NCBI GenBank assembly: GCA_037481695.1
Contig: JBBFLE010000001.1
Span: forward strand, 128,989 to 192,988
Source of the DNA: a bacterium
GTDB lineage: Bacteria; Desulfobacterota; Desulfocorpusculales; Desulfocorpusculum
Direction of reading: 5' to 3'
Length of the DNA stretch: 64,000 nucleotides
Under the pieces are notes generated by a model. That model was given only the letters and a program-made list of their open reading frames with translations, searched no databases and was not told the DNA's origin. How positions within the stretch are numbered: the stretch's first letter is position 1; each line of letters starts with the position of its first letter. The position numbers were made by a program, and so were the translations under genes. Shown piece by piece: positions 1 through 64,000 of the stretch.

Positions 1-1
1 C

Positions 2-1132
2 TCTAGGCTAAAGCGCGCAGGCCTCATCATACTGGGCAAGACCAATACCCCGGAGTTGGGAATCCTGCCCACCACAGAGCCCAGACTCTTCGGCCCCACC
101 AAAAATCCCTGGGATCCAACCCGAACCCCTGGTGGCTCCAGCGGCGGTTCGGCAGCTGCCGTGGCATCCAGAATGGTGCCCATGGCCCACGGCAATGACG
201 GTGGAGGCTCCATTCGCATCCCAGCATCCTGCTGCGGGCTCTTTGGCCTGAAGCCCACCAGAGCCAGAAACCCCCTGGGCCCCAACTTCGGCGACCTGAT
301 GGGGGGGCTAGTGGTGGAGCACGCCTTGACCCTCTCTGTGAGGGATAGTGCCGCACTTCTGGATGCCACAAGTGGCCCGGATGTGGGGGACCCCTACTGG
401 GCCCCACCCAACCCCAGACCTTTTCTGCATGATGTGGGAGCTGATCCTGGCAGGCTAAAGATCGGATTCACCACAAGAACGCCTGGAGGCCATCTGGTTC
501 ACCCGGACTGCCTGGCAGCAGTCATGGATGCTGCAAGACTCTGTGAGGAGCTGGGACACGTGGTGGAGGAAGCGTCTCCCACACTGGATGCAGAACTCAC
601 CAATGGAGCCTTCATGGTGGTATGGTCCTCAGGGTGCGCTTCCACCCTGGAGGGCATTGCCAGGCTAACCGGCAGGCAGCCATCCCCAGAGCATGTGGAG
701 CCCACCACCTGGAGCCTTTACGAGATAGGAAAGAATCAAAGTGCTGCCAATTACCTCCTGGCAGTCCAGCTTCTCCAGAGCATGTCCAGGAAAGTGGCCC
801 AGTTCTTCCAGAAGTTCGACCTGTGGCTCACTCCCACCCTTTTTGAACCTCCTCTCCCCCTGGGAAGCTTTGAGCCTTCCAAACAGGATCCCCTGCTGGC
901 ACTTCGCAAAGCAGCCCAGTTTGTGCCTTTCACCCCCATCTGCAACATGACCGGTCAACCGGCCATGTCCGTGCCCCTTTACTGGAACGCCCAAGGCCAC
1001 CCCATAGGAACTCACTTCGTGGCCCGCTTCGGCGAGGAATCCACTCTCTTTCGGCTGGGAGCTCAGCTGGAAGCAGCCAGGCCATGGATAAATAAAAGAC
1101 CGCCACTTAGCTTTCCCTCTCCTTGTCCATGA
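2..1132 (+). CDS. Amidase family protein (5' partial, continues upstream of the window)
   Basis: Open frame runs from position 2; contains GKTNTPE and [11 protein letters not shown] amidase-signature motifs; listed ORF 56..1132 starts at an internal TTG. Confidence 0.8.
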
Positions 1133-3389
1133 GGGCGGCCAGCACCCGTTCTGGGGTCATGGGCAATTCCTTCATGCGTACGCCCACCGCATCATATATG
1201 GCATTGGCTATGGCAGGTGCAGTGGGCACGCAACCAGGCTCCCCTATGCCCTTGGCCCCAAATGGGCCGAACTGATCCATGGTTTCAACTATGCAAGTCT
1301 CGATGGGTATGGCGTCCTTGGCTGTCAGGATCTTGTAGTCTCTGAAATTGGGGTTCATGACCTCGCCCTTGTCCAGTATCAGCTGCTCTGTGAGAGCGTA
1401 CCCCAGGCCCATGAGGGCACCACCATAAACCTGCCCTTCCAGGAGCATGGGGTTTATGGCCTTTCCAACATCATGGGCAGCCACGTACTGGAGCACCTTC
1501 ACCTTGCCCGTCTCTCTGTCCACCTTCACTCTGACCCCATGGGCCCCGAAGGTGTAGGTCATGGAGAGATTACCCCTGAAGGTCTTGTCCAGGTTCTCAT
1601 TGGCAGGATCGTAGAAGAACTCAGCCATCAGCATCTGACCCGAAGGGCTGAAGTGCGCCTTACGCAGTAGTTTTCCCAGTTCCAAGCGTTTTTCTGGCTC
1701 ATGGATGCTGAAAACCTCTCTTTCTCGAAGGCCCAGGCCCTCCTGGGGCTCTCCCATCTGGCGCGAGGCTATCTCCAGGATCCTCTCCTTGAGCTTTCTG
1801 GCAGCCCCCAGGGCCGAGTTACAGGCCACAAAGGTGGTGCGGCTGGCATGAGCCCCCACATCCCAAGGGCAGACATCCGTGTCCGTATGGATCACCCTCA
1901 CATCCTCAACCTGTACCCCCAGCTCTTCGGCCACCACCTGTGCTATGACCGTATCTGCACCCTGGCCCATGTCCGTGGCGCCAGTGAAGACATCCACCTT
2001 TCCATAGTCATCCATCTTGATCATGGTGCCGCAACCATCTGACTTGTAGACCCTGGCTCCGCCTCCCACATGTATGAGACAAGCCATCCCAAGCCCCTCG
2101 TCCTTGGCTTTGGGCTTATTCCAACCCAACCTCTCCCGAACCTGCTCGATGCACTCCCTGAGTCCGCAGGTCGTTATCCTGAAATCCTGCGGAGTCGTGT
2201 CCCCTGGCTGGTTGGCGTTGAGAATGCGAAACTCCACCCTGTCGATCCCGGCTACCTCAGCCAGTCTGTCCATGGAGCTCTCGATGGCGAAGGTGGCCTG
2301 GGGATTCCCGTATCCCCTCATGGCCTGGGAATAGGTGTTGTTGGTATAAACACACTTGGCCTCATAGCGCACGTTTGGAACCCTGTAAAGGGAGGAGATG
2401 GGCATCATCATGACCGAAGGAGTCGTTGCTCCCCAGGAGGTGTACGCACCGTTGTCCAGGATCATGGCCACGTCCCTGAAAAGGAGCCTTCCTTCCTCGT
2501 CGCAGCCCTGGGAAATGTTTATGATGGCAGGTTGACGGCCAGAGGTGGCTATGAACTCCTCCTTGCGGTCAAAGAGGATCCGCACGGGCTTCCCGGTGGC
2601 CCTGGCAAGCAGGATTGCAATGTACTCGTACGCATAGGTGTCTAACTTGCTACCGAATGCCCCACCTATACACGCCTTTATGACCCTGACCCTCTTACCC
2701 TTCAATCCCATGGCCTCCAGGGCCTCCATGTAGTCTTTCTGGGCAAGGGATGGGATCTGGGTATTGCTGTACATGGTTAGGTTATGGGAGGCGTCGAACA
2801 TGGCGATACAGCCACTGGTGGCCATGCAGCAATGGGTGACCCAGGTGACCCTGAAGCTGTCCTCCACCACGAAACGTGACCTCTTCCTGCCTTCCTCCAC
2901 GTCCCCCAGATGCATCTTCCAGGGCAGCCGAAGCAGGTTGGTGCGGTGTTCCTCATGCACCAGTGGTGCTCCCTCTGCCATGGCCTCTTCGGGATTGAAC
3001 ACAGCAGGCAGGGCCTCGTACTGCACCTCTATGAGCTCCAGGGCTTCCTCTGCCACATCCGGGTCTATGGCGGCCACCGCAGCCACCTCATCCCTGTAAG
3101 AGCGCACCTTGCCCTTCTTGAGGGGGGTGTTATCCTTGTAAAAACCGAACTTTAATGGGGGTATATCCTCGCCGGTCAGCACGGCCTTCACACCCGGCAG
3201 TCTCTTGGCCTTGGATACATCCACATGGACTATCCTGGCGTGGGGATACCTGCTGTAGAGTATCCTGCCGTGGAGCATGCCCGGGACCTTCACATCATGG
3301 ATGTATAGGGCCTTCCCAGTTGCCTTGTCCACAGCATCCAGCTTGGGGATGGGTTTACCCACGGTGCACAGTTGCTCGGGGTGCATCAC
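1107..3389 (-). CDS. Xanthine dehydrogenase-family molybdopterin-binding (large) subunit, operon 1
   Basis: 760 aa; aldehyde oxidase/xanthine dehydrogenase a/b hammerhead and Mo-cofactor domains; 4-nt overlap with the upstream FeS subunit. Confidence 0.85.
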
Positions 3390-3892
3390 TCACTCCTCCT
3401 GGCTATGGCTTCCACGGGCCTGTTGCTCCACTGTCCGGCTGCAGCCTCTATGGCCCTGAAGATCTGGATGTATCCCGTGCATCGGCAAAGATTCCCTGCC
3501 AGGGCATGGCGAATCTCCTCCTGGGTGGGGCTGGGATTCTCGTCCAAGAGGGCCTTGGCTGACATGATCATCCCTGGGGTGCAAAACCCGCACTGTATTG
3601 CCCCATGCTCCACGAAGGCTTTCTGAAGGGGATGAAGCGTCCCATCCGGGGCTGCTAGCCCCTCTATGGTTAGCACCTCCTTGCCATCCACCTCAACGGC
3701 AAAATACAGACATGAGTTCACCGCCTTGCCGTTCACTATGACTGTGCAGGCCCCGCACTCGCCACTTCCACAACCCTCCTTGGTGCCAGTGAGCCCCAGC
3801 TCCTCTCTCAGCAGGTGCAGCAGGCTCCAGTGATCCTCCACCTCCAGCTCCTGTACCTCACCGTTCAGAAGAAAAGAAATGCGTCTTGCCAT
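3386..3892 (-). CDS. (2Fe-2S)-binding small subunit of molybdenum hydroxylase (CoxS/HcrC-like)
   Basis: CGSGECGACTV and QCGFCTPG...CRCTGY motifs; start taken at MARRISF (ATG 3892) after a GGAGG site; alternative start at 3940. Confidence 0.8.
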   Translation of the reverse strand: MARRISFLLNGEVQELEVEDHWSLLHLLREELGLTGTKEGCGSGECGACTVIVNGKAVNSCLYFAVEVDGKEVLTIEGLAAPDGTLHPLQKAFVEHGAIQCGFCTPGMIMSAKALLDENPSPTQEEIRHALAGNLCRCTGYIQIFRAIEAAAGQWSNRPVEAIARRSE

Positions 3893-3970
3893 CCTGCCTC
3901 CATGACCGGGAAACGCCGCATTGGCAATCACGGCCCCCAACTTCTGGATCCCATGCCTGGGCCCTTGCCA

Positions 3971-4879
3971 TCAACCAAGGGCCTTGATTCTCTCCAGGCA
4001 CCTCATGCCCATTCGCTTGACCAGCACCCTGACCATCTCCCTCCTGTACCAGGCAGCCCCACGCACGCTGTCCCTTACACGGGACTCTTCTGCTGCTATT
4101 TTGCCTGCCTCCTCCAGCACGGCCTCGCTCAGCTCTTTTCCCTCCAAAAAGGCCTCGGCCTGCCAGGCCCTCATGGGTGTGGGAGCCGCCACCCCAAGCC
4201 CTATGCGGGCCTTGGTGCAATGGCGCATCTGCTCATCTAAGCTCAACAGCACTCCTACTCCCAGAAGTGGAAGCTCCATGGCCTCCCGTCTTCCGAACTT
4301 GATATATGCGCTTCCGGTTCGAGGAGGCTGGGGGGGCAGGAGTATCTCGGTCAGGATCTCCCCCCTGTCCAGCACGGTTTGTCCCGGCCCCACAAAGAAG
4401 TGGAGCAATTCCATCTCCCTGGAGCCCTTGGGGCCCTGTATCTTCACCCTGGCATCCAGGGTGACAAGGGGAATGGCCCCGTCCGCAGAAGGCACTGCAT
4501 TGACCAGGTTTCCCCCTATGGTGGCTACATTCCTGATCTGCACCGAGCCTATGTTGGATACAGCATCATGCAGTATGGGATAGCTCCATCGGATGGCCCG
4601 AGAGGTCTCTATCATCCGGTGGGTGACCAAGGCTCCCAAAATGCAATGGCCGTTTCCCCCTTGATTTAGTTCTATGCGGTCCATGGAGGGTATGTGTTTG
4701 AGAGACACCAAATACTCGGGGCGAATCTTTCCCTCCTTGAGCTTCACCAGCAGATCGGTTCCGCCTGCTACGTACCTGGCCTTCTCCCCATACGACTCCA
4801 TGAGGGAAATGGCCTCATCCAGGCTCTTTGGTATCACATAGGAAAATCTCCTCATGCACACCTCCGTAACAGCCCCCAT
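3971..4879 (-). CDS. FAD-binding subunit of molybdenum hydroxylase (CoxM-like), without Cys-rich insertion
   Basis: 302 aa; AGGTDL FAD-binding motif; CO dehydrogenase flavoprotein C-terminal region. Confidence 0.8.
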   Translation of the reverse strand: MGAVTEVCMRRFSYVIPKSLDEAISLMESYGEKARYVAGGTDLLVKLKEGKIRPEYLVSLKHIPSMDRIELNQGGNGHCILGALVTHRMIETSRAIRWSYPILHDAVSNIGSVQIRNVATIGGNLVNAVPSADGAIPLVTLDARVKIQGPKGSREMELLHFFVGPGQTVLDRGEILTEILLPPQPPRTGSAYIKFGRREAMELPLLGVGVLLSLDEQMRHCTKARIGLGVAAPTPMRAWQAEAFLEGKELSEAVLEEAGKIAAEESRVRDSVRGAAWYRREMVRVLVKRMGMRCLERIKALG

Positions 4880-4948
4880 CCAGCGACCTTACCAGTGAGC
4901 AGCTCTTGACAAGCCCGAACCCTTTGGCCCACTTGCCCAGATCTCCCA

Positions 4949-6241
4949 TCAAATGGGCCTGTTGTCGAAGATCCGCTTGGACTTGCGTTCTGACCTTGGC
5001 AAAGAACCGTAATCCACGACCTCCACCGTGGCGCTCACCAGTAGTCTCCTCTTTATCTCACCCTCTATCCTGGTTTTGATCTGCCCCACGTCCGACAAAG
5101 GCAACTCAGGCGCCCTTTCCACCCTTATGGTCATGTAATCCCTTCCGTCTGCCTTCCGCTCCAGGATCACCTGGTACTCGCTTCCTATTTCCGGAACCTC
5201 GGAAAGGATCTGATCTATCTGACCGGGATAGATGTTCACGGCCCTGAATATTATCATGTCGTCGGAACGCCCCAGTATCCTGTCGTGTCTGGGCAGGATG
5301 GACCCGCACTTGCAAAGGCCTGGGACCGCTTTGGTGAGATCCCTGGTGCGATATCGGATCAGGGGTGCCGCTTCCTTGCAAAGTGTTGTGACCACCATCT
5401 CCCCGATCTCCCCTTCTGGAACTGGCTGCAGGGTCATGGGATCCAGGATCTCCAGGATGTAGTAGTCAGCCCAGTAGTGGATTCCTTCATGGCATTGACA
5501 CTCAAGCCCAGTGCCCGGGCCGTAGAGTTCTGTCATGCCCGGAATGTCAAACATCTCCTCAAGCCCCATGAGCTCTGCAATGCGCCTTCTCATGGATTCG
5601 CTGCTTCTCTCGGAGCCGTAGATTAGCTTCCTGAGGGCTATCTTGTCCCTCAGGCCCCTCCTTTGGATTTCCTCTGCCATGAGAAGGGCCATGGAGGCCG
5701 TGCAGCACATGACAGTGGACTGAAGATCCACCAGAAACTCGCATTGCATGTCTATGTTGCCGGGCCCCACCGGGATGGCCATGGCCCCGAAACGCTCGCA
5801 GCCAAGCTGGAAGCCCACCCCCGCAGTCCATATGCCGTAGCCCACAGCGATTTGCACTCTGTCTTCTGGGCTTAGGCCTGCCATCTCATAGCAGCGTGCA
5901 AAGAAGTGGATCCAGTCCTCCAGGTCTTTGCTGGTATAGGCCAGAATCTTGCGCTTCCCGGTGGTGCCTGAGGAGGCGTGGATCCTCACCACCTCCGATA
6001 GGGGCACGCTCAGCAAAGGAAAGGGATAGCCTTCCCTCAAGTCATGGGCCGTGGTGAAAGGCAGCTTGCGGATATCCTCCAGAGTTTGGATATCTTGGGG
6101 CCTTACCCCAGCTCTGTCCAATCTCTCCCTATAGAAGGAGGATCCATTGTAGGCGTGGGCCACAGTCCACTTGAGTCCCTTCAACTGGTGTTCCCTAAGC
6201 TCCTCCTGGCTCCTGAACGTAGGCATGAAACTCTGGGGCAT
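4949..6241 (-). CDS. Phenylacetate-CoA ligase family (PaaK-like aryl-CoA ligase)
   Basis: PaaK/F390-synthetase N-terminus and adenylation motif IHASSGTTGKRK; start placed at MPQSFMPTF (ATG 6241) with GGAGG upstream; the ORF itself extends to 6328. Confidence 0.8.
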   Translation of the reverse strand: MPQSFMPTFRSQEELREHQLKGLKWTVAHAYNGSSFYRERLDRAGVRPQDIQTLEDIRKLPFTTAHDLREGYPFPLLSVPLSEVVRIHASSGTTGKRKILAYTSKDLEDWIHFFARCYEMAGLSPEDRVQIAVGYGIWTAGVGFQLGCERFGAMAIPVGPGNIDMQCEFLVDLQSTVMCCTASMALLMAEEIQRRGLRDKIALRKLIYGSERSSESMRRRIAELMGLEEMFDIPGMTELYGPGTGLECQCHEGIHYWADYYILEILDPMTLQPVPEGEIGEMVVTTLCKEAAPLIRYRTRDLTKAVPGLCKCGSILPRHDRILGRSDDMIIFRAVNIYPGQIDQILSEVPEIGSEYQVILERKADGRDYMTIRVERAPELPLSDVGQIKTRIEGEIKRRLLVSATVEVVDYGSLPRSERKSKRIFDNRPI

Positions 6242-6297
6242 TCCCGCACCCTCCATTGCCGGGCTAGTGAGATTTACCCTTGGCCTGCTGGGTTGGC

Positions 6298-6313
6298 TCT
6301 GTATACAATGTTT
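6298..6313. promoter_or_regulatory. Second copy of the TGTATACAATGT motif in the divergent promoter between the aryl-CoA ligase/Mo-hydroxylase operon 1 and the hydantoinase operon
   Basis: Read directly. Confidence 0.5.
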
Positions 6314-6447
6314 TGATAATATAGGCAAGCCTAAACTGGATGGTCAAGCAGTAGTGGAGCCGGGGCCTTGTACTGGTCAGGGCCTGGAGGTTCAGGTCCT
6401 GCCCTTGGTTTTTTTCAACAGCAAGAGTCTCGGGAAGGAGGTGGATC

Positions 6448-8547
6448 TTGAAAGATGCATCCTACAGGCTGGGATGCGACATAGGCGGGACTTTTACGGA
6501 TTTTGTCCTGGTAAACGACACCACAGGCCAGCTTCATGTTTACAAGTGTCTTACCACCCCACAGGATCCCTCGGACGCAATTGAAACCGGGATCAGGGCC
6601 CTCATGGATTCTGCGCCCGGGTACGTGGGAAACCTTCATGAGGTGGTGCACGGAACCACGCTGGTCATAAACGCCATCTTGGAGCGCAAGGGCGCCAAGA
6701 CAGGCCTTGTGACCACACGGGGCTTCAGGGATGTCCTGGAGTTGGGTAGGGAAGTTCGCTATGACGCTTATGACATATTTGCCGAGTACCCGGCCCCTCT
6801 GGTGCCCAGGCCCCTCAGGATGGAAGTGGATGAGCGCATAAGCAGCTCTGGTAAGGTTTTGAAGCCTTTGAATCCACAAGAAGCACGCCAGGTGCTGCAA
6901 AAGCTCTTGGAAATGAACATAGAGTCCCTGGCAGTTTGTCTCATCAACTCCTTTGAAAACCCTCTCCACGAGAAACAGATCCAGGAAGTGCTCAGGGATC
7001 TCAGTCCTGATCTGCCTCTTTCAGTTTCCTATGAGGTGCTACCCCAGATCAGGGAGTACGAGCGCACCAGCACCACAGTCACCAATGCTTATGTCAAGCC
7101 CATAACAGGTCGTTACCTGGGACGACTAGAGGAAAGGCTAAAGAAACTGGGGATTCCAGGCAGGCTCTACATCATGCTTTCCAGCGGAGGCATCACCTCT
7201 GCCCAGGTGGCCAGGGAATTCCCGGTCAGGATCATAGAGTCGGGTCCCACGGCGGCGGTGATCGCTTCGCAGTTCTACGGAAGGATGTTTGGAATCCGCA
7301 ATCTCTTCTGCTTTGACATGGGCGGCACAACGGCCAAGAGCTGCCTGATACAAGAGGGTGAGGCTGGCTTGGTCTCCACCTTTGAGGTAGGGCGAGTCCA
7401 GCGCTTCAAGAAGGGTAGCGGTCTGCCTATCCAGGTTCCTGTGGTGGACCTCATGGAGATCGGGGCTGGAGGTGGGAGCATAGCCAGAATAAGTCGCCTG
7501 GGCACACTCCAGGTGGGGCCCGAGAGCGCAGGGGCGGATCCAGGCCCAGTCTGCTATGGGCTCGGGGGCAAGGAGCCCACGGTCACGGATGCAGACCTGG
7601 TATTGGGATACCTTAACGCGGATTATTTTCTGGGAGGGACCATGCCTTTGGATCTCCAAGGCGCACAGGAGGCCATCAGGGAGAAGCTGGCCAAGCCCCT
7701 GGGAGTCTCCCTCACCCAAGCAGCGTACGGGATCCATGACCTCATAAACGAGGTCATGGGAGCTGCAGCCAAGACCCACATAGCAGAAAAAGGGGGTAAT
7801 CCCAGGCTGGTGACCATGGTGGCCTTCGGGGGGGCCGGGCCTGTGCATGCCTATGGGTTGGCCAGGAAAATAGGGGCCCCAAAAGTGCTTGTGCCTCTCA
7901 TGCCTGGAGTGGGCTCAGCCCTGGGATTCTTCACCGCCCCCATTGCCTTTGATGTGGCCAGGAGCCACAAGGTGAAATTAGAAGATGCTGATTTCCATGG
8001 CATCGAATCCCTTTTCCTGGAGCTGGAGTCAGAGGCTGCCTCTGCCATAGGAGCCCAGAGGAGCACAGAAGGCATCAGCTTCCAGCGATCCATAGACATG
8101 AGGTTCGTGGGACAGGGCTCAGAGACTAATCTGGGCATAGACAGAAGGCCTTTTTTCCAGTTCTCCCAAGGGGAGATCCGAAAACTCTTCGACGACACCT
8201 ACAGCCTGCTTTACGGTCGCACCTACCCTGAGACACCGGTGGAGATGGTGACCTTCAAGGTAAGGGCCAGACTCCCTGACCGGCCCTTTAACCTTCCACA
8301 CCTGCAACGGGGTCCAGGTGACCTGGAGGCAGCACTCAAGGGTCAAAGAATGGCCTTTTCCATGATCAGAAAGGAGTTCATCCCCTTCAAGGTTTACGAC
8401 CGTTACAGGCTGCCGGCAGGGGCAATCTTGGAAGGTCCTGCAATAATCGAAGAGAAGGAATCCACCATCGTCATGGGCGAGGATGCCAGGGCCAGGGTTG
8501 ACCAGCATGGTTTCGTGTGGATGGAACTGCTTGGGGAGGAATGCTGA
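6448..8547 (+). CDS. Hydantoinase/oxoprolinase family protein, A subunit (HyuA-like)
   Basis: 699 aa; N-terminal GCDIGGTFTDFV motif; TTG start with GGAGG 6 nt upstream. Confidence 0.85.
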   Translation: MKDASYRLGCDIGGTFTDFVLVNDTTGQLHVYKCLTTPQDPSDAIETGIRALMDSAPGYVGNLHEVVHGTTLVINAILERKGAKTGLVTTRGFRDVLELGREVRYDAYDIFAEYPAPLVPRPLRMEVDERISSSGKVLKPLNPQEARQVLQKLLEMNIESLAVCLINSFENPLHEKQIQEVLRDLSPDLPLSVSYEVLPQIREYERTSTTVTNAYVKPITGRYLGRLEERLKKLGIPGRLYIMLSSGGITSAQVAREFPVRIIESGPTAAVIASQFYGRMFGIRNLFCFDMGGTTAKSCLIQEGEAGLVSTFEVGRVQRFKKGSGLPIQVPVVDLMEIGAGGGSIARISRLGTLQVGPESAGADPGPVCYGLGGKEPTVTDADLVLGYLNADYFLGGTMPLDLQGAQEAIREKLAKPLGVSLTQAAYGIHDLINEVMGAAAKTHIAEKGGNPRLVTMVAFGGAGPVHAYGLARKIGAPKVLVPLMPGVGSALGFFTAPIAFDVARSHKVKLEDADFHGIESLFLELESEAASAIGAQRSTEGISFQRSIDMRFVGQGSETNLGIDRRPFFQFSQGEIRKLFDDTYSLLYGRTYPETPVEMVTFKVRARLPDRPFNLPHLQRGPGDLEAALKGQRMAFSMIRKEFIPFKVYDRYRLPAGAILEGPAIIEEKESTIVMGEDARARVDQHGFVWMELLGEEC

Positions 8548-8572
8548 GCAAAGGTGGTCAGGAGAAACAATC

Positions 8573-10306
8573 ATGACAAGAAGCTTTGATCCCATTCACC
8601 TGGAGATCCTGTGGCGGAGGCTGATTTCCATAGTGGATGAAGCCGACGCCTCGGTGGCGCGAACGGCCTTTTCCAGCTTGCTTCGAGACGCACATGACTA
8701 CACCTGCATGTTCACAGACAGCCATGGCCGCGAGCTGGCCCAAGGAACCCTTTGCACCCCTGGGCAGGCAGGGGCCATGGCCCTGGGTGTCAAGAAGATA
8801 GTGCAATCTCTGGATCCTGGAGAGCTGAGCCCTGGGGATGTGTTCATAGTCAATGATCCATGGCTTCTGGCAGGGCATCTCAACGACATCTGCGTGCTCA
8901 GCCCCATATTCAAGGGCAAGAGGCTGGTGGCCTTCACTGCATGCGTTTTTCATCACTCAGACATAGGCGGCCGCATTTCCTCGGACAACCACCAGGTATA
9001 CGAAGAGGGTTTGTTCATCCCCCTGGTGAAACTCTATGACAGGGGCAGGTTAAACAGCTCCGTGATGGAGCTCATACGCTGGAATGTGAGGACCCCGGAT
9101 GAGGTCACGGGAGACATCCGATCACAGGTGGCAGCCAACCATGTGTGTGGGCAAAAGATCCTGGAGATGATGGAAGATGAAGGGCTGGAGAGCCTGGATG
9201 AACTGGCCGAGGAGATCATAAGCAGAACCGAGGGTTCCATGAGGCAGGCCATTTCAAGGGTGCCTGACGGCATATACTCTCACCAGGGGATCATAGAGGG
9301 GGCCGGGAATCGGTCTGACATAACCATCCAGCTCACCGTGAAGGTGGAAGGAAGCCAGGTCCTGGTGGACTTCGCCGGTACATCTCCCCAGGTGGACTGG
9401 GGGGGGAATGTGGTCTACAACTTCACCTACGCGTATGTTTTCATGGCCATCAAGAGCGCATGTGACCCGGACATCCCCATCAACGAAGGTGCCATAAGGC
9501 CTGTGGCTATGACCGCCCCCGAAGGCTCTGTGGTCAACTGTCGCTTCCCGGCCGCAGTGGCTGCCAGGATGCAGGTGGGTCATTTCATGACCGAGATGGT
9601 CTACAGAGCCTTGGCCCCAGCCATTCCAGACAGGATTCTGGCTGGAAGCGGAGGCACACCCGCCCAGACCAACATATTCCACGGCAGGAGGCGCAACGGG
9701 ACCCCCTGGTTGACCATGATCATCAGAGGGGGGGGCATGGGAGCCAGTCTTCTTCGGGATGGTCACCACTGCGCCATATTCCCGGCCAATGGAGCCAACA
9801 CCCCTGTGGAGATCTTCGAGAGCGACACTCCTTTGCTGGTGGAAGCCAGAGAACTTCTCCCCGATTCTGGAGGACCGGGGAAGACCAGGGGAGGGCTGGG
9901 AAGGCGCTTTGTGGTCAGGGTGCCTGATACTGAGGACGGGCCCGAAGGCCAGGTGACCATAGCGGTGCAGGCAGGTCGCTTCCGCTATCCCCCTGAGGGC
10001 CTCTTCGGGGGAAAACCCGGGGCATGCGCCCGATTCTTGATCAATGGTAAGCCAGGAGATCCCAGCGGACTTACCCGTTGCCAAGCCGGAGATGTCATAG
10101 AGTTCCAAAGCGCCGGGGGAGGAGGATTCGGGGACCCTCTGGAGCGGGATCCAGAAGCTGTGCTCAGGGATGTCCAGATGGGGTACGTCACCGTGGAGGG
10201 GGCCAGGAGGGATTACGCAGTGATCATTGATCCCAAAAGCTTGAAGCTGGATCTGGAAGGGACCAAAGAGCTCAGAAATCAGCTCAAGGGCCCGGCCACC
10301 CACTGA
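8573..10306 (+). CDS. Hydantoinase B/oxoprolinase family protein (HyuB-like)
   Basis: Start at MTRSFDPIHLEILWRR after AGGAGA; typical HyuB N-terminus; the long ORF begins earlier, inside the hyuA 3' end. Confidence 0.85.
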   Translation: MTRSFDPIHLEILWRRLISIVDEADASVARTAFSSLLRDAHDYTCMFTDSHGRELAQGTLCTPGQAGAMALGVKKIVQSLDPGELSPGDVFIVNDPWLLAGHLNDICVLSPIFKGKRLVAFTACVFHHSDIGGRISSDNHQVYEEGLFIPLVKLYDRGRLNSSVMELIRWNVRTPDEVTGDIRSQVAANHVCGQKILEMMEDEGLESLDELAEEIISRTEGSMRQAISRVPDGIYSHQGIIEGAGNRSDITIQLTVKVEGSQVLVDFAGTSPQVDWGGNVVYNFTYAYVFMAIKSACDPDIPINEGAIRPVAMTAPEGSVVNCRFPAAVAARMQVGHFMTEMVYRALAPAIPDRILAGSGGTPAQTNIFHGRRRNGTPWLTMIIRGGGMGASLLRDGHHCAIFPANGANTPVEIFESDTPLLVEARELLPDSGGPGKTRGGLGRRFVVRVPDTEDGPEGQVTIAVQAGRFRYPPEGLFGGKPGACARFLINGKPGDPSGLTRCQAGDVIEFQSAGGGGFGDPLERDPEAVLRDVQMGYVTVEGARRDYAVIIDPKSLKLDLEGTKELRNQLKGPATH

Positions 10307-10373
10307 AACCCAGCCAGGCTGGAGCACATTTCCCCCAAATTGTTTTGAGGCCAAGAAAGGAGTCTTCTGGAAA

Positions 10374-11195
10374 ATGATCCTTGTGGACAAGCAGAAATGC
10401 AAGCAGGACAAGATATGTGTGGCTGAGTGCCCCATGGGCATAATCAGAATGGAGCAAGCACAGGAAGGTTACCCCGCCATGGTTCCAGGAGGAGAGAAGG
10501 TTTGTCTTGTATGCGGCCACTGCGTGGCCGTGTGCCCCCATGGGGCCATGACCCATGAACTGGTTCCCCTGGAGGAGTGCCCCCCTTGGAGGCAGCAACT
10601 GGCTCTTGATCTGGACAGGGCCATTCAGTTCCTTCGCTCCAGGAGGTCCGTGAGAGTTTTCAAGGATAAGGAAGTGGAAAAGCAGAAAATAGAAAAACTC
10701 CTGGAAATTGCAGCCCACGCTCCCACGGGTGGAAACACCCAGAGCGTCCAGTGGACGGTTTTCACTGACAGAGAAAAGATCAGAGAGCTGGCCTCCATCA
10801 CAGTGGATTGGATTCGAAAGCTGGTGGAAGGAGGGCCCAAGCCAGGTGTCCCCGCTTACATGCCCCTCATAGTGGCCGGATGGGATGCGGGCAAAGACAC
10901 GGTGCTGCGTGGGGCACCTGTGGTTCTAATAGCATCCTGTCCTCAGGAGAATCCCAATGGAATGGTGGATCTTACTTTGGCGCTTTCTTACCTGGAGCTG
11001 GCGGCTCTCCCCATGGGGCTTGGCACATGCTGGGCCGGTCTAATGCAAAGGGCTCTCATGTTTTGGGAACCCCTCAAGGAGGCTGTGGCTCTGCCCAAAG
11101 GCCACACCAATCACTATCCCATGATGCTGGGCTATCCCAAGTTCAGGTACCACAGGCTTCCCAAGAGAAAGCCTCCTGTGGTCAACTGGAGATGA
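10374..11195 (+). CDS. 4Fe-4S ferredoxin domain fused to nitroreductase family protein
   Basis: Two CxxCxxCxxxCP motifs in the N-terminus followed by a nitroreductase-like domain. Confidence 0.75.
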   Translation: MILVDKQKCKQDKICVAECPMGIIRMEQAQEGYPAMVPGGEKVCLVCGHCVAVCPHGAMTHELVPLEECPPWRQQLALDLDRAIQFLRSRRSVRVFKDKEVEKQKIEKLLEIAAHAPTGGNTQSVQWTVFTDREKIRELASITVDWIRKLVEGGPKPGVPAYMPLIVAGWDAGKDTVLRGAPVVLIASCPQENPNGMVDLTLALSYLELAALPMGLGTCWAGLMQRALMFWEPLKEAVALPKGHTNHYPMMLGYPKFRYHRLPKRKPPVVNWR

Positions 11196-11204
11196 GAACT
11201 GATC

Positions 11205-12719
11205 TCAGTTGGATTTGAAAGGCTCGATTGGCTCCTCTTCACCCCAGCCCCCTCCCAGGGCCTTGTAAAGAGCCACAAGCTGCACGCAGCTATTACGAAC
11301 ACTCTGGATGAGCTCATCCTCGGAGCCGTAAAGAGCCCTTTGGGCCTGAAGCACGTTTAGAAAATCCGTCTGGCCTTCTACATAGAGTTTCAGGGCCAGA
11401 TCAACTGCCTTGCGATTGGCTTCCACCGCTTCTTCAATGGCCCTCCTGTGTTCCTGCTCCCTGGCTGCTGCCACCAGAGCATCCTCCACCTCCTTGAGGG
11501 CCTGAAGCACCGTCTGTCTGTAGGAAATTAGAGTCTGCTCCTGGATGGCTTCCCTTTGCGCTATTTCTGCCCTGACCCGGCCTGTCTCCAACAGCCTCCA
11601 GCTCAGCCCAGGACCGAAGGACCAGATCCGGTTCACCCAGCTGAACCAGTTGGCAGCATCGCTTGCCTGGAAACTCACAGAGCCTGTGATGGTGAACTTG
11701 GGGAAAAGCTCTGCCACAGCCACCCCCACCCTGGCCGTGGCCGCATGGAGCTCTGCCTCTGCCCTGCGGATGTCAGGCCTTCGCCTGAGCAACTCCGAAG
11801 GCACCCCCAGGGGTGCCTGTGGGGGATCTTGGGGTAATCCCCCGGGTTGGGAAAGCTCTTCCAAGAGGGCTCCAGGTTCCTGGCCCAGAAGGAGGCTCAG
11901 AGCATAGATCCTCTGTCTCTCTGAGGCCTTGAGCACCGGGATCTGAGCTTCTGTGGTTGCTGCCTGGGCCCTGGCATTGGCCACATCCAGGGCCCCTGCA
12001 AAACCAGCCTCGAACCTCTTTTTGGTGATCTGCGCTGTATGCAACTGGGCCTCCAGGTTCTTGGCAGCCACCGTGATCCTCTCCTGAACAGCCCTAAGCT
12101 CCCAATACTGCCTGGCCACCTCTGCTGCCAGGCTCACCAGCACATCCCGCCTGTTCTCGATGGCAACCTGGACCTCTGCTCCTGCGGCCTCCAGTCCCCG
12201 ACGGATCCCTCCAAAGAGGTCCAGTTCCCAGGCTGCATCAAAGCCCGCTTCATAGTGATCTGAGATCAGCCCCTCTGTTCGGCCCCCTCCCCCCGGTCCT
12301 GTAGGCACGGTCACAGGAGTGCGGGTTCTCCTGAAATCAACGGAGCCTGCCACCTTGGGCCCAAGGGAACCTGCGGCCGCTGCCCTGAGGGCCCTGGCCT
12401 GAGCTATGCGCGTCTCGGCCACCTTCAGATCCAGGTTTGATTCCACGGCCCGCTCCACAAGGGAACTCAGCAGTGGATCCTGGAAGATTTCCCACCAGCG
12501 GGCCAGCTCTTTCTGGCCCTTTTCCCATGAGGCAGCACCAATAGCCAGGGGGGATGCCTCAATCCACCCCTGGGGAAGGCTCATTTCTGGTTTCTTGAAA
12601 TCAGGACCCACAGCACATCCCTGAATCAGCCAGGAAAAGACCGTTGCCGCTACAATGATCCGTAGAGCCCCAAGCACCCCTCGGGGCCTTCGGGCACATC
12701 TCATGAGCTCAATGGCCAT
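11205..12719 (-). CDS. Efflux transporter outer-membrane lipoprotein, NodT/TolC family
   Basis: Lipobox LIQGC; two repeated outer-membrane efflux domains. Confidence 0.8.
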   Translation of the reverse strand: MAIELMRCARRPRGVLGALRIIVAATVFSWLIQGCAVGPDFKKPEMSLPQGWIEASPLAIGAASWEKGQKELARWWEIFQDPLLSSLVERAVESNLDLKVAETRIAQARALRAAAAGSLGPKVAGSVDFRRTRTPVTVPTGPGGGGRTEGLISDHYEAGFDAAWELDLFGGIRRGLEAAGAEVQVAIENRRDVLVSLAAEVARQYWELRAVQERITVAAKNLEAQLHTAQITKKRFEAGFAGALDVANARAQAATTEAQIPVLKASERQRIYALSLLLGQEPGALLEELSQPGGLPQDPPQAPLGVPSELLRRRPDIRRAEAELHAATARVGVAVAELFPKFTITGSVSFQASDAANWFSWVNRIWSFGPGLSWRLLETGRVRAEIAQREAIQEQTLISYRQTVLQALKEVEDALVAAAREQEHRRAIEEAVEANRKAVDLALKLYVEGQTDFLNVLQAQRALYGSEDELIQSVRNSCVQLVALYKALGGGWGEEEPIEPFKSN

Positions 12720-12726
12720 GTCACCC

Positions 12727-14088
12727 TCACTCGTACCTCAGGGCCTCTATGGGATCCAACCTGGATGCCTTCCAGGCCGGATAGAACCCAAACACAATGC
12801 CCACGCTGGCAGAGACCGCCACAGCAGCCGCCACGGCCTCTGGAGAAGACTCCACGGGCCAGCGAAGCGTAAGCCACACCAGATAAGAGCCTCCCTGTCC
12901 GGCCAGTATGCCGAGGGCTCCGCCCGCCAGACACAACACCACTGCCTCTACCAGAAACTGCTGCAGCACATCCCTGGCCCTTGCCCCCACTGCCATGCGA
13001 AGCCCTATCTCACGGGTTCGCTCGGTCACCGAGACCAGCATTATGTTCATGATCCCCACCCCGCCAACCACAAGCGATATCATGGCCACCCAAAGCAACA
13101 GATTGGTCATCAGGGATGTGGTAGAGGCAAAGGTGCGGGTCACCTCGGTCATGTCCCTGATGTTGAAATCATCCGGCTCCCCTGGCCTTATCCTGTGCCT
13201 TTCCCTGAGCAACGCCTGCACCTGTTCTATGGCAGAGGGGATCTCCTCTGCGCTTTTGGCAGCCACCAGTATCTGATCTATGTTGGCGAAGCGCACTGGC
13301 ATGGGCTGGGCCGCGGCCTGAGCCTCGGACCTTTCCGGATACAGCTGCACGCCCGAAGATGGATAGAGCCTGCTCATGGTGCTGCCCGTGGTACTGCTGG
13401 TGCTCTGGTTGGCGCTCTGGAGGCTGGATCCTGTGACCCTGTACTTGATGGTAGTCCATGGAGCAAGAAGGATGTCGTCTTGGTCCATGCCCATCATGTT
13501 GGCCCCCTTGGAACTCAACACTCCAACCACTCTGAAGGATACGTTCTTTACCCTGATCTCCTTGCCCACGGGCGACTCTCCTCCGAAGAGTTCCCTCACC
13601 AAGGTTTGGCCCAAAAGACAGACCTTGGATCCATTGAGCACATCCCTTTCGGTGAAGGGCTCTCCTTCTGCCAGCTCTGTCCACTCGCGCACATCCAGAA
13701 AGGCTGGGGTTGTACCATACATCACTGCCGGCACCCAGTTGCGGTTTCCGTAAACCACCTGGGTTCGTGCCCTCACCACAGGGGCCACGTTCCTCACTGC
13801 TGGGCAATCCCTGAGTATGGCCTCTGCATCCTCAGCAGTAAGGGTCACCACGCTCCCAGCCCCGAAGCTCACCCCTCCGCTGGCTGCAGTGCCCGGAAAG
13901 ATCAACAAGACATTGGCACCCATGCTGGCTATGGTCCTCTTGATGGCCGATGAGGAGCCGACTCCTATCTCCATCATGGCTATCACAGCCCCCACGCCTA
14001 TGACTATGCCCAAGGTGGTAAGCAGCGCCCTCATGGGATTCCTTCTCAGGGAGCGCAGGGCTGTCTTCACTGTTCTATAGATGGTCAC
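12727..14088 (-). CDS. ABC transporter permease, MacB/FtsX family
   Basis: N-terminal TM helix, large periplasmic domain, C-terminal FtsX-type 3-TM bundle. Confidence 0.8.
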   Translation of the reverse strand: MTIYRTVKTALRSLRRNPMRALLTTLGIVIGVGAVIAMMEIGVGSSSAIKRTIASMGANVLLIFPGTAASGGVSFGAGSVVTLTAEDAEAILRDCPAVRNVAPVVRARTQVVYGNRNWVPAVMYGTTPAFLDVREWTELAEGEPFTERDVLNGSKVCLLGQTLVRELFGGESPVGKEIRVKNVSFRVVGVLSSKGANMMGMDQDDILLAPWTTIKYRVTGSSLQSANQSTSSTTGSTMSRLYPSSGVQLYPERSEAQAAAQPMPVRFANIDQILVAAKSAEEIPSAIEQVQALLRERHRIRPGEPDDFNIRDMTEVTRTFASTTSLMTNLLLWVAMISLVVGGVGIMNIMLVSVTERTREIGLRMAVGARARDVLQQFLVEAVVLCLAGGALGILAGQGGSYLVWLTLRWPVESSPEAVAAAVAVSASVGIVFGFYPAWKASRLDPIEALRYE

Positions 14089-14100
14089 GGCATGCCTCCC

Positions 14101-14835
14101 CTAACTGGATCCATGGAACTCATGAGCCACAGGTGGCTCTTTTTGAATGCGTCCGTCGTGGATGTGAATTATGCGCCTGGCGTGTCCTGCCACATGTGGA
14201 TCGTGGGTCACCAGCACCACCGTGACCCCTTCTTGCCTGTTCAGCTCCTCAAAGAGGCTCAGCACCTCTTCGCTGGTGGCAGAATCCAGATTTCCTGTGG
14301 GCTCATCGGCCAGAAGAAGTGGAGGTCTGTTTACGAGAGCCCGGGCTATGGCCACTCTTTGCTGTTGGCCTCCCGAGAGTTGAGATGGCTCATGATGCAG
14401 TCTCTGTGCCAGCCCCACCCTGGCCAACACCTCCCTGGCCCTCCTCCTGGCCTCGCGCTCCGAGAGCTGACCCGCTGTATATGATAGGGGCATGGCCACA
14501 TTATCCAGGGCGCTGGTGCGGGGAAGAAGATTGAAATTCTGGAACACGAATCCTATTTTTTTGTTCCTCACCATGGCCCTTTGGTCCGCGGTCATACTGG
14601 ATACCTCCTCGCCGTCCAGCCAGTAACGGCCGCTTGTGGGCCTGTCCAGGCAACCAAGGATGTTCATGAGGGTTGTCTTGCCAGAGCCCGAAGCCCCCAT
14701 TATGGCTGCAAACTCCCCCCTGGCCACCTCCAGTGACACATCCCTTAGCACCTGCACTTCCACCTCTCCCATGCGATAGTTCTTGCACACCGATACGAGT
14801 CTGATGAGAGGCCCCCCTTGCTCCTGGCTTTCCAA
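14101..14835 (-). CDS. ABC transporter ATP-binding protein (MacB/LolD-type)
   Basis: Walker A GASGSGKTT, signature LSGGQQQRVAIARAL, Walker B LLLADEPTGNLD. Confidence 0.85.
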   Translation of the reverse strand: MESQEQGGPLIRLVSVCKNYRMGEVEVQVLRDVSLEVARGEFAAIMGASGSGKTTLMNILGCLDRPTSGRYWLDGEEVSSMTADQRAMVRNKKIGFVFQNFNLLPRTSALDNVAMPLSYTAGQLSEREARRRAREVLARVGLAQRLHHEPSQLSGGQQQRVAIARALVNRPPLLLADEPTGNLDSATSEEVLSLFEELNRQEGVTVVLVTHDPHVAGHARRIIHIHDGRIQKEPPVAHEFHGSS

Positions 14836-14849
14836 GTTCTCCCTCCTGC

Positions 14850-16187
14850 TCAGCGCATGCCTCTGCCAGCTCCCGGCGTCACTTGAGGAGTGAAGGGAGT
14901 CACGCTGCCGGCTGCTTGCCTGGGGGCTGCCTGCTGCCCCACCACCACCTCCAGACCCTCCTTGAGGTTTTCTCCCTGAACCTCGGTGCGCAACCCATCA
15001 CTCAGGCCAACCAAGACCCTCAGGGGCTGCAACTTGGAACCATCCCCCACCACCCAGAGAATCCCTTGGTTGGGACCCGATACCTGCACAGGCTTGCCTC
15101 CGGTGTCAGATCCAGCCCTCCTGCTCTCCCTGGATGAGTCTGCTCTGGAGTACTGGCCTGGCTGGGGTCTCCATTTGAGGGCCGAGTTGGGCACCAGCAA
15201 TACGCCCTTTTTCTCCTCCAGATGGAAACTCACATTGGCAGATAGGTAGGGTAAAAGCTTACCGCTGGAGTTGTCCGTCAACACCTCCACGGTGTACGTC
15301 ACCACGTTCTGGGTCATGGAAGCATTCAGACGTATTTTTCCCACCTCTCCCCTGAAGGTCTCTCCGGGAAAAGCATCCACGGTGAAGCTCACAGGCTGCC
15401 CCGGTCTTATCCTGCCTATGTCCGCCTCGTTCACGGCCACCCAAACCTGCATTCGTCTGAGATCCTTGGCTATGAGAAAAAGGCTTGGAGCGTTGAGGCT
15501 GGCCACCACTGTCTGTCCTATGTTCACCCTGCGATCTATTATCACGCCCTTCACAGGTGAACGGATGGTGCAGTAACTTAGGTTTCTCCTGGCCCTCTGT
15601 AAGGTGGCCTCTGCCTGGGCCACCCCGGCCCTGGCCTGGGCTACTGCAGCCTTGCCCACAGCCAGGTTGGCTGCTGCCACCTCATAAGCCGATTGGTAAG
15701 AGTCATAGCTGGCCTGGGAAAGAGCCTCGGATGGCCCCAGCCTCTGAGCTCGCTTCCAATCCCTCTCGGCTTGCTGGAGTTTGGCCTTCAACTGCTCCAG
15801 ATCGGCCTCGGCCTTCTGAAGCGAGGCCCTCGCAGACTGTAGCTGAGCCTCAGCCTGTGCCACCTCGGCTGCATACAGGGAGTCGTCTATGCGGGCCAGG
15901 ACAGTACCCTCCTCCACCAGGGAGCCATAGTCCACGGGCCTGCCAGCAGAGTCTGTCCCGAAAGAGACTATCTGACCAGCCACCTGGGCACCCACGTCCA
16001 CCACCTCCTCTGGTTCCACAGTGCCGGTGGCGCTGATGGTGACCATGATGTCTCCCTTCTCCACCTTGGCTGTCCTGAAGGAGGCCGCATCAGGCTTGGT
16101 CTCCTGACCCCTGAGATATACCCATCCTCCCAAGCCAAGACCAAGGAGGAAAAGCGCTCCCATGCCCATCTTTGTGATTCTTCTCAT
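14850..16187 (-). CDS. Efflux periplasmic adaptor subunit (MacA/HlyD family)
   Basis: Signal-anchor, long Ala/Gln-rich coiled coil, beta-barrel domains; first gene of a MacA-ATPase-permease-OMP operon. Confidence 0.8.
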   Translation of the reverse strand: MRRITKMGMGALFLLGLGLGGWVYLRGQETKPDAASFRTAKVEKGDIMVTISATGTVEPEEVVDVGAQVAGQIVSFGTDSAGRPVDYGSLVEEGTVLARIDDSLYAAEVAQAEAQLQSARASLQKAEADLEQLKAKLQQAERDWKRAQRLGPSEALSQASYDSYQSAYEVAAANLAVGKAAVAQARAGVAQAEATLQRARRNLSYCTIRSPVKGVIIDRRVNIGQTVVASLNAPSLFLIAKDLRRMQVWVAVNEADIGRIRPGQPVSFTVDAFPGETFRGEVGKIRLNASMTQNVVTYTVEVLTDNSSGKLLPYLSANVSFHLEEKKGVLLVPNSALKWRPQPGQYSRADSSRESRRAGSDTGGKPVQVSGPNQGILWVVGDGSKLQPLRVLVGLSDGLRTEVQGENLKEGLEVVVGQQAAPRQAAGSVTPFTPQVTPGAGRGMR

Positions 16188-16424
16188 TGCGAAATCCTCT
16201 TTGGGGCCTCAAAAATCTTCACTTTCTTCCCATAAAGCAAGGGCGATGCCAGAGAACTCCTGAGTTGCAACCTGCTCCTGCCCCCAGAAGGAAGAGCCTT
16301 GGCTCTGAGCCCATACGCAAGGCCCCTTCTCTCCCAGGGCTGGCCTGTTGGAAATCCCTTGAGCAGTCCACCCGCCTCGACAATTTTGGCGCCATTTCGA
16401 CACAAACGTCGAGAGGGAGGTCTC

Positions 16425-17660
16425 TTATCCTGAGTGTCTGGGACTGTCCAGCCTTCCTATGACCAAGAAGGCTGCCATGCCTCCAATCCCCAGGGAGCAG
16501 AAGGCCCAGCCCCAGGTCTCATAGGGGATCTGGCCCTGGGGATTTGTCAGGTCCAGTACGGCTCCGAAGACAAGGGGGGCCACCGCTCCTGCACCAAAGC
16601 CCAGCAGTGAGCGAAGTCCCAGTGCTGCTCCAAGATAAGAGGGTCTCACGCTCTCGGTGAGGGCTGCTGATAGCACCGGAGAGTCCCCGAGGGAGGAAAA
16701 TGCGTACAAGCCTCCCAACGCCATCACCATTGCCAGGGGCAACCCCACGGTCCAGCCAAAGCAAAAGGAACAGGCTGCGCTCACCCCGGCCATGGCCAGC
16801 ATGACCTGCTTTCTACCCAATCTGTCCGAGAGGGCTCCCATGGAAAAGGAGGCCACAAGCCCCATGATGTGAAAAAGCGAGGTCACCCTGGCACCTGAGC
16901 CTGCGGCCGTCATCTCCTCTGCCCCACCAACGGCCAGGCAGGCTGCCAGAAATGCCGGGGTCCAGGACCACATTCCCTGCAATTCCCAGTTGTGAAAAGT
17001 ATAACCCCAAATCAGGAGCATGGCACGCCTGTTGCGTAGAACCTCCCTGGTGAATCTATCTCCTTGCTGGCGGCCGGCAGCCTCAACACTTGTTTTTCTC
17101 AAGGTGAGAAGTGCCATGGCCCAGCCCACCAGAGGACCAGAGCATGTCACCAGAAAAGAAAGTCTGTAACCACCCAGGGGAATCAAAAGACCGCTCAAAG
17201 CCAGCGACAGGGCGTATCCGCAAGAGGTGCTTGCTATGAAGGCCCCCACCGCCATCCCTCTACTGCTGGGGGCGAACTGATCCGCTATGATCATGACCCC
17301 GGTGGTGTAGCTCCCGCCCAGGGCCAGGCCCACGATGGTATAAAGCAATAGCGCAGAGTAAAAACCCCCTGCCAAGATGGCGAAACCCAGGGCGCAGATG
17401 CCTCCAGCAAGGAGAGACAAAAGGTAAACTTTCTTGGGACTCACCCTGTCCGCCAGGCTGGAGCATGCCACAAGCGAGACCGCATAACCGATCTGAAAGC
17501 CGCTGGATACGGCGCCTGCCTGGGCTCCGGACATTCCCCACTCCCTCTGGAGTAGGGGTATGGCTGCAGGGTAGCTCATAAAGACAAGACCGTTGAACAC
17601 GCGCGAGACGCAAATCCCTGCCAGCCAAAGATCAAACCCTGTTCTGTGGCCACCAGCCAT
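16425..17660 (-). CDS. MFS transporter
   Basis: 411 aa, about 12 predicted TM helices, MFS-type loop motifs. Confidence 0.75.
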   Translation of the reverse strand: MAGGHRTGFDLWLAGICVSRVFNGLVFMSYPAAIPLLQREWGMSGAQAGAVSSGFQIGYAVSLVACSSLADRVSPKKVYLLSLLAGGICALGFAILAGGFYSALLLYTIVGLALGGSYTTGVMIIADQFAPSSRGMAVGAFIASTSCGYALSLALSGLLIPLGGYRLSFLVTCSGPLVGWAMALLTLRKTSVEAAGRQQGDRFTREVLRNRRAMLLIWGYTFHNWELQGMWSWTPAFLAACLAVGGAEEMTAAGSGARVTSLFHIMGLVASFSMGALSDRLGRKQVMLAMAGVSAACSFCFGWTVGLPLAMVMALGGLYAFSSLGDSPVLSAALTESVRPSYLGAALGLRSLLGFGAGAVAPLVFGAVLDLTNPQGQIPYETWGWAFCSLGIGGMAAFLVIGRLDSPRHSG

Positions 17661-18001
17661 GGCAGCTTATCCCCCCATGGAAACAGCCCAGGCTTTTGCG
17701 CCTGAGGACTATCGCAGGCTCAAAGCCTATCATGCCAAGGCCAAATTTGCCCAGAGGCAAGCTTCCAAACAGGGCACAGTCAATGATCTTGTGTGGACAA
17801 AAGGAGCCCCCTTAGGAGCTTGGGCCCGGATCCTGGTGGGAGATGAGCTCCTTGGGCATTCATCTGACCCATGCGGGTCCTGAATCATGACCTGAGGGCA
17901 TGTTCTTAGCCTCAGATCCCATGTGCCAGGGGTGTGAGGCCGGCTTCTTCACCCATCCTGGGAAAGACTGCGGCCTGGGCAAGAGCTCCAGCTTCCCGTG
18001 C

Positions 18002-18559
18002 TCATTGGGCTCCCAGCTCCTTGAGCCTGCCTGGCACCCCCCAGGAGATGAGCAGTTCACTGACACATGGAGGCACCATGTGTTGCCATGGCTTCCCCAT
18101 GGCCATGCGCTTTCTCACATCAGTTGCGCTCAGGCCTTTCTGGCTGGGCTCTCTGACCCAAAGGATCTGTGTTCTGAGGCCGAGCGCCTGGAATTTCTCC
18201 AGCTTTCTCCTTCCCCAATCGTCATATATGGTGAGGAAGAAAACAGCATCCAATGGCACATAGTACCTGTAGAGCTGGGGCAGGTTGACGGGAAATGGAA
18301 CCACGGAAAACTCCTCGTGAGAGATACCTGCCTCGGTCAAACTTCTTTTTACAAGCACATAGCGCTCAAAGTACGTAAGGGGGTTGGCCTGCGGTTTGCT
18401 TCTGTTGGGGTCGGCTGGATCATCTCTGGTGAGAAAAGGATCCGGATTTGTTATGCCCACCACCAGATGGCCGCAATGTTTCTTGCCGGTCAGAAGGTAC
18501 CTCAGGTGATCGTTGTGGAGCACCTGAAATCTGCCGTGGATCACACCGATCTCATTCAT
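18002..18559 (-). CDS. Cytidylyl/adenylyltransferase-like nucleotidyltransferase (HxGH class)
   Basis: GVIHGRFQVLHNDH motif (nucleotidyltransferase alpha/beta phosphodiesterase superfamily); start at MNEIGV; overlaps the upstream CDP-alcohol transferase gene by 8 nt. Confidence 0.6.
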   Translation of the reverse strand: MNEIGVIHGRFQVLHNDHLRYLLTGKKHCGHLVVGITNPDPFLTRDDPADPNRSKPQANPLTYFERYVLVKRSLTEAGISHEEFSVVPFPVNLPQLYRYYVPLDAVFFLTIYDDWGRRKLEKFQALGLRTQILWVREPSQKGLSATDVRKRMAMGKPWQHMVPPCVSELLISWGVPGRLKELGAQ

Positions 18560-19205
18560 GGGCCTTATCCTCTGTGCATTGCCTGTAAGCCCGCAATATC
18601 CTCCCAAGCACGAGGCCATTGGTGTGCAGAGCCAGATAGATCATGGCCACAGCCGGCGCCTCGGCCCAAAAGGCACCGGCTAGCCCGCAAAGGGCAATGA
18701 CAGAGTTCCTCGTCCCCTTGCTTGCCAGGGTGGGTTTGCCCATGGAGAGGCCAAGCACCTCGGCCCTGGCCGTGGTGTAGCTTACCAACCCCGTGCCAGC
18801 CAGCGCCATAAATCCCATGGTGAGCCAGGCCCACAGGGGCAGGAAAAGGGAAAGACGGACCAGATACACGGTCAGGCCCATGACAATGGCCCCGTCTGCA
18901 TAACGATCCATGATGGAATCCAAAAATGCCCCTGCCCGGCTCTCCCTTTTTGTCAGCCTGGCATATTGGCCGTCCACCCCATCCAAGACCTGGGAGGTCA
19001 AGGTGAGCACCCCGGCCAGCCAGGCCATCCCCAGTGCAAAGCAAGCCCCTGCTGCCACGCCCAGGAGCGACCCCGCCAGGGTGATCATCCACGGCCTGAC
19101 CCACGGGATGAGCTGGATCCGCTGGGTCAGATGTGAGCTCAGGTGAAGCTTGATCCACCTGAGCACGAAACGGTCCGTGGGCTTTGTCTGCCAGGAGGTG
19201 GTCAT
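18552..19205 (-). CDS. CDP-alcohol phosphatidyltransferase family protein
   Basis: DGVDGQYAR-x8-G-x3-D-x3-D signature; multi-TM. Confidence 0.7.
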   Translation of the reverse strand: MTTSWQTKPTDRFVLRWIKLHLSSHLTQRIQLIPWVRPWMITLAGSLLGVAAGACFALGMAWLAGVLTLTSQVLDGVDGQYARLTKRESRAGAFLDSIMDRYADGAIVMGLTVYLVRLSLFLPLWAWLTMGFMALAGTGLVSYTTARAEVLGLSMGKPTLASKGTRNSVIALCGLAGAFWAEAPAVAMIYLALHTNGLVLGRILRAYRQCTEDKAHE

Positions 19206-19414
19206 CTGGGTCAGGAATCCCTTTTTTTGAGACCGTCTCTAGTTTAGCAATGGGCCTGCTATCCAGCAATGCGTGCCAAGCCAAGAAGGTTTGTGGCTAC
19301 CCAACTCACACTGCTGCCCCCTTTTTATATCCCAACTCTGGCACTTCCTGGCAGGGTGGGTTTGGTGAGGGCTTCATTTCTCTGTACCGGGCATTCAAGG
19401 TTTTTCCCTTTGGC

Positions 19415-19497
19415 TGGTGCCAGGCACCATATCTTGAGAAACTACAATGCTGGTTTAATGATATTGAGATGTTGCATGAGCATTGGTGCCAGGCACC
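19415..19497. repeat. Two identical perfect 15-bp palindromes TGGTGCCAGGCACCA (19415-19429 and 19483-19497), 68 bp apart, in a lower-GC intergenic region
   Basis: Read directly from the sequence. Confidence 0.6.
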
Positions 19498-19528
19498 AGG
19501 TATTTAAAAGGGGTATCGCCCAAACCAA

Positions 19529-20163
19529 ATGTACAAGATAATTACACCGGGTGGGGCTGAGTGGTATCCGCCAAAAGGAAGGTGCTGGAAAAATGTAGAG
19601 GAAGTCTATCTCCAGCTTGTTAGGGAAGGCAGAATGTGGTTTGGCCAAGATGGCATGGGTATACCGAGGGGGAAAGCCTATTTATCAGAGTATCAGGATA
19701 ATGCGGTATGGTCTGGTCATGGTGGACAAACAAGGAAGTGGGTCATAACCAAGAGGCACGGAAGGAGGTAATTGCGCTTTTCGGGGATCCTCACGCACTC
19801 ATGACTTCTAAGCCTGAAAGGCTAATAAAGCGGATAGTCCTTACAGGTTCTGAGAGCAGATCAATCGTCTTCGACTATTTCTCCGGCTGTGGCACTACGG
19901 GCCATGCGTTGATCAACCTCAACCGCCAGGGAGGCGCTATCTGGTCTATGGCGGCCTCAGGCGCGAGGGTCAGCACGTCTTGGTTATCTAGGGCGAAACC
20001 GCGGGCTGGATGGAGGCACTCTACCAGGGCGACCGCGACTTTGTGGCCGAACACAAACTCACTGAAGGCGCGGACTTGATCTACGTCAACGGCGATTCTT
20101 TCATCCCCGGCGCGCGAGCGCTGGAGAGCGTGTTCAAGGCAAAAATGTTTGCGGAGGCTTTAT
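19529..20163 (+). pseudogene. Frameshifted remnant of a type III R-M Mod-like N4/N6 DNA methyltransferase (C-terminal part only)
   Basis: Adjacent ORFs in different frames encode the conserved C-terminal block of PF01555-type methylases (KPERLIKRIV...IVFDYFSGCGTTGHA) and a tail ending at 20163; N-terminal domains absent. Confidence 0.55.
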
Positions 20164-20479
20164 GAGTACGTCCGTAAAAATCCCCATCCCTCACCAGGCC
20201 ATTGCAGACTTTTGCCGCCGTTGGGGTATCGTGGAACTCTCCCTGTTCGGTTCCGTGCTGCGGGAGGATTTTCGACCCGATAGCGACGTGGATGTGCTGG
20301 TTTGCTTTGCGCCAAATGTGTCCTGGGGATTTCAGGAGTGGCTCCAAATGGCCCAGGAACTAGAGCAAATCCTGGGCCGCAAAGTGGACCTAGTGGAACG
20401 CCGCCAGGTCGAACAGAGCAAGAACTACATTCGCCGCAAACACATCCTGGACCATTTGGAGACGGTCTATGTGGCGTGA
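20162..20479 (+). CDS. Nucleotidyltransferase (MNT-type antitoxin)
   Basis: [18 protein letters not shown] (GS-x-D-x-D minimal NTase motif); 105 aa; overlaps the HEPN partner. Confidence 0.8.
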
Positions 20480-20810
20480 CGCAGCTTACCTCCTGGATAT
20501 GCTGATCGCGGCCCGCGATGCCCTAGAGTTCAGCCGCGACCTCACCTGGGAGCAATTTCAAGAGAGTTCCCTGCATCAGCATGCGATTGCCAAAGCCCTG
20601 GAAAATATCGGCGAAGCCGCGCGCAAAATCTCGGCAGAGACTCGCGCTGCACATCCCGAGATCCCGTGGGCGCAGGTCATCGCCCTGCGAAACCGGATTG
20701 CCCATGACTACTTCCACCTGAACCTGGCCGGAATATGGGACATCATCCAGCGCGAAGTTCCTGAGTTGATCGCCTTGATTGAACCGCTTGTGCCGTCGGA
20801 GGAGCCATGA
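20469..20810 (+). CDS. HepT-like HEPN toxin (DUF86)
   Basis: RNRIAHDY R-x4-HxY HEPN motif; 113 aa; 11-nt overlap with MNT. Confidence 0.8.
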
Positions 20811-20899
20811 GAACCACTCCCAATACCAAACGCCGGCTATCCCCACCTGCTCAGGCTAGCAACAACGCCAGTGAGGAATACACCCCCGGCTGGAACACC

Positions 20900-21220
20900 G
20901 GCTCGCTCTCTTGGCCTGGCTCAACAGCCAGCTCGGCTACTCAAGCAACCGCGAACTGCTGGAGGACATGAAGCAGGCCGACGAGGGCTTTGACGCTTCC
21001 GGGCGCAGTCACATCTACCATCGGCTCCTCTCGCGCGGCAGCAAGGTGCGAATCCCCCGAGGACCTGGCGCGTTACGATGACAACATCCGCGCGCACCTG
21101 GCGGCCATCAACGCCCGCCGTAGCCAGCCCATCACCCTGCTCTACTTCCAGTACCTGGCCTTCCTCTACACCGAAATCGTCCTTGCACCTAGATTTCATC
21201 TTTCACCGCCACCCAGCTGA
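20900..21220 (+). pseudogene. Frameshifted fragment of an unidentified gene (two adjacent frames: ...WLNSQLGYSSNRELLEDMKQADEGFDASGRSHIYHRLL... / ...DDNIRAHLAAINARRSQPITLLYFQYLAFLYTEIVL)
   Basis: Short ORFs without start or RBS lying between HepT and the DUF499 gene; family not recognised. Confidence 0.25.
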
Positions 21221-24200
21221 AGCTCTTCCTTTACCTTCTTCAGGATCTTGTTGGCCTCCTTAGCCGCCTCCGGCGGTGGGATTGTCTTTCCGTCTCCCAT
21301 CTCAATGCGAACAAAAAATCGGAACGGCGTATTCGCCTTGGCCTTAAGCTTCAGCAGGTCAGGAATAGCATCGCCCAGTTCCTGGATTTCAGAAGGCTCG
21401 AGCTCAGCACTCGCCATCAACACATTGGAAGGGGGTGGGGGTGGGGGCGGAGGCGGGACATCCAGCGGCACCTTGAGCTTTACAGACTGGGCCCCCGGGA
21501 AGTCGCAGGGCCAAGGACCGGATGCCTGGTCCAGCACGAGGAAGCGCGCCTGGAGAGCAGCCGTGATCACATCCCGAACGGTCTTCCACGGGAGCGTCTT
21601 ACCTGCTTTGACGGACAAGGCCGTAGCAACGGAAAGGGCCGAAGCCACACCATCTTTCCAAGCCGCCGGCAGGTTCTCCGGAAGAATCTCCGCAGCAGCG
21701 ATCACGGCTGGCGGCGGGCAGAGTTTCGACGTGGCGTTCAAGACGCCCGCCGGGATCGGCTCGCCCAGGATACTGGCTGGCCCCGAGAGCAGCCACAGCG
21801 CCCCGCTCTCAACGGCAAGGCCGATGGCCTTCTCCACCACTGCCTGCCCGGCCTTCGGAATCCGCATCGGCTCTTGGTAGCCTTCGCGTTCCACCTGCAC
21901 GACGGTCGAACCGCTGAAGTAACGGGTCACTGCGTCAACCGTGATCTCATCGGCAGACCACAGGCCCGGCAAATGTTTGGGTGCCAGGAGTGCAGGGGAA
22001 ATCTCCCCAAGCTCGGCGGCCTCCGGAAGGACGAGCTCAAGCGCCGGATCGTTCATCGCGTTCTCATCCGGCCTGGACATCCACCACGTCCGCACCGAGC
22101 CGTCGGGCCGGGTCAGCCGAAGCACGAAGGTTCCCCCCTCGCACCCGTTTGCAAGCGTGTCAAGGATGGCGCTGGAGCGAAGCATCTTCGGCAGATGCGG
22201 CAACTGCGCAAAGGCACCCGCCAGGTCCTTGACCCGCCGCGAGGTCTCGCCTGAGCGCCAGAGGTTATAAGGGCCATCGGGGAGAAGAGCCTCGGCCGTG
22301 ATGGCGGTATCCTGCACGCGCGACCGCTTATCGCTCTTGATGATGTTGAAGTGCGGGTCCTCCGTGACGGTGATCTTGAAGGCCTGCACTTCATCCTTCT
22401 CCGAGACAGTCACCACGATGCAATACGCCTGTTTGACCGCTTCGGGAATACGGGCTTTGGCCTTCTCGATGTTGATCTGGAGAGTCTCGGCCCGGGCGGG
22501 ATCGACGTTGCCGTCCTTTTGTTGCTTCTTGATCTCCTCGCGCACCTGCTCCCAGCCCAGGTAGTCGCGGGCCCTGGCCATTGCCAGCTCGAGGCCGTCG
22601 CGTGAGGGCACAAGCAGGATCACCGCGTTCCGGTAAACCCTCGGACGATCCGGCCCTGTTGTCTCGTCGATGAATCGCTTCGCCTCGGGGCTGGGCTTTC
22701 CTGATTCCGAAGCGGCGCCCGGACCCAAGACGGCGTAATGGAACGCGCCGTCATCTTCGATGTCCTTGGGCCGTGCGGGGAGCGTGTGGACACGAGCCCC
22801 CGCCGCGGAAGCGTTGGCCGTGAGAGCCTTAGTCTTGCTGATATCGTCCAGGAGTCTTGCCCGGACGACGTCCTCGGGGATATTCTTGGCGGCGATGGCA
22901 TGCATCTGCGTGAGATTGGGTCGGTTGCCCAGCCGCCACGTTGCGGGCAGTTGGCCTTCGGCCACGGCGGCGTAGAGGTCGTCGAGCCAGTAGCTCTCCT
23001 GCGCCCATCGGGCCAAGCCCTTTTGCAGCTCGATCTTGTCAGGCCTGGTAGAACCCAGAAGAACCAGGAGGTCCCGCGTTCTGGCCGTCTGACCGATAGG
23101 CTGGGAGTGAAGAAACGTCGCCACAACGGCCTGCTCTATCTCCCGGAACTTGAGACCGACCGATTCGTCCTGGATCCGTATCGCTTGGGCGAACTCGCTA
23201 TTCAGGATGCCGGTCCAGGCCTGCTTCTTCCCTTCCCACTCCTCGGTGTCGGCGACGGCGACCATCTCACGCAGCGACTCGGACAAGCCCTCGAAGCCGG
23301 GCGGGGAAAGGAACACAGCGGGCCCGATGAGCGGGCTCATGTCCCATTTTTCGGCTTGCCGGAGCGCCAAGGCGAACGTCCGCAGCACCCCGCGGGTTCG
23401 CTGGAACCGAGCGAGCTGCGTCCACTTGGAGTAAAGCACCTCGGTGAGATCGGGGTGGAATGGATAGCTCTTCAGGAACCGCTCCTCCGCCTCCGCACCC
23501 TGCTTGGCCGTCTGCTCGTCGACCCCCTGGATGCCTTTGAGGGCCGCCACCACGTGCTGGCGGAAAGATTCCCGATCCTTGAGCGACTCCGTCGTGAAGA
23601 ACCGTCGGCGCAGTACTTCGGCGATATCCTCCTTGACCACCGGTTCCACCGCTTCTTCGCGTTGCCGCTGGAAGATGTCATAGAGCTCGGCCTGGATCTC
23701 GCGGCCAAGCGTGTCGCTTTTACGCGGGTCTGTCGCCAGGAGCGACGCCACGAGGCAGCAGCGGTCCACCTTGGCCACGGCCTGCGTCAGGTACTGGAAG
23801 AAATTCACGAGCCGGGACCGCCACTCGGGATCCTGGGCGACCTTCTCGCGGGCGTACATCAAGACCTCGTCGACGAGGATCAAGGTCCCAAGCCCGTCCC
23901 TGGCTGGGAGTTCCAGGAGCTCCGCCAGGAGGTTCTCGGCGGGGGCCGAATCGCGTTCTTCCGCCTTGCCGTCGGCGTGCAGAAGCTTGAGTCCTTCATC
24001 GCCCGCGATCTGGTAGGCCAGGATGCTCCAGGGCTGCTTCAGGGTGCGCACCTTTCCCGCGGGGGAAGCGATTTCCATGCCCTTCTCGACGTCCAGCTTG
24101 TCGAAGCACAGCCCCGCCACGCGGCACTTGGGAGGCTTCTGGCCGATGGCCTGGACAAATTCCGCAACGGACGGAAGATTGGGCAGCTTGTCGGGATCGG

Positions 24201-24510
24201 TAACGAGGTGGCGAAGCGTGATCAGGGTATGGGTCTTGCCGCCCCCATAGGTGAGTTCCAACTGGCGGACGGCCTTGTCGTTCTTCCCGGCCAGCCGCAA
24301 AACCACGTCGCGCACGAGCTGGCGCAGGTTGTAGGTCGGGAAGGTAAGGGCGAAAAACTCCTCGGGCTTCTCGTAGATCGGGCGCTTGCCACGCTGCATC
24401 AGGACCTCGTAGAGGTCGGCGGCGAACATATGAAGCGGGAGTTCGCCGGAGCGCAGGTCCTCTCGCAGATTGACCACCTCGTGCCACGGCTTCCAAGGTA
24501 GCTTGGCCAT
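21196..24510 (-). CDS. DUF499 (BrxC/PglY-like) AAA+ ATPase, with a C-terminal poly-Pro linker plus ~80-aa tail
   Basis: MAKLPWKPWHEVVNLREDLRSGELPLHMFAADLYEV... plus TYGGGKTHTLITL P-loop is the canonical DUF499 N-terminus; start taken at the internal ATG 24510 (the ORF extends to 24606). Confidence 0.8.
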   Translation of the reverse strand: MAKLPWKPWHEVVNLREDLRSGELPLHMFAADLYEVLMQRGKRPIYEKPEEFFALTFPTYNLRQLVRDVVLRLAGKNDKAVRQLELTYGGGKTHTLITLRHLVTDPDKLPNLPSVAEFVQAIGQKPPKCRVAGLCFDKLDVEKGMEIASPAGKVRTLKQPWSILAYQIAGDEGLKLLHADGKAEERDSAPAENLLAELLELPARDGLGTLILVDEVLMYAREKVAQDPEWRSRLVNFFQYLTQAVAKVDRCCLVASLLATDPRKSDTLGREIQAELYDIFQRQREEAVEPVVKEDIAEVLRRRFFTTESLKDRESFRQHVVAALKGIQGVDEQTAKQGAEAEERFLKSYPFHPDLTEVLYSKWTQLARFQRTRGVLRTFALALRQAEKWDMSPLIGPAVFLSPPGFEGLSESLREMVAVADTEEWEGKKQAWTGILNSEFAQAIRIQDESVGLKFREIEQAVVATFLHSQPIGQTARTRDLLVLLGSTRPDKIELQKGLARWAQESYWLDDLYAAVAEGQLPATWRLGNRPNLTQMHAIAAKNIPEDVVRARLLDDISKTKALTANASAAGARVHTLPARPKDIEDDGAFHYAVLGPGAASESGKPSPEAKRFIDETTGPDRPRVYRNAVILLVPSRDGLELAMARARDYLGWEQVREEIKKQQKDGNVDPARAETLQINIEKAKARIPEAVKQAYCIVVTVSEKDEVQAFKITVTEDPHFNIIKSDKRSRVQDTAITAEALLPDGPYNLWRSGETSRRVKDLAGAFAQLPHLPKMLRSSAILDTLANGCEGGTFVLRLTRPDGSVRTWWMSRPDENAMNDPALELVLPEAAELGEISPALLAPKHLPGLWSADEITVDAVTRYFSGSTVVQVEREGYQEPMRIPKAGQAVVEKAIGLAVESGALWLLSGPASILGEPIPAGVLNATSKLCPPPAVIAAAEILPENLPAAWKDGVASALSVATALSVKAGKTLPWKTVRDVITAALQARFLVLDQASGPWPCDFPGAQSVKLKVPLDVPPPPPPPPPSNVLMASAELEPSEIQELGDAIPDLLKLKAKANTPFRFFVRIEMGDGKTIPPPEAAKEANKILKKVKEELQLGGGER
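21431..21457. repeat. G-tract GGGGGTGGGGGTGGGGGCGGAGGCGGG (C-strand encodes P9 in the DUF499 protein); potential G-quadruplex / slippage-prone hexamer repeat
   Basis: Read directly from the sequence. Confidence 0.7.
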
Positions 24511-24511
24511 G

Positions 24512-24889
24512 TCAATCCCCCTCTCGATCCGGTTGATATTCCCGAATGCGGTTGCGCTCGACGATCCAGAGCTTGCCTTTGATATCGTTCTGAGCAAGCC
24601 CTTCAATCAACGTACGGCAGCACGCCCAGAGGTCTTGGTCGGTCGGCTTGTGCGGAAGGCGTAAGACGGCGATGCCGCTGTATTCCCAAGGAGGGAAAAG
24701 GAAGGGATTGCTGAAGTCCAGGTCGAGCGTGACTAGACACCTACCCTCTGCCCGACAGGCGGTGATGAGCACGCGATCGCTGGCGGAGCAGAGGTTTTGC
24801 TGCGGAACGGTGGCGACGTCATGGCCCGCGGATCGGAACAGGCGTGCACCCCGTTCACCCAAGTTCTCATCGAGCTTGAGCTTCATCAT
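24512..24889 (-). CDS. DUF5615 (PIN-like, Mut7-C fold) putative toxin
   Basis: MMKLKLDENLGERGARLFRSAGHDVATV...DLDFS pattern typical of DUF5615; start at internal ATG 24889/24886. Confidence 0.65.
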   Translation of the reverse strand: MMKLKLDENLGERGARLFRSAGHDVATVPQQNLCSASDRVLITACRAEGRCLVTLDLDFSNPFLFPPWEYSGIAVLRLPHKPTDQDLWACCRTLIEGLAQNDIKGKLWIVERNRIREYQPDREGD

Positions 24890-25131
24890 TGATTCGCCGC
24901 CGGCAGCTCGACATATCGTTCGCGCGACATTTCGGCCCCATACGCAATGCAAGCTCGGATGTCGTCGTCGTCGATACCAGGGTAATTCTCGCGGATCTGA
25001 TCGAACGTCCAGCCGCTGGCCAGCAAATCCAAGATCAGCGACACCCAGATTCGGTGTCCCCGAATACAGGGCTTGCCGAAGCAAATATTCGGATCGATGG
25101 AGATGCGCTTCAACAGGTCTTCTCGGTTCAT
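24886..25131 (-). CDS. DUF433 putative antitoxin
   Basis: FGKPCIRGHRIWVSLILDLLASGWTFDQIRENYPGIDDDDIRACIAYGAE matches the DUF433 consensus; 4-nt overlaps on both sides. Confidence 0.7.
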   Translation of the reverse strand: MNREDLLKRISIDPNICFGKPCIRGHRIWVSLILDLLASGWTFDQIRENYPGIDDDDIRACIAYGAEMSRERYVELPAANQ

Positions 25132-28100
25132 GGACGATCCTCCTTGTTTGACGGAGTATCGGTGTCGTCGCCAAAAGTCAAGCCCAGCTGGCGATTTTCC
25201 TTCACCGCGCCCCTGGCCTGGACGTGGTTGCTCAGGGATTCGAGCAGGGAGCGCTCTTCGCTTCCGTGGGGCGAAAGCTCGATGAGCGACTGGAGGAGCC
25301 GCTTGAAAAGTTCTTGCCGGCGCAGTCCGTTGCCGTCGAGGTACTCGTCCACCTTGGCAAGATCGCCGGCCTTCCAGAGATGCATCAGGCGGTGCACGCG
25401 GTCGATGAGAGGGATCGGTTTCCCGGCCGGCGCCTCATAGCCAAGTGAACGTCTCTTACGCTGCGCCCACGTCTTGAGCTTCACCTTGCTCCCGGATTCC
25501 TCGAAAGTAGTAGCCGCGTCCTCGCCGCTTTCTTCCTCTTCTATCTCATCATCATCTTCAAGCGACGAGACGTCGCTTCTACTATAGCCGATGATGTCCC
25601 ACGTGTCGGCCAGCTCCTTGTCGGAGAGGCCACACGAGATCGCGTAGAGGATGCACGCGCCCGCCGGGGCTTCCTCGAGGCCGAAGTCGTGACGATGCAG
25701 AAGGTAGTAGGCGGTTGGATCGTCGAGAGTAGACGCGTCGTCTCGACGCGTATCTTCATGTTCGCTTCCACTCAGCACTCGGCCGACCACGAACTCCACG
25801 ACCATCCGCCGCACGTGGGCGAGGAACTCGCTCACCGTCATCAGGCCCGGCTCATTGGCCTTCTTGACCACGGGGTGCTTGCTGTAGGCCTCGAGCGCCG
25901 GACCCGTTGCCGCCCACACGAAGTCCGGCCCACGGATGCCCGCGTCCCAGAATTCGCGGAGCTTGGCGCGGATATTCCGACGCATCTCTTCCAGAACCTG
26001 GTTGTCCCAGCCGGGCTTCGAAAGTAGAAGCGGCGTCCCGCCGCTTTCATCCACGCGACGAGACGTCGCGTCTACGAACGTAGAAGCGGCGTCCTCGCCG
26101 CTTGAGATTACGCGATGAGACGTCGCGTCTACTCGCTTCTTGCAGACCAGCCAAACGGAGGAGGCGAGAGCAGAAGACGCCTTTGCACGCATCCTGGTGT
26201 TCATCTCCGTCTGGATGGGCCAGCTGCCGTCGACGACGAAACCCGATCGAACGAGTGCCGACACGAGGGCTTCCCATGCATCAGGCTGCTTGTTGGCGAA
26301 AACAACAACCATCTTGCCATCCGGTTTCAGTGCGTTCCTGCACGCCTGAAACGCACGCGCCATTCCCTCCTCATAAACGGCCTTCGACTTGGCCTTGTCG
26401 CCTCCGTGACGACTTGCGTCATCGATGAGTTCCCCGTCGTTTCTCTCGTGATTCCACTTGGGCGAAAGGGGGTCTCGAAATGCCCTGTCCAGGTCCAGAG
26501 AAAGACCGTTCAGCGAGCGCTTCAGCCATAGATAGAAAAAATCCATCAGATCCGAGTACGGAATCGCATCGTAGTAGGGCGGGTCCGTCACCACGGCGTC
26601 GTACTGGCCGGAACTGATCTCGAGGGCAGATCGGTTCTCCGCCACGGGCGCCTCGGCATCCGTCGAAGCGAGTAAAGCATGGTCGATACAGAGCGACACC
26701 CAGTTGAGCTGGGCGCAATACGCCGCGCCGACGACATTGATGACTGCCACCTCGGCGAAGTCCCACGTAATCGGCAAAGCGAAGCGAGTAAAGGTATTCC
26801 CGACAAACTCGCCGGAAATAACCCATCGGCAAGTCGTTGAATTGTAGTCTGCAACCTTGTCGTTGAGTATGGCTAGGTAACCTATGACAGCCTCACGCCA
26901 TTCCGACGGATAGCCAAACCGCAACATCTCAGTTGCCGCCTCCCTCGTCCACTTCACGAACGTCCCCAGCGCCAGAAGCTGGCGGGGGGTGAAGAGATCC
27001 CTCCATCGCGTGAAGCCGTAGCCGTCTACGGAAAAAGCTCGGCTTGCTCCGATTCCTCCCCTGGGAGTCGGCTCCACGGGCAACCCGAACGGAATCTGCG
27101 CGAAGAGGTCGGGCAATGCCTTCTCTGCCTGACCCGCTTTCTCTATTTCCTCTCGCTCCGGCAGCCGGTACTCCTTGCCGTCTTGTCCTTCCACGACCAC
27201 GGCGGTCATGACCGAGCCGAGACGCCCGGCCCGACCCTCCAGTCGAATGTCCTCCATCGTCATGATCGTGCCGCAGCAGGGGCACTTGGCGCCAGAGCGC
27301 GACATCGTTCCCGCCCCGAGGCGCTTGTCGTGCTCGCGGCGCTGCGCTGCGTTCCCGCCTTTTACGGGAACGTTTGTCTCGATTCCAAAGACCACAGTAG
27401 ACGCGACGTCCCGTCGCGTTGGGGCGGCACTGTCTTCCGGCTTGCCCTTGGGATTATTCCGAATGTATTGCCTGACTCGTTCCATTTGAGCAGGGCTTCT
27501 AATAATGTGGTCAAAGGATTCTTTCTGCCATACGGTTCCGCTGCGCCCCAGTTTCCTGTTGATCTCGTGCGCCGTGTAGGACTTCCATGAATGAAGGATC
27601 TCGGACAGTTCATGCCCAGCCAGGGGGGTCACCAAAGCATGGACATGGTTGGGCATCACCACATGTTCATCGAGAAGGTAGCGTTCTCCATCAAAGTGCC
27701 GCAGAGCACTTTCGACAAGTGCCTTGATTTCTGGTTTGGCAAGGATGCATTCGCCGTAACCGGCGTCTAGCCATTCCTGAAAACGTTGGGGAAAAAGTTG
27801 ATAATACTCGCGACGTGTCTTTTCGTCGTGAGGTTCAGGATGTTTCTCCTGCCACGCCTTGCGTTCCTCTTCCCATTGCAGCAACTTCTCTTGAGGCATG
27901 GAATCTGCTAGACGGAAGGTCACGAAATAGGTTGCACCGTCCTGGCGCCAATGGGGAAGGTTGCCGGAAAGGTTGCCAATGGGGGCTTCAGGATCGAAGT
28001 AATGCAGAAGCGCCGTCTCGACGCTTCTCGCACGCGGCGAGGACGCCGCGTCTACTATTACTTGCATCGTGAGGAGCACGCGCTTTTTTTCCTTCTTGCA

Positions 28101-29138
28101 CAGCCAGCGGGTCTTGAGGAGCGGGATCGTCGCGCGGCAGTTCTTGCAGGTCACCGTGCGCGCCCAGAGGTAGGCGACCGTCGGCTTCGCCACCCATCGG
28201 GGATTGCGTTTGTCTGCCAGGTACTCCGCGCTGAACTGGGCATTCAGCCGGTCAATGTCCGGCTTCCCATCTTCCTTGAGGGGAACCAGGCGCGTGGGCT
28301 GCTTCTCGTAAGGTAGACGCGACGTCCCGTCGCATAGAAAGCGGCGGGACGCCACTTCTACCGGCTCGAACTCGGCGTAGGTCGGGTAGAACCTGGCAAG
28401 TTCCCGTCGGGCGCGGTCGAGAACCCACTGGCCCCACGCTCGGACGTGCCAGGCGAGGTCTGCTTCCAAAGGAGACGCGACGTCCCGTTGCATGGCCTGT
28501 TTAAAAAGCGACAAGACGTCGCTTCTACACCGCGGGTGCGCCTTGTAAAAGGCCTTCATGAACTCCTCGTTCTCGAGGATGAAGTCCGGCAGAGGATGGG
28601 TCTTCCCGGCCAGCTTCTGCGGATATTCGAGCGTGCATTTGAGGATGAACCAGGCGACCGGGTTGATGTCCACGGCCGTCACCTCGCACCCGAGGCGCAT
28701 GGCCTCCAGCGGGATCGCACCGCCGCCCGCGAAGGGGTCCAGCACTTTGGGTGGGCGCCCTCCGTAGGCCTTGCGGATCTCCTGCCGGAACCACTCCAGC
28801 AGCTCCTTGTTCTCGGTCTCCCGGCCCCAGTGCAGAATGCCTCCCTCGGTGGCTTCCTTCTCACGCTCGACGACCCGCCCGCCGGGCATCTTCTTGCGCT
28901 CGATCTTTTTCACTACTTTGCCACCGATTTTCTCGCAGAGCTTCTGGCGTGCTTCGGGCGTTCCGGGATCAGGCAGGAGCGTGGCGATGAGGGCGGCCCG
29001 GCACGCGGCCAGCGGCCGCCGCGCTGGCCAGATGTGGAGCGTCGAGATGTGCCCATGCCGCACGTTCTTCTCGTGGACGGAGTCCAGAGAAGCCTGCTTC
29101 AGCGGGAAGGCATGCTCGATCAGGCGAGATTTGTCCAT
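25128..29138 (-). CDS. DUF1156-family N6-adenine DNA methyltransferase (1336 aa) carrying an in-frame Y1/RAYT transposase domain and multiple in-frame REP-derived segments
   Basis: Canonical DUF1156 N-terminus (EHAFPLKQASL...HIWPARRPLAACRAAL); FxGxG motif (VLDPFAGGGAIP); Zn-ribbon KCPCCGT; catalytic DPPYYD motif; AGGA RBS 6 nt before ATG 29138. Confidence 0.85.
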   Translation of the reverse strand: MDKSRLIEHAFPLKQASLDSVHEKNVRHGHISTLHIWPARRPLAACRAALIATLLPDPGTPEARQKLCEKIGGKVVKKIERKKMPGGRVVEREKEATEGGILHWGRETENKELLEWFRQEIRKAYGGRPPKVLDPFAGGGAIPLEAMRLGCEVTAVDINPVAWFILKCTLEYPQKLAGKTHPLPDFILENEEFMKAFYKAHPRCRSDVLSLFKQAMQRDVASPLEADLAWHVRAWGQWVLDRARRELARFYPTYAEFEPVEVASRRFLCDGTSRLPYEKQPTRLVPLKEDGKPDIDRLNAQFSAEYLADKRNPRWVAKPTVAYLWARTVTCKNCRATIPLLKTRWLCKKEKKRVLLTMQVIVDAASSPRARSVETALLHYFDPEAPIGNLSGNLPHWRQDGATYFVTFRLADSMPQEKLLQWEEERKAWQEKHPEPHDEKTRREYYQLFPQRFQEWLDAGYGECILAKPEIKALVESALRHFDGERYLLDEHVVMPNHVHALVTPLAGHELSEILHSWKSYTAHEINRKLGRSGTVWQKESFDHIIRSPAQMERVRQYIRNNPKGKPEDSAAPTRRDVASTVVFGIETNVPVKGGNAAQRREHDKRLGAGTMSRSGAKCPCCGTIMTMEDIRLEGRAGRLGSVMTAVVVEGQDGKEYRLPEREEIEKAGQAEKALPDLFAQIPFGLPVEPTPRGGIGASRAFSVDGYGFTRWRDLFTPRQLLALGTFVKWTREAATEMLRFGYPSEWREAVIGYLAILNDKVADYNSTTCRWVISGEFVGNTFTRFALPITWDFAEVAVINVVGAAYCAQLNWVSLCIDHALLASTDAEAPVAENRSALEISSGQYDAVVTDPPYYDAIPYSDLMDFFYLWLKRSLNGLSLDLDRAFRDPLSPKWNHERNDGELIDDASRHGGDKAKSKAVYEEGMARAFQACRNALKPDGKMVVVFANKQPDAWEALVSALVRSGFVVDGSWPIQTEMNTRMRAKASSALASSVWLVCKKRVDATSHRVISSGEDAASTFVDATSRRVDESGGTPLLLSKPGWDNQVLEEMRRNIRAKLREFWDAGIRGPDFVWAATGPALEAYSKHPVVKKANEPGLMTVSEFLAHVRRMVVEFVVGRVLSGSEHEDTRRDDASTLDDPTAYYLLHRHDFGLEEAPAGACILYAISCGLSDKELADTWDIIGYSRSDVSSLEDDDEIEEEESGEDAATTFEESGSKVKLKTWAQRKRRSLGYEAPAGKPIPLIDRVHRLMHLWKAGDLAKVDEYLDGNGLRRQELFKRLLQSLIELSPHGSEERSLLESLSNHVQARGAVKENRQLGLTFGDDTDTPSNKEDRP
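25509..25583. repeat. REP doublet (REPIN-like) with expanded acidic spacer, in frame in the methyltransferase (encodes SRSDVSSLEDDDEIEEEESGEDAATTF)
   Basis: GTAGTAGCCGCGtccTCGCCGCT ... AGCGACGagaCGTCGCTTCTAC. Confidence 0.6.
25729..25751. repeat. Solo REP hairpin GTAG-ACGCGTCG-tct-CGACGCGT (encodes TRRDDAST)
   Basis: Perfect 8-bp stem preceded by GTAG. Confidence 0.65.
26024..26132. repeat. Two tandem REP doublets (REPINs, 52-53 bp each, period 56 bp): GTAGAAGCGGCG-tcc-CGCCGCTT/spacer/ACGCGA(C/T)G-aga-CGTCGCGTCTAC; in frame, encodes VDATSHRVISSGEDAASTFVDATSRRVDESGG
   Basis: Read directly; the two REPs in each doublet are inverted (GTAG ... CTAC). Confidence 0.75.
27397..27419. repeat. REP hairpin GTAG-ACGCGACG-tcc-CGTCGCGT immediately 3' of the RAYT domain (encodes TRRDVAST)
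   Basis: Read directly; orientation inverted relative to the REP on the other side of the RAYT. Confidence 0.7.
27425..27965 (-). mobile_element. IS200-like Y1 transposase / REP-associated tyrosine transposase (RAYT) domain, embedded in frame in the methyltransferase
   Basis: LPHWRQDGATYFVTFRL..., HuH motif MPNHVHALV, ...GTVWQKESFDHIIRS..., RQYIRNNP (catalytic Tyr region); no own start codon; flanked by inverted REPs at 28005-28055 and 27397-27419. Confidence 0.75.
28005..28055. repeat. Degenerate REP plus REP (CGCGGCG-agga-CGCCGCG-TCTAC) immediately 5' of the RAYT domain (encodes IVDAASSPRARSVETALL)
   Basis: Read directly. Confidence 0.6.
28313..28362. repeat. REP doublet GTAGACGCGACG-tcc-CGTCGCA/tagaa/AGCGGCG-gga-CGCCACTTCTAC in the N-terminal half of the methyltransferase
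   Basis: Read directly. Confidence 0.6.
28471..28528. repeat. Degenerate REP doublet (GGAGACGCGACG-tcc-CGTTGCA ... AGCGAC-aag-ACGTCGCTTCTAC) in the N-terminal half of the methyltransferase
   Basis: Read directly. Confidence 0.5.
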
Positions 29139-29162
29139 GCATCATCCTCGCGTGCCTACTTG

Positions 29163-29663
29163 TTAGGGTCTGCCGTCCACTTCAGACATCCTGATGGCAT
29201 CGTGTCCTATAGGGAACACATATGCTGCCGCGTGCCAATCTCTATTGGGATCGCCGCCCATCAGCAGAAGTACCGGTTCGGGACACCTCATCGCATTATT
29301 GGTGGCAAATGACTTCATTTGTTCATGGTCTATTTCGCTAGGGATAGGGGCGGCCAAAGGATGGTAATGCCACTCGCCAAGGTAATACTGTTTCCGACGC
29401 CAGAGACGGTTCAAGAACGCCTGGAGACCTCGCACGCCGCGGTTGAAAAATACTCTGCCTCGTCTGGAATCTGCCGGAGGTCCAGACACATCGGTTACGA
29501 TAGCCCAATCGTGCTTGTCAGTATAGTAACCAACGAGAATTCCCCCTGTCTCCATATGCCTTGATGCCTTACAGAATGCGATTATCTTGTCCATTGTCAT
29601 TCCTTGCACAGACAGTCCAAACCGCGCATCAGGCGTTCTAAACTCAAGGGTTCTCATGTTCAT
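29163..29663 (-). CDS. cap3: CBASS Cap3-like JAB/JAMM isopeptidase
   Basis: E...HYHPLAAPIPSEID = HxH-x7-S-x2-D JAMM motif; 166 aa; directly downstream of the E1/E2 gene. Confidence 0.75.
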   Translation of the reverse strand: MNMRTLEFRTPDARFGLSVQGMTMDKIIAFCKASRHMETGGILVGYYTDKHDWAIVTDVSGPPADSRRGRVFFNRGVRGLQAFLNRLWRRKQYYLGEWHYHPLAAPIPSEIDHEQMKSFATNNAMRCPEPVLLLMGGDPNRDWHAAAYVFPIGHDAIRMSEVDGRP

Positions 29664-29665
29664 TA

Positions 29666-31555
29666 CTATTGGACCAATTTGATTCCCGGTGGGAACTCAT
29701 CCTTCTGCTCCTGTTCAAACACGCACAATCGAGGAGAACGTGGAGGATTAGTCATCCATGAATCAATGCATTTCACGGCGATGGAACTCAACAACCAGAT
29801 ATCATCCGAGCGAGCGGGAAAGACGGGGTGCCAGCATCCGAGCCCTTCGGGGGGCAACTCGAATCCCTTGTGCTCTTTCAACTCTTTGTCGAGCCACGGG
29901 GTCAGCATGGCCGAGAAATCATGATGGGGGAACCTCTCGCCACATGCCCCGAATAAAAATAACCGTCGGGCTTGAAGACCTGTCGAGATACTCACAAACA
30001 GTTTGTTGCCCTCCCAAGGAAAGGTGCTCAATCGGAAAGCAGCACGGTCATCACCAGTACAGTCGATGACGATAGTGCACTCCGCCATTTTCCGTTGCTC
30101 AACCTCAGTGGTGTTGTGCACGTATCGTCTGACCCCCTCGGCGGTAACGTGAGGAGAGATGCTGTTCAATCGGGCCGCCAACGACTCTGCTTTTGGTGTC
30201 TGTATCTCTTGGATGGAGAGCGTGTGACGACACAAGTTGCCCACTTCAAGGATGTCTCCGTCTACCACAACTATTCTCTGACAGCCTTCGCGAACGAGTA
30301 TCTCAGCCACCGAGGATCCTATAGCCCCAGCGCCAACTATCAGAACCTTGGCACCCGTTAGTGAAGATGATGCTCGGCCTCTTGTCCGTATCTGTTGCTC
30401 CGACCAGTTCCTTGAGATGATCCAGTCAATGCTGCTGCTATCCGAAAGAACGGTACGGGCGTCGTTCATTGCGAAGTTTCCCTCCTTGGGGCGAAAGCCT
30501 TTCACCTTGCCATGTGTAAGCACAGGCAGCTGGAGTGCCTGCCAGTGGTACATCGCGGGTTCGCCCCCAATGGTAGTTGGTATGGGGAAGCCGACAAGTA
30601 GAATGTGCCGTTTGCCGTCACGAAAGTCTCGAGCAAGGTCGAAGAACAGAGGATTGAAGTCAACGCCCTGTTCCTTCATTGCTGCTCGCAGTTCGCCGAA
30701 GGTTGCGGGGGCTTGCCAAGGGTGGATCACCGGTATACGAGGTAGGCGGATCCACATCGCGGAGAGTTTGCGCGCAGTCCCATGCCTTAACAAGGCTCCG
30801 TACTCCACTTCCCGAATGGTTTTTCCTCGTGCATTTGAGAAGGTGGTGACGGCATACCACGCGTTGACGCCATCAGGTTGAACCACGGTGGCAACCCCAC
30901 ATACCTCGACCGTCTCTTCCTGCCAGAACCGAAAGGAGTCCTCGTCTTCGATGAAGCCTAGTGTAGTGTGTGATCGTCGCGGAAAGTCTGGCAATTCGAA
31001 CGGTTCGCCCACCTCGGCTACTCGACCTGCTGCCGCAGCCTCTAACCACTCCTTAGCTCGCATTACGTGCCACCGCAACCGCTCTTCAGGCGAGGTGGGT
31101 TCGATATCGTAGGCCCGCCGCCCCGCGTAGCGCAGCGATGTCCGGACGCATATCTTCCCCTCTCGCCACGGGACATCAGGATTCCCCTCAGCGTTGTGTG
31201 ACTGATGGGGAAATGTGTGTTTGATCCCCCCGTCTTTGGCAGGATACAGTTCAATATCGCCCCATGGATAGTCGTCATCTGCAACGATGAACCACACCGA
31301 CTTGGCAGGAATGAGACCGGCAGGCTTTACCGTCAAACGACATCGCAGCGCCCATTTCTTGAATAGCTCATTCCACACCCAGTCTTCCAACAGTTCGCAG
31401 AAAGGGAGTCCATCCAGCGCTCGTCGTGCTCGCAACAAACTATCTGGTGGTTGGAATTTCATATTGTCAAGCAAAGCGTCCGCCTCCGATGATGGAGACA
31501 TTCTTCCTTGGCGTATACCCACCCGGCTTGTCGGGCGACTCACCGTTACCGTCAT
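29666..31555 (-). CDS. cap2: CBASS Cap2-like E2/E1 fusion (ubiquitin-conjugation-like)
   Basis: C-terminal ThiF/E1 Rossmann KVLIVGAGAIGSSVAEIL...VVVDGDILEVGNLCRH; N-terminal E2-like half; start ambiguous (ATG 31555, 31501 or 31462; the ORF runs to TTG 31591), overlapping the CD-NTase 3' end. Confidence 0.7.
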   Translation of the reverse strand: MTVTVSRPTSRVGIRQGRMSPSSEADALLDNMKFQPPDSLLRARRALDGLPFCELLEDWVWNELFKKWALRCRLTVKPAGLIPAKSVWFIVADDDYPWGDIELYPAKDGGIKHTFPHQSHNAEGNPDVPWREGKICVRTSLRYAGRRAYDIEPTSPEERLRWHVMRAKEWLEAAAAGRVAEVGEPFELPDFPRRSHTTLGFIEDEDSFRFWQEETVEVCGVATVVQPDGVNAWYAVTTFSNARGKTIREVEYGALLRHGTARKLSAMWIRLPRIPVIHPWQAPATFGELRAAMKEQGVDFNPLFFDLARDFRDGKRHILLVGFPIPTTIGGEPAMYHWQALQLPVLTHGKVKGFRPKEGNFAMNDARTVLSDSSSIDWIISRNWSEQQIRTRGRASSSLTGAKVLIVGAGAIGSSVAEILVREGCQRIVVVDGDILEVGNLCRHTLSIQEIQTPKAESLAARLNSISPHVTAEGVRRYVHNTTEVEQRKMAECTIVIDCTGDDRAAFRLSTFPWEGNKLFVSISTGLQARRLFLFGACGERFPHHDFSAMLTPWLDKELKEHKGFELPPEGLGCWHPVFPARSDDIWLLSSIAVKCIDSWMTNPPRSPRLCVFEQEQKDEFPPGIKLVQ

Positions 31556-32603
31556 CCTTCTTTGCCGGTGGGTCCGGGAACCGGTCACCAAAGAGCTGTC
31601 GCCACAGAATCACGCTCTCGTGCAGGTCTTCTTCGTTGTATGCTCGGCGGGCTAACTCGGCTGCCTCCGTGATGTGCTCGTGGAAGGCGACGAAGTCATC
31701 GGGAGACACTCGCCCTAATACATTGTGCTCTGGAACACCATGGTCAGGAACCCTTGGTGTTCGTTTCTGCTCAACATCTGTGCGGTATACGTCGCGAATG
31801 CCTTCGAGGGCTGAGACCACACCAGCGGCGACGGATTGAATACCATCCGCGCAGTTTATGCAGCAAAGGTGCTCTAGGGGATAGCTCTTGGGGTACTTTG
31901 GCTCCCGGCGTTGCGTGGTTCGCCACCATTTCAGGCACTTCACAACGTCGAGGTAGTAGCCATTGCATGCTGCATTCTTTCTTTGCGTTGCTTCAATCTG
32001 AGCCAATGGATGTGTCTTGTGCCATTCCTGTGCTTCTCGGTCAGGAATCCAGAGGGGCTCGTTTCGCCATTGTTCATCCCCCGCCTTCTCCAATATCGCG
32101 CCTAGCGATTTGCCAGACCGCCACGACAGGCTGAGCCTCCAGTCACGAGCTTCTTCCAGTGTTTGGTCGGTTGAGACGCTCGCAGACTTGACGAGCTGTT
32201 TCAGCGCCTCGCTAGGTGCGGATGTCGGCACGAGGTCCAGTTGGACATAAGATAGTTCAATGCCCCACGAGCGGCCTTGCGGCTTGTACTTGCCCTTGTA
32301 GTGCTTCTCCAAGAAGGGCCTGAAGCGTTCCAAGGCCTCACGAGGTGTGATCTTGTTTCGGTCGAGATTCGTTACGATGATAATGTCGACATCGGATTTC
32401 CTCCGGTCTTCGAACGGTCTGATCGCCGTGGAGCGCCTATAGCTGCCCTGAAGGAAGGTCGCCACAACGATGTCCTTCAAATCTTCGTCCTTGAGGAGCC
32501 GGTCCCTGAGTGTGCTGTGCCCGTTCTTACAATCCTGGACTTGGCTCTCCGTGATCCTGATGTTCCTCAAGAAATCGATGAAGTACGATGGTACATTACT
32601 CAT
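31467..32603 (-). CDS. CD-NTase (cGAS/DncV-like nucleotidyltransferase) of a type II CBASS
   Basis: GSYRRSTAIRPFEDRRKSDVDIIIV (GS...[DE]h[DE] NTase active-site motif); 378 aa; C-terminus ...IIGGGRFA; ATGA start/stop overlap with the effector gene. Confidence 0.75.
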   Translation of the reverse strand: MSNVPSYFIDFLRNIRITESQVQDCKNGHSTLRDRLLKDEDLKDIVVATFLQGSYRRSTAIRPFEDRRKSDVDIIIVTNLDRNKITPREALERFRPFLEKHYKGKYKPQGRSWGIELSYVQLDLVPTSAPSEALKQLVKSASVSTDQTLEEARDWRLSLSWRSGKSLGAILEKAGDEQWRNEPLWIPDREAQEWHKTHPLAQIEATQRKNAACNGYYLDVVKCLKWWRTTQRREPKYPKSYPLEHLCCINCADGIQSVAAGVVSALEGIRDVYRTDVEQKRTPRVPDHGVPEHNVLGRVSPDDFVAFHEHITEAAELARRAYNEEDLHESVILWRQLFGDRFPDPPAKKDDGNGESPDKPGGYTPRKNVSIIGGGRFA

Positions 32604-34171
32604 TCCATGTCCCCCTTATGTTTTCCACGCGTTCCAAAACTCGAGCCGCAACTAATAGGGACGCTGATAGACTGATAATATGCAGCACCGCCTGCATCGA
32701 GATCATGCTCGTACAGCACCAGCTTGCCGAGAACGTGCGCCAACCGCCCAAGCAGGAACATTATGCCGTTGGGGGCCGCGAAGAACACGTGCAATACGCC
32801 GCCTTGTCCGCCGCACAACTCCCTGACGGTGGCAACGAGACACTCGGCCAAGAGATGGGCATGAGTTCCATCCTTAACCGATGAGGGGCCTGCAGACGGG
32901 AGGAGGAAGTGAACGATGCTCCCGGCTGTCTTGACGTTCAGTCTCACGTACTTCAAGACGTCCTTCTCGATGTTATGTGTGGCGCTGATTGCAAGGACCG
33001 TATCCGTGGTGTTCGCCGGTTCCAGTTTGATAACGCTCACATCCCATTTCGGGTAGTGTTTCTCGATTTCGGGCGAAACGTGTGCTTTTCTCCATATATG
33101 CCGCCCTGCAAGGCTGTCCTGCACGGGCACGATGTCCACGCCAGATTTTGGGTTCAGCGCCCATCCCGCAATGAATGCGATGCTACCGTGCGTCTGGAGG
33201 CGGATATGGAATGAGCGCGAAGGCTTCACATTCACATCGAGAAAGCGAATCACCGCAGGGGCTATGATCTCATTCCACGTATTGGGTACTCTTGGAAACC
33301 GCCCGTTGAAATGGCGAAGCAGGCAGAGTGTCGCGTCGGTTTCGTCTTCAAGGTTCTCGGCATACCGCCAGAAGCTGCGGATGCCGATCCTTGTGGCATC
33401 AGGCTCTTCAATCGCCCGCCCCGCCCAGAGAGCACATTCGCGGGAGAGTTTTTCAAGGGAATCTCTTGTAAGAACTCTGTCTCCTCTTTCAATTAGTTTT
33501 CGCCCAAGATCATCGTACGGGTTTATGGGGTTGCCCGGCTGGACCGGAACGAGCCCTACCAAACGGAGGCGAAGATTTAGGTCTTCGCCCAATTTTTCCA
33601 ATGTCGGCCCCTGATGCACGCGAACAAGGCGCAGCAAACGCTGCAGTTCCTCGTCTGACCGGAGGCCTAAATGTCTCTTCCACGCCTCACGCACTTTCCC
33701 CATCCTCGACTTAGGGCCGCCTCGAGACAACACATCCCATCGCAGGCTTCCGTCGGTCAGGCTGTGAAATGCGCCCATCTCGTTGTCGGGATGGACCTGC
33801 CACGGTGAAAAGATGTTGAACCGACAGTTACAGCCTTTTGATGCGCATTTGCGTTGCGCGTTCAAAAGTCGTTGCAGAATGGATACTGAGTTGGCGTTCA
33901 CAAACGAGGGATCCATCATGTTTTGCCATGTGAAGGCCCCGTTGCTTTTAACGTGAAACTTGACTTGGTAGAAATCTGCGTGAATGGACTCACCCGCATC
34001 GGAATAGCCGCTATAACGGACCACCACGTCGTCCAGAGATTTTGCCTCATCGCTCTCAATCTCCACGCTTACAACTTTCGTCTTGTCCTCGAGCAGACGG
34101 CATGCCTGCAACCAGAAGAAACGTATCTGATAGTCGTCGCCCTGAAGCCGTGCTGCAACTGCTCTAGCCAT
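32600..34171 (-). CDS. cap4: Cap4-like CBASS effector: N-terminal DUF4297/REase-fold nuclease plus C-terminal SAVED domain
   Basis: Start at MARAVAARLQGDDYQIRFFW (GGAGG upstream; 2-nt gap after the helicase stop); D...QVK nuclease motif; C-terminus ...LHVFFAAPNGIMFLLGRL typical of SAVED. Confidence 0.6.
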   Translation of the reverse strand: MARAVAARLQGDDYQIRFFWLQACRLLEDKTKVVSVEIESDEAKSLDDVVVRYSGYSDAGESIHADFYQVKFHVKSNGAFTWQNMMDPSFVNANSVSILQRLLNAQRKCASKGCNCRFNIFSPWQVHPDNEMGAFHSLTDGSLRWDVLSRGGPKSRMGKVREAWKRHLGLRSDEELQRLLRLVRVHQGPTLEKLGEDLNLRLRLVGLVPVQPGNPINPYDDLGRKLIERGDRVLTRDSLEKLSRECALWAGRAIEEPDATRIGIRSFWRYAENLEDETDATLCLLRHFNGRFPRVPNTWNEIIAPAVIRFLDVNVKPSRSFHIRLQTHGSIAFIAGWALNPKSGVDIVPVQDSLAGRHIWRKAHVSPEIEKHYPKWDVSVIKLEPANTTDTVLAISATHNIEKDVLKYVRLNVKTAGSIVHFLLPSAGPSSVKDGTHAHLLAECLVATVRELCGGQGGVLHVFFAAPNGIMFLLGRLAHVLGKLVLYEHDLDAGGAAYYQSISVPISCGSSFGTRGKHKGDME

Positions 34172-34173
34172 AT

Positions 34174-37100
34174 TCAGCTCTCCTCCGCCTCCATGATCTG
34201 CCTTGCGCTGATCAGAACGCTCCCCTTGGCCCGGGCGAGCAGGCTCCCGAAGGGGTCCTGGACGCGCACGAGGCGTGGGTTCGAGGTGGCGCAGTCGTAG
34301 ACTACGTAGAGCCAGTAGTCCTGCCGCATGTTGCAGGCCCTGGCCCATTCATTGGCGGACACCTCGATGTCGCCGGTGCCGGCCCGGCCCTTGACCTCGA
34401 TGGCGCGTTTCTCGAAAGTAGAAGGGGCGTCCTCGCCGCTTGAAGTTACGCGACGAGACGTCGCGTCTACAGAGCGGATGGAAAGCAGGTCAAAGCCAGG
34501 GTTCTCCGGCAACCCTGCCGCACGCGCCAGCTCCGGAGTATGCACGTCCAGAACCTTCGCTCCTGCGGCTTCCTCGAAGGCCCGGGCGATTCTCATGGCG
34601 GCCAATTCCACGTTGATGTCGTGCTCCTTGATGTCTCTCGGATCAGAGGATGGCACAACCAGGGCGTGCGCGACGAAGGTAATTGGGCCAGGCGCGACCA
34701 GCTCGGGTTCTCGACGCAGCACCGCCAGGGCGTTCGATCTGCGTTGGGCAAGCTGTCTCTGCTGGCGCTTTACTTCCTCCAGCGCATCCATGGCTTTTCG
34801 GTTTCCCTTGCGAGCCTTTTCCGCGTGCCTGGTGCGGGCGGCCGCAAGTTCGGCCTCCCGGAAGTCGAAGCCGCGGCGAAGGAAGCTCTCACGCTCCGGC
34901 AGCGTGTCCAACAACCTCTTTCTGCGCTCCAATGCCATTTGGCGCGCCACTTGTTCCAGGAGAAACGCTTTCGCCTGTTCCTTCATCTTGCCGGCCTCAA
35001 CCGCCAATCGCTGCGCAGCAGGCGGGAGGCCATGACCACCTTTCAAGAGGAGGAGGTGTTCGACCGGGCAGAGCGCCACGTCGGCGTCATCGTACTGCCT
35101 CAGCCCCACCAGCCGGCATTCGAGCGTCTCTTCCTCGGTGAGTTCGGTCAGTTCCGCGTCGGGTTTTCGGATCACCGACAAGAGCGCCATGTGGAAGAGA
35201 TACGGCCTATCGGTCATGGGGTCGACGAAGACGGCGCCCCTTTGGCCTGCGTCCGCGAGGCGTTCGGAAATCAGGGCGCGGAATCGCTCGAAGACGGGCT
35301 CGCCTGGATGAAGCCAGATCACCTCTTTCGGATCTGTAGGTCTGGACACTGTCAGTTTCTCGCGGGACTTCTCCGGATAGAACTCCAGCGCGGACAAGAG
35401 CGGGTCCATCGCCCCCGTTCGCTTGGGGCGCAGGGAGAACACGCCTCCAGGATCCCCCTCGATTTCCAGACCCAAGAGCGGCGCCGCCTGCTCGATGTAC
35501 TGGCGGACGTAGCCCGGCAACAACCGGAAATACACCTCCCGCTCGAGGTTCTCTCGAAGCCGCGGGAGTTGCCTGGCGACATCTCCGCCCGAGCCGTAAA
35601 GGGACCGTTCGCGGGCGGCCAGGGCCTCCAATTGCTCCTTGGTCAGGCGGCCATCCAGTTCACGCGCCACCTCGTCGGGGTCTTCGATGACCGCAAGCTC
35701 CATGTACTTCCTGATGGAAACCCCCTGGAATATCCGCCCGATGCAATCGAAGACCTTGTCAGAGTTTAGCTCCTTCCGAATTTTCTCCATCTTGTCGAGA
35801 AGCGTCTTGAGCACCCGGCCTTCCCGGGTGGACGGCGCCACAAGGTTCAGGATGATGACCGGATCGTGCTTTTGCAGGTAGCGATGGATGCGCCCCATCC
35901 GCTGTTCGAGGCGCGCCGGGTTCCACGGCACGTCGTAGTTGATCATGATCCAGCAGAACTGGAGGTTGATCCCCTCGCCCGCCGCGTCCGTGCATACCAG
36001 AAACCGTGCGCCGCCCTCATGAGACGCCTTGCGGAAGCGCTCCACTTCTTCTTCACGCTGGGTAAAGTGCATGCCGCCGTGGATCTGGGCCACCTGCCCC
36101 GTGTAGCCCATCCCGATGAGGCGCTTGACCAAGAAGTCCAGCGTGTCCCGGTGCTCCGTGAACACGATGAACTTCTCGTCACCGAATTTAGGGTCGGTCA
36201 GGATTTCCCTAAGCTTCTCGAACTTGGACTCCTGGCCTAGGTCGTAGACCTGCCTCGCCAACGCGAGCAACTTTTGGACCTGCTCCCGTTCGGCCAACAG
36301 ATCCGCCAGCGAAGCGGCGACCACCCCCTGGAGCAACTTGTCCTCGGCAAGCTCGTTTTCCTCGCGACCTTCCGCCGGGCTTTCATCATCAGCGGTCTTG
36401 TTATCGAGGACGTCGTCTGTCTCATGGATGCGTTGCTGCAGGGTCACGAGCTGCTCGACGTTCAGTTCGCCGTCCTGCACGGCCTCAATGAGTCCTTCGA
36501 GCTTTTCAATCCGGCGCTCGAAGGATCGCAGGAGCGCCCAAGTTGAGCTGGCCAGCCTCCGCTGGAACACGCCCATGGCCAGCCGCGCTGCCTCCCGGTT
36601 CAGGAGCTTCGCCTTATTGTAGACGAACCGAAGGTAGTCTGTGGTCTCGTCGTATAGGGTCTGTTCGCTGATCGGGCCCTGGGATAGTTCATAGCCGAGC
36701 GTGTCTGAGATCCGCTTCGGGAAAAGAGGCCTGCCGTCGAGGTAGACCATCTCCTCCTTGGTGCGGCGAATGAAATGGCTCGCGCGGTGTTCCGCCGGGA
36801 ACTCGTTGAACGCTTCCGGAGTGGACAGCACGTCGGGTTCAAGGAGCCGCCACAGCGCGTAGTAGGGGTAGTCCTTGCCCATGTGGGGCGTGGCGGTGAG
36901 CAAGAGGAGATGATGGGCGCACCAGCCCAGACTCCATTGATCATCGAGATCGCGCACTCCCGCCAGGGCCTCCGCCAAGCAGTAGCGGTCTGTCTTGCGC
37001 ACCCGCATGTCGTTGCCGCGATCTGCGGACAGTTTGTGTGCCTCGTCAAAGACGACGAGATCGTAGGGGATGACATCGGGTTCCTTGAGGCGGGCAAAGA

Positions 37101-37791
37101 CCCTGGGGCTGGAGAGCGTGTCCAAGCTGACGATGATCCGGTCGCTGTCATCGCCTTTGAACGGGTTGTCGTTACGGGCGTCTGATCCGCTCACGATTCG
37201 GAAGACCAGGTTGAAAAGCGTCGCCAGTTCATGCCGCCAGTTTCCGACTAGCCCCGCCGGGGTGACGATCAGGACTCGACGCAGGAGCCGTCGGGAGAGC
37301 ATCTCGCGGAGGTAGAGCCCGGTCATGATCGTCTTCCCCGCGCCGGCATCGTCGGCCAAGAGGAAGCGGAGCCGGGCTTGCTTGAGCATGTGCTCGTAGA
37401 CGGCGATGCGCTGGTGAGGCAGCGGATCGATGCAGGAGATCTCGGTGGCAAAGGCGGGATTCATGAGGTGGCCGAAGGAAAGCCGTTCACCCTCGGCCAG
37501 CACCTTCACAATCTCGGGCGGGGCGGTGAAGTCCAGTATCGGTGGTGCGCCCCCGTAGGAGTGTTGCTCCGGCTCGGCGACCTTGCTTCGAGTGTCCAGT
37601 TCCGCCTCCAGCTGTCGTAGGCGGGCCCAGCAGATTTTCGATGGCTTGACCTTGCCGTTCTCCCAACGATTTACGGTAGGAAATGATACGCCGACCGCCT
37701 CAGCGAGCGCGACCTGGGTCAGTCCTAAGCGTGCCCGCAAGGCTTTTATCCTGCGAGGGTAATCGTCTCCTGGCGTTGAAGTCATAGCCAT
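34174..37791 (-). CDS. XRE-family HTH fused to SNF2/COG0553 helicase with C-terminal DUF3883-like domain
   Basis: LGLTQVALAEAVGVSFPTVNRWENG HTH; DDAGAGKT (motif I), VVFDEAHKL (II), LLLTATP (III), QRMGRIHRYLQ (VI); C-terminal EVKGRAGTGDIEVSANEW...YWLYVV; start at MAMTST. Confidence 0.8.
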   Translation of the reverse strand: MAMTSTPGDDYPRRIKALRARLGLTQVALAEAVGVSFPTVNRWENGKVKPSKICWARLRQLEAELDTRSKVAEPEQHSYGGAPPILDFTAPPEIVKVLAEGERLSFGHLMNPAFATEISCIDPLPHQRIAVYEHMLKQARLRFLLADDAGAGKTIMTGLYLREMLSRRLLRRVLIVTPAGLVGNWRHELATLFNLVFRIVSGSDARNDNPFKGDDSDRIIVSLDTLSSPRVFARLKEPDVIPYDLVVFDEAHKLSADRGNDMRVRKTDRYCLAEALAGVRDLDDQWSLGWCAHHLLLLTATPHMGKDYPYYALWRLLEPDVLSTPEAFNEFPAEHRASHFIRRTKEEMVYLDGRPLFPKRISDTLGYELSQGPISEQTLYDETTDYLRFVYNKAKLLNREAARLAMGVFQRRLASSTWALLRSFERRIEKLEGLIEAVQDGELNVEQLVTLQQRIHETDDVLDNKTADDESPAEGREENELAEDKLLQGVVAASLADLLAEREQVQKLLALARQVYDLGQESKFEKLREILTDPKFGDEKFIVFTEHRDTLDFLVKRLIGMGYTGQVAQIHGGMHFTQREEEVERFRKASHEGGARFLVCTDAAGEGINLQFCWIMINYDVPWNPARLEQRMGRIHRYLQKHDPVIILNLVAPSTREGRVLKTLLDKMEKIRKELNSDKVFDCIGRIFQGVSIRKYMELAVIEDPDEVARELDGRLTKEQLEALAARERSLYGSGGDVARQLPRLRENLEREVYFRLLPGYVRQYIEQAAPLLGLEIEGDPGGVFSLRPKRTGAMDPLLSALEFYPEKSREKLTVSRPTDPKEVIWLHPGEPVFERFRALISERLADAGQRGAVFVDPMTDRPYLFHMALLSVIRKPDAELTELTEEETLECRLVGLRQYDDADVALCPVEHLLLLKGGHGLPPAAQRLAVEAGKMKEQAKAFLLEQVARQMALERRKRLLDTLPERESFLRRGFDFREAELAAARTRHAEKARKGNRKAMDALEEVKRQQRQLAQRRSNALAVLRREPELVAPGPITFVAHALVVPSSDPRDIKEHDINVELAAMRIARAFEEAAGAKVLDVHTPELARAAGLPENPGFDLLSIRSVDATSRRVTSSGEDAPSTFEKRAIEVKGRAGTGDIEVSANEWARACNMRQDYWLYVVYDCATSNPRLVRVQDPFGSLLARAKGSVLISARQIMEAEES
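34418..34470. repeat. REP doublet (REPIN) in frame in the helicase, between the helicase core and the DUF3883-like domain (encodes SVDATSRRVTSSGEDAPSTF)
   Basis: GTAGAAGGGGCG-tcct-CGCCGCTT/gaagtt/ACGCGACG-aga-CGTCGCGTCTAC; same family as the copies in the methyltransferase. Confidence 0.75.
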
Positions 37792-37823
37792 GGTATTCTC
37801 ATCGCCGAGTGACAATATAAAAA

Positions 37824-37852
37824 ATTATATCATATGCAATAGTGAGTGTCAA
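37824..37852 (-). promoter_or_regulatory. Consensus sigma70 promoter TTGACA-N17-TATAAT driving the helicase/CBASS/MTase/ATPase gene string
   Basis: Minus-strand reading TTGACActcactattgcatatgaTATAAT, about 30 nt upstream of the helicase start; AT-rich with ATATAA/TTATAT inverted repeat. Confidence 0.55.
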
Positions 37853-38149
37853 ACTATCACACGATGGGAGGCATTTGCGCTGTTAAGGTTTTGGGAGGCC
37901 TGGTCAATGCGCGGAGAGGTTTGCACGGCGGGTTGGGGCCGGCAGATGTCACAGCTGGAGGCCCAAAAGCTTTTGCTACAGGCTCACTTTGGCGCTCTGA
38001 GCATTTTCACTCCTGGTTTCAAAAACACCACCCCCCGCTGCTTCTCGATCTGCCTCCCACCTTGCAACAACTACGCTGCCTTGCGTGACTTGGGGCTCCA
38101 AACCAAAGAACGCATTTGCTCCTTACGATTGCTCTCGACCACCCCTACC

Positions 38150-38526
38150 GCTGTCAGCTTTCATGGAAATGACCCACTTTGAGGGATGGTTTTTCACGGA
38201 TATGAGCCACGTGGTTTTCATCTGATTGACCCACCCGTGGGGAGTGGAGAAGTAGTGGGTGGCATGCCCATGGCACATGGGAGAGCCCTTTGTGTCCATA
38301 CCTAAAGCCCCACTTGTTGCTGCTAAATGACTTGGCTTTGAAGGACTTTAGCCTCCAGCAAGCCCAGGACATCTATGATCTCATTGATGAACGAAGCCGA
38401 GCAGGCTCCGTGATGGTGGCCTCCCACCGAGCCCCCCAGGACTGGTACCCGTTTTTTCCCAACCCGGTATTGGCCGAGGGGGTCCTACATCGCGAAAACC
38501 CCCTGGGTCATATGCGTGAAAAGTGA
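38150..38526 (+). pseudogene. istB: Remnant of an IS21-family istB helper ATPase gene (C-terminal part intact, upstream part decayed/frameshifted; no istA)
   Basis: PHLLLLNDLALKDFSLQQAQDIYDLIDERSRAGSVMVASHRAPQDWYPFFPNPVLAEGVLHR aligns to the IstB C-terminal block (LLILDE...LF.LI..RYE.GS.I.TSN....W...F.D...A.A.LDRL.H); upstream LIDPPVGSGE resembles a degraded Walker A. Confidence 0.55.
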
Positions 38527-38542
38527 AAGCTGTATGGCGCTC

Positions 38543-39190
38543 TTAGGGCTTCTCTGGCCTTTGTTGCTTCACGGATAAGGCTCTTTGCTGCTTCTGGTAG
38601 GAATACAATTCCGAATATGAGACAATCGCTCGGCCCCTATATTGCTCATACTCTTTGATGAATGTTTGAGTGTCATCGTATGGACCGGCAATGTATCCCG
38701 GGCGCTTGGAATCAGCAAAGAAATACTTCTTGCCATCTCGTCTGAAGCTGACAAGCCAGTGCAACCGAAACGTACTGCCATTGATCTGAATGGGATCGAA
38801 CTCAATCATCAGATACTTGGGGTCTGTAGTGGGATCAATTCGTCTGAGGGTCTCAACTGCAAACCGTGACAGGTCAATGCAAGCACCAGCCTTACTCTCG
38901 AAGAACTCGGGTGGACTGAAGACTGGAGGCGTATGATTCTTCGCTTTCTGGGTCTCAGAGAGCTTCATTGCTCGTGTCCTGTCATAAGAGAAGTTGGCAG
39001 CAATCCACCCATTGATATCTTCCGGTGTCTTCCACGTCTGTAAAGCCTTCTCATAAGAGTCAGCCACCTTGAACTGCACAGTTGAATCGCGTGGATACTC
39101 CGGCTCATCCGAGGAAAGTGTTGCAGCATGAGAAGCGCTGGCACCACCAGGTAGAATGCAAAAAACTAAGAACATGATCACCTTGTACAT
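38543..39190 (-). CDS. Secreted hypothetical protein, possibly a transglutaminase-like cysteine peptidase
   Basis: Signal peptide MYKVIMFLVFCILPGGASA; GACIDLSRFAVETLRR...HWLV...FAD (Cys-His-Asp arrangement); lower-GC DNA. Confidence 0.35.
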   Translation of the reverse strand: MYKVIMFLVFCILPGGASASHAATLSSDEPEYPRDSTVQFKVADSYEKALQTWKTPEDINGWIAANFSYDRTRAMKLSETQKAKNHTPPVFSPPEFFESKAGACIDLSRFAVETLRRIDPTTDPKYLMIEFDPIQINGSTFRLHWLVSFRRDGKKYFFADSKRPGYIAGPYDDTQTFIKEYEQYRGRAIVSYSELYSYQKQQRALSVKQQRPEKP

Positions 39191-39450
39191 TTGCTTCCTC
39201 GCCTAAGCCGGAACGGTTCAGCTCAGCGCTGAGGGCGCGTGGGGCGCGACATCATCCGCTGGAGCGGCTGGTTATGTGACGCGGGAGCTTCCGCGCTTGA
39301 ACTGCTTTGTTCTTCAAAGGGTGAGCTGGACACAATGGATGTCGGCGCTCCTGAAACAGGATTGTTATTCCGAAGAATTTGTCCTGACGCCCCGGGGCAA
39401 AGACATCTATCCCGGTACTTGGACTCGTGATCTCTGCTTACCCCCAATAC

Positions 39451-39774
39451 TCATTTTGTGGTTATTCGTTTACTCTTGTCCCATATTGTGCCCATCCATC
39501 CGGATATATATCCGTTGTCTCCACATCTGGGACACGCCCAACGGATTGTATTGTATTCATCCTGCAGAATACGCGATAAAATGATCCCCGGACATTTCTT
39601 GTGTCCTGGCCGACGACGACACGAAACAGGATGACGGGTACCTGTTGTGAATTCAATGATACTCCCGAGGTACCTCGCAAGCCTTTCCGCCGGTCCTGGC
39701 AGGTCAGGGGGGAATGATCCGTCATCAGCAAGAAAATGTCGAATATCAGTGACCCAAGTATCTCCCATGTTCAT
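39451..39774 (-). CDS. Hypothetical protein (possible fragment; CxxC...CPRC Zn-binding-like)
   Basis: ORF only; low-GC flank; no recognised family. Confidence 0.2.
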   Translation of the reverse strand: MNMGDTWVTDIRHFLADDGSFPPDLPGPAERLARYLGSIIEFTTGTRHPVSCRRRPGHKKCPGIILSRILQDEYNTIRWACPRCGDNGYISGWMGTIWDKSKRITTK

Positions 39775-40076
39775 TCCTTCTTAGCCGCATAACGCCGGCG
39801 TTCAGCGAACTCGGGATGGGAGCCGCAAGGCCCGAAGGGGCCCAGGTGCAGCCCCTATCCATCCGATGGCTTTTCTTTCTGCAGCAAACAGCTAGCCCCT
39901 GGGAAGCACTTCGCCTTTGAGCGGCGCGTTTACTCGCGGCTCAAAGTGAAGTTGGGCCTCAGGGCTAGCCATGGGCTCCAAGGAGTGATTGGCCAATATA
40001 TTCAACGCGAAGGCCCGCATTTCTTGCAGCCACAAATCCCTTACTGGGGGATGTTATAAAGAGGTCAGCCCCCCAC

Positions 40077-40406
40077 TCAAGAGCACATGCAACATGGAGA
40101 GCATCCATGGTGCGTAATTTGTTTTTTTTCTAGCAGTCTTATGGAACGTGAGACCACCGAAGGAGTTATCTGTAGAACCGTTGCATCACTGACATCTTTT
40201 AGCAGTTGTTTCTTTACGGATAGATAATCAGAAAGGCTCAGACTATGTTCCCTTAGCCTCCTATTGAGGCCGGAGGTAATTTCGGGCACCAAAACAACAC
40301 AAAAAGCCAACTCGTCAGCATTCTTCAGGAAACTTTCCAGTTCCTTGCTGCCAATCTCTTGCACATACCTTTTGGCAAACGATGATGAATCGACTGCAAG
40401 TTTCAT
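40077..40406 (-). pseudogene. PIN-domain (VapC-like) N-terminal fragment
   Basis: MKLAVDSSSFAKRYVQEIGS...VVLVPEITSGLNRR resembles the first half of a PIN domain; C-terminal half missing; AT-rich surroundings. Confidence 0.3.
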
Positions 40407-40904
40407 GGAGTAATCTCACGCTCCTCTAAGATAACCGAGGACAAATCGCGCCCCGGAATTCGAAGGCGGATTCCTGGCTGCTTCCATGCTGGGAGCCCAA
40501 GGGTTTGTCAGAAAATGGAATTACTTCTGCAACCGGCTTTCCGCGCCTGAGAATAATAATCGTCTCTCCACGCTCTACCTCGGTATTGAATCCGAAGTCC
40601 TCTTACGGAAATCTGTGAATGCAACAGTTTTCATTTTTTGCCTCCCTATATGTACAGCTAAGCGTACATGATGGGCAGCAGCTTGCCAAGGTTCAATTTA
40701 TGGCCAAAGTGCTCTTTAGCGGGCGCAGCTTTTTGCACTGCGCTGCATGAGATTGTGGGCTCCTTAGTAGGCAGGTAATGGGCCTTTTATTACCCTGTCC
40801 CCCCTCTGAAGGGGTTGGTACTTTCTTGACAAAGACCCCCTTTTGCCAGCTGGGGGGAGGGATGATGACGCATCTCTTTCCAATGACACCAAGGCCTTGG
40901 AGTT

Positions 40905-42536
40905 TTAGAAGATGCTTGGCTCCTGCCACTCGCCGAACACTTCCCTGAAAACTCCTGTCATCTCGCCCACCGTGGCGTAGGCCTTGCAGCATTCCACCAA
41001 GACTGGCATCACATTTTGGCCGGCCCGGGCCGTAGATTCCAGTTCCTTGAGAAGCCGGGTGACCTCCCTGTTGTGTCTCTCCCTTCTTACTTGTTGGAGG
41101 GCTGCTATCTGTTTCTCGGCCCAGCTCTCGTCATACTCGTGGAGCTCCACTTCCTGTAGGGTGTCCCCCTCCGTGTACTTGTTCACCCCCACCTTGACTA
41201 TCTCTCCTGACTGGATCCCCTTCTCGAACTCATATGCCTGCCTGGCCACCTCCCTTTGGATGTAACCTGTGGCCACTGCCTGGACCATTCCTCCCAGCTC
41301 GTCCACCCGCTTCATCTCTTGGAGGATCTTCTCCTCCATCTGTTTGGTGAGGCTCTCTATGAAATAGGATCCGGCCAGGGGATCCACTGTGTCGCGAAGC
41401 CCCACCTCTTCCATGATAATCTCCAATGTTCTCAAGGAAAGCAGGGCTGCTCTTGCCGTGGGTATGGTGTAGGCCTCGTCATAGGAACAAAGCGCCGTGG
41501 TCTGGGCACCTGAGAGGGCAGCTGCCAGGCCGTAGAATGCCCCTCTAATGATATTGTTCTCGGGCTGCTCCTTGGTCAGACCGGAGCCCCCTCCCCCGAA
41601 GAGACCCCTGAGGAACAGGTTCTTTTTCTCCTTGACATCCCAGCGCTCCCTGAGATTTCTGGCCCAGAGCTTTCTTGCTGCCCTGAACTTGGCCACCTGC
41701 TCCCACAGGTTTCCAAACACGTTAAGATTAAAGGAAAAACGCCCCACGAAATCGTCGGGCCTCAGTCCCCGGTTCACTAGCTCCTGGATGTAGGCATTGG
41801 CAATCTGAAAGGCATAGGCTATTTCCTGCACCGGGGTGGCCCCAGACTCCCTGATGTGATAGCCGCATATGCTTACCGGGTTGCACTGGGGAAGCTCCTT
41901 GGCCGCGTAAGCAATGCAATCCCCCACAAGTCTCACAGCAGGCTCCACAGGAAAGATCCAGGCTCCTCTGCCGATCATTTCCTTGAGTATGTCATTTTGG
42001 GGTGTGGCGCTTATGCGCTCCTTGGCAAAGCCGAACTTCTCCGCCACGGCCTGATACATGGCCAGCATCACCGTGGCTATGGCATTTATGGTAAGGCCCG
42101 TGCCTATGCGGTCCAATTGAATGCCCTGGAAGGCAATCTCGAAATCCCTCAAAGAGTCCACTGCCATTCCCACCCGACCCACTTCGCCCTCTGCCCTTGG
42201 GTCATCGGAATCCAAGCCCATTTGGGTGGGCAGGTCAAAGGCCACGTTCAGGCCTGTCTGCCCTTGTGATATCATCCACTTGAACCTCTGGTTGGTCTCC
42301 TCGGGAGTTCCGAATCCCGTGTACTGGCGTGTGGTCCAAGCACGGCTCCTGTATCCAAGGGGATGTATGCCCCTGGTGAAGGGATACTCGCCAGGATCTC
42401 CCAGGTCCTTCTCGTAATCAAAGCCCACCTCTTCCAGATCTTTAGGACCGTAAACGGGCTTCACCTTTATGCCCGACTGGTAGATCACCTCCTGGATAGC
42501 GTCTTTCGGGTCTCTTATGTATCTTGCCACTCCCAT
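40905..42536 (-). CDS. Acyl-CoA (methylmalonyl-CoA-type) mutase, large substrate-binding subunit without B12 domain
   Basis: 543 aa; ...TRQYTGFGTPEETNQRFKWMISQGQTGLNVAFDLPTQMGLDSD typical of MCM/ICM TIM-barrel domain. Confidence 0.85.
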   Translation of the reverse strand: MGVARYIRDPKDAIQEVIYQSGIKVKPVYGPKDLEEVGFDYEKDLGDPGEYPFTRGIHPLGYRSRAWTTRQYTGFGTPEETNQRFKWMISQGQTGLNVAFDLPTQMGLDSDDPRAEGEVGRVGMAVDSLRDFEIAFQGIQLDRIGTGLTINAIATVMLAMYQAVAEKFGFAKERISATPQNDILKEMIGRGAWIFPVEPAVRLVGDCIAYAAKELPQCNPVSICGYHIRESGATPVQEIAYAFQIANAYIQELVNRGLRPDDFVGRFSFNLNVFGNLWEQVAKFRAARKLWARNLRERWDVKEKKNLFLRGLFGGGGSGLTKEQPENNIIRGAFYGLAAALSGAQTTALCSYDEAYTIPTARAALLSLRTLEIIMEEVGLRDTVDPLAGSYFIESLTKQMEEKILQEMKRVDELGGMVQAVATGYIQREVARQAYEFEKGIQSGEIVKVGVNKYTEGDTLQEVELHEYDESWAEKQIAALQQVRRERHNREVTRLLKELESTARAGQNVMPVLVECCKAYATVGEMTGVFREVFGEWQEPSIF

Positions 42537-42537
42537 C

Positions 42538-42960
42538 TCACGCCTCCCTTCTGGCAGCCACCAGCCTGTTGATCCCTTCGACTATCTCCCTGAAGGGCGT
42601 TCCCCCGGGAAATACACCCTTGACGCCCATCTGGGTCAAGACCGGGATGTCCTTCTTGGGAATCACCCCTCCCACCACCACATCCACATCCTCAAGCCCC
42701 TCTTGTCTTAGCCTCTCCATGAGCTTGCGGCAAATGGGCACATGGGCCCCAGACATTATGGAAAGCCCTATGACATCTACGGACTCCTGCATCGCAGCCC
42801 TCATGATCTGCTCAATGCTTTGGTGAAGTCCTGTGTACACCACTTCCATACCTGCATCCCTGAGAGCCAGTGCCACCACCTTGGCCCCCCGGTCGTGGCC
42901 GTCAAGTCCAGGTTTGGCTATGAGCACCTTTGTCTTTCTCTCCATCACCAGCCTCCCCAC
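42538..42960 (-). CDS. Cobalamin-binding subunit of the split acyl-CoA mutase
   Basis: KVLIAKPGLDGHDRGAKVVALALRDAGMEV (DxHxxG B12-binding motif). Confidence 0.85.
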   Translation of the reverse strand: MGRLVMERKTKVLIAKPGLDGHDRGAKVVALALRDAGMEVVYTGLHQSIEQIMRAAMQESVDVIGLSIMSGAHVPICRKLMERLRQEGLEDVDVVVGGVIPKKDIPVLTQMGVKGVFPGGTPFREIVEGINRLVAARREA

Positions 42961-43078
42961 CCAGGCCTCCCTCTTGGCTCCAGGGACCAGCGCCCAAGGC
43001 GCCCGGCCCTGCTAAGGCCGCGGATTCCTCCCAAAGATTCTGGGTTTAGTCGAGCAAGCCTGGCTGAATCCTTACCTT

Positions 43079-43780
43079 TCAAACAGATATTGCTCCACGC
43101 CTCATCTCCTTGAGCACCACACCCATACCCCTGAGAATATGTTGCCTTACGATCCTCTCCACGGCTTTTTCGTCACCCTTGGCCATGGCTCTCATCATGC
43201 GCTCATGATCCCTCAGGGAAGTGCGGGGCATGGAGCCACGGGACAGAATGACCCTCCTGAAGCGATAAAAATGATCCCTCAGTTCCTGAATCATCTTGTA
43301 AAGCCGCTGGCTCCCGCTTGCCCTGTATAGCCTGTCGTGAAACTCGGTGTTGAGGGAGATGATCTCCTCTACCTGCCCTTTTTCCATTGCCACACGAGAC
43401 TTCTGGATGATTCCCTCCAGTTGGGCCATCAGTTCCTCGTCTTTGCGTCTTGTGGCCAAAACAGCAGCATAGCTCTCCAGGACGCTCCTTATGCCGAAAA
43501 TCTCCTCTATATCTTGGGCCGCGATGCGCCTGACCTCATAGCCACCGTACCTTAGTTTCTCCAGAAGCTCCTCCTGCCTGAGCTTCTGGAGAGCCTCCCT
43601 CACAGGGGTGCGGCTGGCCCCCAGCACAGAGGCCAGTCTCTCCTCCACGAACCTTTCTCCAGCAGGTATCTCCCCCCTGAGGATGCCCCTTCTCAAGGTG
43701 TCGTAAATGGAGTGGCTGAGGCCCCTTTTGCCCTTACGTCTTGAGCTCCTGGCTCTTTGAGCACCTCCCAGGTCATCCAA
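43079..43780 (-). CDS. GntR-family (FadR/FCD subfamily) transcriptional regulator
   Basis: HTH ...IYDTLRRGILRGEIPAGERFVEERLASVLGASRTPVREAL plus FCD C-terminal domain; start uncertain (ORF extends to 43897 but overlaps fixX; TTG 43780 proposed). Confidence 0.6.
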   Translation of the reverse strand: MDDLGGAQRARSSRRKGKRGLSHSIYDTLRRGILRGEIPAGERFVEERLASVLGASRTPVREALQKLRQEELLEKLRYGGYEVRRIAAQDIEEIFGIRSVLESYAAVLATRRKDEELMAQLEGIIQKSRVAMEKGQVEEIISLNTEFHDRLYRASGSQRLYKMIQELRDHFYRFRRVILSRGSMPRTSLRDHERMMRAMAKGDEKAVERIVRQHILRGMGVVLKEMRRGAISV

Positions 43781-44051
43781 ACCTGTACTGGACACCGCGC
43801 CCTCCTTTGGGATAGCTCCAGGAGATGGCTCCCGGCCGGCAGGCCACGAGGCAGGTCCCGCACTCCAGGCAGCCCGCATACTCCACCCGGATTTCATCCT
43901 GCCCGGGCTCGTAACTGTATAGCTCTGCAGGGCAAACCCTCAGACAATATCTGACCTTGCAAACCGACCTGCAAATACGGTTGTCCACAAGGATATGACT
44001 CTTTTCATCCACCTTGAACACATCAAGGGCGAGTTTCTCTTCTGTTTTCAT
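43773..44051 (-). CDS. fixX: FixX-type ferredoxin-like protein
   Basis: 92 aa; CLECGTCLVAC cluster motif; immediately follows fixC. Confidence 0.75.
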   Translation of the reverse strand: MKTEEKLALDVFKVDEKSHILVDNRICRSVCKVRYCLRVCPAELYSYEPGQDEIRVEYAGCLECGTCLVACRPGAISWSYPKGGRGVQYRFG

Positions 44052-44060
44052 GGCGACCTT

Positions 44061-45344
44061 TCAGATTTTTCTCATGTCCCACAGATCCTTGAGCCAGCCT
44101 GAAATGCCAGGGCCATGACTCATGGATCTTTTGATTGTCTTGAGATAGCCTTCCTTCTGCCCAGGACCCACTGCAAAGAGCCCCCCCAGAGCCTCGCAGA
44201 TGAGTTCGGGATACTTAGTATAAAGCCTCTTTTTGGAAAGAAGACTCTCCACTGGGGCGAATCTCTCTAGGTCCTTCATGACAAAACTATTTTTCAGCAT
44301 CTCCAGGTACGAGCCCAGGCAGGAAGCGCTGAAGTCTTTTCGCTGCCAGGCCTGGATCACTGCCTGGGAGGCAAAGTATCCCGAGGCCATGGCCATGTCC
44401 ATGCCCCTGACCGTGAGCCCCATGTTCAGGGAAAAACCAGCTGCATCTCCCACTATCAGATAACCGTCACCCACAAGATCCCTGGGAGGCAGCCTCCTGG
44501 CCTCAGGTATCATGTGGGCCCCGTATTCCACAAGCCTGCCTCCTTCCAGAAGACAGGCTATCTCTTCCCTTGCCTTGAAACTCTCCAGAAGCTCGTGGGG
44601 ACGCACCTCGGTCTGCATCAGGTCCTCCAATCGCAGGACCAGCCCCAGAGAGACGCTGTCAATGTTGGTGTAAAGAAACCCGCCTCCTGCCACACCAGAG
44701 GTGAGCCATCCCACAAAGAGATGTGCCACACCCTGCCCCTCTCCCACCCCAAATCTGGCCTGAATTGCCTCCACCGGAAGCTGGATCACCTCTTTCAGTG
44801 CTGTGGCCGCCTCCTTGGGCAGCGGAGGGGAGTGCATTCCCACCTCCTTGGAAAGCAGCCCCAACACCCCTTCTGCCAGGATCACCACCTTGGCCCGAAT
44901 CTCTTCCCCATCAGAGCGGATTCCCACCACCCGGCCCCCTTCCTTGAGAAGAGAGTCCACTTTCTTCTGCGGCACCACAAAGCCCCCGGCCTGAGCCACC
45001 CTTTCTGAAAGATGAGAGTCCAGGCGGGCCCTAAGAACAGTCTTGCTTTCATATTGGGGCTGCCCCAGTACATCGTGCCTTAGGCTCAAGGTGGAGGATC
45101 CCTGCCTGCCCATTACCGAGATCTTCTCCACCACAACCTTTCTTTCCAGGCAAAGACCCTCCAGTAGCTCGTCCACAAGCCCCCTGAGTGGGCCCAGATA
45201 GAGCCTTCCTCCGCTTAGGTTCTTGCTGCCGGCCACATCTCCCCTCTCCAGCACAAGCACCCCCAGGCCGGCCTTGGAAGCATAATAGGCGGCTGTGAGG
45301 CCAGAAAGACCGGCGCCCACCACCACCAGATCCAGCTCTTCCAT
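44061..45344 (-). CDS. fixC: FixC-type FAD-dependent ETF:quinone oxidoreductase
   Basis: LDLVVVGAGLSGLTAAYYASKAGLGVLVLERG dinucleotide fold; start at MEELDL with GGGGGAGAA RBS. Confidence 0.8.
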   Translation of the reverse strand: MEELDLVVVGAGLSGLTAAYYASKAGLGVLVLERGDVAGSKNLSGGRLYLGPLRGLVDELLEGLCLERKVVVEKISVMGRQGSSTLSLRHDVLGQPQYESKTVLRARLDSHLSERVAQAGGFVVPQKKVDSLLKEGGRVVGIRSDGEEIRAKVVILAEGVLGLLSKEVGMHSPPLPKEAATALKEVIQLPVEAIQARFGVGEGQGVAHLFVGWLTSGVAGGGFLYTNIDSVSLGLVLRLEDLMQTEVRPHELLESFKAREEIACLLEGGRLVEYGAHMIPEARRLPPRDLVGDGYLIVGDAAGFSLNMGLTVRGMDMAMASGYFASQAVIQAWQRKDFSASCLGSYLEMLKNSFVMKDLERFAPVESLLSKKRLYTKYPELICEALGGLFAVGPGQKEGYLKTIKRSMSHGPGISGWLKDLWDMRKI

Positions 45345-45537
45345 GGAATTCTCCCCCAAAAGGCTCTCTGTGCTCTCCTCACAAAAGGCATGCAATTGGA
45401 GCCAGATTCAAAAATGGCCCATACTTCACCAAAAAAACCCTCAACCAGCACCAGCCAAGAGATGAGCTCAGTTCTATCCCTGTCTTTTGCCTTTGCCCAT
45501 GGCCCGGCCAGTTTCCCCCACAAGGCCCTTGAGAGGA

Positions 45538-46512
45538 TCATGCCTCCTTCTTGAGCTCACTTATCAAGGCAGGGAGCAGCTCATGTAAATCCTCCACCAC
45601 TGCGTAATCAGCGTGCTGAAAGATCAAAGCATTGGGATCCCTGTTGACCGCCACCACCACCCTGGAGCTGTCCATGCCCATGATGTGGTGAATGGCACCC
45701 GAGATCCCGAAAGCCATGTACAGGTCCGGGGAGACCGTCTTGCCGCTCTTGCCCACCTGCTGAGAAGCAGGTCTCCAGCCGCTGTCCACCACGGAGCGGC
45801 TGGCCCCCACCGCTCCACCCAAGAGCTGTGCCAGCTCCTCCAGCATTGCAAAACTCTCGGGACCTCCCATGCCCCTTCCCCCTGCCACCACCACGGCAGC
45901 CTCCGTAAGTTCGGGGCCCGAATCGGATTCCTGAACAGCCCCCAGGAGTTCCACAGGCCCTGTGAGCTCCTCAACACTTATTCTTTCTATCTTGGCGCAT
46001 CGGTTGGCCTCCCTCCTGGAAAAGGCCCTGGGCCTCACTGCCAGCAGGTACGGAGGCGGCCCGCTGGACTCCAGTTCCACCAGGAATCTACCACCGTGGA
46101 TGGGTCTTCTGACCAGGAGCCTCCCCCCTTCCTGGAGCTCTAGGCCCGTGACCTCGGAGACCATGCTCACCGAGAGACTCACTGCAAGGCCAGGCATCCA
46201 TTGCATGCTTCTGAAGGTGCAAGGAGCCATCAAGACAAATGGCGACCACTCCCGGCAAAGCCTCTCCAGGGCCTGGATGTAGGGCAAGGCCTCAGGCTGG
46301 GCAGCCCCTTGTGTTTCCAAGACCATGATCACGTCCGGGCTCCCCTGGATCCTTTGGGCCGCCTCAGCAGCCTTGGAGCCTGCCACCAGGGCCACCAGGG
46401 GCCTTGCGCTCTTGTCAGCCAGATCCCTGGCCTTGCCCAACAACTCGTGGACAACAACCCGCTCCACGCCCTCCCAGTGCTCAACCCAAACCCATATGCT
46501 GTCTTTCTCCAT
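45538..46512 (-). CDS. fixB: Electron transfer flavoprotein alpha subunit (FixB/EtfA)
   Basis: C-terminal FAD-binding ...DLYMAFGISGAIHHIMGM... ETF-alpha signature. Confidence 0.85.
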   Translation of the reverse strand: MEKDSIWVWVEHWEGVERVVVHELLGKARDLADKSARPLVALVAGSKAAEAAQRIQGSPDVIMVLETQGAAQPEALPYIQALERLCREWSPFVLMAPCTFRSMQWMPGLAVSLSVSMVSEVTGLELQEGGRLLVRRPIHGGRFLVELESSGPPPYLLAVRPRAFSRREANRCAKIERISVEELTGPVELLGAVQESDSGPELTEAAVVVAGGRGMGGPESFAMLEELAQLLGGAVGASRSVVDSGWRPASQQVGKSGKTVSPDLYMAFGISGAIHHIMGMDSSRVVVAVNRDPNALIFQHADYAVVEDLHELLPALISELKKEA

Positions 46513-46537
46513 GGGATCCTCTCGGTCTCTTTACTGC

Positions 46538-47311
46538 TCAGAGAACCTTGGCCTCCTCTTTTAGAAGCCTTATGAGCTCTTTGGCCTTGGAACTTGCGTC
46601 TTGGCCCTGTACCAGGCGCACCGGAGGTCTGCCTGCAGGCTGTGCAAACCCTCGCAGAACCCATCTGGAGCGCGGGATGCCATCTTCAGCCGGGCTCACC
46701 TTCTCAGGCTGCAGACGCATGCCCTTCATGACCCCCTGGATGGTGGGTACCCTGGGCTCGGCCAGACCCTTTTGGGCCGATACCAAAGCAGGCAGATTGC
46801 AACGCACCTTGTCCCTGGCTCCCCCCAGGTCCCTTATCACCTCAATGGCCTGACCGTCTTGTTGGATTTCCAATGAGAGAGCAGGACCCAAATATGGAAT
46901 GCCCAAGAAACCCGCCACCATGGGGCCCACCTGAGCTGCCTCATCGTCTGTTGCCTTTCTTCCGCACAGGATCAGATCAAATTGTTCCTTGCGAAGAGCC
47001 TGGGCCAGCAACCAGGAGACCTCCATGGCATCCCTCCAGGACAGCTCGGGTCCCTCCAGATGCAAAGCCCTTTCAGCTCCCATGGCCACAGCCTTCCTCA
47101 GGCCCTCCAGGGCAGGCTTGCCTCCGTAGCTAAGGGCCGTGACCGTGGCTGAGTTCATCTTTTCCTTGATTCTCAAGGCCTGCTCCACTGCTATGGCATC
47201 AAAGAAATTTAACTCCCACTTCTCTTCCATGCGAAGCCCCGAGCCGCCTTCCAAGAGCTCTATACGAGCTTCGGCATCCGGAACTGTTTTCACCAGAACA
47301 AATACTCTCAT
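46538..47311 (-). CDS. fixA: Electron transfer flavoprotein beta subunit (FixA/EtfB)
   Basis: MRVFVLVKTVPD... ETF-beta N-terminus; 257 aa. Confidence 0.85.
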   Translation of the reverse strand: MRVFVLVKTVPDAEARIELLEGGSGLRMEEKWELNFFDAIAVEQALRIKEKMNSATVTALSYGGKPALEGLRKAVAMGAERALHLEGPELSWRDAMEVSWLLAQALRKEQFDLILCGRKATDDEAAQVGPMVAGFLGIPYLGPALSLEIQQDGQAIEVIRDLGGARDKVRCNLPALVSAQKGLAEPRVPTIQGVMKGMRLQPEKVSPAEDGIPRSRWVLRGFAQPAGRPPVRLVQGQDASSKAKELIRLLKEEAKVL

Positions 47312-47431
47312 CAGCCCTCTCCGCTACCTCTGGTTTGATTCAGCATCACCCCATGGCTCATTTGCTTTGCCTCTATGTTTCTTCTCTTGCGGCCAGCCCT
47401 TGAAACAGCCCTGGCCTCAGTGAGCGGCTCT

Positions 47432-48580
47432 TCAGAGCTTCCCCAGGATCTGCCTGCCCAGGAAGTCTTTTAAGATCTCGTGGGTACCCCCTCCGTAGAG
47501 CAAGAACCTCGCATCCCTGAAATGCCGCTGGGGAGCATACTCCTGGGCAAAACCGTTGGCTCCGTAGATCCGGGTCACCTCGTCCACCACCTTAAGGCAA
47601 ACCTCTGTGGCGAACATCTTGGCCATGGCCGCTTCGTTTCTGCTGTCCAGGGCTTGATCCATCCTCCATGCAGCATAATGCACCATGAGCCTAGCTGCCT
47701 GGATCTCTGTGGCCATCTCCGCTATCTTGGCTCGTATGAGCTGGTAGGTGCCGATGGGATTACCGAAAGCCACGCGCTTGCGGGCGTACTGAAGCCCCTC
47801 ATGGAAGGCTGCTCTGGATATTCCCAGAGCCATGGCACCGGTCATGGCGCGCACCTCGTTTAGGATCTCCCCCAGATAGACCATGCCCTTTCCCAACTCA
47901 TGTCCCAAGAAATTCTCCCCGGGTATGCGCACCCCGTCGAAGACCAGCTCTCCTGTGATGGTACCCCTGCAACCCAGCTTGTGGATCACCTGGCCTGGAG
48001 AGAAGCCTGGGCTGCCCTTTTCCACCAAGAAGAAGTTCAGCCCTTTCATGCCAGCCCCTGGCTCTGTGGTGGCCAGCACCGTGGCGAAGTCGCATATGGG
48101 CCCGTTGGTTATCCACATCTTGGTGCCCTGAATGACCCAGCCATCGCCTTCTCTGAAGGCCGTGGTGCGTGTAGCAGCCAGATCCGAACCAGACTGATCC
48201 TCGGTGAAACAGATGGTGGCTATCTTCTCACCTCTGATGGCAGGCAAAAGGCAACGCTCCTTTATGCTGGGGCTTCCGAACTTGTAAAGGAAATGGGTTC
48301 CCATGAGCGCGTTCATGATCACCGACTGGGCAAAGCCCACCGAGCCTCTGGTAAGCTCTTCGTAGAATATCATGCAGCTTACCTTGTCTGCGTTCATTCC
48401 CCCCAGCTCCTCTGGGTACCTCAAACCCAGGTATCCAAGCCCGGCGAACTCCTTCCAAAGCTGCCATGGAAACTGGTCTTTCTCGTCTATCTCCTGTGCT
48501 GCTGGAACCACCATCTTGTCCACGGCCTCGGCCACGGCCTTCTGGAAGAACTCCTGCTCTTCGGTGAGTCGGAAGTCCAT
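47432..48580 (-). CDS. Acyl-CoA dehydrogenase
   Basis: ACAD N-terminal, middle and C-terminal domains; start at MDFRLTEEQ after AAGGAGG. Confidence 0.85.
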   Translation of the reverse strand: MDFRLTEEQEFFQKAVAEAVDKMVVPAAQEIDEKDQFPWQLWKEFAGLGYLGLRYPEELGGMNADKVSCMIFYEELTRGSVGFAQSVIMNALMGTHFLYKFGSPSIKERCLLPAIRGEKIATICFTEDQSGSDLAATRTTAFREGDGWVIQGTKMWITNGPICDFATVLATTEPGAGMKGLNFFLVEKGSPGFSPGQVIHKLGCRGTITGELVFDGVRIPGENFLGHELGKGMVYLGEILNEVRAMTGAMALGISRAAFHEGLQYARKRVAFGNPIGTYQLIRAKIAEMATEIQAARLMVHYAAWRMDQALDSRNEAAMAKMFATEVCLKVVDEVTRIYGANGFAQEYAPQRHFRDARFLLYGGGTHEILKDFLGRQILGKL

Positions 48581-48656
48581 TGCTCCTCCTTGACTGTTCA
48601 TGGCGCCCAATCATCCATGCAGCCTCCTTGAGACTGCCTGGCATTGAGCTCCTTTC

Positions 48657-49853
48657 TCAAATCACCCCCATGCTCTTGAGTGCCTGCAACTCCTCACTGG
48701 ACATCCCGAGCCGCTGTCCATAGTAAAGCTCGTTGTGTTCCCCGAATCGGGGTGGGAAGCTGAGCATGCCCTGGTTCTGGCACAAGAACTGGGTACTGTA
48801 AGGCGCAGGCGCCAGCAGGATCTCCACTCCTGTGCGAGGATCCCTGGACCTAAGAAGCCTTTGCTTCACCAGGGGGTCCTCCAGAACCTCCTGGATGGAC
48901 TGGATCTTGGAAACCGGGACCGTTATGCTCTTGAACATCTCTATGACCTCTTGGGTGCCAAGGCCCTTGAAGATCTCAGCCAGACGACGGTTAAGCCTTT
49001 CCACGTCTTTTATCCTGCCCTCGTTTTTCTCGTACGCGGGGTCCTTGAGCCCCTTGAAGGGTTCCAGTTCTGTCATGGATGCCCACTGCCTGTCATTGCC
49101 CACAGCTATGTACACGAATCCATCTCTGGTCTCAAAAACCGAAACCGGAGCAAAGAACTCATGGGTGTTGCCCCTTCTGCTTATGTGGCGGCCGAATGAG
49201 CCGGTGAGCGTTATGGGGACCGTGAGCCAGGACACTGTGCTTTCGAACATGGAGAGATCTATGCGGGAGCCTCTGCCCGTCTGGGCCCTCAGAAACAGGG
49301 CCTTCATTATTAGGCCGTAGCCGTGCTCGCTGGCCCCCATGTCCGGAAGAGGAATGCCCAGCACCTGGGGAAAGCCGTCGGGCTCCCCTGTCAGCTCCAT
49401 GAGCCCTCCCCTGGCCTGCAGGATGGGATCGTAGGCTGCCTCGTTGGAATCTGGCCCGAATCCGGTTACTCCAAACCAGATGATGTCTTCCTTGATGGAG
49501 CGAAGCCTCTGGTAATCTATCCCCAGTTTTGAGTAATTCCTGGGTAGCTGGTTGGTGGCAAAGATGTCTATCTGGAGCTCTCTGATGAGCCTCTCCAGAA
49601 GATCCTGACCTTCCTTTGTGCCCAGGTTCAAAGTTATGGCCTTCTTGCCCGCGTTGATACACAGGTAGTAGGTGTTCATGCGCTCCTCGCCGAGCCTGTT
49701 CTCACCCACCAGCCTGTTGGGATCCCCGTACACCGGGTGTTCCACCCGGATCACTTCAGCACCCTCCATGGCCAGCCTGTAAGTAAGGTAAGGCAAGACC
49801 GTTGCCTGCTCCAGGGATAGCACCTTTATGTTTTCCAGTGTCTCCATGGCCAT
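48657..49853 (-). CDS. Family III CoA-transferase (CaiB/BaiF/BbsEF-like)
   Basis: MAMETLENIKVLSLEQATVLPYLTYRLAMEGAEVIRVEHP...GDPNR; start ATG 49853 after AGGGAG (the long ORF upstream has no RBS). Confidence 0.8.
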   Translation of the reverse strand: MAMETLENIKVLSLEQATVLPYLTYRLAMEGAEVIRVEHPVYGDPNRLVGENRLGEERMNTYYLCINAGKKAITLNLGTKEGQDLLERLIRELQIDIFATNQLPRNYSKLGIDYQRLRSIKEDIIWFGVTGFGPDSNEAAYDPILQARGGLMELTGEPDGFPQVLGIPLPDMGASEHGYGLIMKALFLRAQTGRGSRIDLSMFESTVSWLTVPITLTGSFGRHISRRGNTHEFFAPVSVFETRDGFVYIAVGNDRQWASMTELEPFKGLKDPAYEKNEGRIKDVERLNRRLAEIFKGLGTQEVIEMFKSITVPVSKIQSIQEVLEDPLVKQRLLRSRDPRTGVEILLAPAPYSTQFLCQNQGMLSFPPRFGEHNELYYGQRLGMSSEELQALKSMGVI

Positions 49854-49977
49854 CTCCCTCTTTACGGGTATTTCTCCCCATGAATCATGGGCTCCTTCCC
49901 AAGGAAAAGGACCCCTGACTCCAAGACCCTCCTTCGGCAAAACAGGTGATTCAAGACCCTTGACTATGCACCATTGA

Positions 49978-49990
49978 CTTTGTATACAAT
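49978..49990. promoter_or_regulatory. Palindromic candidate operator TTTGTATACAATG (TTGTATACAA perfect 10-bp palindrome) in the divergent promoter between the CoA-transferase operon and Mo-hydroxylase operon 2
   Basis: Same TGTATACAATGT 12-mer at 6299-6310 and TGTATACAA at 56694-56702, all intergenic. Confidence 0.5.
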
Positions 49991-50117
49991 GTCCGAACGG
50001 CCGGATTATAGGTTGCTCTTGGCACAGTGTCAACGGTCTCCTCTGGCCAAGGAATAGGTTTTTTTTTGAACCAAATGTGAGAGTTTCAGGAACCATGGCA
50101 AAAAATAGGGGGGAATC

Positions 50118-51140
50118 GTGAGGCTTCCCAGATTCAATTACCTTGAACCCAGGGACCTCAAAGAGGCCTTGGAGATGAGGGCTCTGTATGGAGCCCAAAG
50201 CGCTGTGCTGGCAGGTGGTACGGATCTGCTGGTCAGGATGAAGCAACGTTTGATGAAGCCATCCTTCCTCATAAGCCTCAAGAATCTCCGAGAGCTGGAG
50301 GGGATCCGGCTGGAGAACCAGGAGATGGTGATAGGTGCCAGAACCCCCATCAGGGAGGTGGTGAGATCCCCTTTGGTGCAATCCCACTTTCCTGCTCTGA
50401 TGGAAGCAATGCAAGCCGTGGGAGCTTACACCATACAGCACGTGCGAGGTACCATCGGGGGCAATCTCTGTCAGGACACAAGATGCCTTTTCTACAATCA
50501 GTCGGCATTTTGGCGCTCTGGAAGACAGGCCTGTCACAAGGCGGGCGGCAAGATCTGCTATGCCAGGGAGGGCTCGGACAGGTGCAGATCCACAAACCAG
50601 TCAGATGGTGCCACGGCCTTGATGGCATTGCAGGCAAAGGTGGTCCTCAGAAGTACCCAGGGGTTGAGGGTTCTGGGCCTGGAGGAGTTCTTCACCATGA
50701 AGGGCGAGGCCCCTTTGGACTTGGCACCCAACGAGATCCTGACAGAAATCAGGCTCCCTCTGGGCCCCTCCCAGGCAAGTAGTGCTTACGAAAGAATCTC
50801 CTATCGCTCGGCCATCGACTTTCCGGTGGCCTCTGCAGCAGCATGGATACGTAGCCAGAAGAGAACCATAGAGAAAGCTCGCATAGCGGTGGGGTGCATG
50901 GGAAATGCTCCTTTGTTGATTCTGCAGGCAGGAGAACATCTGGAAGGAAGATCTCTGGAAGACAAGCAGGCCCTGGCCAAGGCTGCCCGGGTGGCTATGG
51001 ATCAGGCTTCTGCCTTTGCAGTGGACAACGTGGGCTCCACTGTTGAGTATAGGGTAGAGATGGTCTGTGTGCTGGTGAAAAGAGCACTTGGCAGGGCCTC
51101 GGTCCGCGCTTTGGAGGCCAGCAAGGAGGAGGGTTCATGA
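50118..51140 (+). CDS. FAD-binding subunit of molybdenum hydroxylase with ~40-aa Cys-rich insertion (4-hydroxybenzoyl-CoA reductase HcrB-like)
   Basis: 340 aa versus 302 aa for the paralogue; insertion GGNLCQDTRCLFYNQSAFWRSGRQACHKAGGKICYAREGSDRC after the TIGGNL motif; GTG start. Confidence 0.75.
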   Translation: MRLPRFNYLEPRDLKEALEMRALYGAQSAVLAGGTDLLVRMKQRLMKPSFLISLKNLRELEGIRLENQEMVIGARTPIREVVRSPLVQSHFPALMEAMQAVGAYTIQHVRGTIGGNLCQDTRCLFYNQSAFWRSGRQACHKAGGKICYAREGSDRCRSTNQSDGATALMALQAKVVLRSTQGLRVLGLEEFFTMKGEAPLDLAPNEILTEIRLPLGPSQASSAYERISYRSAIDFPVASAAAWIRSQKRTIEKARIAVGCMGNAPLLILQAGEHLEGRSLEDKQALAKAARVAMDQASAFAVDNVGSTVEYRVEMVCVLVKRALGRASVRALEASKEEGS

Positions 51141-51652
51141 GTCGGGTACCCCTCAAGCTAAGGGTAAATGGTGAAGATATGGAACTACTGGTGGAACCCC
51201 ACTGGACCCTCTTGGAGGTTCTCAGGGAGGAGCTGGATCTCACTGGCACCAAGGAGGGGTGCGGGGAAGGGGTTTGTGGTTCATGTACGGTACTTCTGGA
51301 TGAAAAGCCGGTGAGGGCCTGCCTGACCCTTGCCCTGGAGGCCCAGGGCTCCAGCGTGACCACTGTGGAAGGTCTGGCTGGTGACAATGGCTTGGACCCG
51401 CTGCAGCAGTCTTTCGTGGATCACGGAGCTGTCCAATGCGGGTTTTGTACACCAGGAATGATAATGGCAGCCAAGGCCCTGCTACTGGAGAACCCCTGTC
51501 CCCAAGAGCAAGAGATCAGAAAGGCCATATCTGGAAACATCTGCAGATGCACGGGATATGCCAAAATAGTCAAAGCTATCGCAGCTGCGGCCTCAAGAGT
51601 AGGGCCCTCTTGGGAGAGCCCCCCAGCAGAAACATCTAAGGAGTCAGCATGA
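51137..51652 (+). CDS. (2Fe-2S)-binding subunit, operon 2
   Basis: CGEGVCGSCTV, QCGFCTPG, CRCTGY motifs; 4-nt overlaps on both sides. Confidence 0.85.
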   Translation: MSRVPLKLRVNGEDMELLVEPHWTLLEVLREELDLTGTKEGCGEGVCGSCTVLLDEKPVRACLTLALEAQGSSVTTVEGLAGDNGLDPLQQSFVDHGAVQCGFCTPGMIMAAKALLLENPCPQEQEIRKAISGNICRCTGYAKIVKAIAAAASRVGPSWESPPAETSKESA

Positions 51653-53940
51653 AGGACTATGCCATCATCGGCAAGCCAATGCCCAGGGTGGACACCCCGG
51701 CCAAGGTCACCGGGGAGGCCAAGTACACGGCGGATCTTAAGTTCCCCAGGATGCTGGTGGGCAAGGTGCTTCGAAGCCCTCTGGCCCATGCCAGGATACT
51801 TTCCATAGACGCATCCAGGGCTCTGGCGCTGCCGGGGGTCAAGGCAGTGGTGACAGGCCAGGATACCTTTGGCGAGAAGTGGGGGGTTTTCCGCTACACT
51901 CAGGACCAGTGTTTTCTGCCCATGGACAAGGTGCGCTACTTCGGGGAAGAGGTGGCTGCTGTGGCAGCAGTGGATGAGGACACGGCTCTGGAAGCCCTGG
52001 ATCTGATTCGGGTGGATTATGAAGAGCTTCCTGCCGTGTTTGATCCCCTTGAGGCAGTGGCGCCAGGGGCCCCCCTCATCCATGATAACTTCCCCCAGAA
52101 CATCAACATCCATGTGCGCATAGACGTGGGAGAGGTGGAGAAGGGATTCGCTGCCTCCCACCTGGTAAGGGAAGACACCTTCACTGCAGCCGAGGAGTCT
52201 TATTTCCAGGGAGAACCTTATGCAGTTGTTGCCAGGTTCGATCTGGAGGGGAATCTGGAGATCTGGATGCCCAATGCCGGACCCCACATGAAGGCCAAGC
52301 CTCTGTCCAATGCCCTGAGAATCCCTCTCCACAAGGTGCATGTGCGAAAGATAGCCATAGGCGGAGCATTTGGAGGCCGTTCGGAGATAAGCCCTGCTGA
52401 CTTCATATGTGCTCTTTTGGCCCAAAAGACCAGAAGGCCGGTCAAGATAGTGTACAGCAGGGAAGAAAACACAGTCTGCACCCGCCAAGGCCATTCCATG
52501 ATAGCCACCATCAAGACCGGAGTGGACAGCTCCGGAAGGGTTCTTGCCAGAGAGGTGACCTGTTACATGGACGGTGGGGCCTATAGCAGTACAGGGCCCA
52601 TAGCCACCAGCGTGCCTTTCCTTTGCATGGAACAGGCCTACAAGATGGAAAATGTTCGTTACAATGGCTTTCGCGTGTACACCAACAAGCCCATCCGCGG
52701 AATGATAAGAGTCCATGGAAGGGCCTTTGCGTGCGGAGTTGACACCCAACTGGACATGATAGCAGAGGAGCTGGGCTTGGATCCGGTGGATATCAGGCTT
52801 ATCAATGCCAGAGAGGCAGGAGAATATACCCCTACTCGTTCCTATGTTGCCAGCTGCGCCATGAAAGAGACCATAATTAAGGCAGCCGAGAAGGCCGGTT
52901 GGAAGCACAAAAGAGGAAAGCTTCCCAAGTGGAGGGGAATAGGAATAGGCTGCAACTCAGTGCAAACAGGATTTCCCATGGGCATCAGGGGGGGCTCTCA
53001 GGCCATAATCAAGTTCAACGAGGACGGAGGAGCTACGGTAATATCGGGTGTGGTGGACAATGGTCAGGGTAATGACAACATGCTCGTGCAGATAGCAGCC
53101 GAAGAACTGGGAATCAGGCCTGAGGACATCCAACTGGTCAATGCGGATACAGAGCTTACACCCATTGATCCCGGCGCCTATTCACAGGTCTCCACCTTCA
53201 TCGGGGGTCAGGCAGTTCGCCTTGCGGCCGCCAATGCCAGAGAGAAACTACTGGAGATCGCCTCCGAGATGCTGGAGGCCAGAGTTGAGGATCTGGTGGC
53301 CAGAGACCGAATGATCTTCGTGAAGGGCTCCCCCCAGAAAGGCCTGCCCATTCAGAAGGTCATCCGCACCGGGCTTTCCAAGGGGCGGGTGGTCACAGGA
53401 GAAGGTTCCTACTGGCCCAAGGTGGACCCCAAGAGAGAATGGGTTCAAAACCCCTATGGCCAGATGTGCGAGGCATTTTCATTTGGCACAACCATAGCCG
53501 AAGTGGAAGTGGACCCCGAAACAGGAAAGGTGAAGGTGCTAGATGTGGTGGCAGCCCAAGATGTGGGCTTTGCCTTGAACCCCCTGGTCCTGGAAGGACA
53601 GTTCGAGGGCTCCGTGGCCATGGGGGGGCAGGGGGGAATGCTCACCGAATATCACTTCTGGGACAAAGGGAGGGTCTTGAACCCCACCCAGTTGGAGTAC
53701 AAGGTTCCCATAGCTCAGGACATGCCAAGGATCCACTGCATAATAGTGGAATCCCACGACCCCAAGGGACCTTACGGGGCCAAGGAGGCAGGGATGTCCA
53801 TAGCCATGAGCGCAGCCCAGGCATACAGTGCCGCGGTTTGCAATGCCATTGGAGTCTATTTGAAAGACTATCCCTTGACCCCTGACAAGATCCTAAAGGC
53901 AATCAAGGAAAAGAAAGGCAATGTCAACAATGGGAGCTGA
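51649..53940 (+). CDS. Molybdopterin-binding large subunit, operon 2 (Hcr alpha-like)
   Basis: 763 aa; xanthine dehydrogenase-family Mo-binding domains; paralogue of 1107-3389. Confidence 0.85.
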   Translation: MKDYAIIGKPMPRVDTPAKVTGEAKYTADLKFPRMLVGKVLRSPLAHARILSIDASRALALPGVKAVVTGQDTFGEKWGVFRYTQDQCFLPMDKVRYFGEEVAAVAAVDEDTALEALDLIRVDYEELPAVFDPLEAVAPGAPLIHDNFPQNINIHVRIDVGEVEKGFAASHLVREDTFTAAEESYFQGEPYAVVARFDLEGNLEIWMPNAGPHMKAKPLSNALRIPLHKVHVRKIAIGGAFGGRSEISPADFICALLAQKTRRPVKIVYSREENTVCTRQGHSMIATIKTGVDSSGRVLAREVTCYMDGGAYSSTGPIATSVPFLCMEQAYKMENVRYNGFRVYTNKPIRGMIRVHGRAFACGVDTQLDMIAEELGLDPVDIRLINAREAGEYTPTRSYVASCAMKETIIKAAEKAGWKHKRGKLPKWRGIGIGCNSVQTGFPMGIRGGSQAIIKFNEDGGATVISGVVDNGQGNDNMLVQIAAEELGIRPEDIQLVNADTELTPIDPGAYSQVSTFIGGQAVRLAAANAREKLLEIASEMLEARVEDLVARDRMIFVKGSPQKGLPIQKVIRTGLSKGRVVTGEGSYWPKVDPKREWVQNPYGQMCEAFSFGTTIAEVEVDPETGKVKVLDVVAAQDVGFALNPLVLEGQFEGSVAMGGQGGMLTEYHFWDKGRVLNPTQLEYKVPIAQDMPRIHCIIVESHDPKGPYGAKEAGMSIAMSAAQAYSAAVCNAIGVYLKDYPLTPDKILKAIKEKKGNVNNGS

Positions 53941-54014
53941 CTTCTTAATATCATAAGCTGAGCCTATCTTGGCCTCACAGGCTTTGATCCGCGTGACTCA
54001 TCACACTGCTTAGG

Positions 54015-54036
54015 CTCGGGGAGTTCATCCCCCGAG
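54015..54036. terminator. GC-rich hairpin CTCGGGG-agttcatc-CCCCGAG between convergent operons (possible bidirectional terminator)
   Basis: 7-bp perfect stem; weak T-tract downstream on the plus strand. Confidence 0.3.
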
Positions 54037-54048
54037 CCCCGGCAGTCT

Positions 54049-55347
54049 TTACTCTCCGAACCTTTGGGCCACGTAGTCCAAGGCCTCTTCAATGGCTTGG
54101 GCTGCTTGCTCCAGGTCCTGCTCTGTGTGCCTGTAGCATATATAGGAGTGGTGATGGGGCGCCATGAACACGCCCCTTCTGATGAGCTGGGTGTAAAAAG
54201 CGTTTCGCTTCTCCCTGTGGGTGCCCCTGCTGTCCCTTTCAAAGGTGATGAAAAACATGGGGGCCACCCCCGAGAGTTCCGCCCCCACCGGATATCTGCC
54301 CATGAGTTCCCTTATCCTGCCCAGGAACTTCTCCCCCCTGGCCCAGATCTGCTCCAGGATCTTGTCTCTTTGGAGCACCTCGATGGTCTTTAAGGCAGCC
54401 ACGTACCCGTCGCTATTGGGGAAGAAGGTGGAAGATATAAAGAGCTTCTCTGCGGCAGCCATCATTATCTCTCTGTTGCCAGTGACCACGCTTATGGCGT
54501 AGCCATTGGCCATACCCTTGCCCAGCACAGCCAGATCCGGTTTGACTCCGTAGTATTGCTGGGCGCCCCCCAGAGCCAGTCTGAAGCCCGTGCGCACCTC
54601 GTCAAAGATCAGCACCGAGGAGTACCTGTGGGCCAGATCTCTGACCCCCTCCAAGAAGCCTGGCTTGGGTTCTTGCATCTTCTGATGAAGAGGATGGCCA
54701 AAAGGGGTCATGATGATGGCAGCAGTCTGTGCTCCATGTTCCCCCATAAGTCTCTCCAGGCCATCTAGGTCATTGTAGTGAAACTCATAGACATCTTCGT
54801 ACAGTTTCTGGGGTATCCCCCCCTTCATTTCAACACACCAGTCGTGCCAGCCATGGTATCCGCAGCGCATCACCTTTACTCTACCAGTGAATGCTCTGGC
54901 AATACGAATGGCTGCAGTTGTGGCATCCGAACCGGTTTTCAGAAAGATGCTCAACTCAGAGCAAGGCACTATTTCTGAGAGCTTCTGGGCCAGATCATTC
55001 TGGTACCTTTGGGTCAGGGAAAAGCAAAACCCCTTCTCCCTTATCTGGCGCGCCACTGCCTCATCCACTTCCTCTTCCCTGTAGCCCAGGATGATGGGGC
55101 CGTATCCACAAAGGAAATCTATGTATTCATTGCCGTCCACATCAGTGACCCGGCCTCCCTTGCCGTGATCCAGGAAAATGGGATACTCCCCTGGAATGAA
55201 GTCACCCGGTCTTCTGGCTCCCAAAACACCCCCGGGAACACAACTCTTTGCTTGCTGGAAAAGCTCCATACTCTTGCTAAGATTGAGCTTCTGGGCCTCT
55301 TTCATGGCTGACTCCATAAATTTCATTTGTCTTGGGCCAGGACCCAC
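54049..55347 (-). CDS. Class III aminotransferase (glutamate-1-semialdehyde 2,1-aminomutase-like)
   Basis: ...FLDHGKGGRVTDVDGNEYIDFLCGYGPIILGY... and PLP-lysine region; exact start uncertain (GTG 55347 or ATG 55326/55317). Confidence 0.8.
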   Translation of the reverse strand: MGPGPRQMKFMESAMKEAQKLNLSKSMELFQQAKSCVPGGVLGARRPGDFIPGEYPIFLDHGKGGRVTDVDGNEYIDFLCGYGPIILGYREEEVDEAVARQIREKGFCFSLTQRYQNDLAQKLSEIVPCSELSIFLKTGSDATTAAIRIARAFTGRVKVMRCGYHGWHDWCVEMKGGIPQKLYEDVYEFHYNDLDGLERLMGEHGAQTAAIIMTPFGHPLHQKMQEPKPGFLEGVRDLAHRYSSVLIFDEVRTGFRLALGGAQQYYGVKPDLAVLGKGMANGYAISVVTGNREIMMAAAEKLFISSTFFPNSDGYVAALKTIEVLQRDKILEQIWARGEKFLGRIRELMGRYPVGAELSGVAPMFFITFERDSRGTHREKRNAFYTQLIRRGVFMAPHHHSYICYRHTEQDLEQAAQAIEEALDYVAQRFGE

Positions 55348-55414
55348 CAGGAATAGCTTCGAAGGCCATTCTCAGGGATCCTGGTCCAAAAATAGCTTTT
55401 GTTTTCAGATGAGG

Positions 55415-56560
55415 CTATACCTCCAACATGGATGAAATGGTCTCCCTCAGATGAATCCTGGCCCCCCTCTTTATGAATTCGCCTAGGTATTTTCTGGCAT
55501 CTATACATCCTTCGGGTGCCAGGACTCCTCTTGCCTGTACCTCCCCTGCATGGAGCATCAAGGCCGCTATGGCAGCTGGCAGTCCTGTGCCGGCCGCTGT
55601 CCTCCCAACTATGTCCGCAGTGTATGTGACCTCTTTGCCTTGCCTTTCCCCCTTTACTATCACCTTCATGCCCGAAGCTTGGGGACCTTTCTCCCTGTTT
55701 TCGGGAATCTTGTTCCACATGCGAAGGGTCAGGTCATAGGGCACCACTTTGAGGCCATTTATATCAACAGGCTCTTTGCTCAGAAAGCCGGTTCGGTTCT
55801 GCTCCTTGATGAGCTGGTCCACCCAGGTGGGGATCAGTGCCCCCTTTATGATCACGTTTTTGACACCTGCGATATAGCGTGGAATGGTAAAAGGCTGAGG
55901 ATGTCCCACATAACTTATGAGACACTCCCCCAGTGGCTCCAAGAAGCGCACCGTTTCTTCGCCTGTGCCCCCAGGCACATGAACCAACTTCCCATCCAGA
56001 TATTGGGGCACCTCTCCGGTCACCATGTGAAGACTGTGGTCCCAGGCCGCACCCTGGCCCAAATCCGCTATGCTCACCACCCAATAGAGGTGTATCTCCT
56101 CGACTCTATCCAACTGATCGGCCAGGTACTTGGCAATCATGTTATTGGTGCCAGGATCTGAGCCCATTCCCGTCAGCACGGTGATGCCTGCTTTCTTGGC
56201 AGCCTCGTCTATGTCTGACTGAAAAAGAATTGCCGCAGCCTCGTAGTCGTCGCAGATATCTATGTAACTCACCCTGGCTTCCACAGCAGCCCTGGCCACC
56301 GCCACCGCTGTTTTGTAAAAGGGACCTGCACAGTTAATTACAACATCGGCCTCCCCCATGGCCTTGACTAGGGCCTCGTGATCAAACACATTGATCTTTT
56401 TTAGCTGCGCCTTGGGATTTTCTCTTAGCTTCTCATGCAACCTGGCTGGATCATCGTTGATATCCCCAAGCACAACCATGCTCACCTGATCCTGCTTCAC
56501 AAGGGTCCGGGCAGCCGCCTGGCCCATGTCCCCTGCTCCCCCAAGCACCAATGCTCTCAT
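55415..56560 (-). CDS. Saccharopine dehydrogenase NADP-binding family protein
   Basis: MRALVLGGAGDMGQAAARTL Rossmann N-terminus; 381 aa. Confidence 0.75.
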   Translation of the reverse strand: MRALVLGGAGDMGQAAARTLVKQDQVSMVVLGDINDDPARLHEKLRENPKAQLKKINVFDHEALVKAMGEADVVINCAGPFYKTAVAVARAAVEARVSYIDICDDYEAAAILFQSDIDEAAKKAGITVLTGMGSDPGTNNMIAKYLADQLDRVEEIHLYWVVSIADLGQGAAWDHSLHMVTGEVPQYLDGKLVHVPGGTGEETVRFLEPLGECLISYVGHPQPFTIPRYIAGVKNVIIKGALIPTWVDQLIKEQNRTGFLSKEPVDINGLKVVPYDLTLRMWNKIPENREKGPQASGMKVIVKGERQGKEVTYTADIVGRTAAGTGLPAAIAALMLHAGEVQARGVLAPEGCIDARKYLGEFIKRGARIHLRETISSMLEV

Positions 56561-56692
56561 GTTACCCCCTTGTGTGCTGAATTGCTCAGAGATAGCCAGC
56601 CCTAAGTAAGAGCCCTTTGCTCTCGAGCCAGCCTTTACAACAAGACTCTAGACCCCCGCCCTTGATGGAGGAATCCTCCCCAAGAATGAAAG

Positions 56693-56704
56693 TGTATACA
56701 AACT
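56693..56704. promoter_or_regulatory. Third copy (GTGTATACAAAC) ~130 bp upstream of the saccharopine dehydrogenase/aminotransferase operon
   Basis: Read directly. Confidence 0.4.
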
Positions 56705-57134
56705 CCCGTGAGCGGAATATAACCTGTACAGGGACTCAAGGTCAACAGAAAAGACCCCAGCCGCGGGATCTGAGTTCCAATGCTCATCATTCTCTCCAGG
56801 CTGAATCGGGCTTTAGTGTCACCCTTAGGCTTCTATTTTTGAGAGAACTTCGCTGGATCCCCTGCCCGAGCTTGAATATCAGGATGCTTAGAAAAGGGGA
56901 TTTGAAGGCATGGTCATCAAGCCATCCTTGGCAATGAGACTGGCCAGCCCACCTCACCTGGCAGGCCAGCTCCCCTTGGGTGTCTGAGCCCAGAAATGAT
57001 TTGAGCGGTGCTGGCTAAGCAGAAGGAAAACACCCACTTGCCTGGATCAATACCACGGGTCAAGCATCCCAGTGGCTTGCACCTTTGATTCTGCTCAAAA
57101 ACGTTAAGCCATGGCCCCCTCGCAGAGGAGCTTG

Positions 57135-57911
57135 TCACAAGTAAGGCTTGATCCAGGCCAGCCCTTCCTGCGTGTTTCCCAGGGGTTTGTATTCACAGCC
57201 GATCCAGCCCTGGTACCCCGCAGAGTCTATGGCCTTGAAGAGGTTATGGAAGTTGATCTCTCCTGTGCCAGGCTCATTTCTCCCCGGATTGTCGGCTATC
57301 TGTATGTGGGAGATTCTCCCTATGTTGGCTCTTATGGTCTTGATGAGATTGCCCTCCATGACCTGCATGTGATACACGTCGTACTGAAGGAACAGGTTGG
57401 GATGTCCCACCTCTTGGATGAGATCCAGGGCGTCTGCTGTATGAACCAGATAGAATCCCGGTACATCTTGGCTGTTTAGGGGCTCGATGAGAAGCCGTAT
57501 GTTGTGCTTTTCCAAAGCCTCTGCAGCGAACCTCAAGTTCTGGACCAGGGTTTCCCGAACCTTCTCGGGTGGCTCATGGGCCGGCTTCAATCCCACCAGG
57601 CAGTTGAGCTGCGAACAGCCAAGGGTCAGGGCGTATTCTAAGGCCTTTCCCACTCCATCTTGAAATTCCTTCTCCCTGCCCGGAATGCAGGCTATTCCCC
57701 TTTCTCCATGCTCCCAGTCGCCTGCAGGAAGATTGTGGAGAGCCTGTATGAGTCCACTGCCTTTGAGCTTCTCTGCCAGCATCTGCTTTTCCCAGGGGTA
57801 GGGAAACAGGTATTCCACTGCCTTGAAGCCTGCTTGGGCAGCCTTCTCGAATCTCTCAAGAAATCCGACTTCATTGAAAAGCATGGTTAAGTTGGCACAG
57901 AATCTAGGCAT
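57135..57911 (-). CDS. Hydroxypyruvate isomerase family (xylose isomerase-like TIM barrel)
   Basis: Start MPRFCANLTMLFNE...RFEKAAQAGFKAVEY after GGGAGG; the ORF extends further upstream without an RBS. Confidence 0.7.
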   Translation of the reverse strand: MPRFCANLTMLFNEVGFLERFEKAAQAGFKAVEYLFPYPWEKQMLAEKLKGSGLIQALHNLPAGDWEHGERGIACIPGREKEFQDGVGKALEYALTLGCSQLNCLVGLKPAHEPPEKVRETLVQNLRFAAEALEKHNIRLLIEPLNSQDVPGFYLVHTADALDLIQEVGHPNLFLQYDVYHMQVMEGNLIKTIRANIGRISHIQIADNPGRNEPGTGEINFHNLFKAIDSAGYQGWIGCEYKPLGNTQEGLAWIKPYL

Positions 57912-57951
57912 GAATCCCCTCCCTCCCATGATACCAATGCCTTGGAATCCA

Positions 57952-58713
57952 TCATGAGCCATATCTTTGGGCTATGGCCTTGAAGCCCGAGAGAAGCACG
58001 TTCACATCAAGGCTGCTCATCACAATTCTCAGCCCTCTCCCAAGCCAACGCTCGGTGAGCGGATCTGGTGCATGCATTCCGAATATCTTGCCATGGGCCT
58101 TGGCAGCATCAGCCACCTTGGAGATGGCCTGGTCCAACAGCTCCCCCAGCAGCTCCCCTGGGCATCCCATGGAGATGGCCAAATCATTGGGACCTATGAG
58201 AAGAGCATCCAAGCCCTCCACTGCGGCTATGGAGTCTATTTCCCTTATGGCCTGGGCCGTCTCTATCTGAGCTATGGTGATGATCTGCTCATTGGCCTCG
58301 GCCATGAAATGAACCGTGGATTCCGCTGCAATACTCTTGTATCCGGTGTGGGCGCCCACCCCTCCAAAACCCCTTGAGCCCAAAGGGGCAAACTTGGCCC
58401 AATGAACTAGGCGCCTGGCCTGCTCCACGGACTCCAGCATGGGGACCATCACCCCCGTGGCTCCCAGGTCTAAACATCTGGAAACATATGCTTTGGACAG
58501 CTCCGGAATCCTCACAAAGCAACCCAAGCCCACGCTACGGCCCACCTTGAAGACATTTTCCAGAGTCTCCAGGCTGAAGGGCCCATGTTCCAGATCCAGC
58601 ATTATGAAATCCAGGCCTGCATTGGCTGCCACCAGAGCCACTGCTGGATTCCCCACCATTCGCAACATGGTCCCCACCGCCCTCCCACCTTCCCTGAGCT
58701 TTCTCACTGCCAT
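57952..58713 (-). CDS. HpcH/HpaI-family 2-keto-3-deoxy-acid aldolase
   Basis: 253 aa; ...FIMLDLEHGPF...GATGVMVPMLESVEQA... characteristic of the HpcH/HpaI aldolase/citrate-lyase beta family. Confidence 0.8.
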   Translation of the reverse strand: MAVRKLREGGRAVGTMLRMVGNPAVALVAANAGLDFIMLDLEHGPFSLETLENVFKVGRSVGLGCFVRIPELSKAYVSRCLDLGATGVMVPMLESVEQARRLVHWAKFAPLGSRGFGGVGAHTGYKSIAAESTVHFMAEANEQIITIAQIETAQAIREIDSIAAVEGLDALLIGPNDLAISMGCPGELLGELLDQAISKVADAAKAHGKIFGMHAPDPLTERWLGRGLRIVMSSLDVNVLLSGFKAIAQRYGS

Positions 58714-59134
58714 AGCACTCCCCCTGAGTGTCTTTCTCCTGTCTCATGTTTGATGGGAAAATACATTGCCACCCGATTCCATGGAATTTGAGCAGACATT
58801 GTAGCCCTTTTCCCCCTTGCAGTGGGAGAGCAAACATGAGGCTTGGCCCTCCCTGCTTCAGTTCTTGTGTGATAACCTATCTCGGAGTACGCTCTTTGAG
58901 AAGTTAGGTTTGAGGCGCACCCGTTTCTCTGGACCCTTTGTTGTACCTTGGGGGCAGAAAGGGCCAGAGGTGACTGTGCATTGGAAGGTGAGCATATGGG
59001 GGCAGGGTTATAATTTCTTTGCCAAGCATGAGACTTCAAATGCAGGATCTTGAGGCTCACTTGTGGCCAAAGGTCCAGGCCCTTTTCAAGGCTGGGTAGA
59101 ACCTAGCCCCCTGGGTTCGTGAGAGGAATCTTGT

Positions 59135-60076
59135 ATGCAAGACAAACACCAGTCTTTTTCCTCCATAGAGAATCTCCTGGAGGCTCTGGAGGCCCACCAA
59201 TATGTTACAGACAGAGCCCTGGCCACAGTCATCTATCTGGCATACCACATGAAAAGGCCTCTTTTCCTGGAGGGCGAACCCGGAGTTGGCAAGACAGAGG
59301 TGGCCTTGGTGCTCTCAAGAATACTGAAGGCTCGTCTCATCCGCCTCCAATGTTATGAGGGTCTGGATGCAGCCTCGGCCCTTTACGAGTGGAACTATCC
59401 CAAGCAGTTGCTCAGGATACGCATGGAGGAGCAGTGCCGAAGGAGTCCTGATGAGATAGGACAGGTCATCTACACGGAGCAATACCTCATAAAGAGGCCC
59501 CTTCTGGAAGCCATCCAGAGCGCTGAAAAAAACTCTCCGGTGCTGCTCATAGACGAGTTGGACAGGGCAGATGAGGAGTTCGAGGCTTTTTTGTTGGAGA
59601 TTCTCTCGGATTTCCAAATATCCATCCCGGAAATAGGCACCCTCAAAGCCACCCACCGCCCCATGGTGGTGCTTACATCCAACCGTACCAGGGAAGTGCA
59701 CGAAGCCCTCAAGCGCAGGTGCCTTTACCACTGGATAGAGTATCCCGAGCCTGAGAAAGAGCTGCAGATACTGAGGGCCAGGGCGCCGGCAATAAACCAG
59801 ATCCTGGCAAATCAGGTGGTAGGATTCGTTAAGAGACTCAGGCAGGAGGATTTCATCAAGAAGCCTGGCATCTCAGAGACCCTGGACTGGGTGGAAGCGC
59901 TCGTGAAACTGAATAGAACCGTGTTGGATCCTCTCACAGTGGAGCAAACCTTAGGCTGCCTGCTCAAGTATCGGGAGGATATCCAGAGATTCCGTTCAGG
60001 CCTATGGTCTGACCCCATGGAAAGAGACAGGCTCCTGGGCTGCGAGGATTTCTCTCAAAAGGCCCACATCTCATGA
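59135..60076 (+). CDS. MoxR-type AAA+ ATPase (CoxD/CbbQ-like)
   Basis: Walker A GEPGVGKTEVA, Walker B LLIDELDRA; 313 aa. Confidence 0.8.
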   Translation: MQDKHQSFSSIENLLEALEAHQYVTDRALATVIYLAYHMKRPLFLEGEPGVGKTEVALVLSRILKARLIRLQCYEGLDAASALYEWNYPKQLLRIRMEEQCRRSPDEIGQVIYTEQYLIKRPLLEAIQSAEKNSPVLLIDELDRADEEFEAFLLEILSDFQISIPEIGTLKATHRPMVVLTSNRTREVHEALKRRCLYHWIEYPEPEKELQILRARAPAINQILANQVVGFVKRLRQEDFIKKPGISETLDWVEALVKLNRTVLDPLTVEQTLGCLLKYREDIQRFRSGLWSDPMERDRLLGCEDFSQKAHIS

Positions 60077-60266
60077 GGATCCTCTGTTGTTCAAGGAGGC
60101 TTTGGTGCCCCAGCCCCCAAGCCCCAGGATGTTTGGAGCCATCTGCCCAGAGCTTCTTCTGGGCCCAGCAGGAGAGAAACGGAGCTTTTGTTTTCTGCCA
60201 AAAGCATTTCATTGAGTTGGCCCATGCTTTGATAGAAACAAGGGCCTGCTCTCATGCCTTGGGAAA

Positions 60267-61421
60267 ATGGCCAAGTCAGAGCGAAGACAAATTTCCCACC
60301 AGAAGGATGTTCTTGAAAACCTGGCAGAGTTCTGCCGGCTTCTGCGCTCAGAAGGTATTGGGGTGGAGCTCTCCAGCCTTTTGGCTGCAGCCGAGGGTCT
60401 CCACTGGGTGGATTGGACCGATCCGGAATCCCTGAGATACACCCTTGGAGCCACCTTGACCCATATCAGGGAGGAGCTCTTCAAGTTCCAGGATCTATTT
60501 GAGCTTTTTTGGCTCAAGAGACTCCTGGCACCGGGCAAAGGGGCACCCCAGGCCGGACAAGATGGCGGGGTGGAGGATCTAATAGCTCAAGGCCAAACTC
60601 CAAAGCCAAGCCCAGATCAAGAAGCGGCTGAGCAAAGGCGAACTTCACTGCGCTACAGCCCTCACTCCCTTCAAAGACTCCCGGAACCTGCAATGGGAGG
60701 CTTCCAGATAGGCTCCTCCAGCGTACAGGCCTTGCGCAGGTTCCTGAGAACCCTTGTCTCCAGGCCTTCCAGAAGATGGGAAGCCTGTACCATGGGCTCG
60801 CGTTTTTCCTTCAGACGAACTCTGCGCAAGAGTCTTCAATATGGGGGGGACCTCATCTACCTGCAGCTCGTGGCCCAGCGGGCCAAAAGGCCACGAATAT
60901 TGCTTCTATGCGATGTGAGCGGCTCCATGGAAGAGAATTTCAGGTTGATCCTGGAGTTTGCCGCCTCCCTTGTGAGAATGGAAAGAAGTGCGGAGGTCTT
61001 CTTGTTTTCCACGGACATAGCCAGGGTTACCCTGCAGCTCAGGAGCATGCAACCCGAGGGCTTTGTGTCTCAGCTACCCCAACTCATGCCCCAGTGGGGA
61101 GCCGGCACTCGCATAGGACATTGTCTCAGAAGCCTTAGGCAGAAGATGGGAGCAAGACTGCTGACCCAGAGGCCTGTTTTGGCAATCTACAGTGACGGAT
61201 GGGATCAGGGAGAAATAGAATTGCTCAGAAGGGAGATGGAGTCACTGAAGAGGAAATGCAAAAGCATAATCTGGTTGAACCCCCTTGTGGGCAGCCCAGG
61301 ATATGAACCCACCTGTCAGGGCATGGCAGCAGCCCTTCCTTTCGTGGATCTGTTTCTGCCCCTGAGGCAAGTGGAGGATCTCCTGAGGTTAGGAAAAGAA
61401 GTAAGGAAGTTGGTCAAATAG
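60267..61421 (+). CDS. VWA-domain protein (CoxE-like partner of MoxR)
   Basis: MIDAS motif ILLLCDVSGSM; follows the MoxR gene. Confidence 0.75.
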   Translation: MAKSERRQISHQKDVLENLAEFCRLLRSEGIGVELSSLLAAAEGLHWVDWTDPESLRYTLGATLTHIREELFKFQDLFELFWLKRLLAPGKGAPQAGQDGGVEDLIAQGQTPKPSPDQEAAEQRRTSLRYSPHSLQRLPEPAMGGFQIGSSSVQALRRFLRTLVSRPSRRWEACTMGSRFSFRRTLRKSLQYGGDLIYLQLVAQRAKRPRILLLCDVSGSMEENFRLILEFAASLVRMERSAEVFLFSTDIARVTLQLRSMQPEGFVSQLPQLMPQWGAGTRIGHCLRSLRQKMGARLLTQRPVLAIYSDGWDQGEIELLRREMESLKRKCKSIIWLNPLVGSPGYEPTCQGMAAALPFVDLFLPLRQVEDLLRLGKEVRKLVK

Positions 61422-61506
61422 GGGGGCGGGAAACCAAATGCGGAACCATTTGACATTTACTCCCAAAAGTGGTTCTTTTATAGGCCGCTGATACCAGGCA
61501 AACACC

Positions 61507-61530
61507 AGGGACCTGACCTAGGTCCCTTTT
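61507..61530 (+). terminator. Intrinsic terminator-like hairpin GGGACCT-gacct-AGGTCCC followed by TTTT
   Basis: 7-bp GC-rich stem plus T-run, 85 nt after the VWA stop. Confidence 0.45.
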
Positions 61531-61555
61531 GGGCAATCCACCAGGAGGGGCAGCC

Positions 61556-62713
61556 ATGCAGTACGATCTCACAGATGAGCAGAAAATGCTGCGGGAAATG
61601 GTTCGAAGGTTGGCAAAGGAGAAGATAGAACCTGGGGCGCGGGAGAGGGATGAGAAGGCCGAGTGGGACTGGGGGGTGGTGGATATCCTGAGGGAGAACG
61701 GCCTGATGGGGGTTGACTTTCCAGAAAAATACGGCGGAGGTGGAGCAGGGCTTCTTTCCTTCTGTCTAGTGGTGGAGGAGCTCTCGAGGGTGGAGGCAGC
61801 AACAGGACTCGTGCCTGCAGACCAGGAGCTGGGCACCCTTCCCATATTGCTGGCAGCAAATGAGTCCCAGAAAGCCAAATATCTTCCTAAGCTCTCCACT
61901 GGCGAGCACCTGGCTGCATTCGCCTTGACCGAGTCGGTGGGCGGCTCGGACGTGGCGGGGCTTCGCACCAAGGCCGTCAAGAAGGGCGGCGATTATGTGC
62001 TCAATGGTGTCAAGACCTTTATCACCAACGGGGGAGTGGCCGATGTGGTCACGGTATACGCTCTGACAGATCCTTCCAAAGGAGGTCACAAAGGGGCCAG
62101 CGTTTTTATAGTGGAGAAGGGCACCCCAGGGTTTAAGGTGGGCAAGAAAGAGGACAAGATGGGCATCCGCTGGTCTGATACCAGCGAGCTCATTTTTGAA
62201 GACTGCGTTGTCCCGGCCGAAAACCTGCTGGCAGAAGAAGGGGTAGGCTTTCACATAATGATGAAGACCCTGGACTTCAGCAGACCGGGTGTGGCAGCCC
62301 AGGCCCTGGGCATTGCCCAAGGGGCTCTGGATTATGCTGTAGCCTATGCCAAGGAGAGGGTGGCCTTTGGCCAGCCCATCATAAAATTCCAAGGCATTGC
62401 ATTTAAGCTGGCCGACATGGCCGTGGCAGTGGAGGCCTCCCGCCATGTGCTTTACAAGACGGCTTCCCTGCTCCAGGAACAACCCAAGGACCTCTCAAGG
62501 CTCCCGGCAGAACTCATCCGCATGTCTTCCATAAGCAAGGTGCTCTGTGGGGACACGGCCATGCAGGTCACCACTGACGCAGTTCAGGTTTTGGGTGGAT
62601 ACGGCTACATAAAGGAATATCCTGTGGAGCGCTACATGCGAGATGCCAAGATCACCCAGATCTATGAAGGTACTCAGGAGATCCAGCGCTTGGTGATAGC
62701 CAACACCCTTTGA
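61556..62713 (+). CDS. Acyl-CoA dehydrogenase
   Basis: Start MQYDLTDEQ 8 nt after AGGAGG; ACAD domains; C-terminal ...IYEGTQEIQRLVIA. Confidence 0.85.
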   Translation: MQYDLTDEQKMLREMVRRLAKEKIEPGARERDEKAEWDWGVVDILRENGLMGVDFPEKYGGGGAGLLSFCLVVEELSRVEAATGLVPADQELGTLPILLAANESQKAKYLPKLSTGEHLAAFALTESVGGSDVAGLRTKAVKKGGDYVLNGVKTFITNGGVADVVTVYALTDPSKGGHKGASVFIVEKGTPGFKVGKKEDKMGIRWSDTSELIFEDCVVPAENLLAEEGVGFHIMMKTLDFSRPGVAAQALGIAQGALDYAVAYAKERVAFGQPIIKFQGIAFKLADMAVAVEASRHVLYKTASLLQEQPKDLSRLPAELIRMSSISKVLCGDTAMQVTTDAVQVLGGYGYIKEYPVERYMRDAKITQIYEGTQEIQRLVIANTL

Positions 62714-62781
62714 AGTCAGCCCGGACCAGGCCCAGGGGTGCACGAGTAAGTGACCGAGTTGGTGAATCCTAAGGTGTAGGC

Positions 62782-63534
62782 ATGCGAGAATTGGCAAGCT
62801 TGTTAGAGAAGGCAGCCCGGATGATCCGAAAGGCCAGGTCTGTGGTGGCTTTGACCGGGGCCGGGATCTCAGTGGAAAGCGGGATCCCGGCCTTCCGGGG
62901 AACCCAGGGCCTCTGGGAAAAGTACGATCCCATGCAGTACGCCCACATAGAGGCCCTGAGGGCCCATCCCGAAAGGGTATGGCAGATGCTCAGGGAGTTG
63001 CAAAGCATTGTGGAGAATGCCAGGCCCAATGCAGCCCATCTCAGTCTGGCCAGAATGGAGCAAATGGGCTTTCTCAAGGCCATCATCACCCAGAACATAG
63101 ATCACCTGCACCAGGACGCCGGCAGCAGGTACGTCATAGAGTTCCACGGCAGCGGGCACCGGCTGGCCTGCCTGAGCTGTGGCGAGAAGATGCCCAGACA
63201 CATGGCGGACCTGCGGCACATCCCTCCCAGGTGCATCTGTGGGGGAGTTTTGAAACCCGATGTGGTCTTCTTCGGAGAGCCCATTCCCTGGAGGGCCCTG
63301 ATCCAGGCCCAGGAGGAATCCAAGAATTGTGATGTGATGTTGGTTGTGGGAACCTCGGCAGTGGTGGCCCCTGCCTGCGACATGCCCTACCTGGCCAAGG
63401 AAAAGGGAGCCAAGATCATAGAGATCAACACAGAAGAGACCCCCCTCACCCACTCTGTGTCAGACATCTTTCTGGAAGGCTCTGCAGGAATGCTCCTGCC
63501 AAGATTGGTGGAGATTCTGGCGTCAATGCCCTAG
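62782..63534 (+). CDS. cobB: NAD-dependent protein deacylase (Sir2 family)
   Basis: GAGISVESGIPAFRG, Zn-binding CxxC...CxCGG, ...VVGTSAVV. Confidence 0.85.
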   Translation: MRELASLLEKAARMIRKARSVVALTGAGISVESGIPAFRGTQGLWEKYDPMQYAHIEALRAHPERVWQMLRELQSIVENARPNAAHLSLARMEQMGFLKAIITQNIDHLHQDAGSRYVIEFHGSGHRLACLSCGEKMPRHMADLRHIPPRCICGGVLKPDVVFFGEPIPWRALIQAQEESKNCDVMLVVGTSAVVAPACDMPYLAKEKGAKIIEINTEETPLTHSVSDIFLEGSAGMLLPRLVEILASMP

Positions 63535-63548
63535 CCTCTTTTCAAAGA

Positions 63549-64000
63549 TCACTTTTTTGGATCCGAGGGCTCATTTCCCGAGAGTCTGGGAATGAGCCCA
63601 AGGCTCATGCCCTCTGCCCAAAGAATCGGGATGCCCAAGAAAATTACAGGGAAAATGCATATGGCGTGAAGCACCAAAGCGAAACTCAGGGCACTGTCCT
63701 TATCCACTCCAAAAAAAAGAAGTGCCCCCATGGCCGCAAAATGGAAGGTACCCACAAATCCTGGGGCAGAAGGCACGCTCACACCAAAGCCCAAAGCCAC
63801 CAGCACAAACCAGGCAGTACTCCAAGGAAGATCCAATCTGAAGGTCTCCATGATCAGTATCACGATCAAGGCGCTTAGAACCCACAAGCCAAGAGTCCAA
63901 AAACACACCTCGCTCATGGCCTTAAGCCCACTGGGTAGCCTCAGGCCTTGGGCAAAGGAGAAGACGGCGCTGGCAAGCCTTGAGGCCATCTTGGGCCCTA
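63549..64000 (-). CDS. UPF0104/LPG-synthase-TM-like integral membrane protein (C-terminal part; gene continues past the window end)
   Basis: Hydrophobic; PGFVGTFHFAAMGALLFFGV resembles the PF03706 C-terminal motif. Confidence 0.45.
   Translation of the reverse strand, partial: GPKMASRLASAVFSFAQGLRLPSGLKAMSEVCFWTLGLWVLSALIVILIMETFRLDLPWSTAWFVLVALGFGVSVPSAPGFVGTFHFAAMGALLFFGVDKDSALSFALVLHAICIFPVIFLGIPILWAEGMSLGLIPRLSGNEPSDPKK

Follow-up and report, generated by a model that had tools for sequence, protein, structure and literature searches.

Predicted Hma defence locus with a nested type II CBASS cassette and a methylase gene carrying a RAYT domain and REP hairpins

In the window studied here, a 64,000-nucleotide stretch of bacterial DNA, nine co-directional genes with the hallmarks of several different anti-phage defences follow one another almost without a gap. 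Do these genes make up one composite system, or are separate systems lodged inside another?

The nine genes and the Hma triad

The nine genes lie on the minus strand at 21196-37852, headed by a perfect sigma-70 promoter, in the order hmaA, cap4, CD-NTase, cap2, cap3, hmaB, DUF433, DUF5615 and hmaC (Table 1). Junctions of -8 to +24 nt were read from the sequence and from the genes called independently on L004, a contig identical to this one. The nine ORFs, their positions and their tight spacing agree with an earlier, sequence-only reading of this DNA. So do the domains, for which Pfam returned matches to SNF2/Helicase_C/NOV_C, SAVED, SMODS, ThiF, Prok-JAB, DUF1156, DUF433, DUF5615 and DUF499. 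For hmaA, the ATG at 37791 is taken as the start; alternatives are a TTG at 37815 and the ATG at 37785 that is called on L004.

PADLOC, run on the region, named HmaA, HmaB, HmaC and a complete type II CBASS. By these profile matches, the DUF499/DUF1156/SNF2 trio, read earlier as a restriction-modification-like defence system, is the published Hma system (PADLOC; Payne 2021, PMC8565338), alias the Type-1 DUF499-centred BREX-related system (NAR 2026, PMC12839542), with which it shares the same three proteins, order and strand; each gene is present once, in A-B-C order. HmaA is matched at 1.2e-152 over residues 95-1173, HmaB at 6e-110 in two stretches with an insert between them, and HmaC at 3.4e-72. 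Pfam finds Helicase_C (8e-24), SNF2-rel_dom, NOV_C (8.5e-14) and HTH_3 in HmaA, whose nuclease residues D...ExK...E are present (GFDLLS, IEVKG, ANEW). In HmaB (DUF1156, 1.2e-17), motif I (DPFAGGG, aa 134) and motif IV (DPPYY, aa 852) are intact. HmaC matches NCBIfam DUF499_antiphage at 3.3e-24, which is under the equivalog cut-off, and has a poly-proline linker at 21430-21456; the N-terminal HEPN domain found in about half of the Type-1 BREX-related systems (PMC12839542) was not detected in it. The same paper treats DUF499 as BrxC-like, as the sequence-only reading had done.

A restriction-modification-like division of labour is nevertheless not established, because in the one tested Hma system, from Halomonas, HmaA alone gave defence, and pre-growth of phage on an HmaB-expressing host left infection unchanged. 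Only the role of HmaA is thus demonstrated, defence requiring its nuclease, and that of the methylase was not confirmed there. If methylation protects against anything, it would be against HmaA's own nuclease.

Table 1. Features of the locus, with positions in the window
Feature	Position	Strand	Description
sigma-70 promoter	37824-37852	-	TTGACA-17 nt-(TG)TATAAT, ~30 nt upstream of hmaA start
hmaA	34174-37791	-	N-terminal HTH_3, SNF2 helicase, C-terminal NOV_C PD-(D/E)xK nuclease
REP doublet (REPIN-like) in hmaA	34418-34470	.	in frame; +17 aa between nuclease D and ExK
hmaA/cap4 junction	hmaA stop 34174, cap4 ATG 34171	-	gap 2 nt
cap4	32600-34171	-	endonuclease-SAVED effector; PADLOC effector/endonuclease 3.6e-154; Pfam SAVED 1.9e-24; PDB 7YIB 8e-73
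cap4/CD-NTase junction	32600-32603	-	ATGA overlap
CD-NTase	31467-32603	-	CdnD type; PADLOC cyclase 1.1e-151; Pfam SMODS 1e-27
CD-NTase/cap2 junction	cap2 TTG 31474 or ATG 31462	-	8-nt overlap (TTG) or 4-nt gap (ATG)
cap2	29666-31474	-	E1/E2 fusion; PADLOC E1-E2 6.6e-208; PDB Cap2 7TO3_A 8e-101
cap2/cap3 junction	cap2 stop 29666, cap3 ATG 29663	-	gap 2 nt
cap3	29163-29663	-	JAB isopeptidase; PADLOC JAB 1.9e-49; Pfam Prok-JAB; NCBIfam Cap3 3e-12
cap3/hmaB junction	cap3 stop 29163, hmaB ATG 29138	-	gap 24 nt
hmaB	25128-29138	-	DUF1156 N6-adenine methylase, 1336 aa
RAYT (HUH Y1 transposase-like) domain in hmaB	27438-28007	-	in frame, aa 378-567; Pfam Y1_Tnp 1.4e-7
eleven strict REPs and weaker copies in hmaB	25506-28528	.	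in frame, mostly inverted doublets
strict hmaB REP starts	25560, 25729, 26024, 26053, 26080, 26110, 27397, 28032, 28313, 28339, 28506		
hmaB/DUF433 junction		-	overlap 4 nt
DUF433	24886-25131	-	putative antitoxin, 81 aa; Pfam DUF433 3.5e-26
DUF433/DUF5615 junction		-	overlap 4 nt
DUF5615 (PIN-like)	24512-24889	-	putative toxin, 125 aa; Pfam DUF5615 2.3e-19, PIN_10 4.5e-5
DUF5615/hmaC junction	DUF5615 stop 24512, hmaC ATG 24510	-	gap 1 nt
hmaC	21196-24510	-	DUF499 ATPase; Pfam DUF499 3.5e-21
hmaC stop	21196	-	

Cargo slots and co-transcription

Judged by homology, the interval from hmaA to hmaB is filled by a complete four-gene type II CBASS of the CdnD type known from Enterobacter cloacae, as the sequence-only reading had it in outline: PADLOC recognises cyclase, E1-E2, JAB and effector, and PDB matches point to CdnD, Cap2 and Cap4. 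The best PDB match of the CD-NTase is cyclic AMP-AMP-GMP synthase (7LJL/7D48, 1.3e-105), and its active-site motifs GS...DVD...D are present (GS at aa 53, DVD at aa 71). The gene set is that of the Enterobacter cloacae system (PDB 7LJL, 7TO3, 7YIB; CdnD, Cap2 and Cap4 homologues at 1e-105, 8e-101 and 8e-73, and a JAB Cap3 too), whereas here the order is cap4-cdnD-cap2-cap3, the nucleotide product is predicted by homology, and the cassette is embedded in another system without an upstream region of its own. Between hmaB and hmaC, DUF433 and DUF5615 show the toxin-antitoxin anatomy claimed for them earlier; the assignment, made from domains and gene layout, is putative, and none of the PADLOC models covers such a pair. 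The same pair occupies the same slot in another locus, L009.

Cargo at these junctions was compared in 80 related genome loci, slot 1 being defined as the hmaA-hmaB interval and slot 2 as the hmaB-hmaC interval. Cargo of more than 1 kb was present in slot 1 in 50 of 66 and in slot 2 in 44 of 74, and close HmaB homologues carried differing cassettes at the same two junctions. Slot-1 cargo was of defence type (AAA_21/AAA_15, SLFN_AlbA_2, SIR2, Zeta toxin, NYN, TIR, SMODS). CBASS insertions proved rare yet recurrent: SMODS was found in only 2 of 115 slot-1 cargo ORFs, the same cassette recurs in slot 1 of L051, L122 and L125, and L040 has a type I-like version. In L125 the Hma proteins are 63-78% identical (HmaA, the HmaB N-terminus and HmaC 74-78%) and the CBASS proteins just 45-59%, implying that the CBASS was captured separately. 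Since the cassette also occurs free-standing in L121, L123 and L124 (CD-NTase identity 77-78%, hma genes absent nearby), it is better described as a module carried by Hma than as a mechanistic fusion with it.

As the sequence-only reading had proposed, a consensus promoter precedes the first gene; it matches sigma-70 at 12 of 12 positions and is the sole full-consensus site in the 18 kb scanned (20500-38600). Internal promoters or terminators would mark separate units, but the scan of this interval, which is blind to weak or non-sigma-70 promoters, gave no excess of either (promoter-like sites: 5 found, 4.6 expected; terminator-like sites: 15 found, 16.2 expected) and no promoter-like site at the hmaA 3' end. 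With junctions of at most 24 nt, one consensus promoter and terminators not in excess, the anatomy favours a single operon, and all nine genes are likely co-transcribed from the promoter upstream of hmaA. The spacing of the CBASS bears on the same point. Embedded copies lie 2-4 nt from the hmaA stop (window, L051, L122) or are called as overlapping it (L125), whereas the free-standing copies have an upstream spacer of 179-387 nt. The loss of this spacer, the lack of a promoter-like site at the hmaA 3' end and the co-orientation of 96.7% of embedded systems in a published Hma survey argue against the modules being mere neighbours, gathered because Hma junctions are recombination hotspots and transcribed from internal promoters of their own with no operon-level co-regulation. 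We hold this to be unlikely, even though the cassette is autonomous elsewhere, the GC content of its genes differs from that of the hma genes (0.51-0.55 versus 0.60-0.63, and likewise in L051), and weak or non-sigma-70 promoters would be invisible to a consensus scan.

Closer ties between the modules were also considered, namely that Hma activity or failure triggers CdnD, or that HmaB methylation shields DNA from Cap4. The tight junctions, and the presence of CdnD-type CBASS in slot 1 of at least four loci and in two cassette lineages, are consistent with such functional coupling; however, close homologues of the cassette stand free of hma genes, slot-1 cargo is mostly unrelated to CBASS, and no sensitivity of Cap4 to methylation is known; coupling is very improbable. 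HmaB as a guard of self DNA against the CBASS effector, suggested in the sequence-only reading, is not supported: the free-standing cassettes are found without any methylase.

RAYT domain and REP hairpins in hmaB and hmaA

Within hmaB lies a Y1_Tnp (RAYT) domain that, like the hairpin repeats around it, had been overlooked in the earlier reading. It matches NCBIfam REP_Tyr_transpos at 5.6e-20 (71.7 bits, under the equivalog cut-off of 80), and its best PDB fold is TnpA-REP (4ER8_A, E 9e-5). The HUH motif is NHVH (aa 497-500) and the tyrosine lies in QYIRNNP (aa 557-563); HVH and Y(IxxNP) are invariant in an alignment of 20 fusion proteins. The AF2 pLDDT of the domain core is 67-94, mostly 83-94. 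More than 20 protein clusters, with identities of 54-71%, keep a RAYT-HmaB fusion as a full-length ORF, and the RAYT domain is 89% identical in one lineage.

A scan of the window revealed thirteen strict GTAG-tagged REP hairpins, in frame and all within hmaB or hmaA, and none in the other ~56 kb. For hmaB, the chance expectation is 0.03-0.13 matches, and the fold z is -2.7 to -4.6. REPs flank the RAYT domain at 28004-28055 and 27397-27419, and doublets start at 28313/28339, 26024/26053, 26080/26110 and 34418/34448. In alignment, a 34-aa insert of HmaB encoded at 26019-26134 is specific to the window. Four homologues, 76-77% identical where the C-terminal region aligns, lack the hmaA doublet, whose 17-aa insert between the catalytic D and ExK might impair the HmaA nuclease. 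Nine RAYT-bearing loci have the REP pattern seen in the window; in the loci examined, 49 REPs occur in 39 kb of hmaB/hmaA versus 5 in 156 kb of flanks. REP conservation in the fusion exceeds coding constraint. The encoded peptides fall in variable loops, and disorder is predicted for the two on either side of the RAYT domain. That Hma is here a scaffold in decay, with HmaB and/or HmaA inactivated by RAYT/REP insertions and only the cargo functional, is the least probable account. Two genes that hold a foreign domain of 190 aa and thirteen hairpins derived from a mobile element, with one insert inside the nuclease active-site hairpin, would fit it, but every reading frame is intact, RAYT-bearing HmaB persists at full length across those clusters, HmaB retains methylase motifs I and IV and HmaA its nuclease D/ExK/E residues, and the REP peptides fall in variable loops, two of them predicted to be disordered.

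With REP/REPIN-RAYT systems such as E. coli TnpA-REP (PDB 4ER8), this unit shares the HUH and Tyr motifs, REPs flanking the RAYT and mostly inverted doublets, and with GTAG-tagged REPs (Di Nocera 2013, PMC3733652) the GTAG tetranucleotide and a palindrome with an 8-bp stem. Other species are also known to have in-frame copies within genes, comparable to the in-frame Rickettsia palindromic elements. In contrast to REPIN-RAYT systems, the RAYT here is not a gene of its own and is translated as one domain of a defence methylase, the REPs in the loci examined sit in hmaB/hmaA and are not dispersed between genes, and the unit moves between phyla along with the defence system.

Proposed mechanism and known relatives

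We consider it probable that the locus is a Hma system with two cargo slots, holding a CBASS and a toxin-antitoxin-like pair, that one promoter serves independent layers, and that hmaB has been colonised by REP-RAYT. Following the family literature, HmaB would methylate host DNA, HmaC, a DUF499 BrxC-like ATPase, would scan or sense DNA, and HmaA, which joins an Snf2 helicase to a PD-(D/E)xK nickase, would attack foreign DNA. As expected from its close Enterobacter cloacae homologues, CdnD would make a cyclic trinucleotide, probably cAAG, after priming by Cap2, a step that Cap3 would reverse, and Cap4 would degrade DNA, leading to abortive infection. The slot-1 CBASS is complete save for a promoter, slot 2 adds the DUF433/DUF5615 toxin-antitoxin-like pair, and all nine genes are probably driven by the one consensus promoter in front of hmaA. 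The three modules would thus be mechanistically independent layers under common regulation that travel jointly. A REP-RAYT element has probably colonised hmaB and is read in frame with the methylase, and the REP hairpins persist and occasionally multiply, in frame, within hmaB and hmaA.

Nesting, which the sequence-only reading had implied to be new, is already published for Hma (Payne 2024, bioRxiv 10.1101/2024.01.29.577857; Liu 2024, PMC11232893), with figures of 62.7% of 1,485 systems and of 66.5%, and embedded systems have already been interpreted there as layered or co-regulated defence. As in those reports, co-oriented defence genes sit at hmaA/hmaB and hmaB/hmaC, and the cargo differs among close relatives. 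Published examples are Septu, PARIS, Ppl, GmrSD-like proteins and ABC-ATPase pairs, with at most three genes per slot in the 'guilt by embedding' survey, whose text and supplements name neither CBASS nor DUF433; the cargo here, by contrast, is a four-gene type II CBASS. BREX with embedded BrxU (pEFER), cited in that survey, and comparable layered systems similarly pair a methylation-based first line with a nested, mechanistically different second defence, which in the BrxU case is a type IV restriction enzyme and here would be cyclic-oligonucleotide abortive infection. A further difference from described Hma/Type-1 BREX-related systems lies in HmaB, with its RAYT domain and REP hairpins set in frame, of which PMC8565338 and PMC12839542 make no mention. 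The nesting of defence genes in Hma is therefore documented, and the RAYT domain and REPs in its methylase were not found described. The locus is thus a known kind of anti-phage cluster with a second immune system slotted in, and it carries an undescribed passenger, REP-RAYT.

Organisation of the operon

The name Hma for the helicase-methylase-ATPase trio comes from Payne et al. (2021, PMC8565338); a 2026 paper (PMC12839542) describes the trio again, as the 'Type-1 DUF499-centred BREX-related' system, R-M-like and with a BrxC-like ATPase in DUF499. The literature bears out the sequence-only reading that a DUF499-DUF1156-helicase trio had been predicted to be R-M-like and that DUF499 is of the BrxC type. 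Pfam and PADLOC searches matched every domain profile that this sequence-only reading had named (DUF499, DUF1156 and SNF2; CD-NTase, E1E2, JAB and SAVED), and the PADLOC models scored HmaA, HmaB and HmaC together with four CBASS components. In comparisons with solved structures, the CD-NTase matched the Enterobacter cloacae cyclic AMP-AMP-GMP synthase CdnD (1.3e-105), Cap2 matched the Cap2 of the CdnD complex (8e-101) and the effector matched Cap4 (8e-73). Since the PADLOC cyclase, E1-E2, JAB and effector models and these PDB entries are all matched, and the CD-NTase retains its GS/DxD active-site motifs, the inner module is a complete CdnD-type type II CBASS, as had been proposed.

Features of the operon and its borders, with two slot-1 modules of related loci (window positions unless a locus is named)
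Feature	Position	Strand	Pfam	PADLOC match or detail
N6_N4_Mtase-like ORF	19708-20079	+	N6_N4_Mtase	123 aa; profile positions 144-205/221
MNT/HepT-like pair	20162-20810	+	NTP_transf_2 (MNT)	convergent with hmaC
Nine ORFs	21196-37815	-
hmaC		-	DUF499	HmaC 3.4e-72
HmaC proline run	21430-21456			aa 1019-1027
DUF5615/hmaC junction		-		1-nt gap
DUF5615 gene		-	DUF5615/PIN_10
DUF433/DUF5615 junction		-		4-nt overlap
DUF433 gene		-	DUF433
hmaB/DUF433 junction		-		4-nt overlap
hmaB	25128-29138	-	DUF1156	HmaB 6e-110
Strict REPs, hmaB	25506-28528			11 copies, in frame
RAYT domain	27438-28007	-	Y1_Tnp	aa 378-567 of HmaB, in frame
cap3/hmaB junction		-		24-nt gap
CBASS genes	29163-34171	-
cap3		-	Prok-JAB	JAB 1.9e-49
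cap2/cap3 junction		-		2-nt gap
cap2		-	ThiF	E1-E2 6.6e-208
CD-NTase/cap2 junction		-		8-nt overlap; 4-nt gap if cap2 start is ATG
CD-NTase gene		-	SMODS	cyclase 1.1e-151
cap4/CD-NTase junction		-		ATGA overlap
cap4		-	SAVED	SAVED-endonuclease effector 3.6e-154
hmaA/cap4 junction	stop 34174, ATG 34171	-		2-nt gap; GGAGGAG Shine-Dalgarno within hmaA end
hmaA		-	HTH_3, SNF2, Helicase_C, NOV_C	HmaA 1.2e-152
Strict REPs, hmaA	34418-34470			2 copies, in frame; aa ~1107-1126
Sigma-70 promoter	37852-37824	-		TTGACA-17 nt-TATAAT, TG ahead
IstB-like fragment	38290-38526	+	IstB (1.2e-7)	78 aa
Type I-like CBASS module	L040:8524-9977	+	SMODS
Stand-alone RAYT ORF	L073:3125-3718	+		198 aa

Every factual statement of the sequence-only reading on the nine co-directional genes, their order, junctions and promoter proved correct, and the junctions read from the sequence match the gene calls on an identical public contig (L004). 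In a consensus scan of 18 kb, the promoter scored 12/12 and was the sole perfect site. Neither promoter-like sites (5 observed, 4.6 expected) nor terminator-like sites (15 observed, 16.2 expected) were in excess over the same 18 kb. Insertions occur in 66.5% of Hma systems, and the region has been termed an insertion hotspot (Liu 2024, PMC11232893), at which separate transcription units might have gathered; with the scan results and the close junctions in view, we consider this unlikely here. We favour a single promoter as the probable arrangement, in which Hma would act as an R-M-like first line of defence, the co-transcribed CBASS as an autonomous abortive-infection layer, and DUF433/DUF5615 as a toxin-antitoxin-like pair read from the same promoter. 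Speculatively, the N-terminal HTH of HmaA might autoregulate.

The upstream border of the island is marked by a fragment of IstB, an IS21 helper ATPase, just upstream of the operon promoter, and by housekeeping genes. The fragment may be left over from the acquisition of the island. On the downstream side lies a second TA-type module, the MNT/HepT-like pair, followed at the island edge by an ORF whose match to N6_N4_Mtase is limited to the C-terminal portion of the profile; it is probably what is left of a truncated DNA methylase. Within HmaC, a run of nine prolines joins the body of the protein to a small C-terminal domain.

CBASS as recurrent cargo

The proposal that a CBASS nested in Hma provides layered or co-regulated defence was essentially right, but the novelty implied for the layout did not stand, since defence genes nested between hma genes are already known: beside the 66.5% of Liu 2024, embedded genes were reported in 931 of 1,485 Hma systems (62.7%), co-oriented in 96.7% of cases, with known systems accounting for 22.8% of them (Payne 2024, 10.1101/2024.01.29.577857). 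That survey was limited to three genes per slot, and names neither CBASS nor DUF433 in its text or supplements. The four-gene CBASS and the DUF433/DUF5615 cargo are a modest addition to the catalogue.

Among 80 species-representative genome loci, the hmaA-hmaB junction (slot 1) exceeded 1 kb in 50 of 66 and the hmaB-hmaC junction (slot 2) in 44 of 74. The closest HmaB homologues carry different cargo at the same two junctions, namely SLFN_AlbA_2/HATPase_c_4 plus CbiA, AAA_14/DUF4143, AAA_15/AAA_21 pairs and DUF1016. Pfam analysis of 115 slot-1 ORFs returned typical defence domains, including SMODS twice (loci L051 and L040), and the DUF433/DUF5615 pair recurs in slot 2 of a Nitrospiraceae MAG (L009).

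Comparison of neighbourhoods, which had been suggested as a check for CBASS insertions, located CBASS in slot 1 of L051, L122 and L125 and a type I-like form in L040. The Verrucomicrobiota MAG locus L051 reproduces the window architecture exactly (hmaA-cap4-cdnD-cap2-cap3-hmaB); its junctions measure 4 nt and 2 nt, and its CBASS proteins share 55-73% identity with those of the window. In the Bacillota MAG locus L040, slot 1 houses a two-gene module encoding a 310-aa SMODS protein and a 170-aa protein without a family match. The nearest CD-NTase homologues lie in two further embedded cassettes (L122 and L125) and three free-standing ones (L121, L123 and L124). Of two pairs of CD-NTase and HmaB homologues, P0161/P0102 share one contig, L125; P0125/P0050 do not, L124 being a free-standing CBASS in another defence island. 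In L125 the Hma proteins are 63-78% identical to those of the window (74-78% for HmaA, the HmaB N-terminus and HmaC) but the CBASS proteins just 45-59%, indicating that CBASS entered slot 1 more than once. Composition also differs: the CBASS genes of the window have a GC content of 0.51-0.55 (GC3 0.53-0.65), compared with 0.60-0.63 (GC3 0.72-0.78) for the hma genes (21196-29138, 34174-37791) and 0.56 for the rest of the window, and in L051 both values are likewise markedly lower for CBASS than for the hma genes.

Upstream of cap4, free-standing cassettes possess a spacer of 179-387 nt, whereas embedded ones lie 2-4 nt from hmaA (window, L051 and L122) or are called as overlapping it (L125). 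Our reading is that the embedded CBASS is a self-sufficient cassette, captured without a promoter and expressed by read-through, with no mechanistic fusion. A true functional coupling of CBASS and Hma, to which the close junctions and the recurrence of the layout could point, is highly improbable beside the free-standing relatives. Because embedded cassettes lose their own upstream region, the locus is a good test bed for co-regulated first-line and abortive-infection defence.

A RAYT domain and REP hairpins within hma genes

HmaB of the window has 1336 aa, compared with ∼1070-1110 aa in ordinary homologues, and its PADLOC match is split into two stretches with Pfam Y1_Tnp between them. This insert is a REP-associated tyrosine transposase (RAYT) domain (NCBIfam REP_Tyr_transpos, 5.6e-20), with an HUH motif (HVH) and the Tyr of YIxxNP invariant across 20 fused proteins. 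AlphaFold models the core with confidence (block pLDDT 67-94, mostly 83-94) and the flanks as disordered. Among PDB entries, the model fits best to 4ER8, E. coli TnpA-REP with bound REP hairpin; a PDB search with the sequence of the segment alone gave no match, so that this link required the predicted structure. A recent disruptive insertion was rejected, because DUF1156 and Y1_Tnp are combined in an intact ORF in >20 protein clusters (1270-1420 aa, 54-71% identity) from MAGs labelled Syntrophaceae, Deltaproteobacteria, Nitrospiraceae, Gemmatimonas, Latescibacterota and Lentisphaeria. This is an old, recurrent fusion: in P0015 and P0073 the RAYT position differs from that in the window's clade, giving at least two insertion sites overall, and P0020 has a different, shorter RAYT. 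The stand-alone RAYT directly upstream of hmaB in slot 1 of the Deltaproteobacteria MAG locus L073, with its own REP family (GTAGGGGCGG..., copies at 3413 and 3676), is a further independent association with Hma.

The RAYT domain is bordered by REP copies of 23 nt, consisting of GTAG, an 8-bp stem and a 3-4-nt loop (GTAG+ACGCGACG-TCC-CGTCGCGT; consensus GTAGACGCGACGTCCCGTCGCGT), the canonical design of GTAG-REPs. The copies are mostly inverted doublets (REPINs) that fold as expected, and their stem variants are compensatory. All 13 strict REPs of the window lie in hmaB or hmaA, with none in the remaining ∼56 kb of the 64 kb. In nine non-redundant RAYT-bearing loci, the hmaB genes, 39 kb in all, contain 49 strict REPs, whereas the 156 kb of flanking sequence contains 5, of which two lie just after hmaB; hmaB genes lacking RAYT have essentially none. 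Nucleotide identity at orthologous sites was 79-84% for REP columns, 68-73% for other coding columns and 40-50% for third codon positions. Since REP columns exceed coding identity and yet the encoded peptides map to variable loops (the two bordering RAYT are predicted to be disordered), the hairpins are conserved as nucleic acid.

Lineage-specific inserts are found in both genes of the window: a 34-aa double REPIN in hmaB and a 17-aa REPIN in hmaA. The latter falls between the nuclease D (GFDLLS) and ExK (IEVKG), in the loop joining two active-site strands of the NOV_C nuclease; loci L107 and L110 have REPs at another hmaA site. In the RAYT-bearing hmaB pairs L001/L114 and L107/L110 (83-89% nucleotide identity), nearly all REP positions are stable apart from one partial deletion, so evidence for REP mobility comes only from the lineage-specific inserts. 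HmaA nevertheless retains the D, ExK and E residues, which in Halomonas HmaA are required for nickase activity and defence, and HmaB retains methylase motifs I and IV; that the inserts reflect a decaying Hma scaffold is the least credible reading.

Origin and meaning of the passenger

The exact REP is not exclusive to Hma loci: 16 of 33 exact-match metagenome stretches (L088-L120) lack hma genes. There, REPs are frequently doublets, some in long stop-free frames, of which 2 of 10 matched Pfam (TPR repeats; 3-keto-disaccharide hydrolase). Stand-alone RAYTs at 60-70% identity abound in Kiritimatiellae, Hydrogenedentes, Verrucomicrobiota and Planctomycetes. Because the REP occurs outside Hma and stand-alone RAYTs are abundant, the hmaB RAYT/REP likely originated from a conventional REP-RAYT element of such a genome. 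Several stand-alone RAYTs carry the JGI label 'type I restriction enzyme R subunit' (listed are P0249, P0256, P0272, P0275, P0316, P0335, P0357 and P0348), which may reflect HsdR fusions, and P0348 joins Methylase_S (HsdS) to Y1_Tnp, a hint of further fusions of the family, to type I R-M genes. In P0034, HmaB has an in-frame GIY-YIG insertion (PF01541) close to its N-terminus (alignment A1 columns ∼170-262); insertions of nuclease domains seem to be tolerated in HmaB or attracted to it. HmaB, L073, P0034, P0348 and the JGI labels together point to a wider affinity of the RAYT family for R-M-type genes. A role of RAYT/REP in driving cassette exchange was rejected, as ∼70 RAYT-less loci have equally full slots.

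REPIN-RAYT systems are usually viewed as vertically inherited, extragenic and genome-wide, whereas the Hma-borne REP-RAYT forms part of the reading frames in a defence operon that moves horizontally. GTAG REPs inside genes are known from earlier work; in the open-access text searched, we came across no RAYT that is fused to a defence methylase and whose REPs are restricted to the host genes. We read the element foremost as a selfish passenger whose presence in loops is tolerated. Alternatively, the HUH domain could have been co-opted as an extra single-strand-DNA nuclease or sensor, or could diversify the methylase and helicase-nuclease in frame. We regard it as a tentative and rather doubtful possibility that HmaB-RAYT fusions constitute an undescribed, gene-confined REPIN-RAYT system, with a REP-mobilising HUH domain, REPs selected as nucleic acid, in-frame insertion into hma genes only and interphylum spread of the whole unit along with the defence system.

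The locus cleanly illustrates a published rule, the carriage of other defences between the genes of Hma/BREX-related systems, and it is of note mainly for two points: recurrent Hma cargo that includes four-gene type II CBASS cassettes, beyond the three-gene limit of the published survey, and an undescribed in-frame RAYT/REP passenger. The passenger could matter more than the nesting of CBASS. With one protein and about a dozen hairpins, it is a compact system for cis assays of RAYT activity, and through it one can also ask whether such nucleases become domesticated by defence genes.

Follow-up and report, generated by a model that had tools for sequence, protein, structure and literature searches.

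How a defence methylase came to be read through a transposase domain, and what keeps the two in one frame, is the question raised by the hmaB gene of this Desulfocorpusculum contig. We call the whole 64-kb stretch of DNA analysed the window. The initial annotation had described a DUF1156 methylase with a domain of the REP-associated tyrosine transposase (RAYT) type between two inverted REPs, and had offered three alternatives: insertion of a REPtron with its frame selected or retained, domestication of the domain as part of the methylase, or a fusion that supplies expression for the RAYT.

A transposase domain in the reading frame of hmaB

As that annotation claimed, hmaB is one uninterrupted frame of 1336 codons with an ATG start and zero internal stops, and an independent Logan assembly gave the identical protein, with neither stop nor frameshift. 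The methylase parts assigned to this frame (FAGGG, zinc ribbon and DPPY) were all located, and FAGGG and DPPY were invariant across 22 aligned sequences (N6-adenine methylase motifs I and IV intact).

25128..29138, minus strand: hmaB::RAYT, DUF1156 N6-adenine methylase with nested RAYT, single ORF of 1336 aa
28953..29111, minus strand: DUF1156 N-terminal domain, residues 10–62 (Pfam, E 1e-17)
28719..28733, minus strand: methylase motif I, FAGGG, residues 136–140
27273..28148, minus strand: zinc ribbon, knuckles bracketing the insertion (homologue alignment, motif positions)
28137–28148, minus strand: zinc knuckle CKNC, residues 331–334
27423..28004, minus strand: RAYT / Y1 HUH domain, residues 379–572 (Pfam, NCBIfam, fold model, GC3)
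27630–27656, minus strand: HUH motif MPNHVHALV, residues 495–503
27450–27473, minus strand: Tyr motif RQYIRNNP, residues 556–563
27273–27284, minus strand: zinc knuckle CPCC, residues 619–622
26574–26585, minus strand: methylase motif IV, DPPY, residues 852–855

The proposed identity of the inserted domain held up. Both catalytic motifs were found, and Pfam Y1_Tnp matched HmaB residues 488–562 above its cut-off (32.1 bits against 23). The best NCBIfam match of the block was REP_Tyr_transpos, at 71.6 bits and thus below the cut-off of 80, and the NCBIfam IS200 model scored 23.8 bits, far under its cut-off of 55. By sequence the block had no match in the PDB; its fold was judged from a structure model and a fold search. 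In the AF2 model the RAYT core reached pLDDT values above 90 and the REP-encoded flanks stayed below 50, the segments on either side of the domain being modelled as low-confidence linkers. The top Foldseek match of the modelled RAYT was 4er8_A (E 1.3e-5, probability 1.0), the E. coli RAYT–REP complex, followed by IS200/IS605 TnpA structures. With the latter the block shares the HUH/Y1 fold and presumably the single-strand hairpin chemistry; unlike them, it shows no IS structure and no tnpB, and it has a helical insert of ~45 residues that is absent from IS200 TnpA. Third codon positions set the block apart as well: GC3 was 0.43–0.63 in the RAYT as against 0.8–0.95 in the adjoining host codons, and since this drop is confined to codons 361–585, the RAYT unit is bounded by its REPs.

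The RAYT had been said to lack a start codon and ribosome-binding site of its own. This is true of residues 359 to 405, where no in-frame start codon occurs, residue 406 already lying in the first strand of the domain; however, the host part just upstream holds two in-frame starts, V354 (GTG) and M358 (ATG), both preceded by a AAGAAGGA stretch of Lys codons. Without its own start, the RAYT is readable only within the 1336-aa protein or an N-terminally shortened form of it. The Shine–Dalgarno-like appearance of AAGAAGGA would suit a separate RAYT product, arising through internal initiation at GTG354/ATG358 and then cleavage, through protein splicing or through excision from the RNA. Yet the same stretch encodes a conserved host motif, CKKEKKRVLLTM, also present in RAYT-less homologues. 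Moreover, the block has no stop codon of its own and the frame is open to the end of hmaB, so that initiation at either codon would still give a RAYT fused to ~760 C-terminal methylase residues. We found no Hint or intein Pfam family in the 1336-aa protein and, because the junctions are variable REP peptides, no conserved Cys/Ser...His-Asn residues at them; an Rfam scan of 24000–38000 revealed no intron or other RNA family, and a scan for sigma-70-like promoters, a weak negative, found none 5′ of the RAYT on the coding strand. Separate release is thus most improbable, and the mature protein apparently retains the insert on flexible linkers.

Recurrent insertion and purifying selection

Comparison with homologues showed the clean insertion that had been anticipated. 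In 99 of the 120 best HmaB homologues the RAYT is missing and the sequence ...KKRVLLTME-PNxxKT-GVVFGIE... runs uninterrupted across the site, the strands LLTME and VVFGIE being joined by a turn of six residues; the insertion is clean against RAYT-less homologues with 75–77% identity over the aligned positions. By this alignment, the RAYT block takes the place of a surface hairpin turn between the zinc-ribbon knuckles, which supports a true insertion rather than a native DUF1156 domain. Accordingly split is the match to the PADLOC HmaB profile (E 6e-110), which comes in two stretches with the RAYT insert between them. The NCBIfam equivalog DUF1156_antiphage, which models a different subfamily, gave 152.6 bits against a cut-off of 1000.

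The arrangement is not the one-off that it had seemed: a RAYT occurs in at least 21 HmaB protein clusters (90% identity), in three versions and at two sites. In the type-c homologues the RAYT itself lies at the codon position that we call site 2 below. Another homologue carries a GIY-YIG nuclease fold inserted in frame, and among 201 distant DUF1156 genes from a plasmid search none had a RAYT.

Selection has acted on the block as on its host. Its dN/dS was calculable for just two pairs, dS being otherwise saturated, and came to 0.055 and 0.087, about as in the HmaB core; these values (~0.06–0.09) indicate purifying selection. Among the 21 HmaB-nested RAYTs, a simple pattern recognised the HUH motif in all and the Tyr motif in 18. 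These results bear on whether the locus stems from a chimeric assembly or from a dead insertion still free of stops. The source is a metagenome-assembled genome and GC3 of the RAYT is unlike that of the host gene, as an artefact or decaying pseudogene would have it; but the protein is identical in two assemblies, the same open architecture recurs in at least 21 clusters despite saturated synonymous sites, dN/dS is far below 1, and ~230 stop-free codons at 52% GC are, by our own estimate, very unlikely by chance. We regard this origin as scarcely credible.

REP copies within the Hma operon

hmaB lies between two other core genes. PADLOC recognised HmaA (1e-152) and HmaC (3e-72) beside HmaB, and Pfam placed SNF2/Helicase_C/NOV_C, DUF1156 and DUF499 on the operon. 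With its three core genes together, the operon is assigned by sequence to the Hma / type-1 BREX-related systems.

34174..37815, minus strand: hmaA, HTH + SNF2 helicase + C-terminal PD-(D/E)XK (NOV_C) nuclease (Pfam, PADLOC)
29163..34171, minus strand: cargo between hmaA and hmaB, type II CBASS; lower GC3, zero REPs
21196..24510, minus strand: hmaC, DUF499 ATPase, zero REPs (Pfam, PADLOC)

The cargo encodes a SAVED-nuclease effector, a CD-NTase, an E1-E2 and a JAB protein. Over the N-terminal 200 residues, operon proteins are ~80–92% identical between MAGs that carry different phylum labels, and the cargo was different in every locus compared.

The inverted REPs reported at 28032–28055 and 27397–27419 are both there. 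The description as a pair was nevertheless incomplete, as the 5′ flank is a doublet and there are 12 further in-frame copies at six other sites of hmaB and two in hmaA.

34418–34470: REPIN of hmaA, in frame, between the D (GFDLLS) and EVK motifs
28471..28528, unstranded: site 1, degenerate REP pair, in frame, residues 204–223
28313..28361, unstranded: site 2, REPIN, in frame, residues 260–275
28004..28055, minus strand: 5′ REP doublet (REPIN) at the RAYT, GTAGACGCGGCGTCCTCGCCGCGT and an inverted, slightly degenerate partner ending CTTCTGC
27397..27419, plus strand: 3′ REP at the RAYT, GTAGACGCGACGTCCCGTCGCGT, inverted relative to the 5′ REP, encodes TRRDVAST
26024..26132, unstranded: site 4, four REPs (two REPINs), 33 extra codons, residues 1003–1038
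25729..25751, plus strand: site 5, single REP (TRRDDAST), 5′ stub of a deleted partner
25506..25582, unstranded: site 6, REPIN with a 30-nt acidic spacer, residues 1187–1211

Altogether, the window has 16 REP copies: 14 in hmaB, distributed over seven in-frame sites, and two in hmaA. Allowing up to three mismatches, GTAGACGCGACGTC occurred 16 times in the window compared with 2.1 expected, and none of 100 shuffles reached 16: the copies are not due to chance. On the coding strand, GTAGACGCGGCGTCCTCGCCGCGT occupies 28032–28055; the doublet to which it belongs encodes VDAASSPRARSVETALL and adjoins CAT TAC TTC GAT (HYFD). Pairing of two inverted REPs as a REPIN was seen at sites 2, 4 and 6, at the 5′ flank of the RAYT and in hmaA. 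Hairpins at the RAYT flanks had folding z-scores of −3.3 to −4.6, the region 28305–28367 folds into one long hairpin (−18.8 kcal/mol, z −4.1), and the REP has a stop codon in just one of its six frames.

Eight loci together contained ~60 perfect-stem REPs in hmaB or hmaA and one intergenic copy inside an operon, with zero in cargo genes, hmaC or flanks. An 11-mer repeat map (threshold 4 copies) had missed the REPs of L002 and L006, which a tagged-hairpin finder recovered. Confinement of REPs to the operon is a local result, for the 64-kb window and the homologous loci; elsewhere in the source genome, of which ~580 kb belong to the same contig, there may be a free RAYT and dispersed REPs.

Comparison of these loci shows that REPs are both kept and replaced. 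Four-fold degenerate third positions were identical at 0.50–0.80 in REP codons compared with 0.32–0.47 in the rest of the gene; by this measure REP DNA is kept beyond coding need. REP stems covary around a constant TCY loop. The 3′ flank of the RAYT has one to four REP copies across five homologues. Site 2 holds an inverted REPIN at the same codon position in L002 and L005 and is empty in L003 and L004; site 4 is empty in L003–L005 and carries a different REP family in L002, having been filled independently by two families.

Such turnover could in principle serve to diversify the system, RAYT and REPs cutting and rejoining DNA to exchange methylase specificity cassettes or the hmaA–hmaB cargo. 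HmaB is indeed mosaic: P0004 and P0013 hardly differ outside a segment between about residues 633 and 1000, and the right edge of this swapped segment lies near REP site 4. The locus-specific cargo and a RAYT-unit GC3 that differs from the host gene in two of the eight loci would agree with exchange too. Against this, the swapped segment has no REP at its left breakpoint, the cargo junctions have none either, RAYT-less HmaB genes have the same mosaic specificity region, and there is nothing to diversify in LeuRS and similar hosts of the domain (see below). We consider this role very unlikely.

Nested and free relatives, and what maintains the element

More than 120 genome blocks, representing many phyla, contained the same 21-nt REP pattern. 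Four of the retrieved blocks had RAYT genes 47–60% identical to the nested one with adjoining REPs, and the best protein-database matches were at most 70% identical and RAYT-sized (~190–260 aa). In the PVC group and other phyla, the same RAYT family and the same REP are free-standing and genome-wide. A rough neighbour-joining tree, star-like and used solely for this point, interleaved nested RAYTs with free ones.

Counting hosts only where the ORF had a recognised domain, we found this family nested in type IIG methylases, LeuRS, XseA (ExoVII), a Mur ligase and a DinG-like helicase. Nesting in LeuRS extends over 118 clusters, cultured Verrucomicrobia among them, and at least 11 of 52 long nested representatives are type IIG methylases. 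Methylase and restriction genes are in excess among the hosts. Both HUH His residues are invariant among the 52 representatives, and HUH and Tyr motifs are both present in 117 of the 118 LeuRS-nested RAYTs. Short peptide repeats, differing between lineages, stood on both sides of 12 of 12 inspected nested RAYTs; in the one LeuRS genome inspected there were only one clear REP-like hairpin and a possible degenerate partner. Stop-to-stop ORFs spanning REPs in GC-rich blocks were mostly spurious, 21 of 28 having no Pfam match. Two candidate restriction-gene hosts were weak: in P0182 hsdR is split and the RAYT ORF is fused to its C-terminal domain only, and in P0195 the RAYT is truncated and its PglX-like host gene disrupted.

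Domestication remains to be weighed. A co-opted HUH/Tyr nuclease would be a working part of the defence methylase, perhaps by nicking or binding invader DNA in single-stranded or hairpin form or by assisting in loading of the complex, with the REPs as leftovers. Purifying selection on the block and its retained catalytic motifs speak for co-option, as do repeated gain by defence methylases (three HmaB versions and at least 11 type IIG methylases among the 52 long representatives) and the in-frame GIY-YIG domain, another nuclease fold, of one homologue. But a defence role would make no sense in LeuRS, XseA, Mur ligase and other housekeeping enzymes that harbour the same family; the nested RAYTs form no single specialised clade, being interleaved with free REP-associated ones in the rough tree; wherever they occur, cognate REPs accompany them, conserved yet subject to turnover; 99 of the 120 best HmaB homologues have no such domain; and HmaA has its own nuclease domain in every locus examined. 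Taken together, co-option is unlikely, if less so than the other alternatives discussed above.

The reading that we consider probable is that of a REPtron nested in frame and in sense orientation in hmaB and translated as a passenger domain on REP-encoded linkers. Among the alternatives originally offered, the evidence favours insertion with a frame kept by selection and expression supplied by the host over domestication, and this reading needs no benefit to the host. The nested RAYT would still be active as a REP nuclease/ligase, chiefly in cis, and would seed and turn over REPs in coding sequence close by, in hmaB and hmaA, where only copies in an open frame and a tolerant loop would survive. 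The host promoter would supply its expression; the element would be protected from loss because imprecise deletion would destroy the methylase, and it would pass from genome to genome with a defence operon that is horizontally mobile. Action in cis is suggested solely by the positions of the REPs. hmaC is as near to the RAYT as hmaA and yet REP-free, which cis action alone does not explain. Nor does this reading account for the excess of methylase and restriction genes among hosts. Long retention of catalytic residues, clearest in LeuRS, fits a function useful to the host as well as a selfish one.

More tentatively, and short of even confidence, we suggest that a whole RAYT lineage lives as non-splicing in-frame passenger domains with their catalytic residues kept, mainly in restriction/BREX-type methylases but in LeuRS, ExoVII, a Mur ligase and helicases too, that nesting is an evolved, intein-like strategy of persistence, and that the Hma RAYT populates its operon with REPs in cis. 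Inteins and in-frame homing endonucleases are likewise nuclease-type elements in frame in conserved, hard-to-delete genes, with host signals and recurrent sites; unlike them, the hmaB insert lacks a Hint domain, splice-junction residues and any sign of removal.

RAYTs have been described as single-copy, free-standing 'domesticated' transposases with extragenic REPs, mostly inherited vertically (PMC5581495), and the main survey of the family left out such long proteins as fusions or annotation errors. The hmaB block resembles a REPtron/RAYT (TnpA_REP, E. coli YafM; PDB 4er8) in its HUH and single Tyr motifs, 4er8 fold, inverted GTAG REPs and REPINs. It differs in being read inside a 150-kDa host protein and not from a free gene, in having its REPs, in the DNA available, in the coding sequence of two neighbouring genes instead of between genes, and in travelling with a horizontally mobile operon. 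In-frame GTAG (or GTGG) REPs and REP dimers are known from functional genes, often of DNA-handling enzymes, where they encode 8–30 extra residues (Di Nocera et al, 2013; PMC3733652). These intragenic REPs, together with Rickettsia palindromic elements, are a close parallel to the hmaB copies; the in-frame inserts which that study describes are REPs only, whereas hmaB has 14 copies at seven sites plus a RAYT. Its text, searched for 'fused' and 'in-frame', mentions no transposase read in frame, and it contains neither 'methyl' nor 'restriction' and does not discuss defence genes. The operon matches published Hma / type-1 DUF499-centred BREX-related systems (PADLOC; PMC12839542) in its three core genes and the variable auxiliary genes inside the locus, but the accounts of methylase architecture published for them mention no transposase/HUH domain or intragenic repeats. 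We found no published study of a RAYT nested in frame in host proteins.

The window thus presents a RAYT with intact motifs that can be read only from within a defence methylase, and methylases are the commonest hosts of nested RAYTs. Proteins of this kind are named by their host part only or thrown out as fusions or annotation errors, and their REP-encoded linkers inflate defence proteins and can break family models, as in the two-piece PADLOC match of HmaB. Because the family is also nested in an essential gene, LeuRS, in cultured Verrucomicrobia, REP cutting, action in cis and the need of the host for the domain are directly testable. If nesting is indeed a strategy of persistence, the lineage would be expressed through its host genes, would resist deletion and, in defence operons, would be transferred between phyla.

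The Hma operon and its methylase gene

The 4-kb open frame described in the initial annotation as a DUF1156 methylase (25128–29138, minus strand) comprises 1336 codons, with an ATG start and no internal stops, and Pfam places DUF1156 at residues 10–62 (E 1e-17). All the motifs that had been quoted for it (FAGGG, CKNC...CPCC, MPNHVHALV, RQYIRNNP and DPPY) were found in the ORF. Gene order and HmaB protein were identical in a Logan assembly made independently from a sequencing run, and NCBI has the same protein on a bacterial MAG contig of 641,648 bp. The neighbourhood was assigned by PADLOC to the Hma system, as follows.

Features of the Hma locus
21196–24510: HmaC, DUF499 ATPase (PADLOC)
24512–25131, minus strand: toxin-antitoxin-like DUF433 and DUF5615/PIN_10 pair, cargo in the hmaB–hmaC interval
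25128–29138, minus strand: HmaB, DUF1156 methylase with RAYT (PADLOC, Pfam)
29163–34171, minus strand: complete four-gene type II CBASS in the hmaA–hmaB interval (SAVED-endonuclease effector, CD-NTase, E1-E2/Cap2 and JAB/Cap3)
34174–37815: HmaA, HTH, SNF2 helicase and C-terminal NOV_C/PD-(D/E)XK nuclease (PADLOC)

The order hmaA, variable cargo, hmaB::RAYT, variable cargo, hmaC was found in all seven homologous loci that we fetched, in which different genes fill the hmaA–hmaB slot: SLFN_AlbA_2/HATPase_c_4, AAA_14/DUF4143, a CbiA-like ATPase, a protein kinase, or OLD-TOPRIM with UvrD. GC3 is lower in the CBASS cargo of the window (0.53–0.65 versus 0.78). A recent survey, in which Hma is renamed the type-1 DUF499-centred BREX-related system, divides the methylase into a helical DUF1156 domain and a core of N6-adenine methylase type, into which a large specificity insert enters beyond strand 2; a transposase or HUH domain is not mentioned in its account of that protein.

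Immediately downstream of hmaC lies a small toxin-antitoxin-like pair, NTP_transf_2 and HepT-like (20162–20810, plus strand). The genes flanking the island (1107–3389, 4949–10306 and 40905–55347) encode 4-hydroxybenzoyl-CoA reductase-like enzymes, phenylacetate-CoA ligase, caprolactamase/acetophenone-carboxylase-like subunits, methylmalonyl-CoA mutase and CoA transferases, and suggest that the source is an anaerobic aromatic-compound degrader. This anaerobic aromatic-compound/CoA metabolism is also a weak hint that the source organism lies outside the PVC group, in which case the operon and its REPs would have come by transfer.

A RAYT domain and REPs within the reading frame

The block nested in HmaB is a genuine RAYT belonging to a widespread REP/RAYT family. 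The Y1 transposase domain proposed for it was recognised by Pfam Y1_Tnp at residues 488–562 (32.1 bits, cut-off 23); the top NCBIfam match was REP_Tyr_transpos (71.6 bits, just below its cut-off of 80), and the IS200 NCBIfam model gave only 23.8 bits. In an AlphaFold model of residues 340–640, computed from a 103-sequence alignment, pLDDT was above 90 in the RAYT core and below 50 in the REP-encoded segments on either side. Searched against the PDB, this model best matched 4er8_A, a complex of the E. coli RAYT with a REP hairpin; structures of IS200/IS605 TnpA ranked next.

In agreement with the initial annotation, alignment of homologues identified the block as an insertion. HmaB proteins devoid of RAYT (1070–1110 aa, 75–77% identity over aligned positions) are continuous across the site, where they read ...CKKxxKRVLLTME-PNxxKT-GVVFGIE..., a strand-turn-strand flanked by both Cys knuckles of the zinc ribbon. 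Three elements take the place of this turn in the window: the RAYT domain, a REP doublet ahead of it (encoding VDAASSPRARSVETALL) and an inverted REP behind it (encoding TRRDVAST). The codons CAT TAC TTC GAT (HYFD) directly adjoin the final bases of the 5' REP, and M(N)YFD is the N-terminus of free RAYTs of the same family. Independent translation signals are absent for the RAYT: its proposed lack of a start is borne out by residues 359–405, which contain no in-frame ATG, GTG or TTG, the nearest start codons being the host's V354 and M358 only.

The two REPs reported to bound the domain are located at 28032–28055 and 27397–27419 and are mutually inverted. The canonical unit is tagged with GTAG and has a stem of 8 bp and a TCY loop. 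Stems of different copies are distinguished by paired changes (ACGCGACG/CGTCGCGT and AAGCGGCG/CGCCGCTT; in other lineages, for example, GGCAACCG/CGGTTGCC), with a constant loop, and the units folded as single-stranded DNA with z-scores of −3.3 to −4.6 relative to shuffled controls. We counted 16 copies of a 14-nt REP core (≤3 mismatches) in the window versus 2.1 expected, a number reached in 0 of 100 shuffles; 14 REPs fall in hmaB, 2 in hmaA and 0 in the other ~56 kb. In-frame REPs or REP doublets occupy six more sites of the hmaB ORF and one site in hmaA, where a REPIN, or inverted REP doublet (34418–34470), encodes VDATSRRVTSSGEDAPSTF and separates the Asp motif (GFDLLS) of the predicted PD-(D/E)XK nuclease from its EVK motif.

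Conservation and turnover in the HmaB family

PF06634 and PF01797 occurred together in 21 clusters among the best 120 HmaB homologues, with labels that include Syntrophaceae, Deltaproteobacteria and Lentisphaeria MAGs; some carry the JGI pipeline name 'adenine-specific DNA methylase/REP element-mobilizing transposase RayT'. By a simple pattern, these nested RAYTs keep the HUH motif in 21/21 cases and the Tyr motif in 18/21. The HmaB alignment distinguished three versions: in (a) the RAYT is long and occupies the window's site; in (b) it is shorter, ~49% identical, and occupies that site too; in (c) it is ~52% identical and lies at site 2 (residues 260–275). At site 2 the window carries a REPIN alone; in version (c), a REPIN occupies the site at which the window has its RAYT. 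Each version has its own REP sequences, likewise translated in frame. In two of the loci (L007 and L008) the REPs of hmaB and hmaA are GTGG-tagged hairpins with the GTCCC loop found elsewhere. REPs are locally confined to hmaB and hmaA: across eight loci, ~60 perfect-stem copies lie in one or other gene and one between hmaB and hmaC; the cargo genes, hmaC and the 10-kb flanks have none.

L008 has a different in-frame repeat, of tandem GGAGACGCGGGGACACGGAGAC-type units, in hmaA and hmaB alike (4142–5082 and 13494–13692). The HmaB homologue P0034 has a GIY-YIG nuclease domain (PF01541) in frame past IRKAYG, just ahead of methylase motif I (alignment columns 170–262), a second kind of nuclease housed in the HmaB family.

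The RAYT block is under purifying selection. Among five type-(a) genes, dS exceeded 1 or was undefined (saturated), dN of the block was 0.07–0.23, and dN/dS, where computable, was 0.055 and 0.087, with similar values for the methylase core. REPs are both maintained and variable. At four-fold degenerate third positions, identity was 50–80% in REP codons versus 32–47% in the remaining gene, indicating that the REP DNA itself is maintained or has lately been renewed. Copy number at the RAYT 3' flank was 1, 2, 3–4, 4 and 4 in five homologues. The site 2 REPIN of the window is opposite in orientation to that of L002 and L005 at an equal codon position, and is missing from L003 and L004; at site 4 (residues 1003–1038) four REPs are present in the window only, and L002 has a different REP family there.

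GC3 in the window drops from 0.8–0.95 to 0.43–0.63 over codons 361–585, which correspond to the REP-bounded unit. A RAYT-versus-host mismatch was also seen in L004, and the remaining six loci differ by ≤0.07. This compositional mismatch suggests that the unit may be replaceable as a cassette, from REP to REP. Nested type-(a) RAYTs and free RAYTs were intermingled in a rough NJ tree. Separately, the HmaB proteins P0004 and P0013 are near-identical save for one wholly different cassette (window residues ~633–1000) covering the specificity region and catalytic half; judged from the alignment, such mosaic alleles suggest that cassettes may be exchanged among HmaB alleles.

Nesting as a habit of the RAYT family

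A 21-nt REP pattern derived from the window was found in more than 120 genome blocks among the matches listed, with many blocks per genome in some cases. Their record labels include Planctomycetota, Verrucomicrobiota, Kiritimatiellae, Lentisphaerae, Myxococcales and other delta-proteobacteria, Acidobacteria, Hydrogenedentes and others. Among the matches listed, RAYT genes 47–60% identical to the nested block adjoin REPs in four blocks, and only one block is another Hma locus; in the protein database, identity to the nested block is at most 70% for the closest RAYT-sized proteins listed. A random sample of REP-bearing blocks yielded nine host genes with a recognisable domain and REPs deep inside the ORF, six of them methylase or restriction genes (Eco57I-like, N6_N4 methylase, MmeI-like, HsdS, HsdR::RAYT and HmaB). 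The HsdR case (L103:4316–8000, Proteobacteria MAG JAJZRU010000001.1), on one of the four blocks with a RAYT next to REPs, is a type I restriction operon whose RAYT shares its reading frame with the C-terminal region of HsdR (EcoEI_R_C). This RAYT is itself broken up by an in-frame REPIN, and the adjacent hsdS has a REPIN in its central conserved region, at the position where P0224 has a RAYT. Several RAYTs of 200–240 aa (P0130, P0136, P0152, P0157, P0211 and P0217) bear the JGI label 'type I restriction enzyme R subunit', which may have been transferred from HsdR::RAYT fusions.

Members of this RAYT family nest habitually, and the nesting recurs across hosts. A HMMER search over 1.84 billion cluster representatives returned 964 proteins (E ≤ 1e-30), and 52 of the best 150 were at least 500 aa long, a share that may overstate nesting if the longest member is preferred as representative and long proteins are over-represented; at least 300 aa was reached by only 4 of 120 matches listed in a 90%-cluster search. 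The RAYT is internal in most of the 52, and the two His of the HUH motif are invariant in 52/52. The commonest hosts are MmeI/Eco57I/N6_Mtase-type methylases (at least 11 of the 52), and others include leucyl-tRNA synthetase (LeuRS), exonuclease VII large subunit, a Mur ligase and a DinG-like helicase. Short peptide repeats, whose sequences vary by lineage, lie either side of the RAYT in 12/12 proteins inspected.

GTAG REPs in frame within genes are known already: they were described chiefly from genes of DNA repair and replication, are most abundant in Opitutus terrae, a verrucomicrobium, and include a GTGG tag variant (PMC3733652). The RAYT literature emphasises single-copy genes and vertical inheritance (PMC5581495). 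We did not find RAYT and DUF1156 in one paper, or the LeuRS/IS200/Verrucomicrobia case, in a search whose coverage excluded most subscription journals, and titles and abstracts of papers on RAYT with restriction-modification or fusion/methyltransferase/defence held no such case.

The nested domain is probably an active REP nuclease/ligase on flexible REP-encoded tethers. The E. coli RAYT of 4er8 is reportedly a monomer, and a monomeric RAYT would be well suited to an internal position in a protein. The nested domain may act preferentially in cis, with selection retaining only those REP copies that keep the frame in tolerant loops; of the six frames of a REP, just one contains a stop (G-TAG). 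Benefits to the element would be host expression, protection through the cost of imprecise deletion, and transfer with the operon.

For LeuRS, 118 of the best 120 clusters show the nesting, with the RAYT right behind the editing domain and both catalytic motifs retained in 117/118. This set includes cultured Haloferula, Luteolibacter and Roseibacillus, one of which has a complete 5.5-Mb genome. The LeuRS of the verrucomicrobium Roseibacillus persicicus CP151838 (L130:10001–13210) has a nested RAYT whose HUH and Tyr motifs are intact. Upstream lies one clear REP-like hairpin (CACAGGCG-TCC-CGCCTGTG), and downstream a possible degenerate partner. This essential gene appears to have harboured the insertion stably for a long time, in a cultured organism that is open to experiment.

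Follow-up and report, generated by a model that had tools for sequence, protein, structure and literature searches.

RAYT-REPIN systems are regarded as single-copy and vertically inherited, with extragenic repeats, and to our knowledge the way in which RAYTs move REPINs has not been directly demonstrated. In the described REPtrons and REPIN-RAYT systems (Nunvar 2010; Bertels & Rainey 2011; Ton-Hoang 2012; 4ER8), a Y1 HUH transposase, usually present as a single copy, is encoded by a stand-alone gene within an intergenic REP cluster and flanked by its cognate GTAG hairpins, inverted REP doublets with a spacer (REPINs) are dispersed extragenically, and RAYT and repeats are coinherited over the long term. 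In-frame GTAG REPs have already been described by Di Nocera, De Gregorio & Rocco (2013, BMC Genomics 14:522; PMC3733652) as single or dimeric palindromes that encode about 8-30 residues, reach their highest numbers in the PVC (Planctomycetota-Verrucomicrobiota group) bacterium Opitutus terrae, often lie in genes for DNA processing (helicases and an N-6 DNA methylase among them), and were suggested to occupy loops or linkers. The REPs listed there are isolated members of genome-wide families; the study reports no RAYT translated inside a host protein, the words "fused" and "fusion" being absent from its text and "transposase" from its table of intragenic REPs.

The locus analyzed here shares with these systems the Y1 HUH transposase flanked by GTAG hairpins, the inverted doublets, the long-term coinheritance, and the in-frame position of the repeats. 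It differs from the described REPtrons in that the RAYT is internal to a protein and all repeats are coding. Throughout, "the window" is the whole 64-kb stretch of DNA that was analyzed. Thirteen units and the RAYT lie in one gene, the repeats are limited to two genes of one operon and kept at orthologous sites across genomes, and the REP sequences and peptides differ from those of the O. terrae families (PMC3733652). The genes and the embedded domain are as follows.

21196-24606, minus strand: hmaC, DUF499 AAA+ ATPase, third system component (Pfam DUF499; PADLOC HmaC, E 3.4e-72)
25128-29138, minus strand: hmaB, DUF1156 N6-adenine DNA methyltransferase, 1336 aa (uninterrupted ORF and profile matches)
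27441-28013, minus strand: RAYT (Y1 HUH tyrosine transposase), internal domain of HmaB, aa 376-566 (Pfam PF01797, motifs, and fold)
34174-37815, minus strand: hmaA, HTH-SNF2 helicase with a C-terminal NOV_C domain (Pfam; PADLOC HmaA, E 1.2e-152)

The joint presence of an SNF2 helicase-nuclease, a DUF1156 methyltransferase, and a DUF499 ATPase identifies the locus, as judged from profile matches, as an Hma (HmaABC) or type-1 BREX-related system. The same three components characterize the DUF499-centered systems of this type (PADLOC HmaABC; PMC12839542), of which a 2026 survey leaves RAYT, HUH, or transposase domains in the methyltransferase unmentioned (PMC12839542). HmaB matches Pfam DUF1156 (E 1.2e-17) and the PADLOC profile (E 6e-110), and its methyltransferase motifs lie on both sides of the inserts (motif I, FAGGGAIPLE, aa 136-145; motif IV, DPPY, aa 852-855). 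Protein P0001, from an NCBI MAG, is identical to it, and a sequence comparison of the full protein with the PDB gave no match. The listed hmaA ORF begins at a TTG, with residue 9 of the translation as the first Met. Between hmaA and hmaB, the window also contains a nested CBASS operon.

A RAYT domain had been noticed "in cis" with the repeats in the first-pass annotation; it is indeed in the same gene and, more precisely, is translated in frame as a domain of HmaB. The PF01797 (Y1_Tnp) match scores 32.1 bits against a cutoff of 23, and the domain carries both a HUH motif (NHVHALV, aa 497-503; 27630-27650) and a catalytic-Tyr motif (SWKSYTAHEIN, aa 517-527; 27558-27590). It has neither a start nor a stop codon of its own, and the transposase must therefore be made as an internal domain of HmaB. 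The closest stand-alone RAYTs, named RayT in their sources, are 60-70% identical to it. The AF2 model of the core has pLDDT values of 84-98, and its best Foldseek match was 4ER8_A (E 1.3e-5, probability 1.00), the E. coli RAYT in complex with a REP hairpin. ISDra2, IS608, and IS200 TnpA ranked next; TM-scores were modest (0.34/0.57) because the model includes host flanks. Across 45 sequences, H169, H171, and S191 are invariant, W189 and K190 are nearly so, and the catalytic Tyr position is kept as Y or F in aligned homologues. The fused RAYT is presumably catalytically active and presumably acts in cis. An IS200/IS605 insertion sequence was considered and rejected: the window scan returned a single Y1 gene segment, that of HmaB, the scanned products adjoining hmaB gave no transposase-family match, and the host ORF is uninterrupted. 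Inteins and homing-endonuclease insertions are likewise selfish, nuclease-encoding in-frame inserts that preserve host function and are patchy among alleles. Unlike inteins, however, the insert in HmaB stays in the protein, and its nuclease is a HUH Y1 enzyme with DNA hairpin ends; a Pfam scan of the full protein returned only DUF1156, Y1_Tnp, and methyltransferase families, with no Hint or splicing domain.

Each REP unit consists of GTAG, an 8-bp stem, a 3-5-nt loop, and the complementary stem. With at most one mismatch, the REP head (GTAGAMGCGRCG) was found 14 times in the 64-kb window, versus 0.39 expected (shuffle mean; shuffle maximum, 2). Twelve of these matches are in hmaB, two are in hmaA (the doublet at 34418-34470), and none is elsewhere in the window; hmaC has zero heads at this threshold and zero hairpin units. 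Thirteen window units fit the complete GTAG-stem-loop-stem pattern with no more than one mismatch in head plus stem, and 9 of the 13 combine an exact GTAG head with a perfectly paired stem of 7 or 8 bp. All 15 window units fall within coding sequence, not in the extragenic location that characterizes REPs, and none of the elements breaks the reading frame. The eight sites are as follows.

28470-28529, minus strand: site 1, degenerate REP doublet, one head GGAG, encoding CRSDVLSLFKQAMQRDVASP (aa 204-223); window-specific, weak fold
28314-28361, minus strand: site 2, REP doublet (REPIN), encoding VEVASRRFLCDGTSRL (aa 260-275); from the alignment of loci
28005-28055, minus strand: site 3, REP doublet, one head GCAG, 5' boundary of the RAYT insert, encoding VDAASSPRARSVETALL (aa 362-378); a doublet is found here in 7/7 aligned RAYT-bearing loci
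27396-27419, minus strand: site 4, single REP, 3' boundary of the RAYT insert, encoding TRRDVAST (aa 574-581); from the alignment of loci
26022-26132, minus strand: site 5, two tandem REPINs (26079-26132 and 26022-26075), aa 1003-1039; start-to-start distance, 56 nt
25728-25751, minus strand: site 6, single REP, encoding TRRDDAST (aa 1130-1137); position predicted as coil
25506-25582, minus strand: site 7, acidic spacer with a REP unit on either side, encoding RSDVSSLEDDDEIEEEESGEDAATT (aa 1187-1211); from the alignment of loci
34417-34470, minus strand: site 8, REPIN in frame in the NOV_C domain of hmaA, encoding VDATSRRVTSSGEDAPST (aa 1116-1133); from the head search and translation

The doublets at sites 2, 3, 5a, 5b, and 8 span 48-53 nt, and each pairs one A-type with one B-type arm. 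Folded as single-stranded DNA, the elements had z-scores of -3.1 to -5.1 (-3.25 and -5.07 for the REPINs of site 5), with the exception of the degenerate 28467-28532 (z -1.7); the site 2 doublet folds into a single long hairpin. Heads or stems are degenerate in several units (28471, GGAG; 28004, GCAG; 25507). A search of Rfam with the part of the window from 20 to 39 kb gave no match at gathering thresholds. The seven sites of the first-pass annotation are all present at the coordinates given there, including the tandem doublets with a 56-nt period, but its count was incomplete, with site 8 lying in frame in hmaA. Its GTAG-type REP/REPIN identification is borne out by the head, the 8-bp stem, the inverted doublets, and a number of matches far above the shuffle expectation, and the evidence supports GTAG-type REPs and REP doublets (REPIN-like) in frame in a RAYT-encoding methyltransferase gene. 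The single peptide motif proposed for all copies did not hold up, as four orientation/frame classes were found (VDATSRRV-type, (G/S)RSDVSSL-type, SGGTPLL-type, and TRRDVAST/SGEDAAST-type).

A likeness to Rickettsia palindromic elements (RPEs) had also been suggested. RPEs are palindromic mobile repeats that lie in frame in many genes and are translated as extra peptides; RPE-1 is longer than the elements of the window. By their published description, they belong to another sequence family and host range than the GTAG-headed units, and RPE-4 and RPE-6 have been equated with CGTC-type REPs (PMC3733652), for which no dedicated transposase is known. The comparison is apt as a functional analogy of outcome, and does not extend to sequence membership.

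All seven hmaB sites and the RAYT are contained in a single 1336-codon ORF without an internal stop. The same uninterrupted RAYT-bearing architecture, with the same REPs at the same loop positions, was found in about 20 metagenomic HmaB homologues from other genomes, in different assemblies and genomic contexts, while Y1_Tnp is absent from 99 of the 119 HmaB homologues listed. The RAYT-less homologues that were aligned carry none of the REP peptides, and the elements are therefore insertions. The comparison with element-free orthologues proposed in the first-pass annotation thus bears out its reading of the elements as insertions. Most window sites, however, are common to homologues in other genomes and were not inserted in this one. 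The frame is kept at every site, but at sites 1, 6, and 7 the elements have taken the place of a similar number of host loop residues and did not simply lengthen the protein (at site 1, the host loop replaced is the longer); site 5 brings a net gain of 34 aa.

Occupancy varies among alleles. Site 2 is empty in L005-L007, and its REPIN in the window is reversed in polarity relative to the one that L001, L002, and L004 carry there; in P0015 and P0073, a different RAYT occupies this position. REPs abut the RAYT domain at both ends in 7/7 aligned loci, with site 4 ranging from one to four units among homologues. Site 6 is common to L001, L002, L004, L007, and P0018, as a single REP or a doublet, and site 7 to L001, L002, and L004 and partly to L007. 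Sites 1, 5, and 8 are window-specific, and the type-1 REPINs of site 5 occur, among the homologues aligned, in the window only. The REPIN of site 8 is identical at 49/53 positions (92%) to the hmaB REPIN at 26080-26132, 8 kb apart, and was not found in hmaA of L001, L002, L004, L005, L006, or L129. At the same position of hmaA, L128 has a REPIN of an unrelated family; this locus harbors another RAYT together with REPs of the GTGG type, whose 14 units all fall in hmaA/hmaB, and P0018 and P0020 have a third RAYT type. A shuffling cassette, in which REPs would enclose the variable central region, found no general support, as this layout holds for the window and L002 only (sites 4 and 5).

The positions of the inserts were assessed on a model of a RAYT-less orthologue used as a stand-in for the 1336-aa HmaB, with the RAYT segment modeled separately. 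In this full-length model, which is only moderate (mean pLDDT 60.6), all seven hmaB sites map to predicted coil. Site 2 coincides with a long coil, site 7 lies in a long acidic loop predicted to be disordered, and the RAYT insert falls between the two β-strands of a hairpin. The linkers encoded by sites 3 and 4 have pLDDT values below 50. The RAYT is thus predicted to be tethered in a surface β-hairpin turn by disordered, REP-encoded linkers.

Synonymous sites are saturated among the seven RAYT-bearing alleles compared (pS 0.5-0.9), so that dN/dS was mostly not computable and pN and pS are given instead. The pN of the RAYT between these alleles is 0.05-0.20, similar to that of the methyltransferase core, and for the segments flanking the RAYT dN/dS is 0.02-0.19 where computable. 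The RAYT is thus under purifying selection. At identical amino acids, third codon positions are identical in 83% of REP codons versus 39.5% elsewhere, the former figure being inflated by the definition of the units. Among units identified by the 5' arm alone, at least 7/8 pairing was found in 65/87 inside hmaA/B versus 1/34 outside, and changes at two polymorphic stem positions were compensated in 33/42 and 39/44 cases. The hairpins are thus maintained at the nucleotide level, by selection or by homogenization acting on the DNA. In agreement with the earlier statement that the elements introduce no stop, 0/59 units lie in the frame that reads TAG; the open poly-Arg frame is used by 0/59 as well.

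In neighbor-joining trees, which carry no support values, the RAYT-bearing alleles are scattered among RAYT-less ones and do not group as a single clade; the scatter would fit recombination and repeated insertion alike. Alleles are mosaic across regions, with the closest relatives of the window RAYT-less in every region. Near the insert, RAYT-bearing alleles resemble one another slightly more (+0.02-0.03, permutation p about 0.002), an extra likeness that is missing in the variable central part (taken as the target-recognition region). In the 64-kb window and six other loci with up to 10 kb of flank each (about 192 kb in all), 62 hairpin units were counted, 61 inside hmaA/hmaB and one in the hmaB-hmaC spacer of L005; the cargo genes, hmaC, and the other intergenic spacers of these loci had none. 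Within the DNA examined, the repeats are confined to these two genes.

Besides the L128 family, which colonized hmaA and hmaB in like manner, similar arrangements recur independently elsewhere. An Eco57I-type methyltransferase family unrelated to HmaB has in-frame RAYTs at at least two positions and has been colonized several times, and an HsdS fragment fused to a RAYT was also found. HsdR-RAYT fusions, suspected from the JGI name "Type I restriction enzyme R subunit" on several RAYT matches, were dismissed: P0129 is an ordinary stand-alone RAYT, and the name is therefore an annotation quirk. The genes for ThiC, pyruvate carboxylase, and an RHS protein also contain in-frame copies of the REP family of the window, which is dispersed, together with stand-alone RAYTs, in many PVC, Hydrogenedentota, and Nitrospirota genomes (at least 120 stretches in a genome-collection scan, the source MAG not being among the matches listed). 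A 44-aa tandem REP peptide, a query too short to survey in-frame REPs, had three matches in a representative library of 1.84 billion proteins, namely, one HmaA NOV_C fragment and two STAND-WD40 proteins of doubtful relevance.

The data above demonstrate the anatomy, the conservation of the frame, purifying selection, maintenance of the hairpins, their location in loops, recurrence, and (in the DNA examined) confinement. We favor, at roughly 60% probability, the view that horizontally mobile defense genes carry a persisting REPtron with its REPINs, kept in frame in permissive loops. A REPtron (a RAYT gene flanked by its own REP hairpins) resides inside hmaB, with the same REP family forming REPINs elsewhere in hmaB and in neighboring hmaA. 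The fused RAYT may bind and nick GTAG hairpins on single-stranded DNA and may occasionally copy, flip, or reinsert REPINs near its own gene. Selection on the defense system would then purge copies unless their length is a multiple of three, they avoid the TAG and poly-Arg frames, and they land in a permissive loop. The package would be inherited with the hma genes, which probably recombine among alleles and move between genomes, and the element would therefore persist as a low-cost passenger without spreading through the host chromosome. Local insertion followed by a purifying filter does not explain why hmaC, the cargo genes, and nearly all spacers are empty.

That the element is a passenger and not a working part of the defense system is our reading of these data, and the repeated association with defense methyltransferases of two unrelated families could mean that the domain does something for the host. 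It is conceivable, although we think it unlikely, that RAYT and in-gene hairpins have been exapted, possibly as a single-strand DNA nuclease on invading or replicating DNA, as a regulator acting via hairpins in the DNA or mRNA of its own gene, or as a nick-stimulated, homing-like driver of gene conversion between hma alleles. Strong purifying selection on a RAYT that has kept its HUH motif across alleles saturated at synonymous sites would agree with such a role, but stand-alone RAYTs are comparably conserved, and most hmaB and Eco57I-type homologues lack the domain, making it dispensable for the system. The recurrence in two unrelated methyltransferase families and the fusion to an HsdS fragment also argue for exaptation, whereas the differing positions of the RAYT subtypes look like opportunistic insertion. 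Restriction of the repeats to hmaA/hmaB, to the exclusion of hmaC and cargo genes, is set against the presence of the same REP family, likewise read in frame, in ThiC, pyruvate carboxylase, and an RHS protein. Finally, patchy RAYT alleles that are more alike near the insert are compatible with spread by recombination, but the mosaic alleles and interspersed RAYT-less ones suggest recombination independent of the RAYT. The more specific proposal that RAYT and hmaA/hmaB hairpins form a functional cis-acting module, be it a homing-like device in which the fusion protein would nick hairpins of its own gene and so spread RAYT/REP-bearing segments among hma alleles by gene conversion, or an added single-strand DNA nuclease serving defense, strikes us as more doubtful still.

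An inactive relic, i.e., an old REPtron and a few REPIN insertions frozen after transposition ended and kept as a tolerated domain and linkers, would account for the sharing of most sites by descent, for the degenerate heads or stems of several units, and for the failure of the repeats to spread into the surrounding genome (in the DNA examined). We nevertheless regard it as decidedly improbable: protein-level constraint predicts neither the synonymous conservation in REP codons nor the compensatory stem changes, window-specific REPINs are 92% identical across 8 kb, presence/absence, copy number, and polarity are polymorphic, and the RAYT catalytic motifs are kept in homologues. Hardly any credence attaches to the view that hmaB is not one gene at all but a pseudogene, an assembly chimera, or a set of small genes with extragenic REPs in an ORF open by chance. 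The DNA is 55-64% GC, and such DNA does yield many long spurious ORFs. However, the uninterrupted architecture is kept in about 20 independent homologues, the flanking segments are under strong purifying selection, methyltransferase motifs lie on either side of the inserts, and no unit (0/59) uses the stop frame; eight frame-preserving sites would arise by chance, if independent and unconstrained, with a probability of (1/3)^8, about 1.5e-4. The single-protein premise of the first-pass annotation stands on the same architecture and selection.

The embedded RAYT and its recurrent in-frame repeats in defense genes seem not to have been described before; the embedding itself and the operon-confined repeats look new relative to the in-frame REPs of 2013. 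Should the functional-module reading be true, it would represent a new mode of integration of a HUH transposase into a host protein, arising repeatedly in defense methyltransferases. The finding also accounts for the "transposase" domain of some HmaB, BREX-related, and Eco57I-type methyltransferases and for their excess length of about 250 residues over their relatives; such proteins have been left out of consideration, being taken for fusions or annotation errors (PMC6006769). As a persisting REPtron, the locus has a transposase that can be made only within a large host protein and a repeat population lying entirely within a few kilobases of coding DNA. It thereby offers a compact test system for RAYT action in cis, for the strand and sites cut, and for the origin of REPINs, and an example of how a mobile element may persist without harm to its host gene and travel on a defense operon that recombines and transfers between phyla.

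The window carries an Hma system, which is also classed as a type-1 DUF499-centred BREX-related system (PMC12839542), with a CBASS operon nested between hmaA and hmaB:

21196-24606, downstream of hmaB: hmaC, DUF499 ATPase (PADLOC)
25128-29138, minus strand: hmaB, DUF1156 N6-adenine DNA methyltransferase (match to the PADLOC model HmaB)
29163-34348, minus strand: complete type II CBASS operon (Prok-JAB, E1-like ThiF, SMODS cyclase, SAVED effector)
34174-37815, upstream of hmaB: hmaA, HTH-SNF2 helicase with a NOV_C domain (PADLOC)

The SAVED-effector ORF (32600-34348) as listed overlaps hmaA by 175 nt (34174-34348), and the true start of the effector is probably downstream of the first listed ATG. 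Elsewhere, the slot between hmaA and hmaB holds SLFN_AlbA_2 and HATPase_c_4, CbiA/ParA-like, AAA_14-DUF4143, or kinase genes. Between hmaB and hmaC, the window (24512-25174, minus strand) and the homologous locus L007 (8305-8935) have two adjacent genes for DUF433 and DUF5615 (PIN-like) proteins, probably a toxin-antitoxin system; the pair is also present in L130 (5008-5627). Directly upstream of hmaA in L002/L003 (2041-3872), an AAA_15/AAA_21 ATPase gene is followed by one for a DUF4276 protein, a pair that we take to be PARIS-like and that points to a defence island.

All of the palindromic elements listed by the first-pass annotation were recovered within a single 1336-codon minus-strand ORF, hmaB, at sites 1 (28470-28529), 2 (28314-28361), 3 (28005-28055), 4 (27396-27419), 5 (26022-26132; two tandem REPINs, i.e., inverted REP doublets), 6 (25728-25751), and 7 (25506-25582). 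Each REP unit consists of a GTAG head, an 8-bp stem, a loop of 3 to 5 nt, and the complementary stem. With up to one mismatch allowed, the head motif GTAGAMGCGRCG has 14 matches in the 64-kb window versus a shuffle mean of 0.39; 12 fall in the hmaB ORF, while the other two form a doublet (34418-34470) in frame in the adjoining 1213-codon hmaA ORF. All GTAG-headed perfect hairpins of the window are within these two genes. Folding of the elements as ssDNA yielded z scores of -3.1 to -5.1 against shuffles, the degenerate site 1 excepted, and they matched no Rfam family.

Sites 3 and 4 bound a RAYT that is an internal domain of HmaB. Residues 376 to 566 (27441-28013) match Pfam Y1_Tnp above threshold and include the HUH motif NHVHALV (residues 497 to 503) and the tyrosine motif SWKSYTAHEIN (517 to 527), and no stop codon separates the domain from the remainder of HmaB. 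Its closest relatives are stand-alone RAYTs of ∼190 to 250 aa, 60 to 70% identical, from Kiritimatiellia, Hydrogenedentota, Planctomycetota, and Verrucomicrobiota. Seven stand-alone RAYTs (P0129, P0136, P0153, P0154, P0194, P0213, and P0236) bear the JGI name "type I restriction enzyme R subunit," which looks like a propagated misannotation; P0129 is an ordinary RAYT gene of 223 aa. In an AlphaFold model of HmaB residues 330 to 620, the RAYT core has a pLDDT of 84 to 98 and the REP-encoded flanks (residues 359 to 374 and 567 to 584) have values of <50. Among PDB structures, the model is closest to 4ER8, in which the E. coli RAYT is in complex with a REP hairpin; IS200/IS605 transposases rank next.

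Comparison with homologues identified the REPs and the RAYT as insertions located in loops. The window HmaB has an exact counterpart in an NCBI MAG and also in a Logan assembly. Among the 119 HmaB homologues in the matches listed (the identical P0001 left out), 20 combine DUF1156 with Y1_Tnp (∼1270 to 1420 aa), and 99 are without Y1_Tnp, mostly ∼1040 to 1140 aa with one of 1211 aa. In alignments, RAYT-less HmaB proteins lack every REP-derived peptide. In a model of the RAYT-less orthologue P0019, of only moderate confidence (mean pLDDT, 60.6), DSSP assigns coil to every one of the seven hmaB sites; the RAYT insertion point is a turn between strands 359-367 and 374-380 (pLDDT, ∼80). The ancestral loop EPNA(D/E)KTG at this point is missing from all RAYT-bearing alleles. 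At sites 1, 6, and 7, host loop residues were exchanged for REP peptides of similar length, and site 5 gained 34 residues.

A codon alignment of the window hmaB with those of six homologous loci (L001, L002, and L004 to L007), whose differing flanking genes place them in different genomes, revealed that most REP sites are inherited and some are new. REPs mark both RAYT boundaries in all seven genes, with one to four copies at the 3′ boundary; sites 6 and 7 are common to most. Site 2 holds a REPIN in four alleles (window, L001, L002, and L004) and none in L005 to L007, and the window copy has polarity opposite to that of the other three. Among the aligned sequences, sites 1 and 5 and the hmaA site are exclusive to the window. 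The REPIN in hmaA matches the one at 26080-26132 in hmaB at 49 of 53 positions, loop and spacer included, which points, at the sequence level, to recent copying over a distance of 8 kb. The L002 HmaB (P0003, with the same RAYT type) also has in-frame repeats of another palindromic family near residues 700 and 1030, encoding GQASLP... and TGTEACPTI, and one copy lies in the loop that holds site 5 in the window.

Synonymous sites are saturated between the alleles (pS, 0.5 to 0.9). Non-synonymous divergence in the RAYT (0.05 to 0.20) is similar to that of the methyltransferase core and far below that of the variable central part, residues 700 to 850 (0.40 to 0.48). Where codons specify the same amino acid, the third base agrees in 83% of REP codons versus 39.5% elsewhere, a difference inflated by the unit definition. 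In a less biased test that located units by the 5′ arm alone, the 3′ arm paired at ≥7 of 8 positions in 65 of 87 units inside hmaA/hmaB versus 1 of 34 outside. Furthermore, 33 of 42 and 39 of 44 changes at two polymorphic stem positions were compensated by a complementary change. Pairing and compensation thus show that the hairpin is maintained as nucleic acid within coding sequence. The 59 units of the seven hmaB genes fall into four orientation/frame classes (n = 18, 12, 10, and 19); none is in the TAG-reading frame. None uses the open frame reading a poly-arginine stretch ending in VY either, an avoidance that is no more than suggestive, because many units are orthologous.

Across these seven loci (∼192 kb), hmaA and hmaB account for 61 of 62 hairpin units; the remaining one is in the spacer between hmaB and hmaC of L005, and hmaC, the cargo genes between hma genes, and the flanks have none. 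hmaC (∼1100 aa) adjoins hmaB and is similar in size to hmaA, yet it was REP-free in the window, L002, L004 to L007, and L128 (a Lentisphaeria locus), an absence for which a simple model of local insertion and filtering does not account. The REP family is not specific to hmaB, however. When one genome per species was scanned, at least 120 stretches contained it, often on several contigs per MAG, in Planctomycetota, Verrucomicrobiota, Kiritimatiellia, Lentisphaerae, Hydrogenedentota, Nitrospirota, and others. None of the listed stretches contains hmaB, two have ordinary stand-alone RAYTs flanked by REPs, and other in-frame hosts are an RHS protein, ThiC, pyruvate carboxylase, a Type ISP enzyme, and two Eco57I-type methyltransferases.

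The association recurs independently. At site 2, the homologues P0015 and P0073 (the latter clustering with P0048 and P0056) have a RAYT of a different type, and a third, shorter RAYT occupies site 3 of P0018 and P0020. L128, the P0073 locus, has a GTGG-headed REP family of 14 units, all in hmaA and hmaB (0.05 expected by chance) and none in 13 kb of other L128 sequence; one occupies the exact hmaA position of the window REPIN. The small-ORF region between hmaA and the kinase gene of L128 contains five copies of a separate palindromic repeat, CCACGGCATGCCGTGG (7145-8227), and a 157-nt direct repeat (6973-7129 and 8231-8387; 86% identical). On L058, a Nitrospirota contig, an unrelated Eco57I-type methyltransferase harbors a RAYT 67.5% identical to that of the window and at least six in-frame REP sites, with more in the neighbouring SNF2 helicase. 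Just downstream of this gene is an extragenic run of ∼7 REP units (756-987), the last six on the same strand with ∼33-nt spacing. Y1_Tnp is in frame in 6 of 119 other listed homologues of this methyltransferase (P0244, the L058 protein, not counted), and the Eco57I-type inserts occupy at least two positions with different RAYT subtypes. An HsdS domain is joined to a RAYT in one database fragment.

In neighbour-joining trees (no support values), alleles with a RAYT are interspersed with those that lack it, whichever region is used, and near-identical pairs, such as P0018 and P0059, differ in having or lacking the RAYT and a REPIN. Over the N-terminal third and the immediate flanks, RAYT-bearing alleles resemble one another slightly more (+0.02 to 0.03; permutation P ∼0.002), with no extra likeness in the variable central and catalytic parts. 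This regional likeness and the shared loss of the ancestral loop fit few origins followed by recombination between alleles, as read from sequence comparison; repeated insertion at the same permissive sites may be an alternative.

A 2013 paper (PMC3733652) described in-frame GTAG REPs, among them dimers that encode 20 to 30 residues; a PVC bacterium had the most, and genes for DNA processing were frequent hosts. Rickettsia palindromic elements are an older analogue, and this part of the finding is therefore known. A full-text search of incomplete coverage retrieved no description of a RAYT translated within a host protein or of REP populations confined to, and conserved in, the genes of one operon. 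Fusions are not mentioned in the 2013 paper (PMC3733652) or a 2017 RAYT survey, a 2018 family survey excluded long proteins, regarding them as "gene fusions or annotation errors" (PMC6006769), and such a domain goes unmentioned in a 2026 survey of BREX-related systems (PMC12839542). On this absence of evidence only, the embedded RAYT and operon-confined, conserved REPs are seemingly new.

Recruitment of the RAYT domain for system function, or a homing-like driver, is the main rival; it gains from the missing repeats in hmaC and cargo genes and from the repeated association with defence methyltransferases, but we consider it rather unlikely. A frozen relic is more doubtful still, since the repeats are conserved at the nucleotide level and their sites are polymorphic. 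A pseudogene or artefact is excluded for practical purposes. The best-supported reading, to which we assign a probability of roughly 60%, is a REPtron (a RAYT gene with its flanking REPs) living in frame in hmaB as a presumed passenger. Its anatomy, conservation, placement in loops, recurrence, and confinement are demonstrated. The RAYT would be made solely as an HmaB domain, probably catalytically active and acting in cis, and the REPs would encode flexible linkers. REPINs would occasionally be copied near the gene, selection on the defence proteins would filter the copies so that in-frame ones in permissive loops remain, and the package would move with a recombining, horizontally mobile operon.
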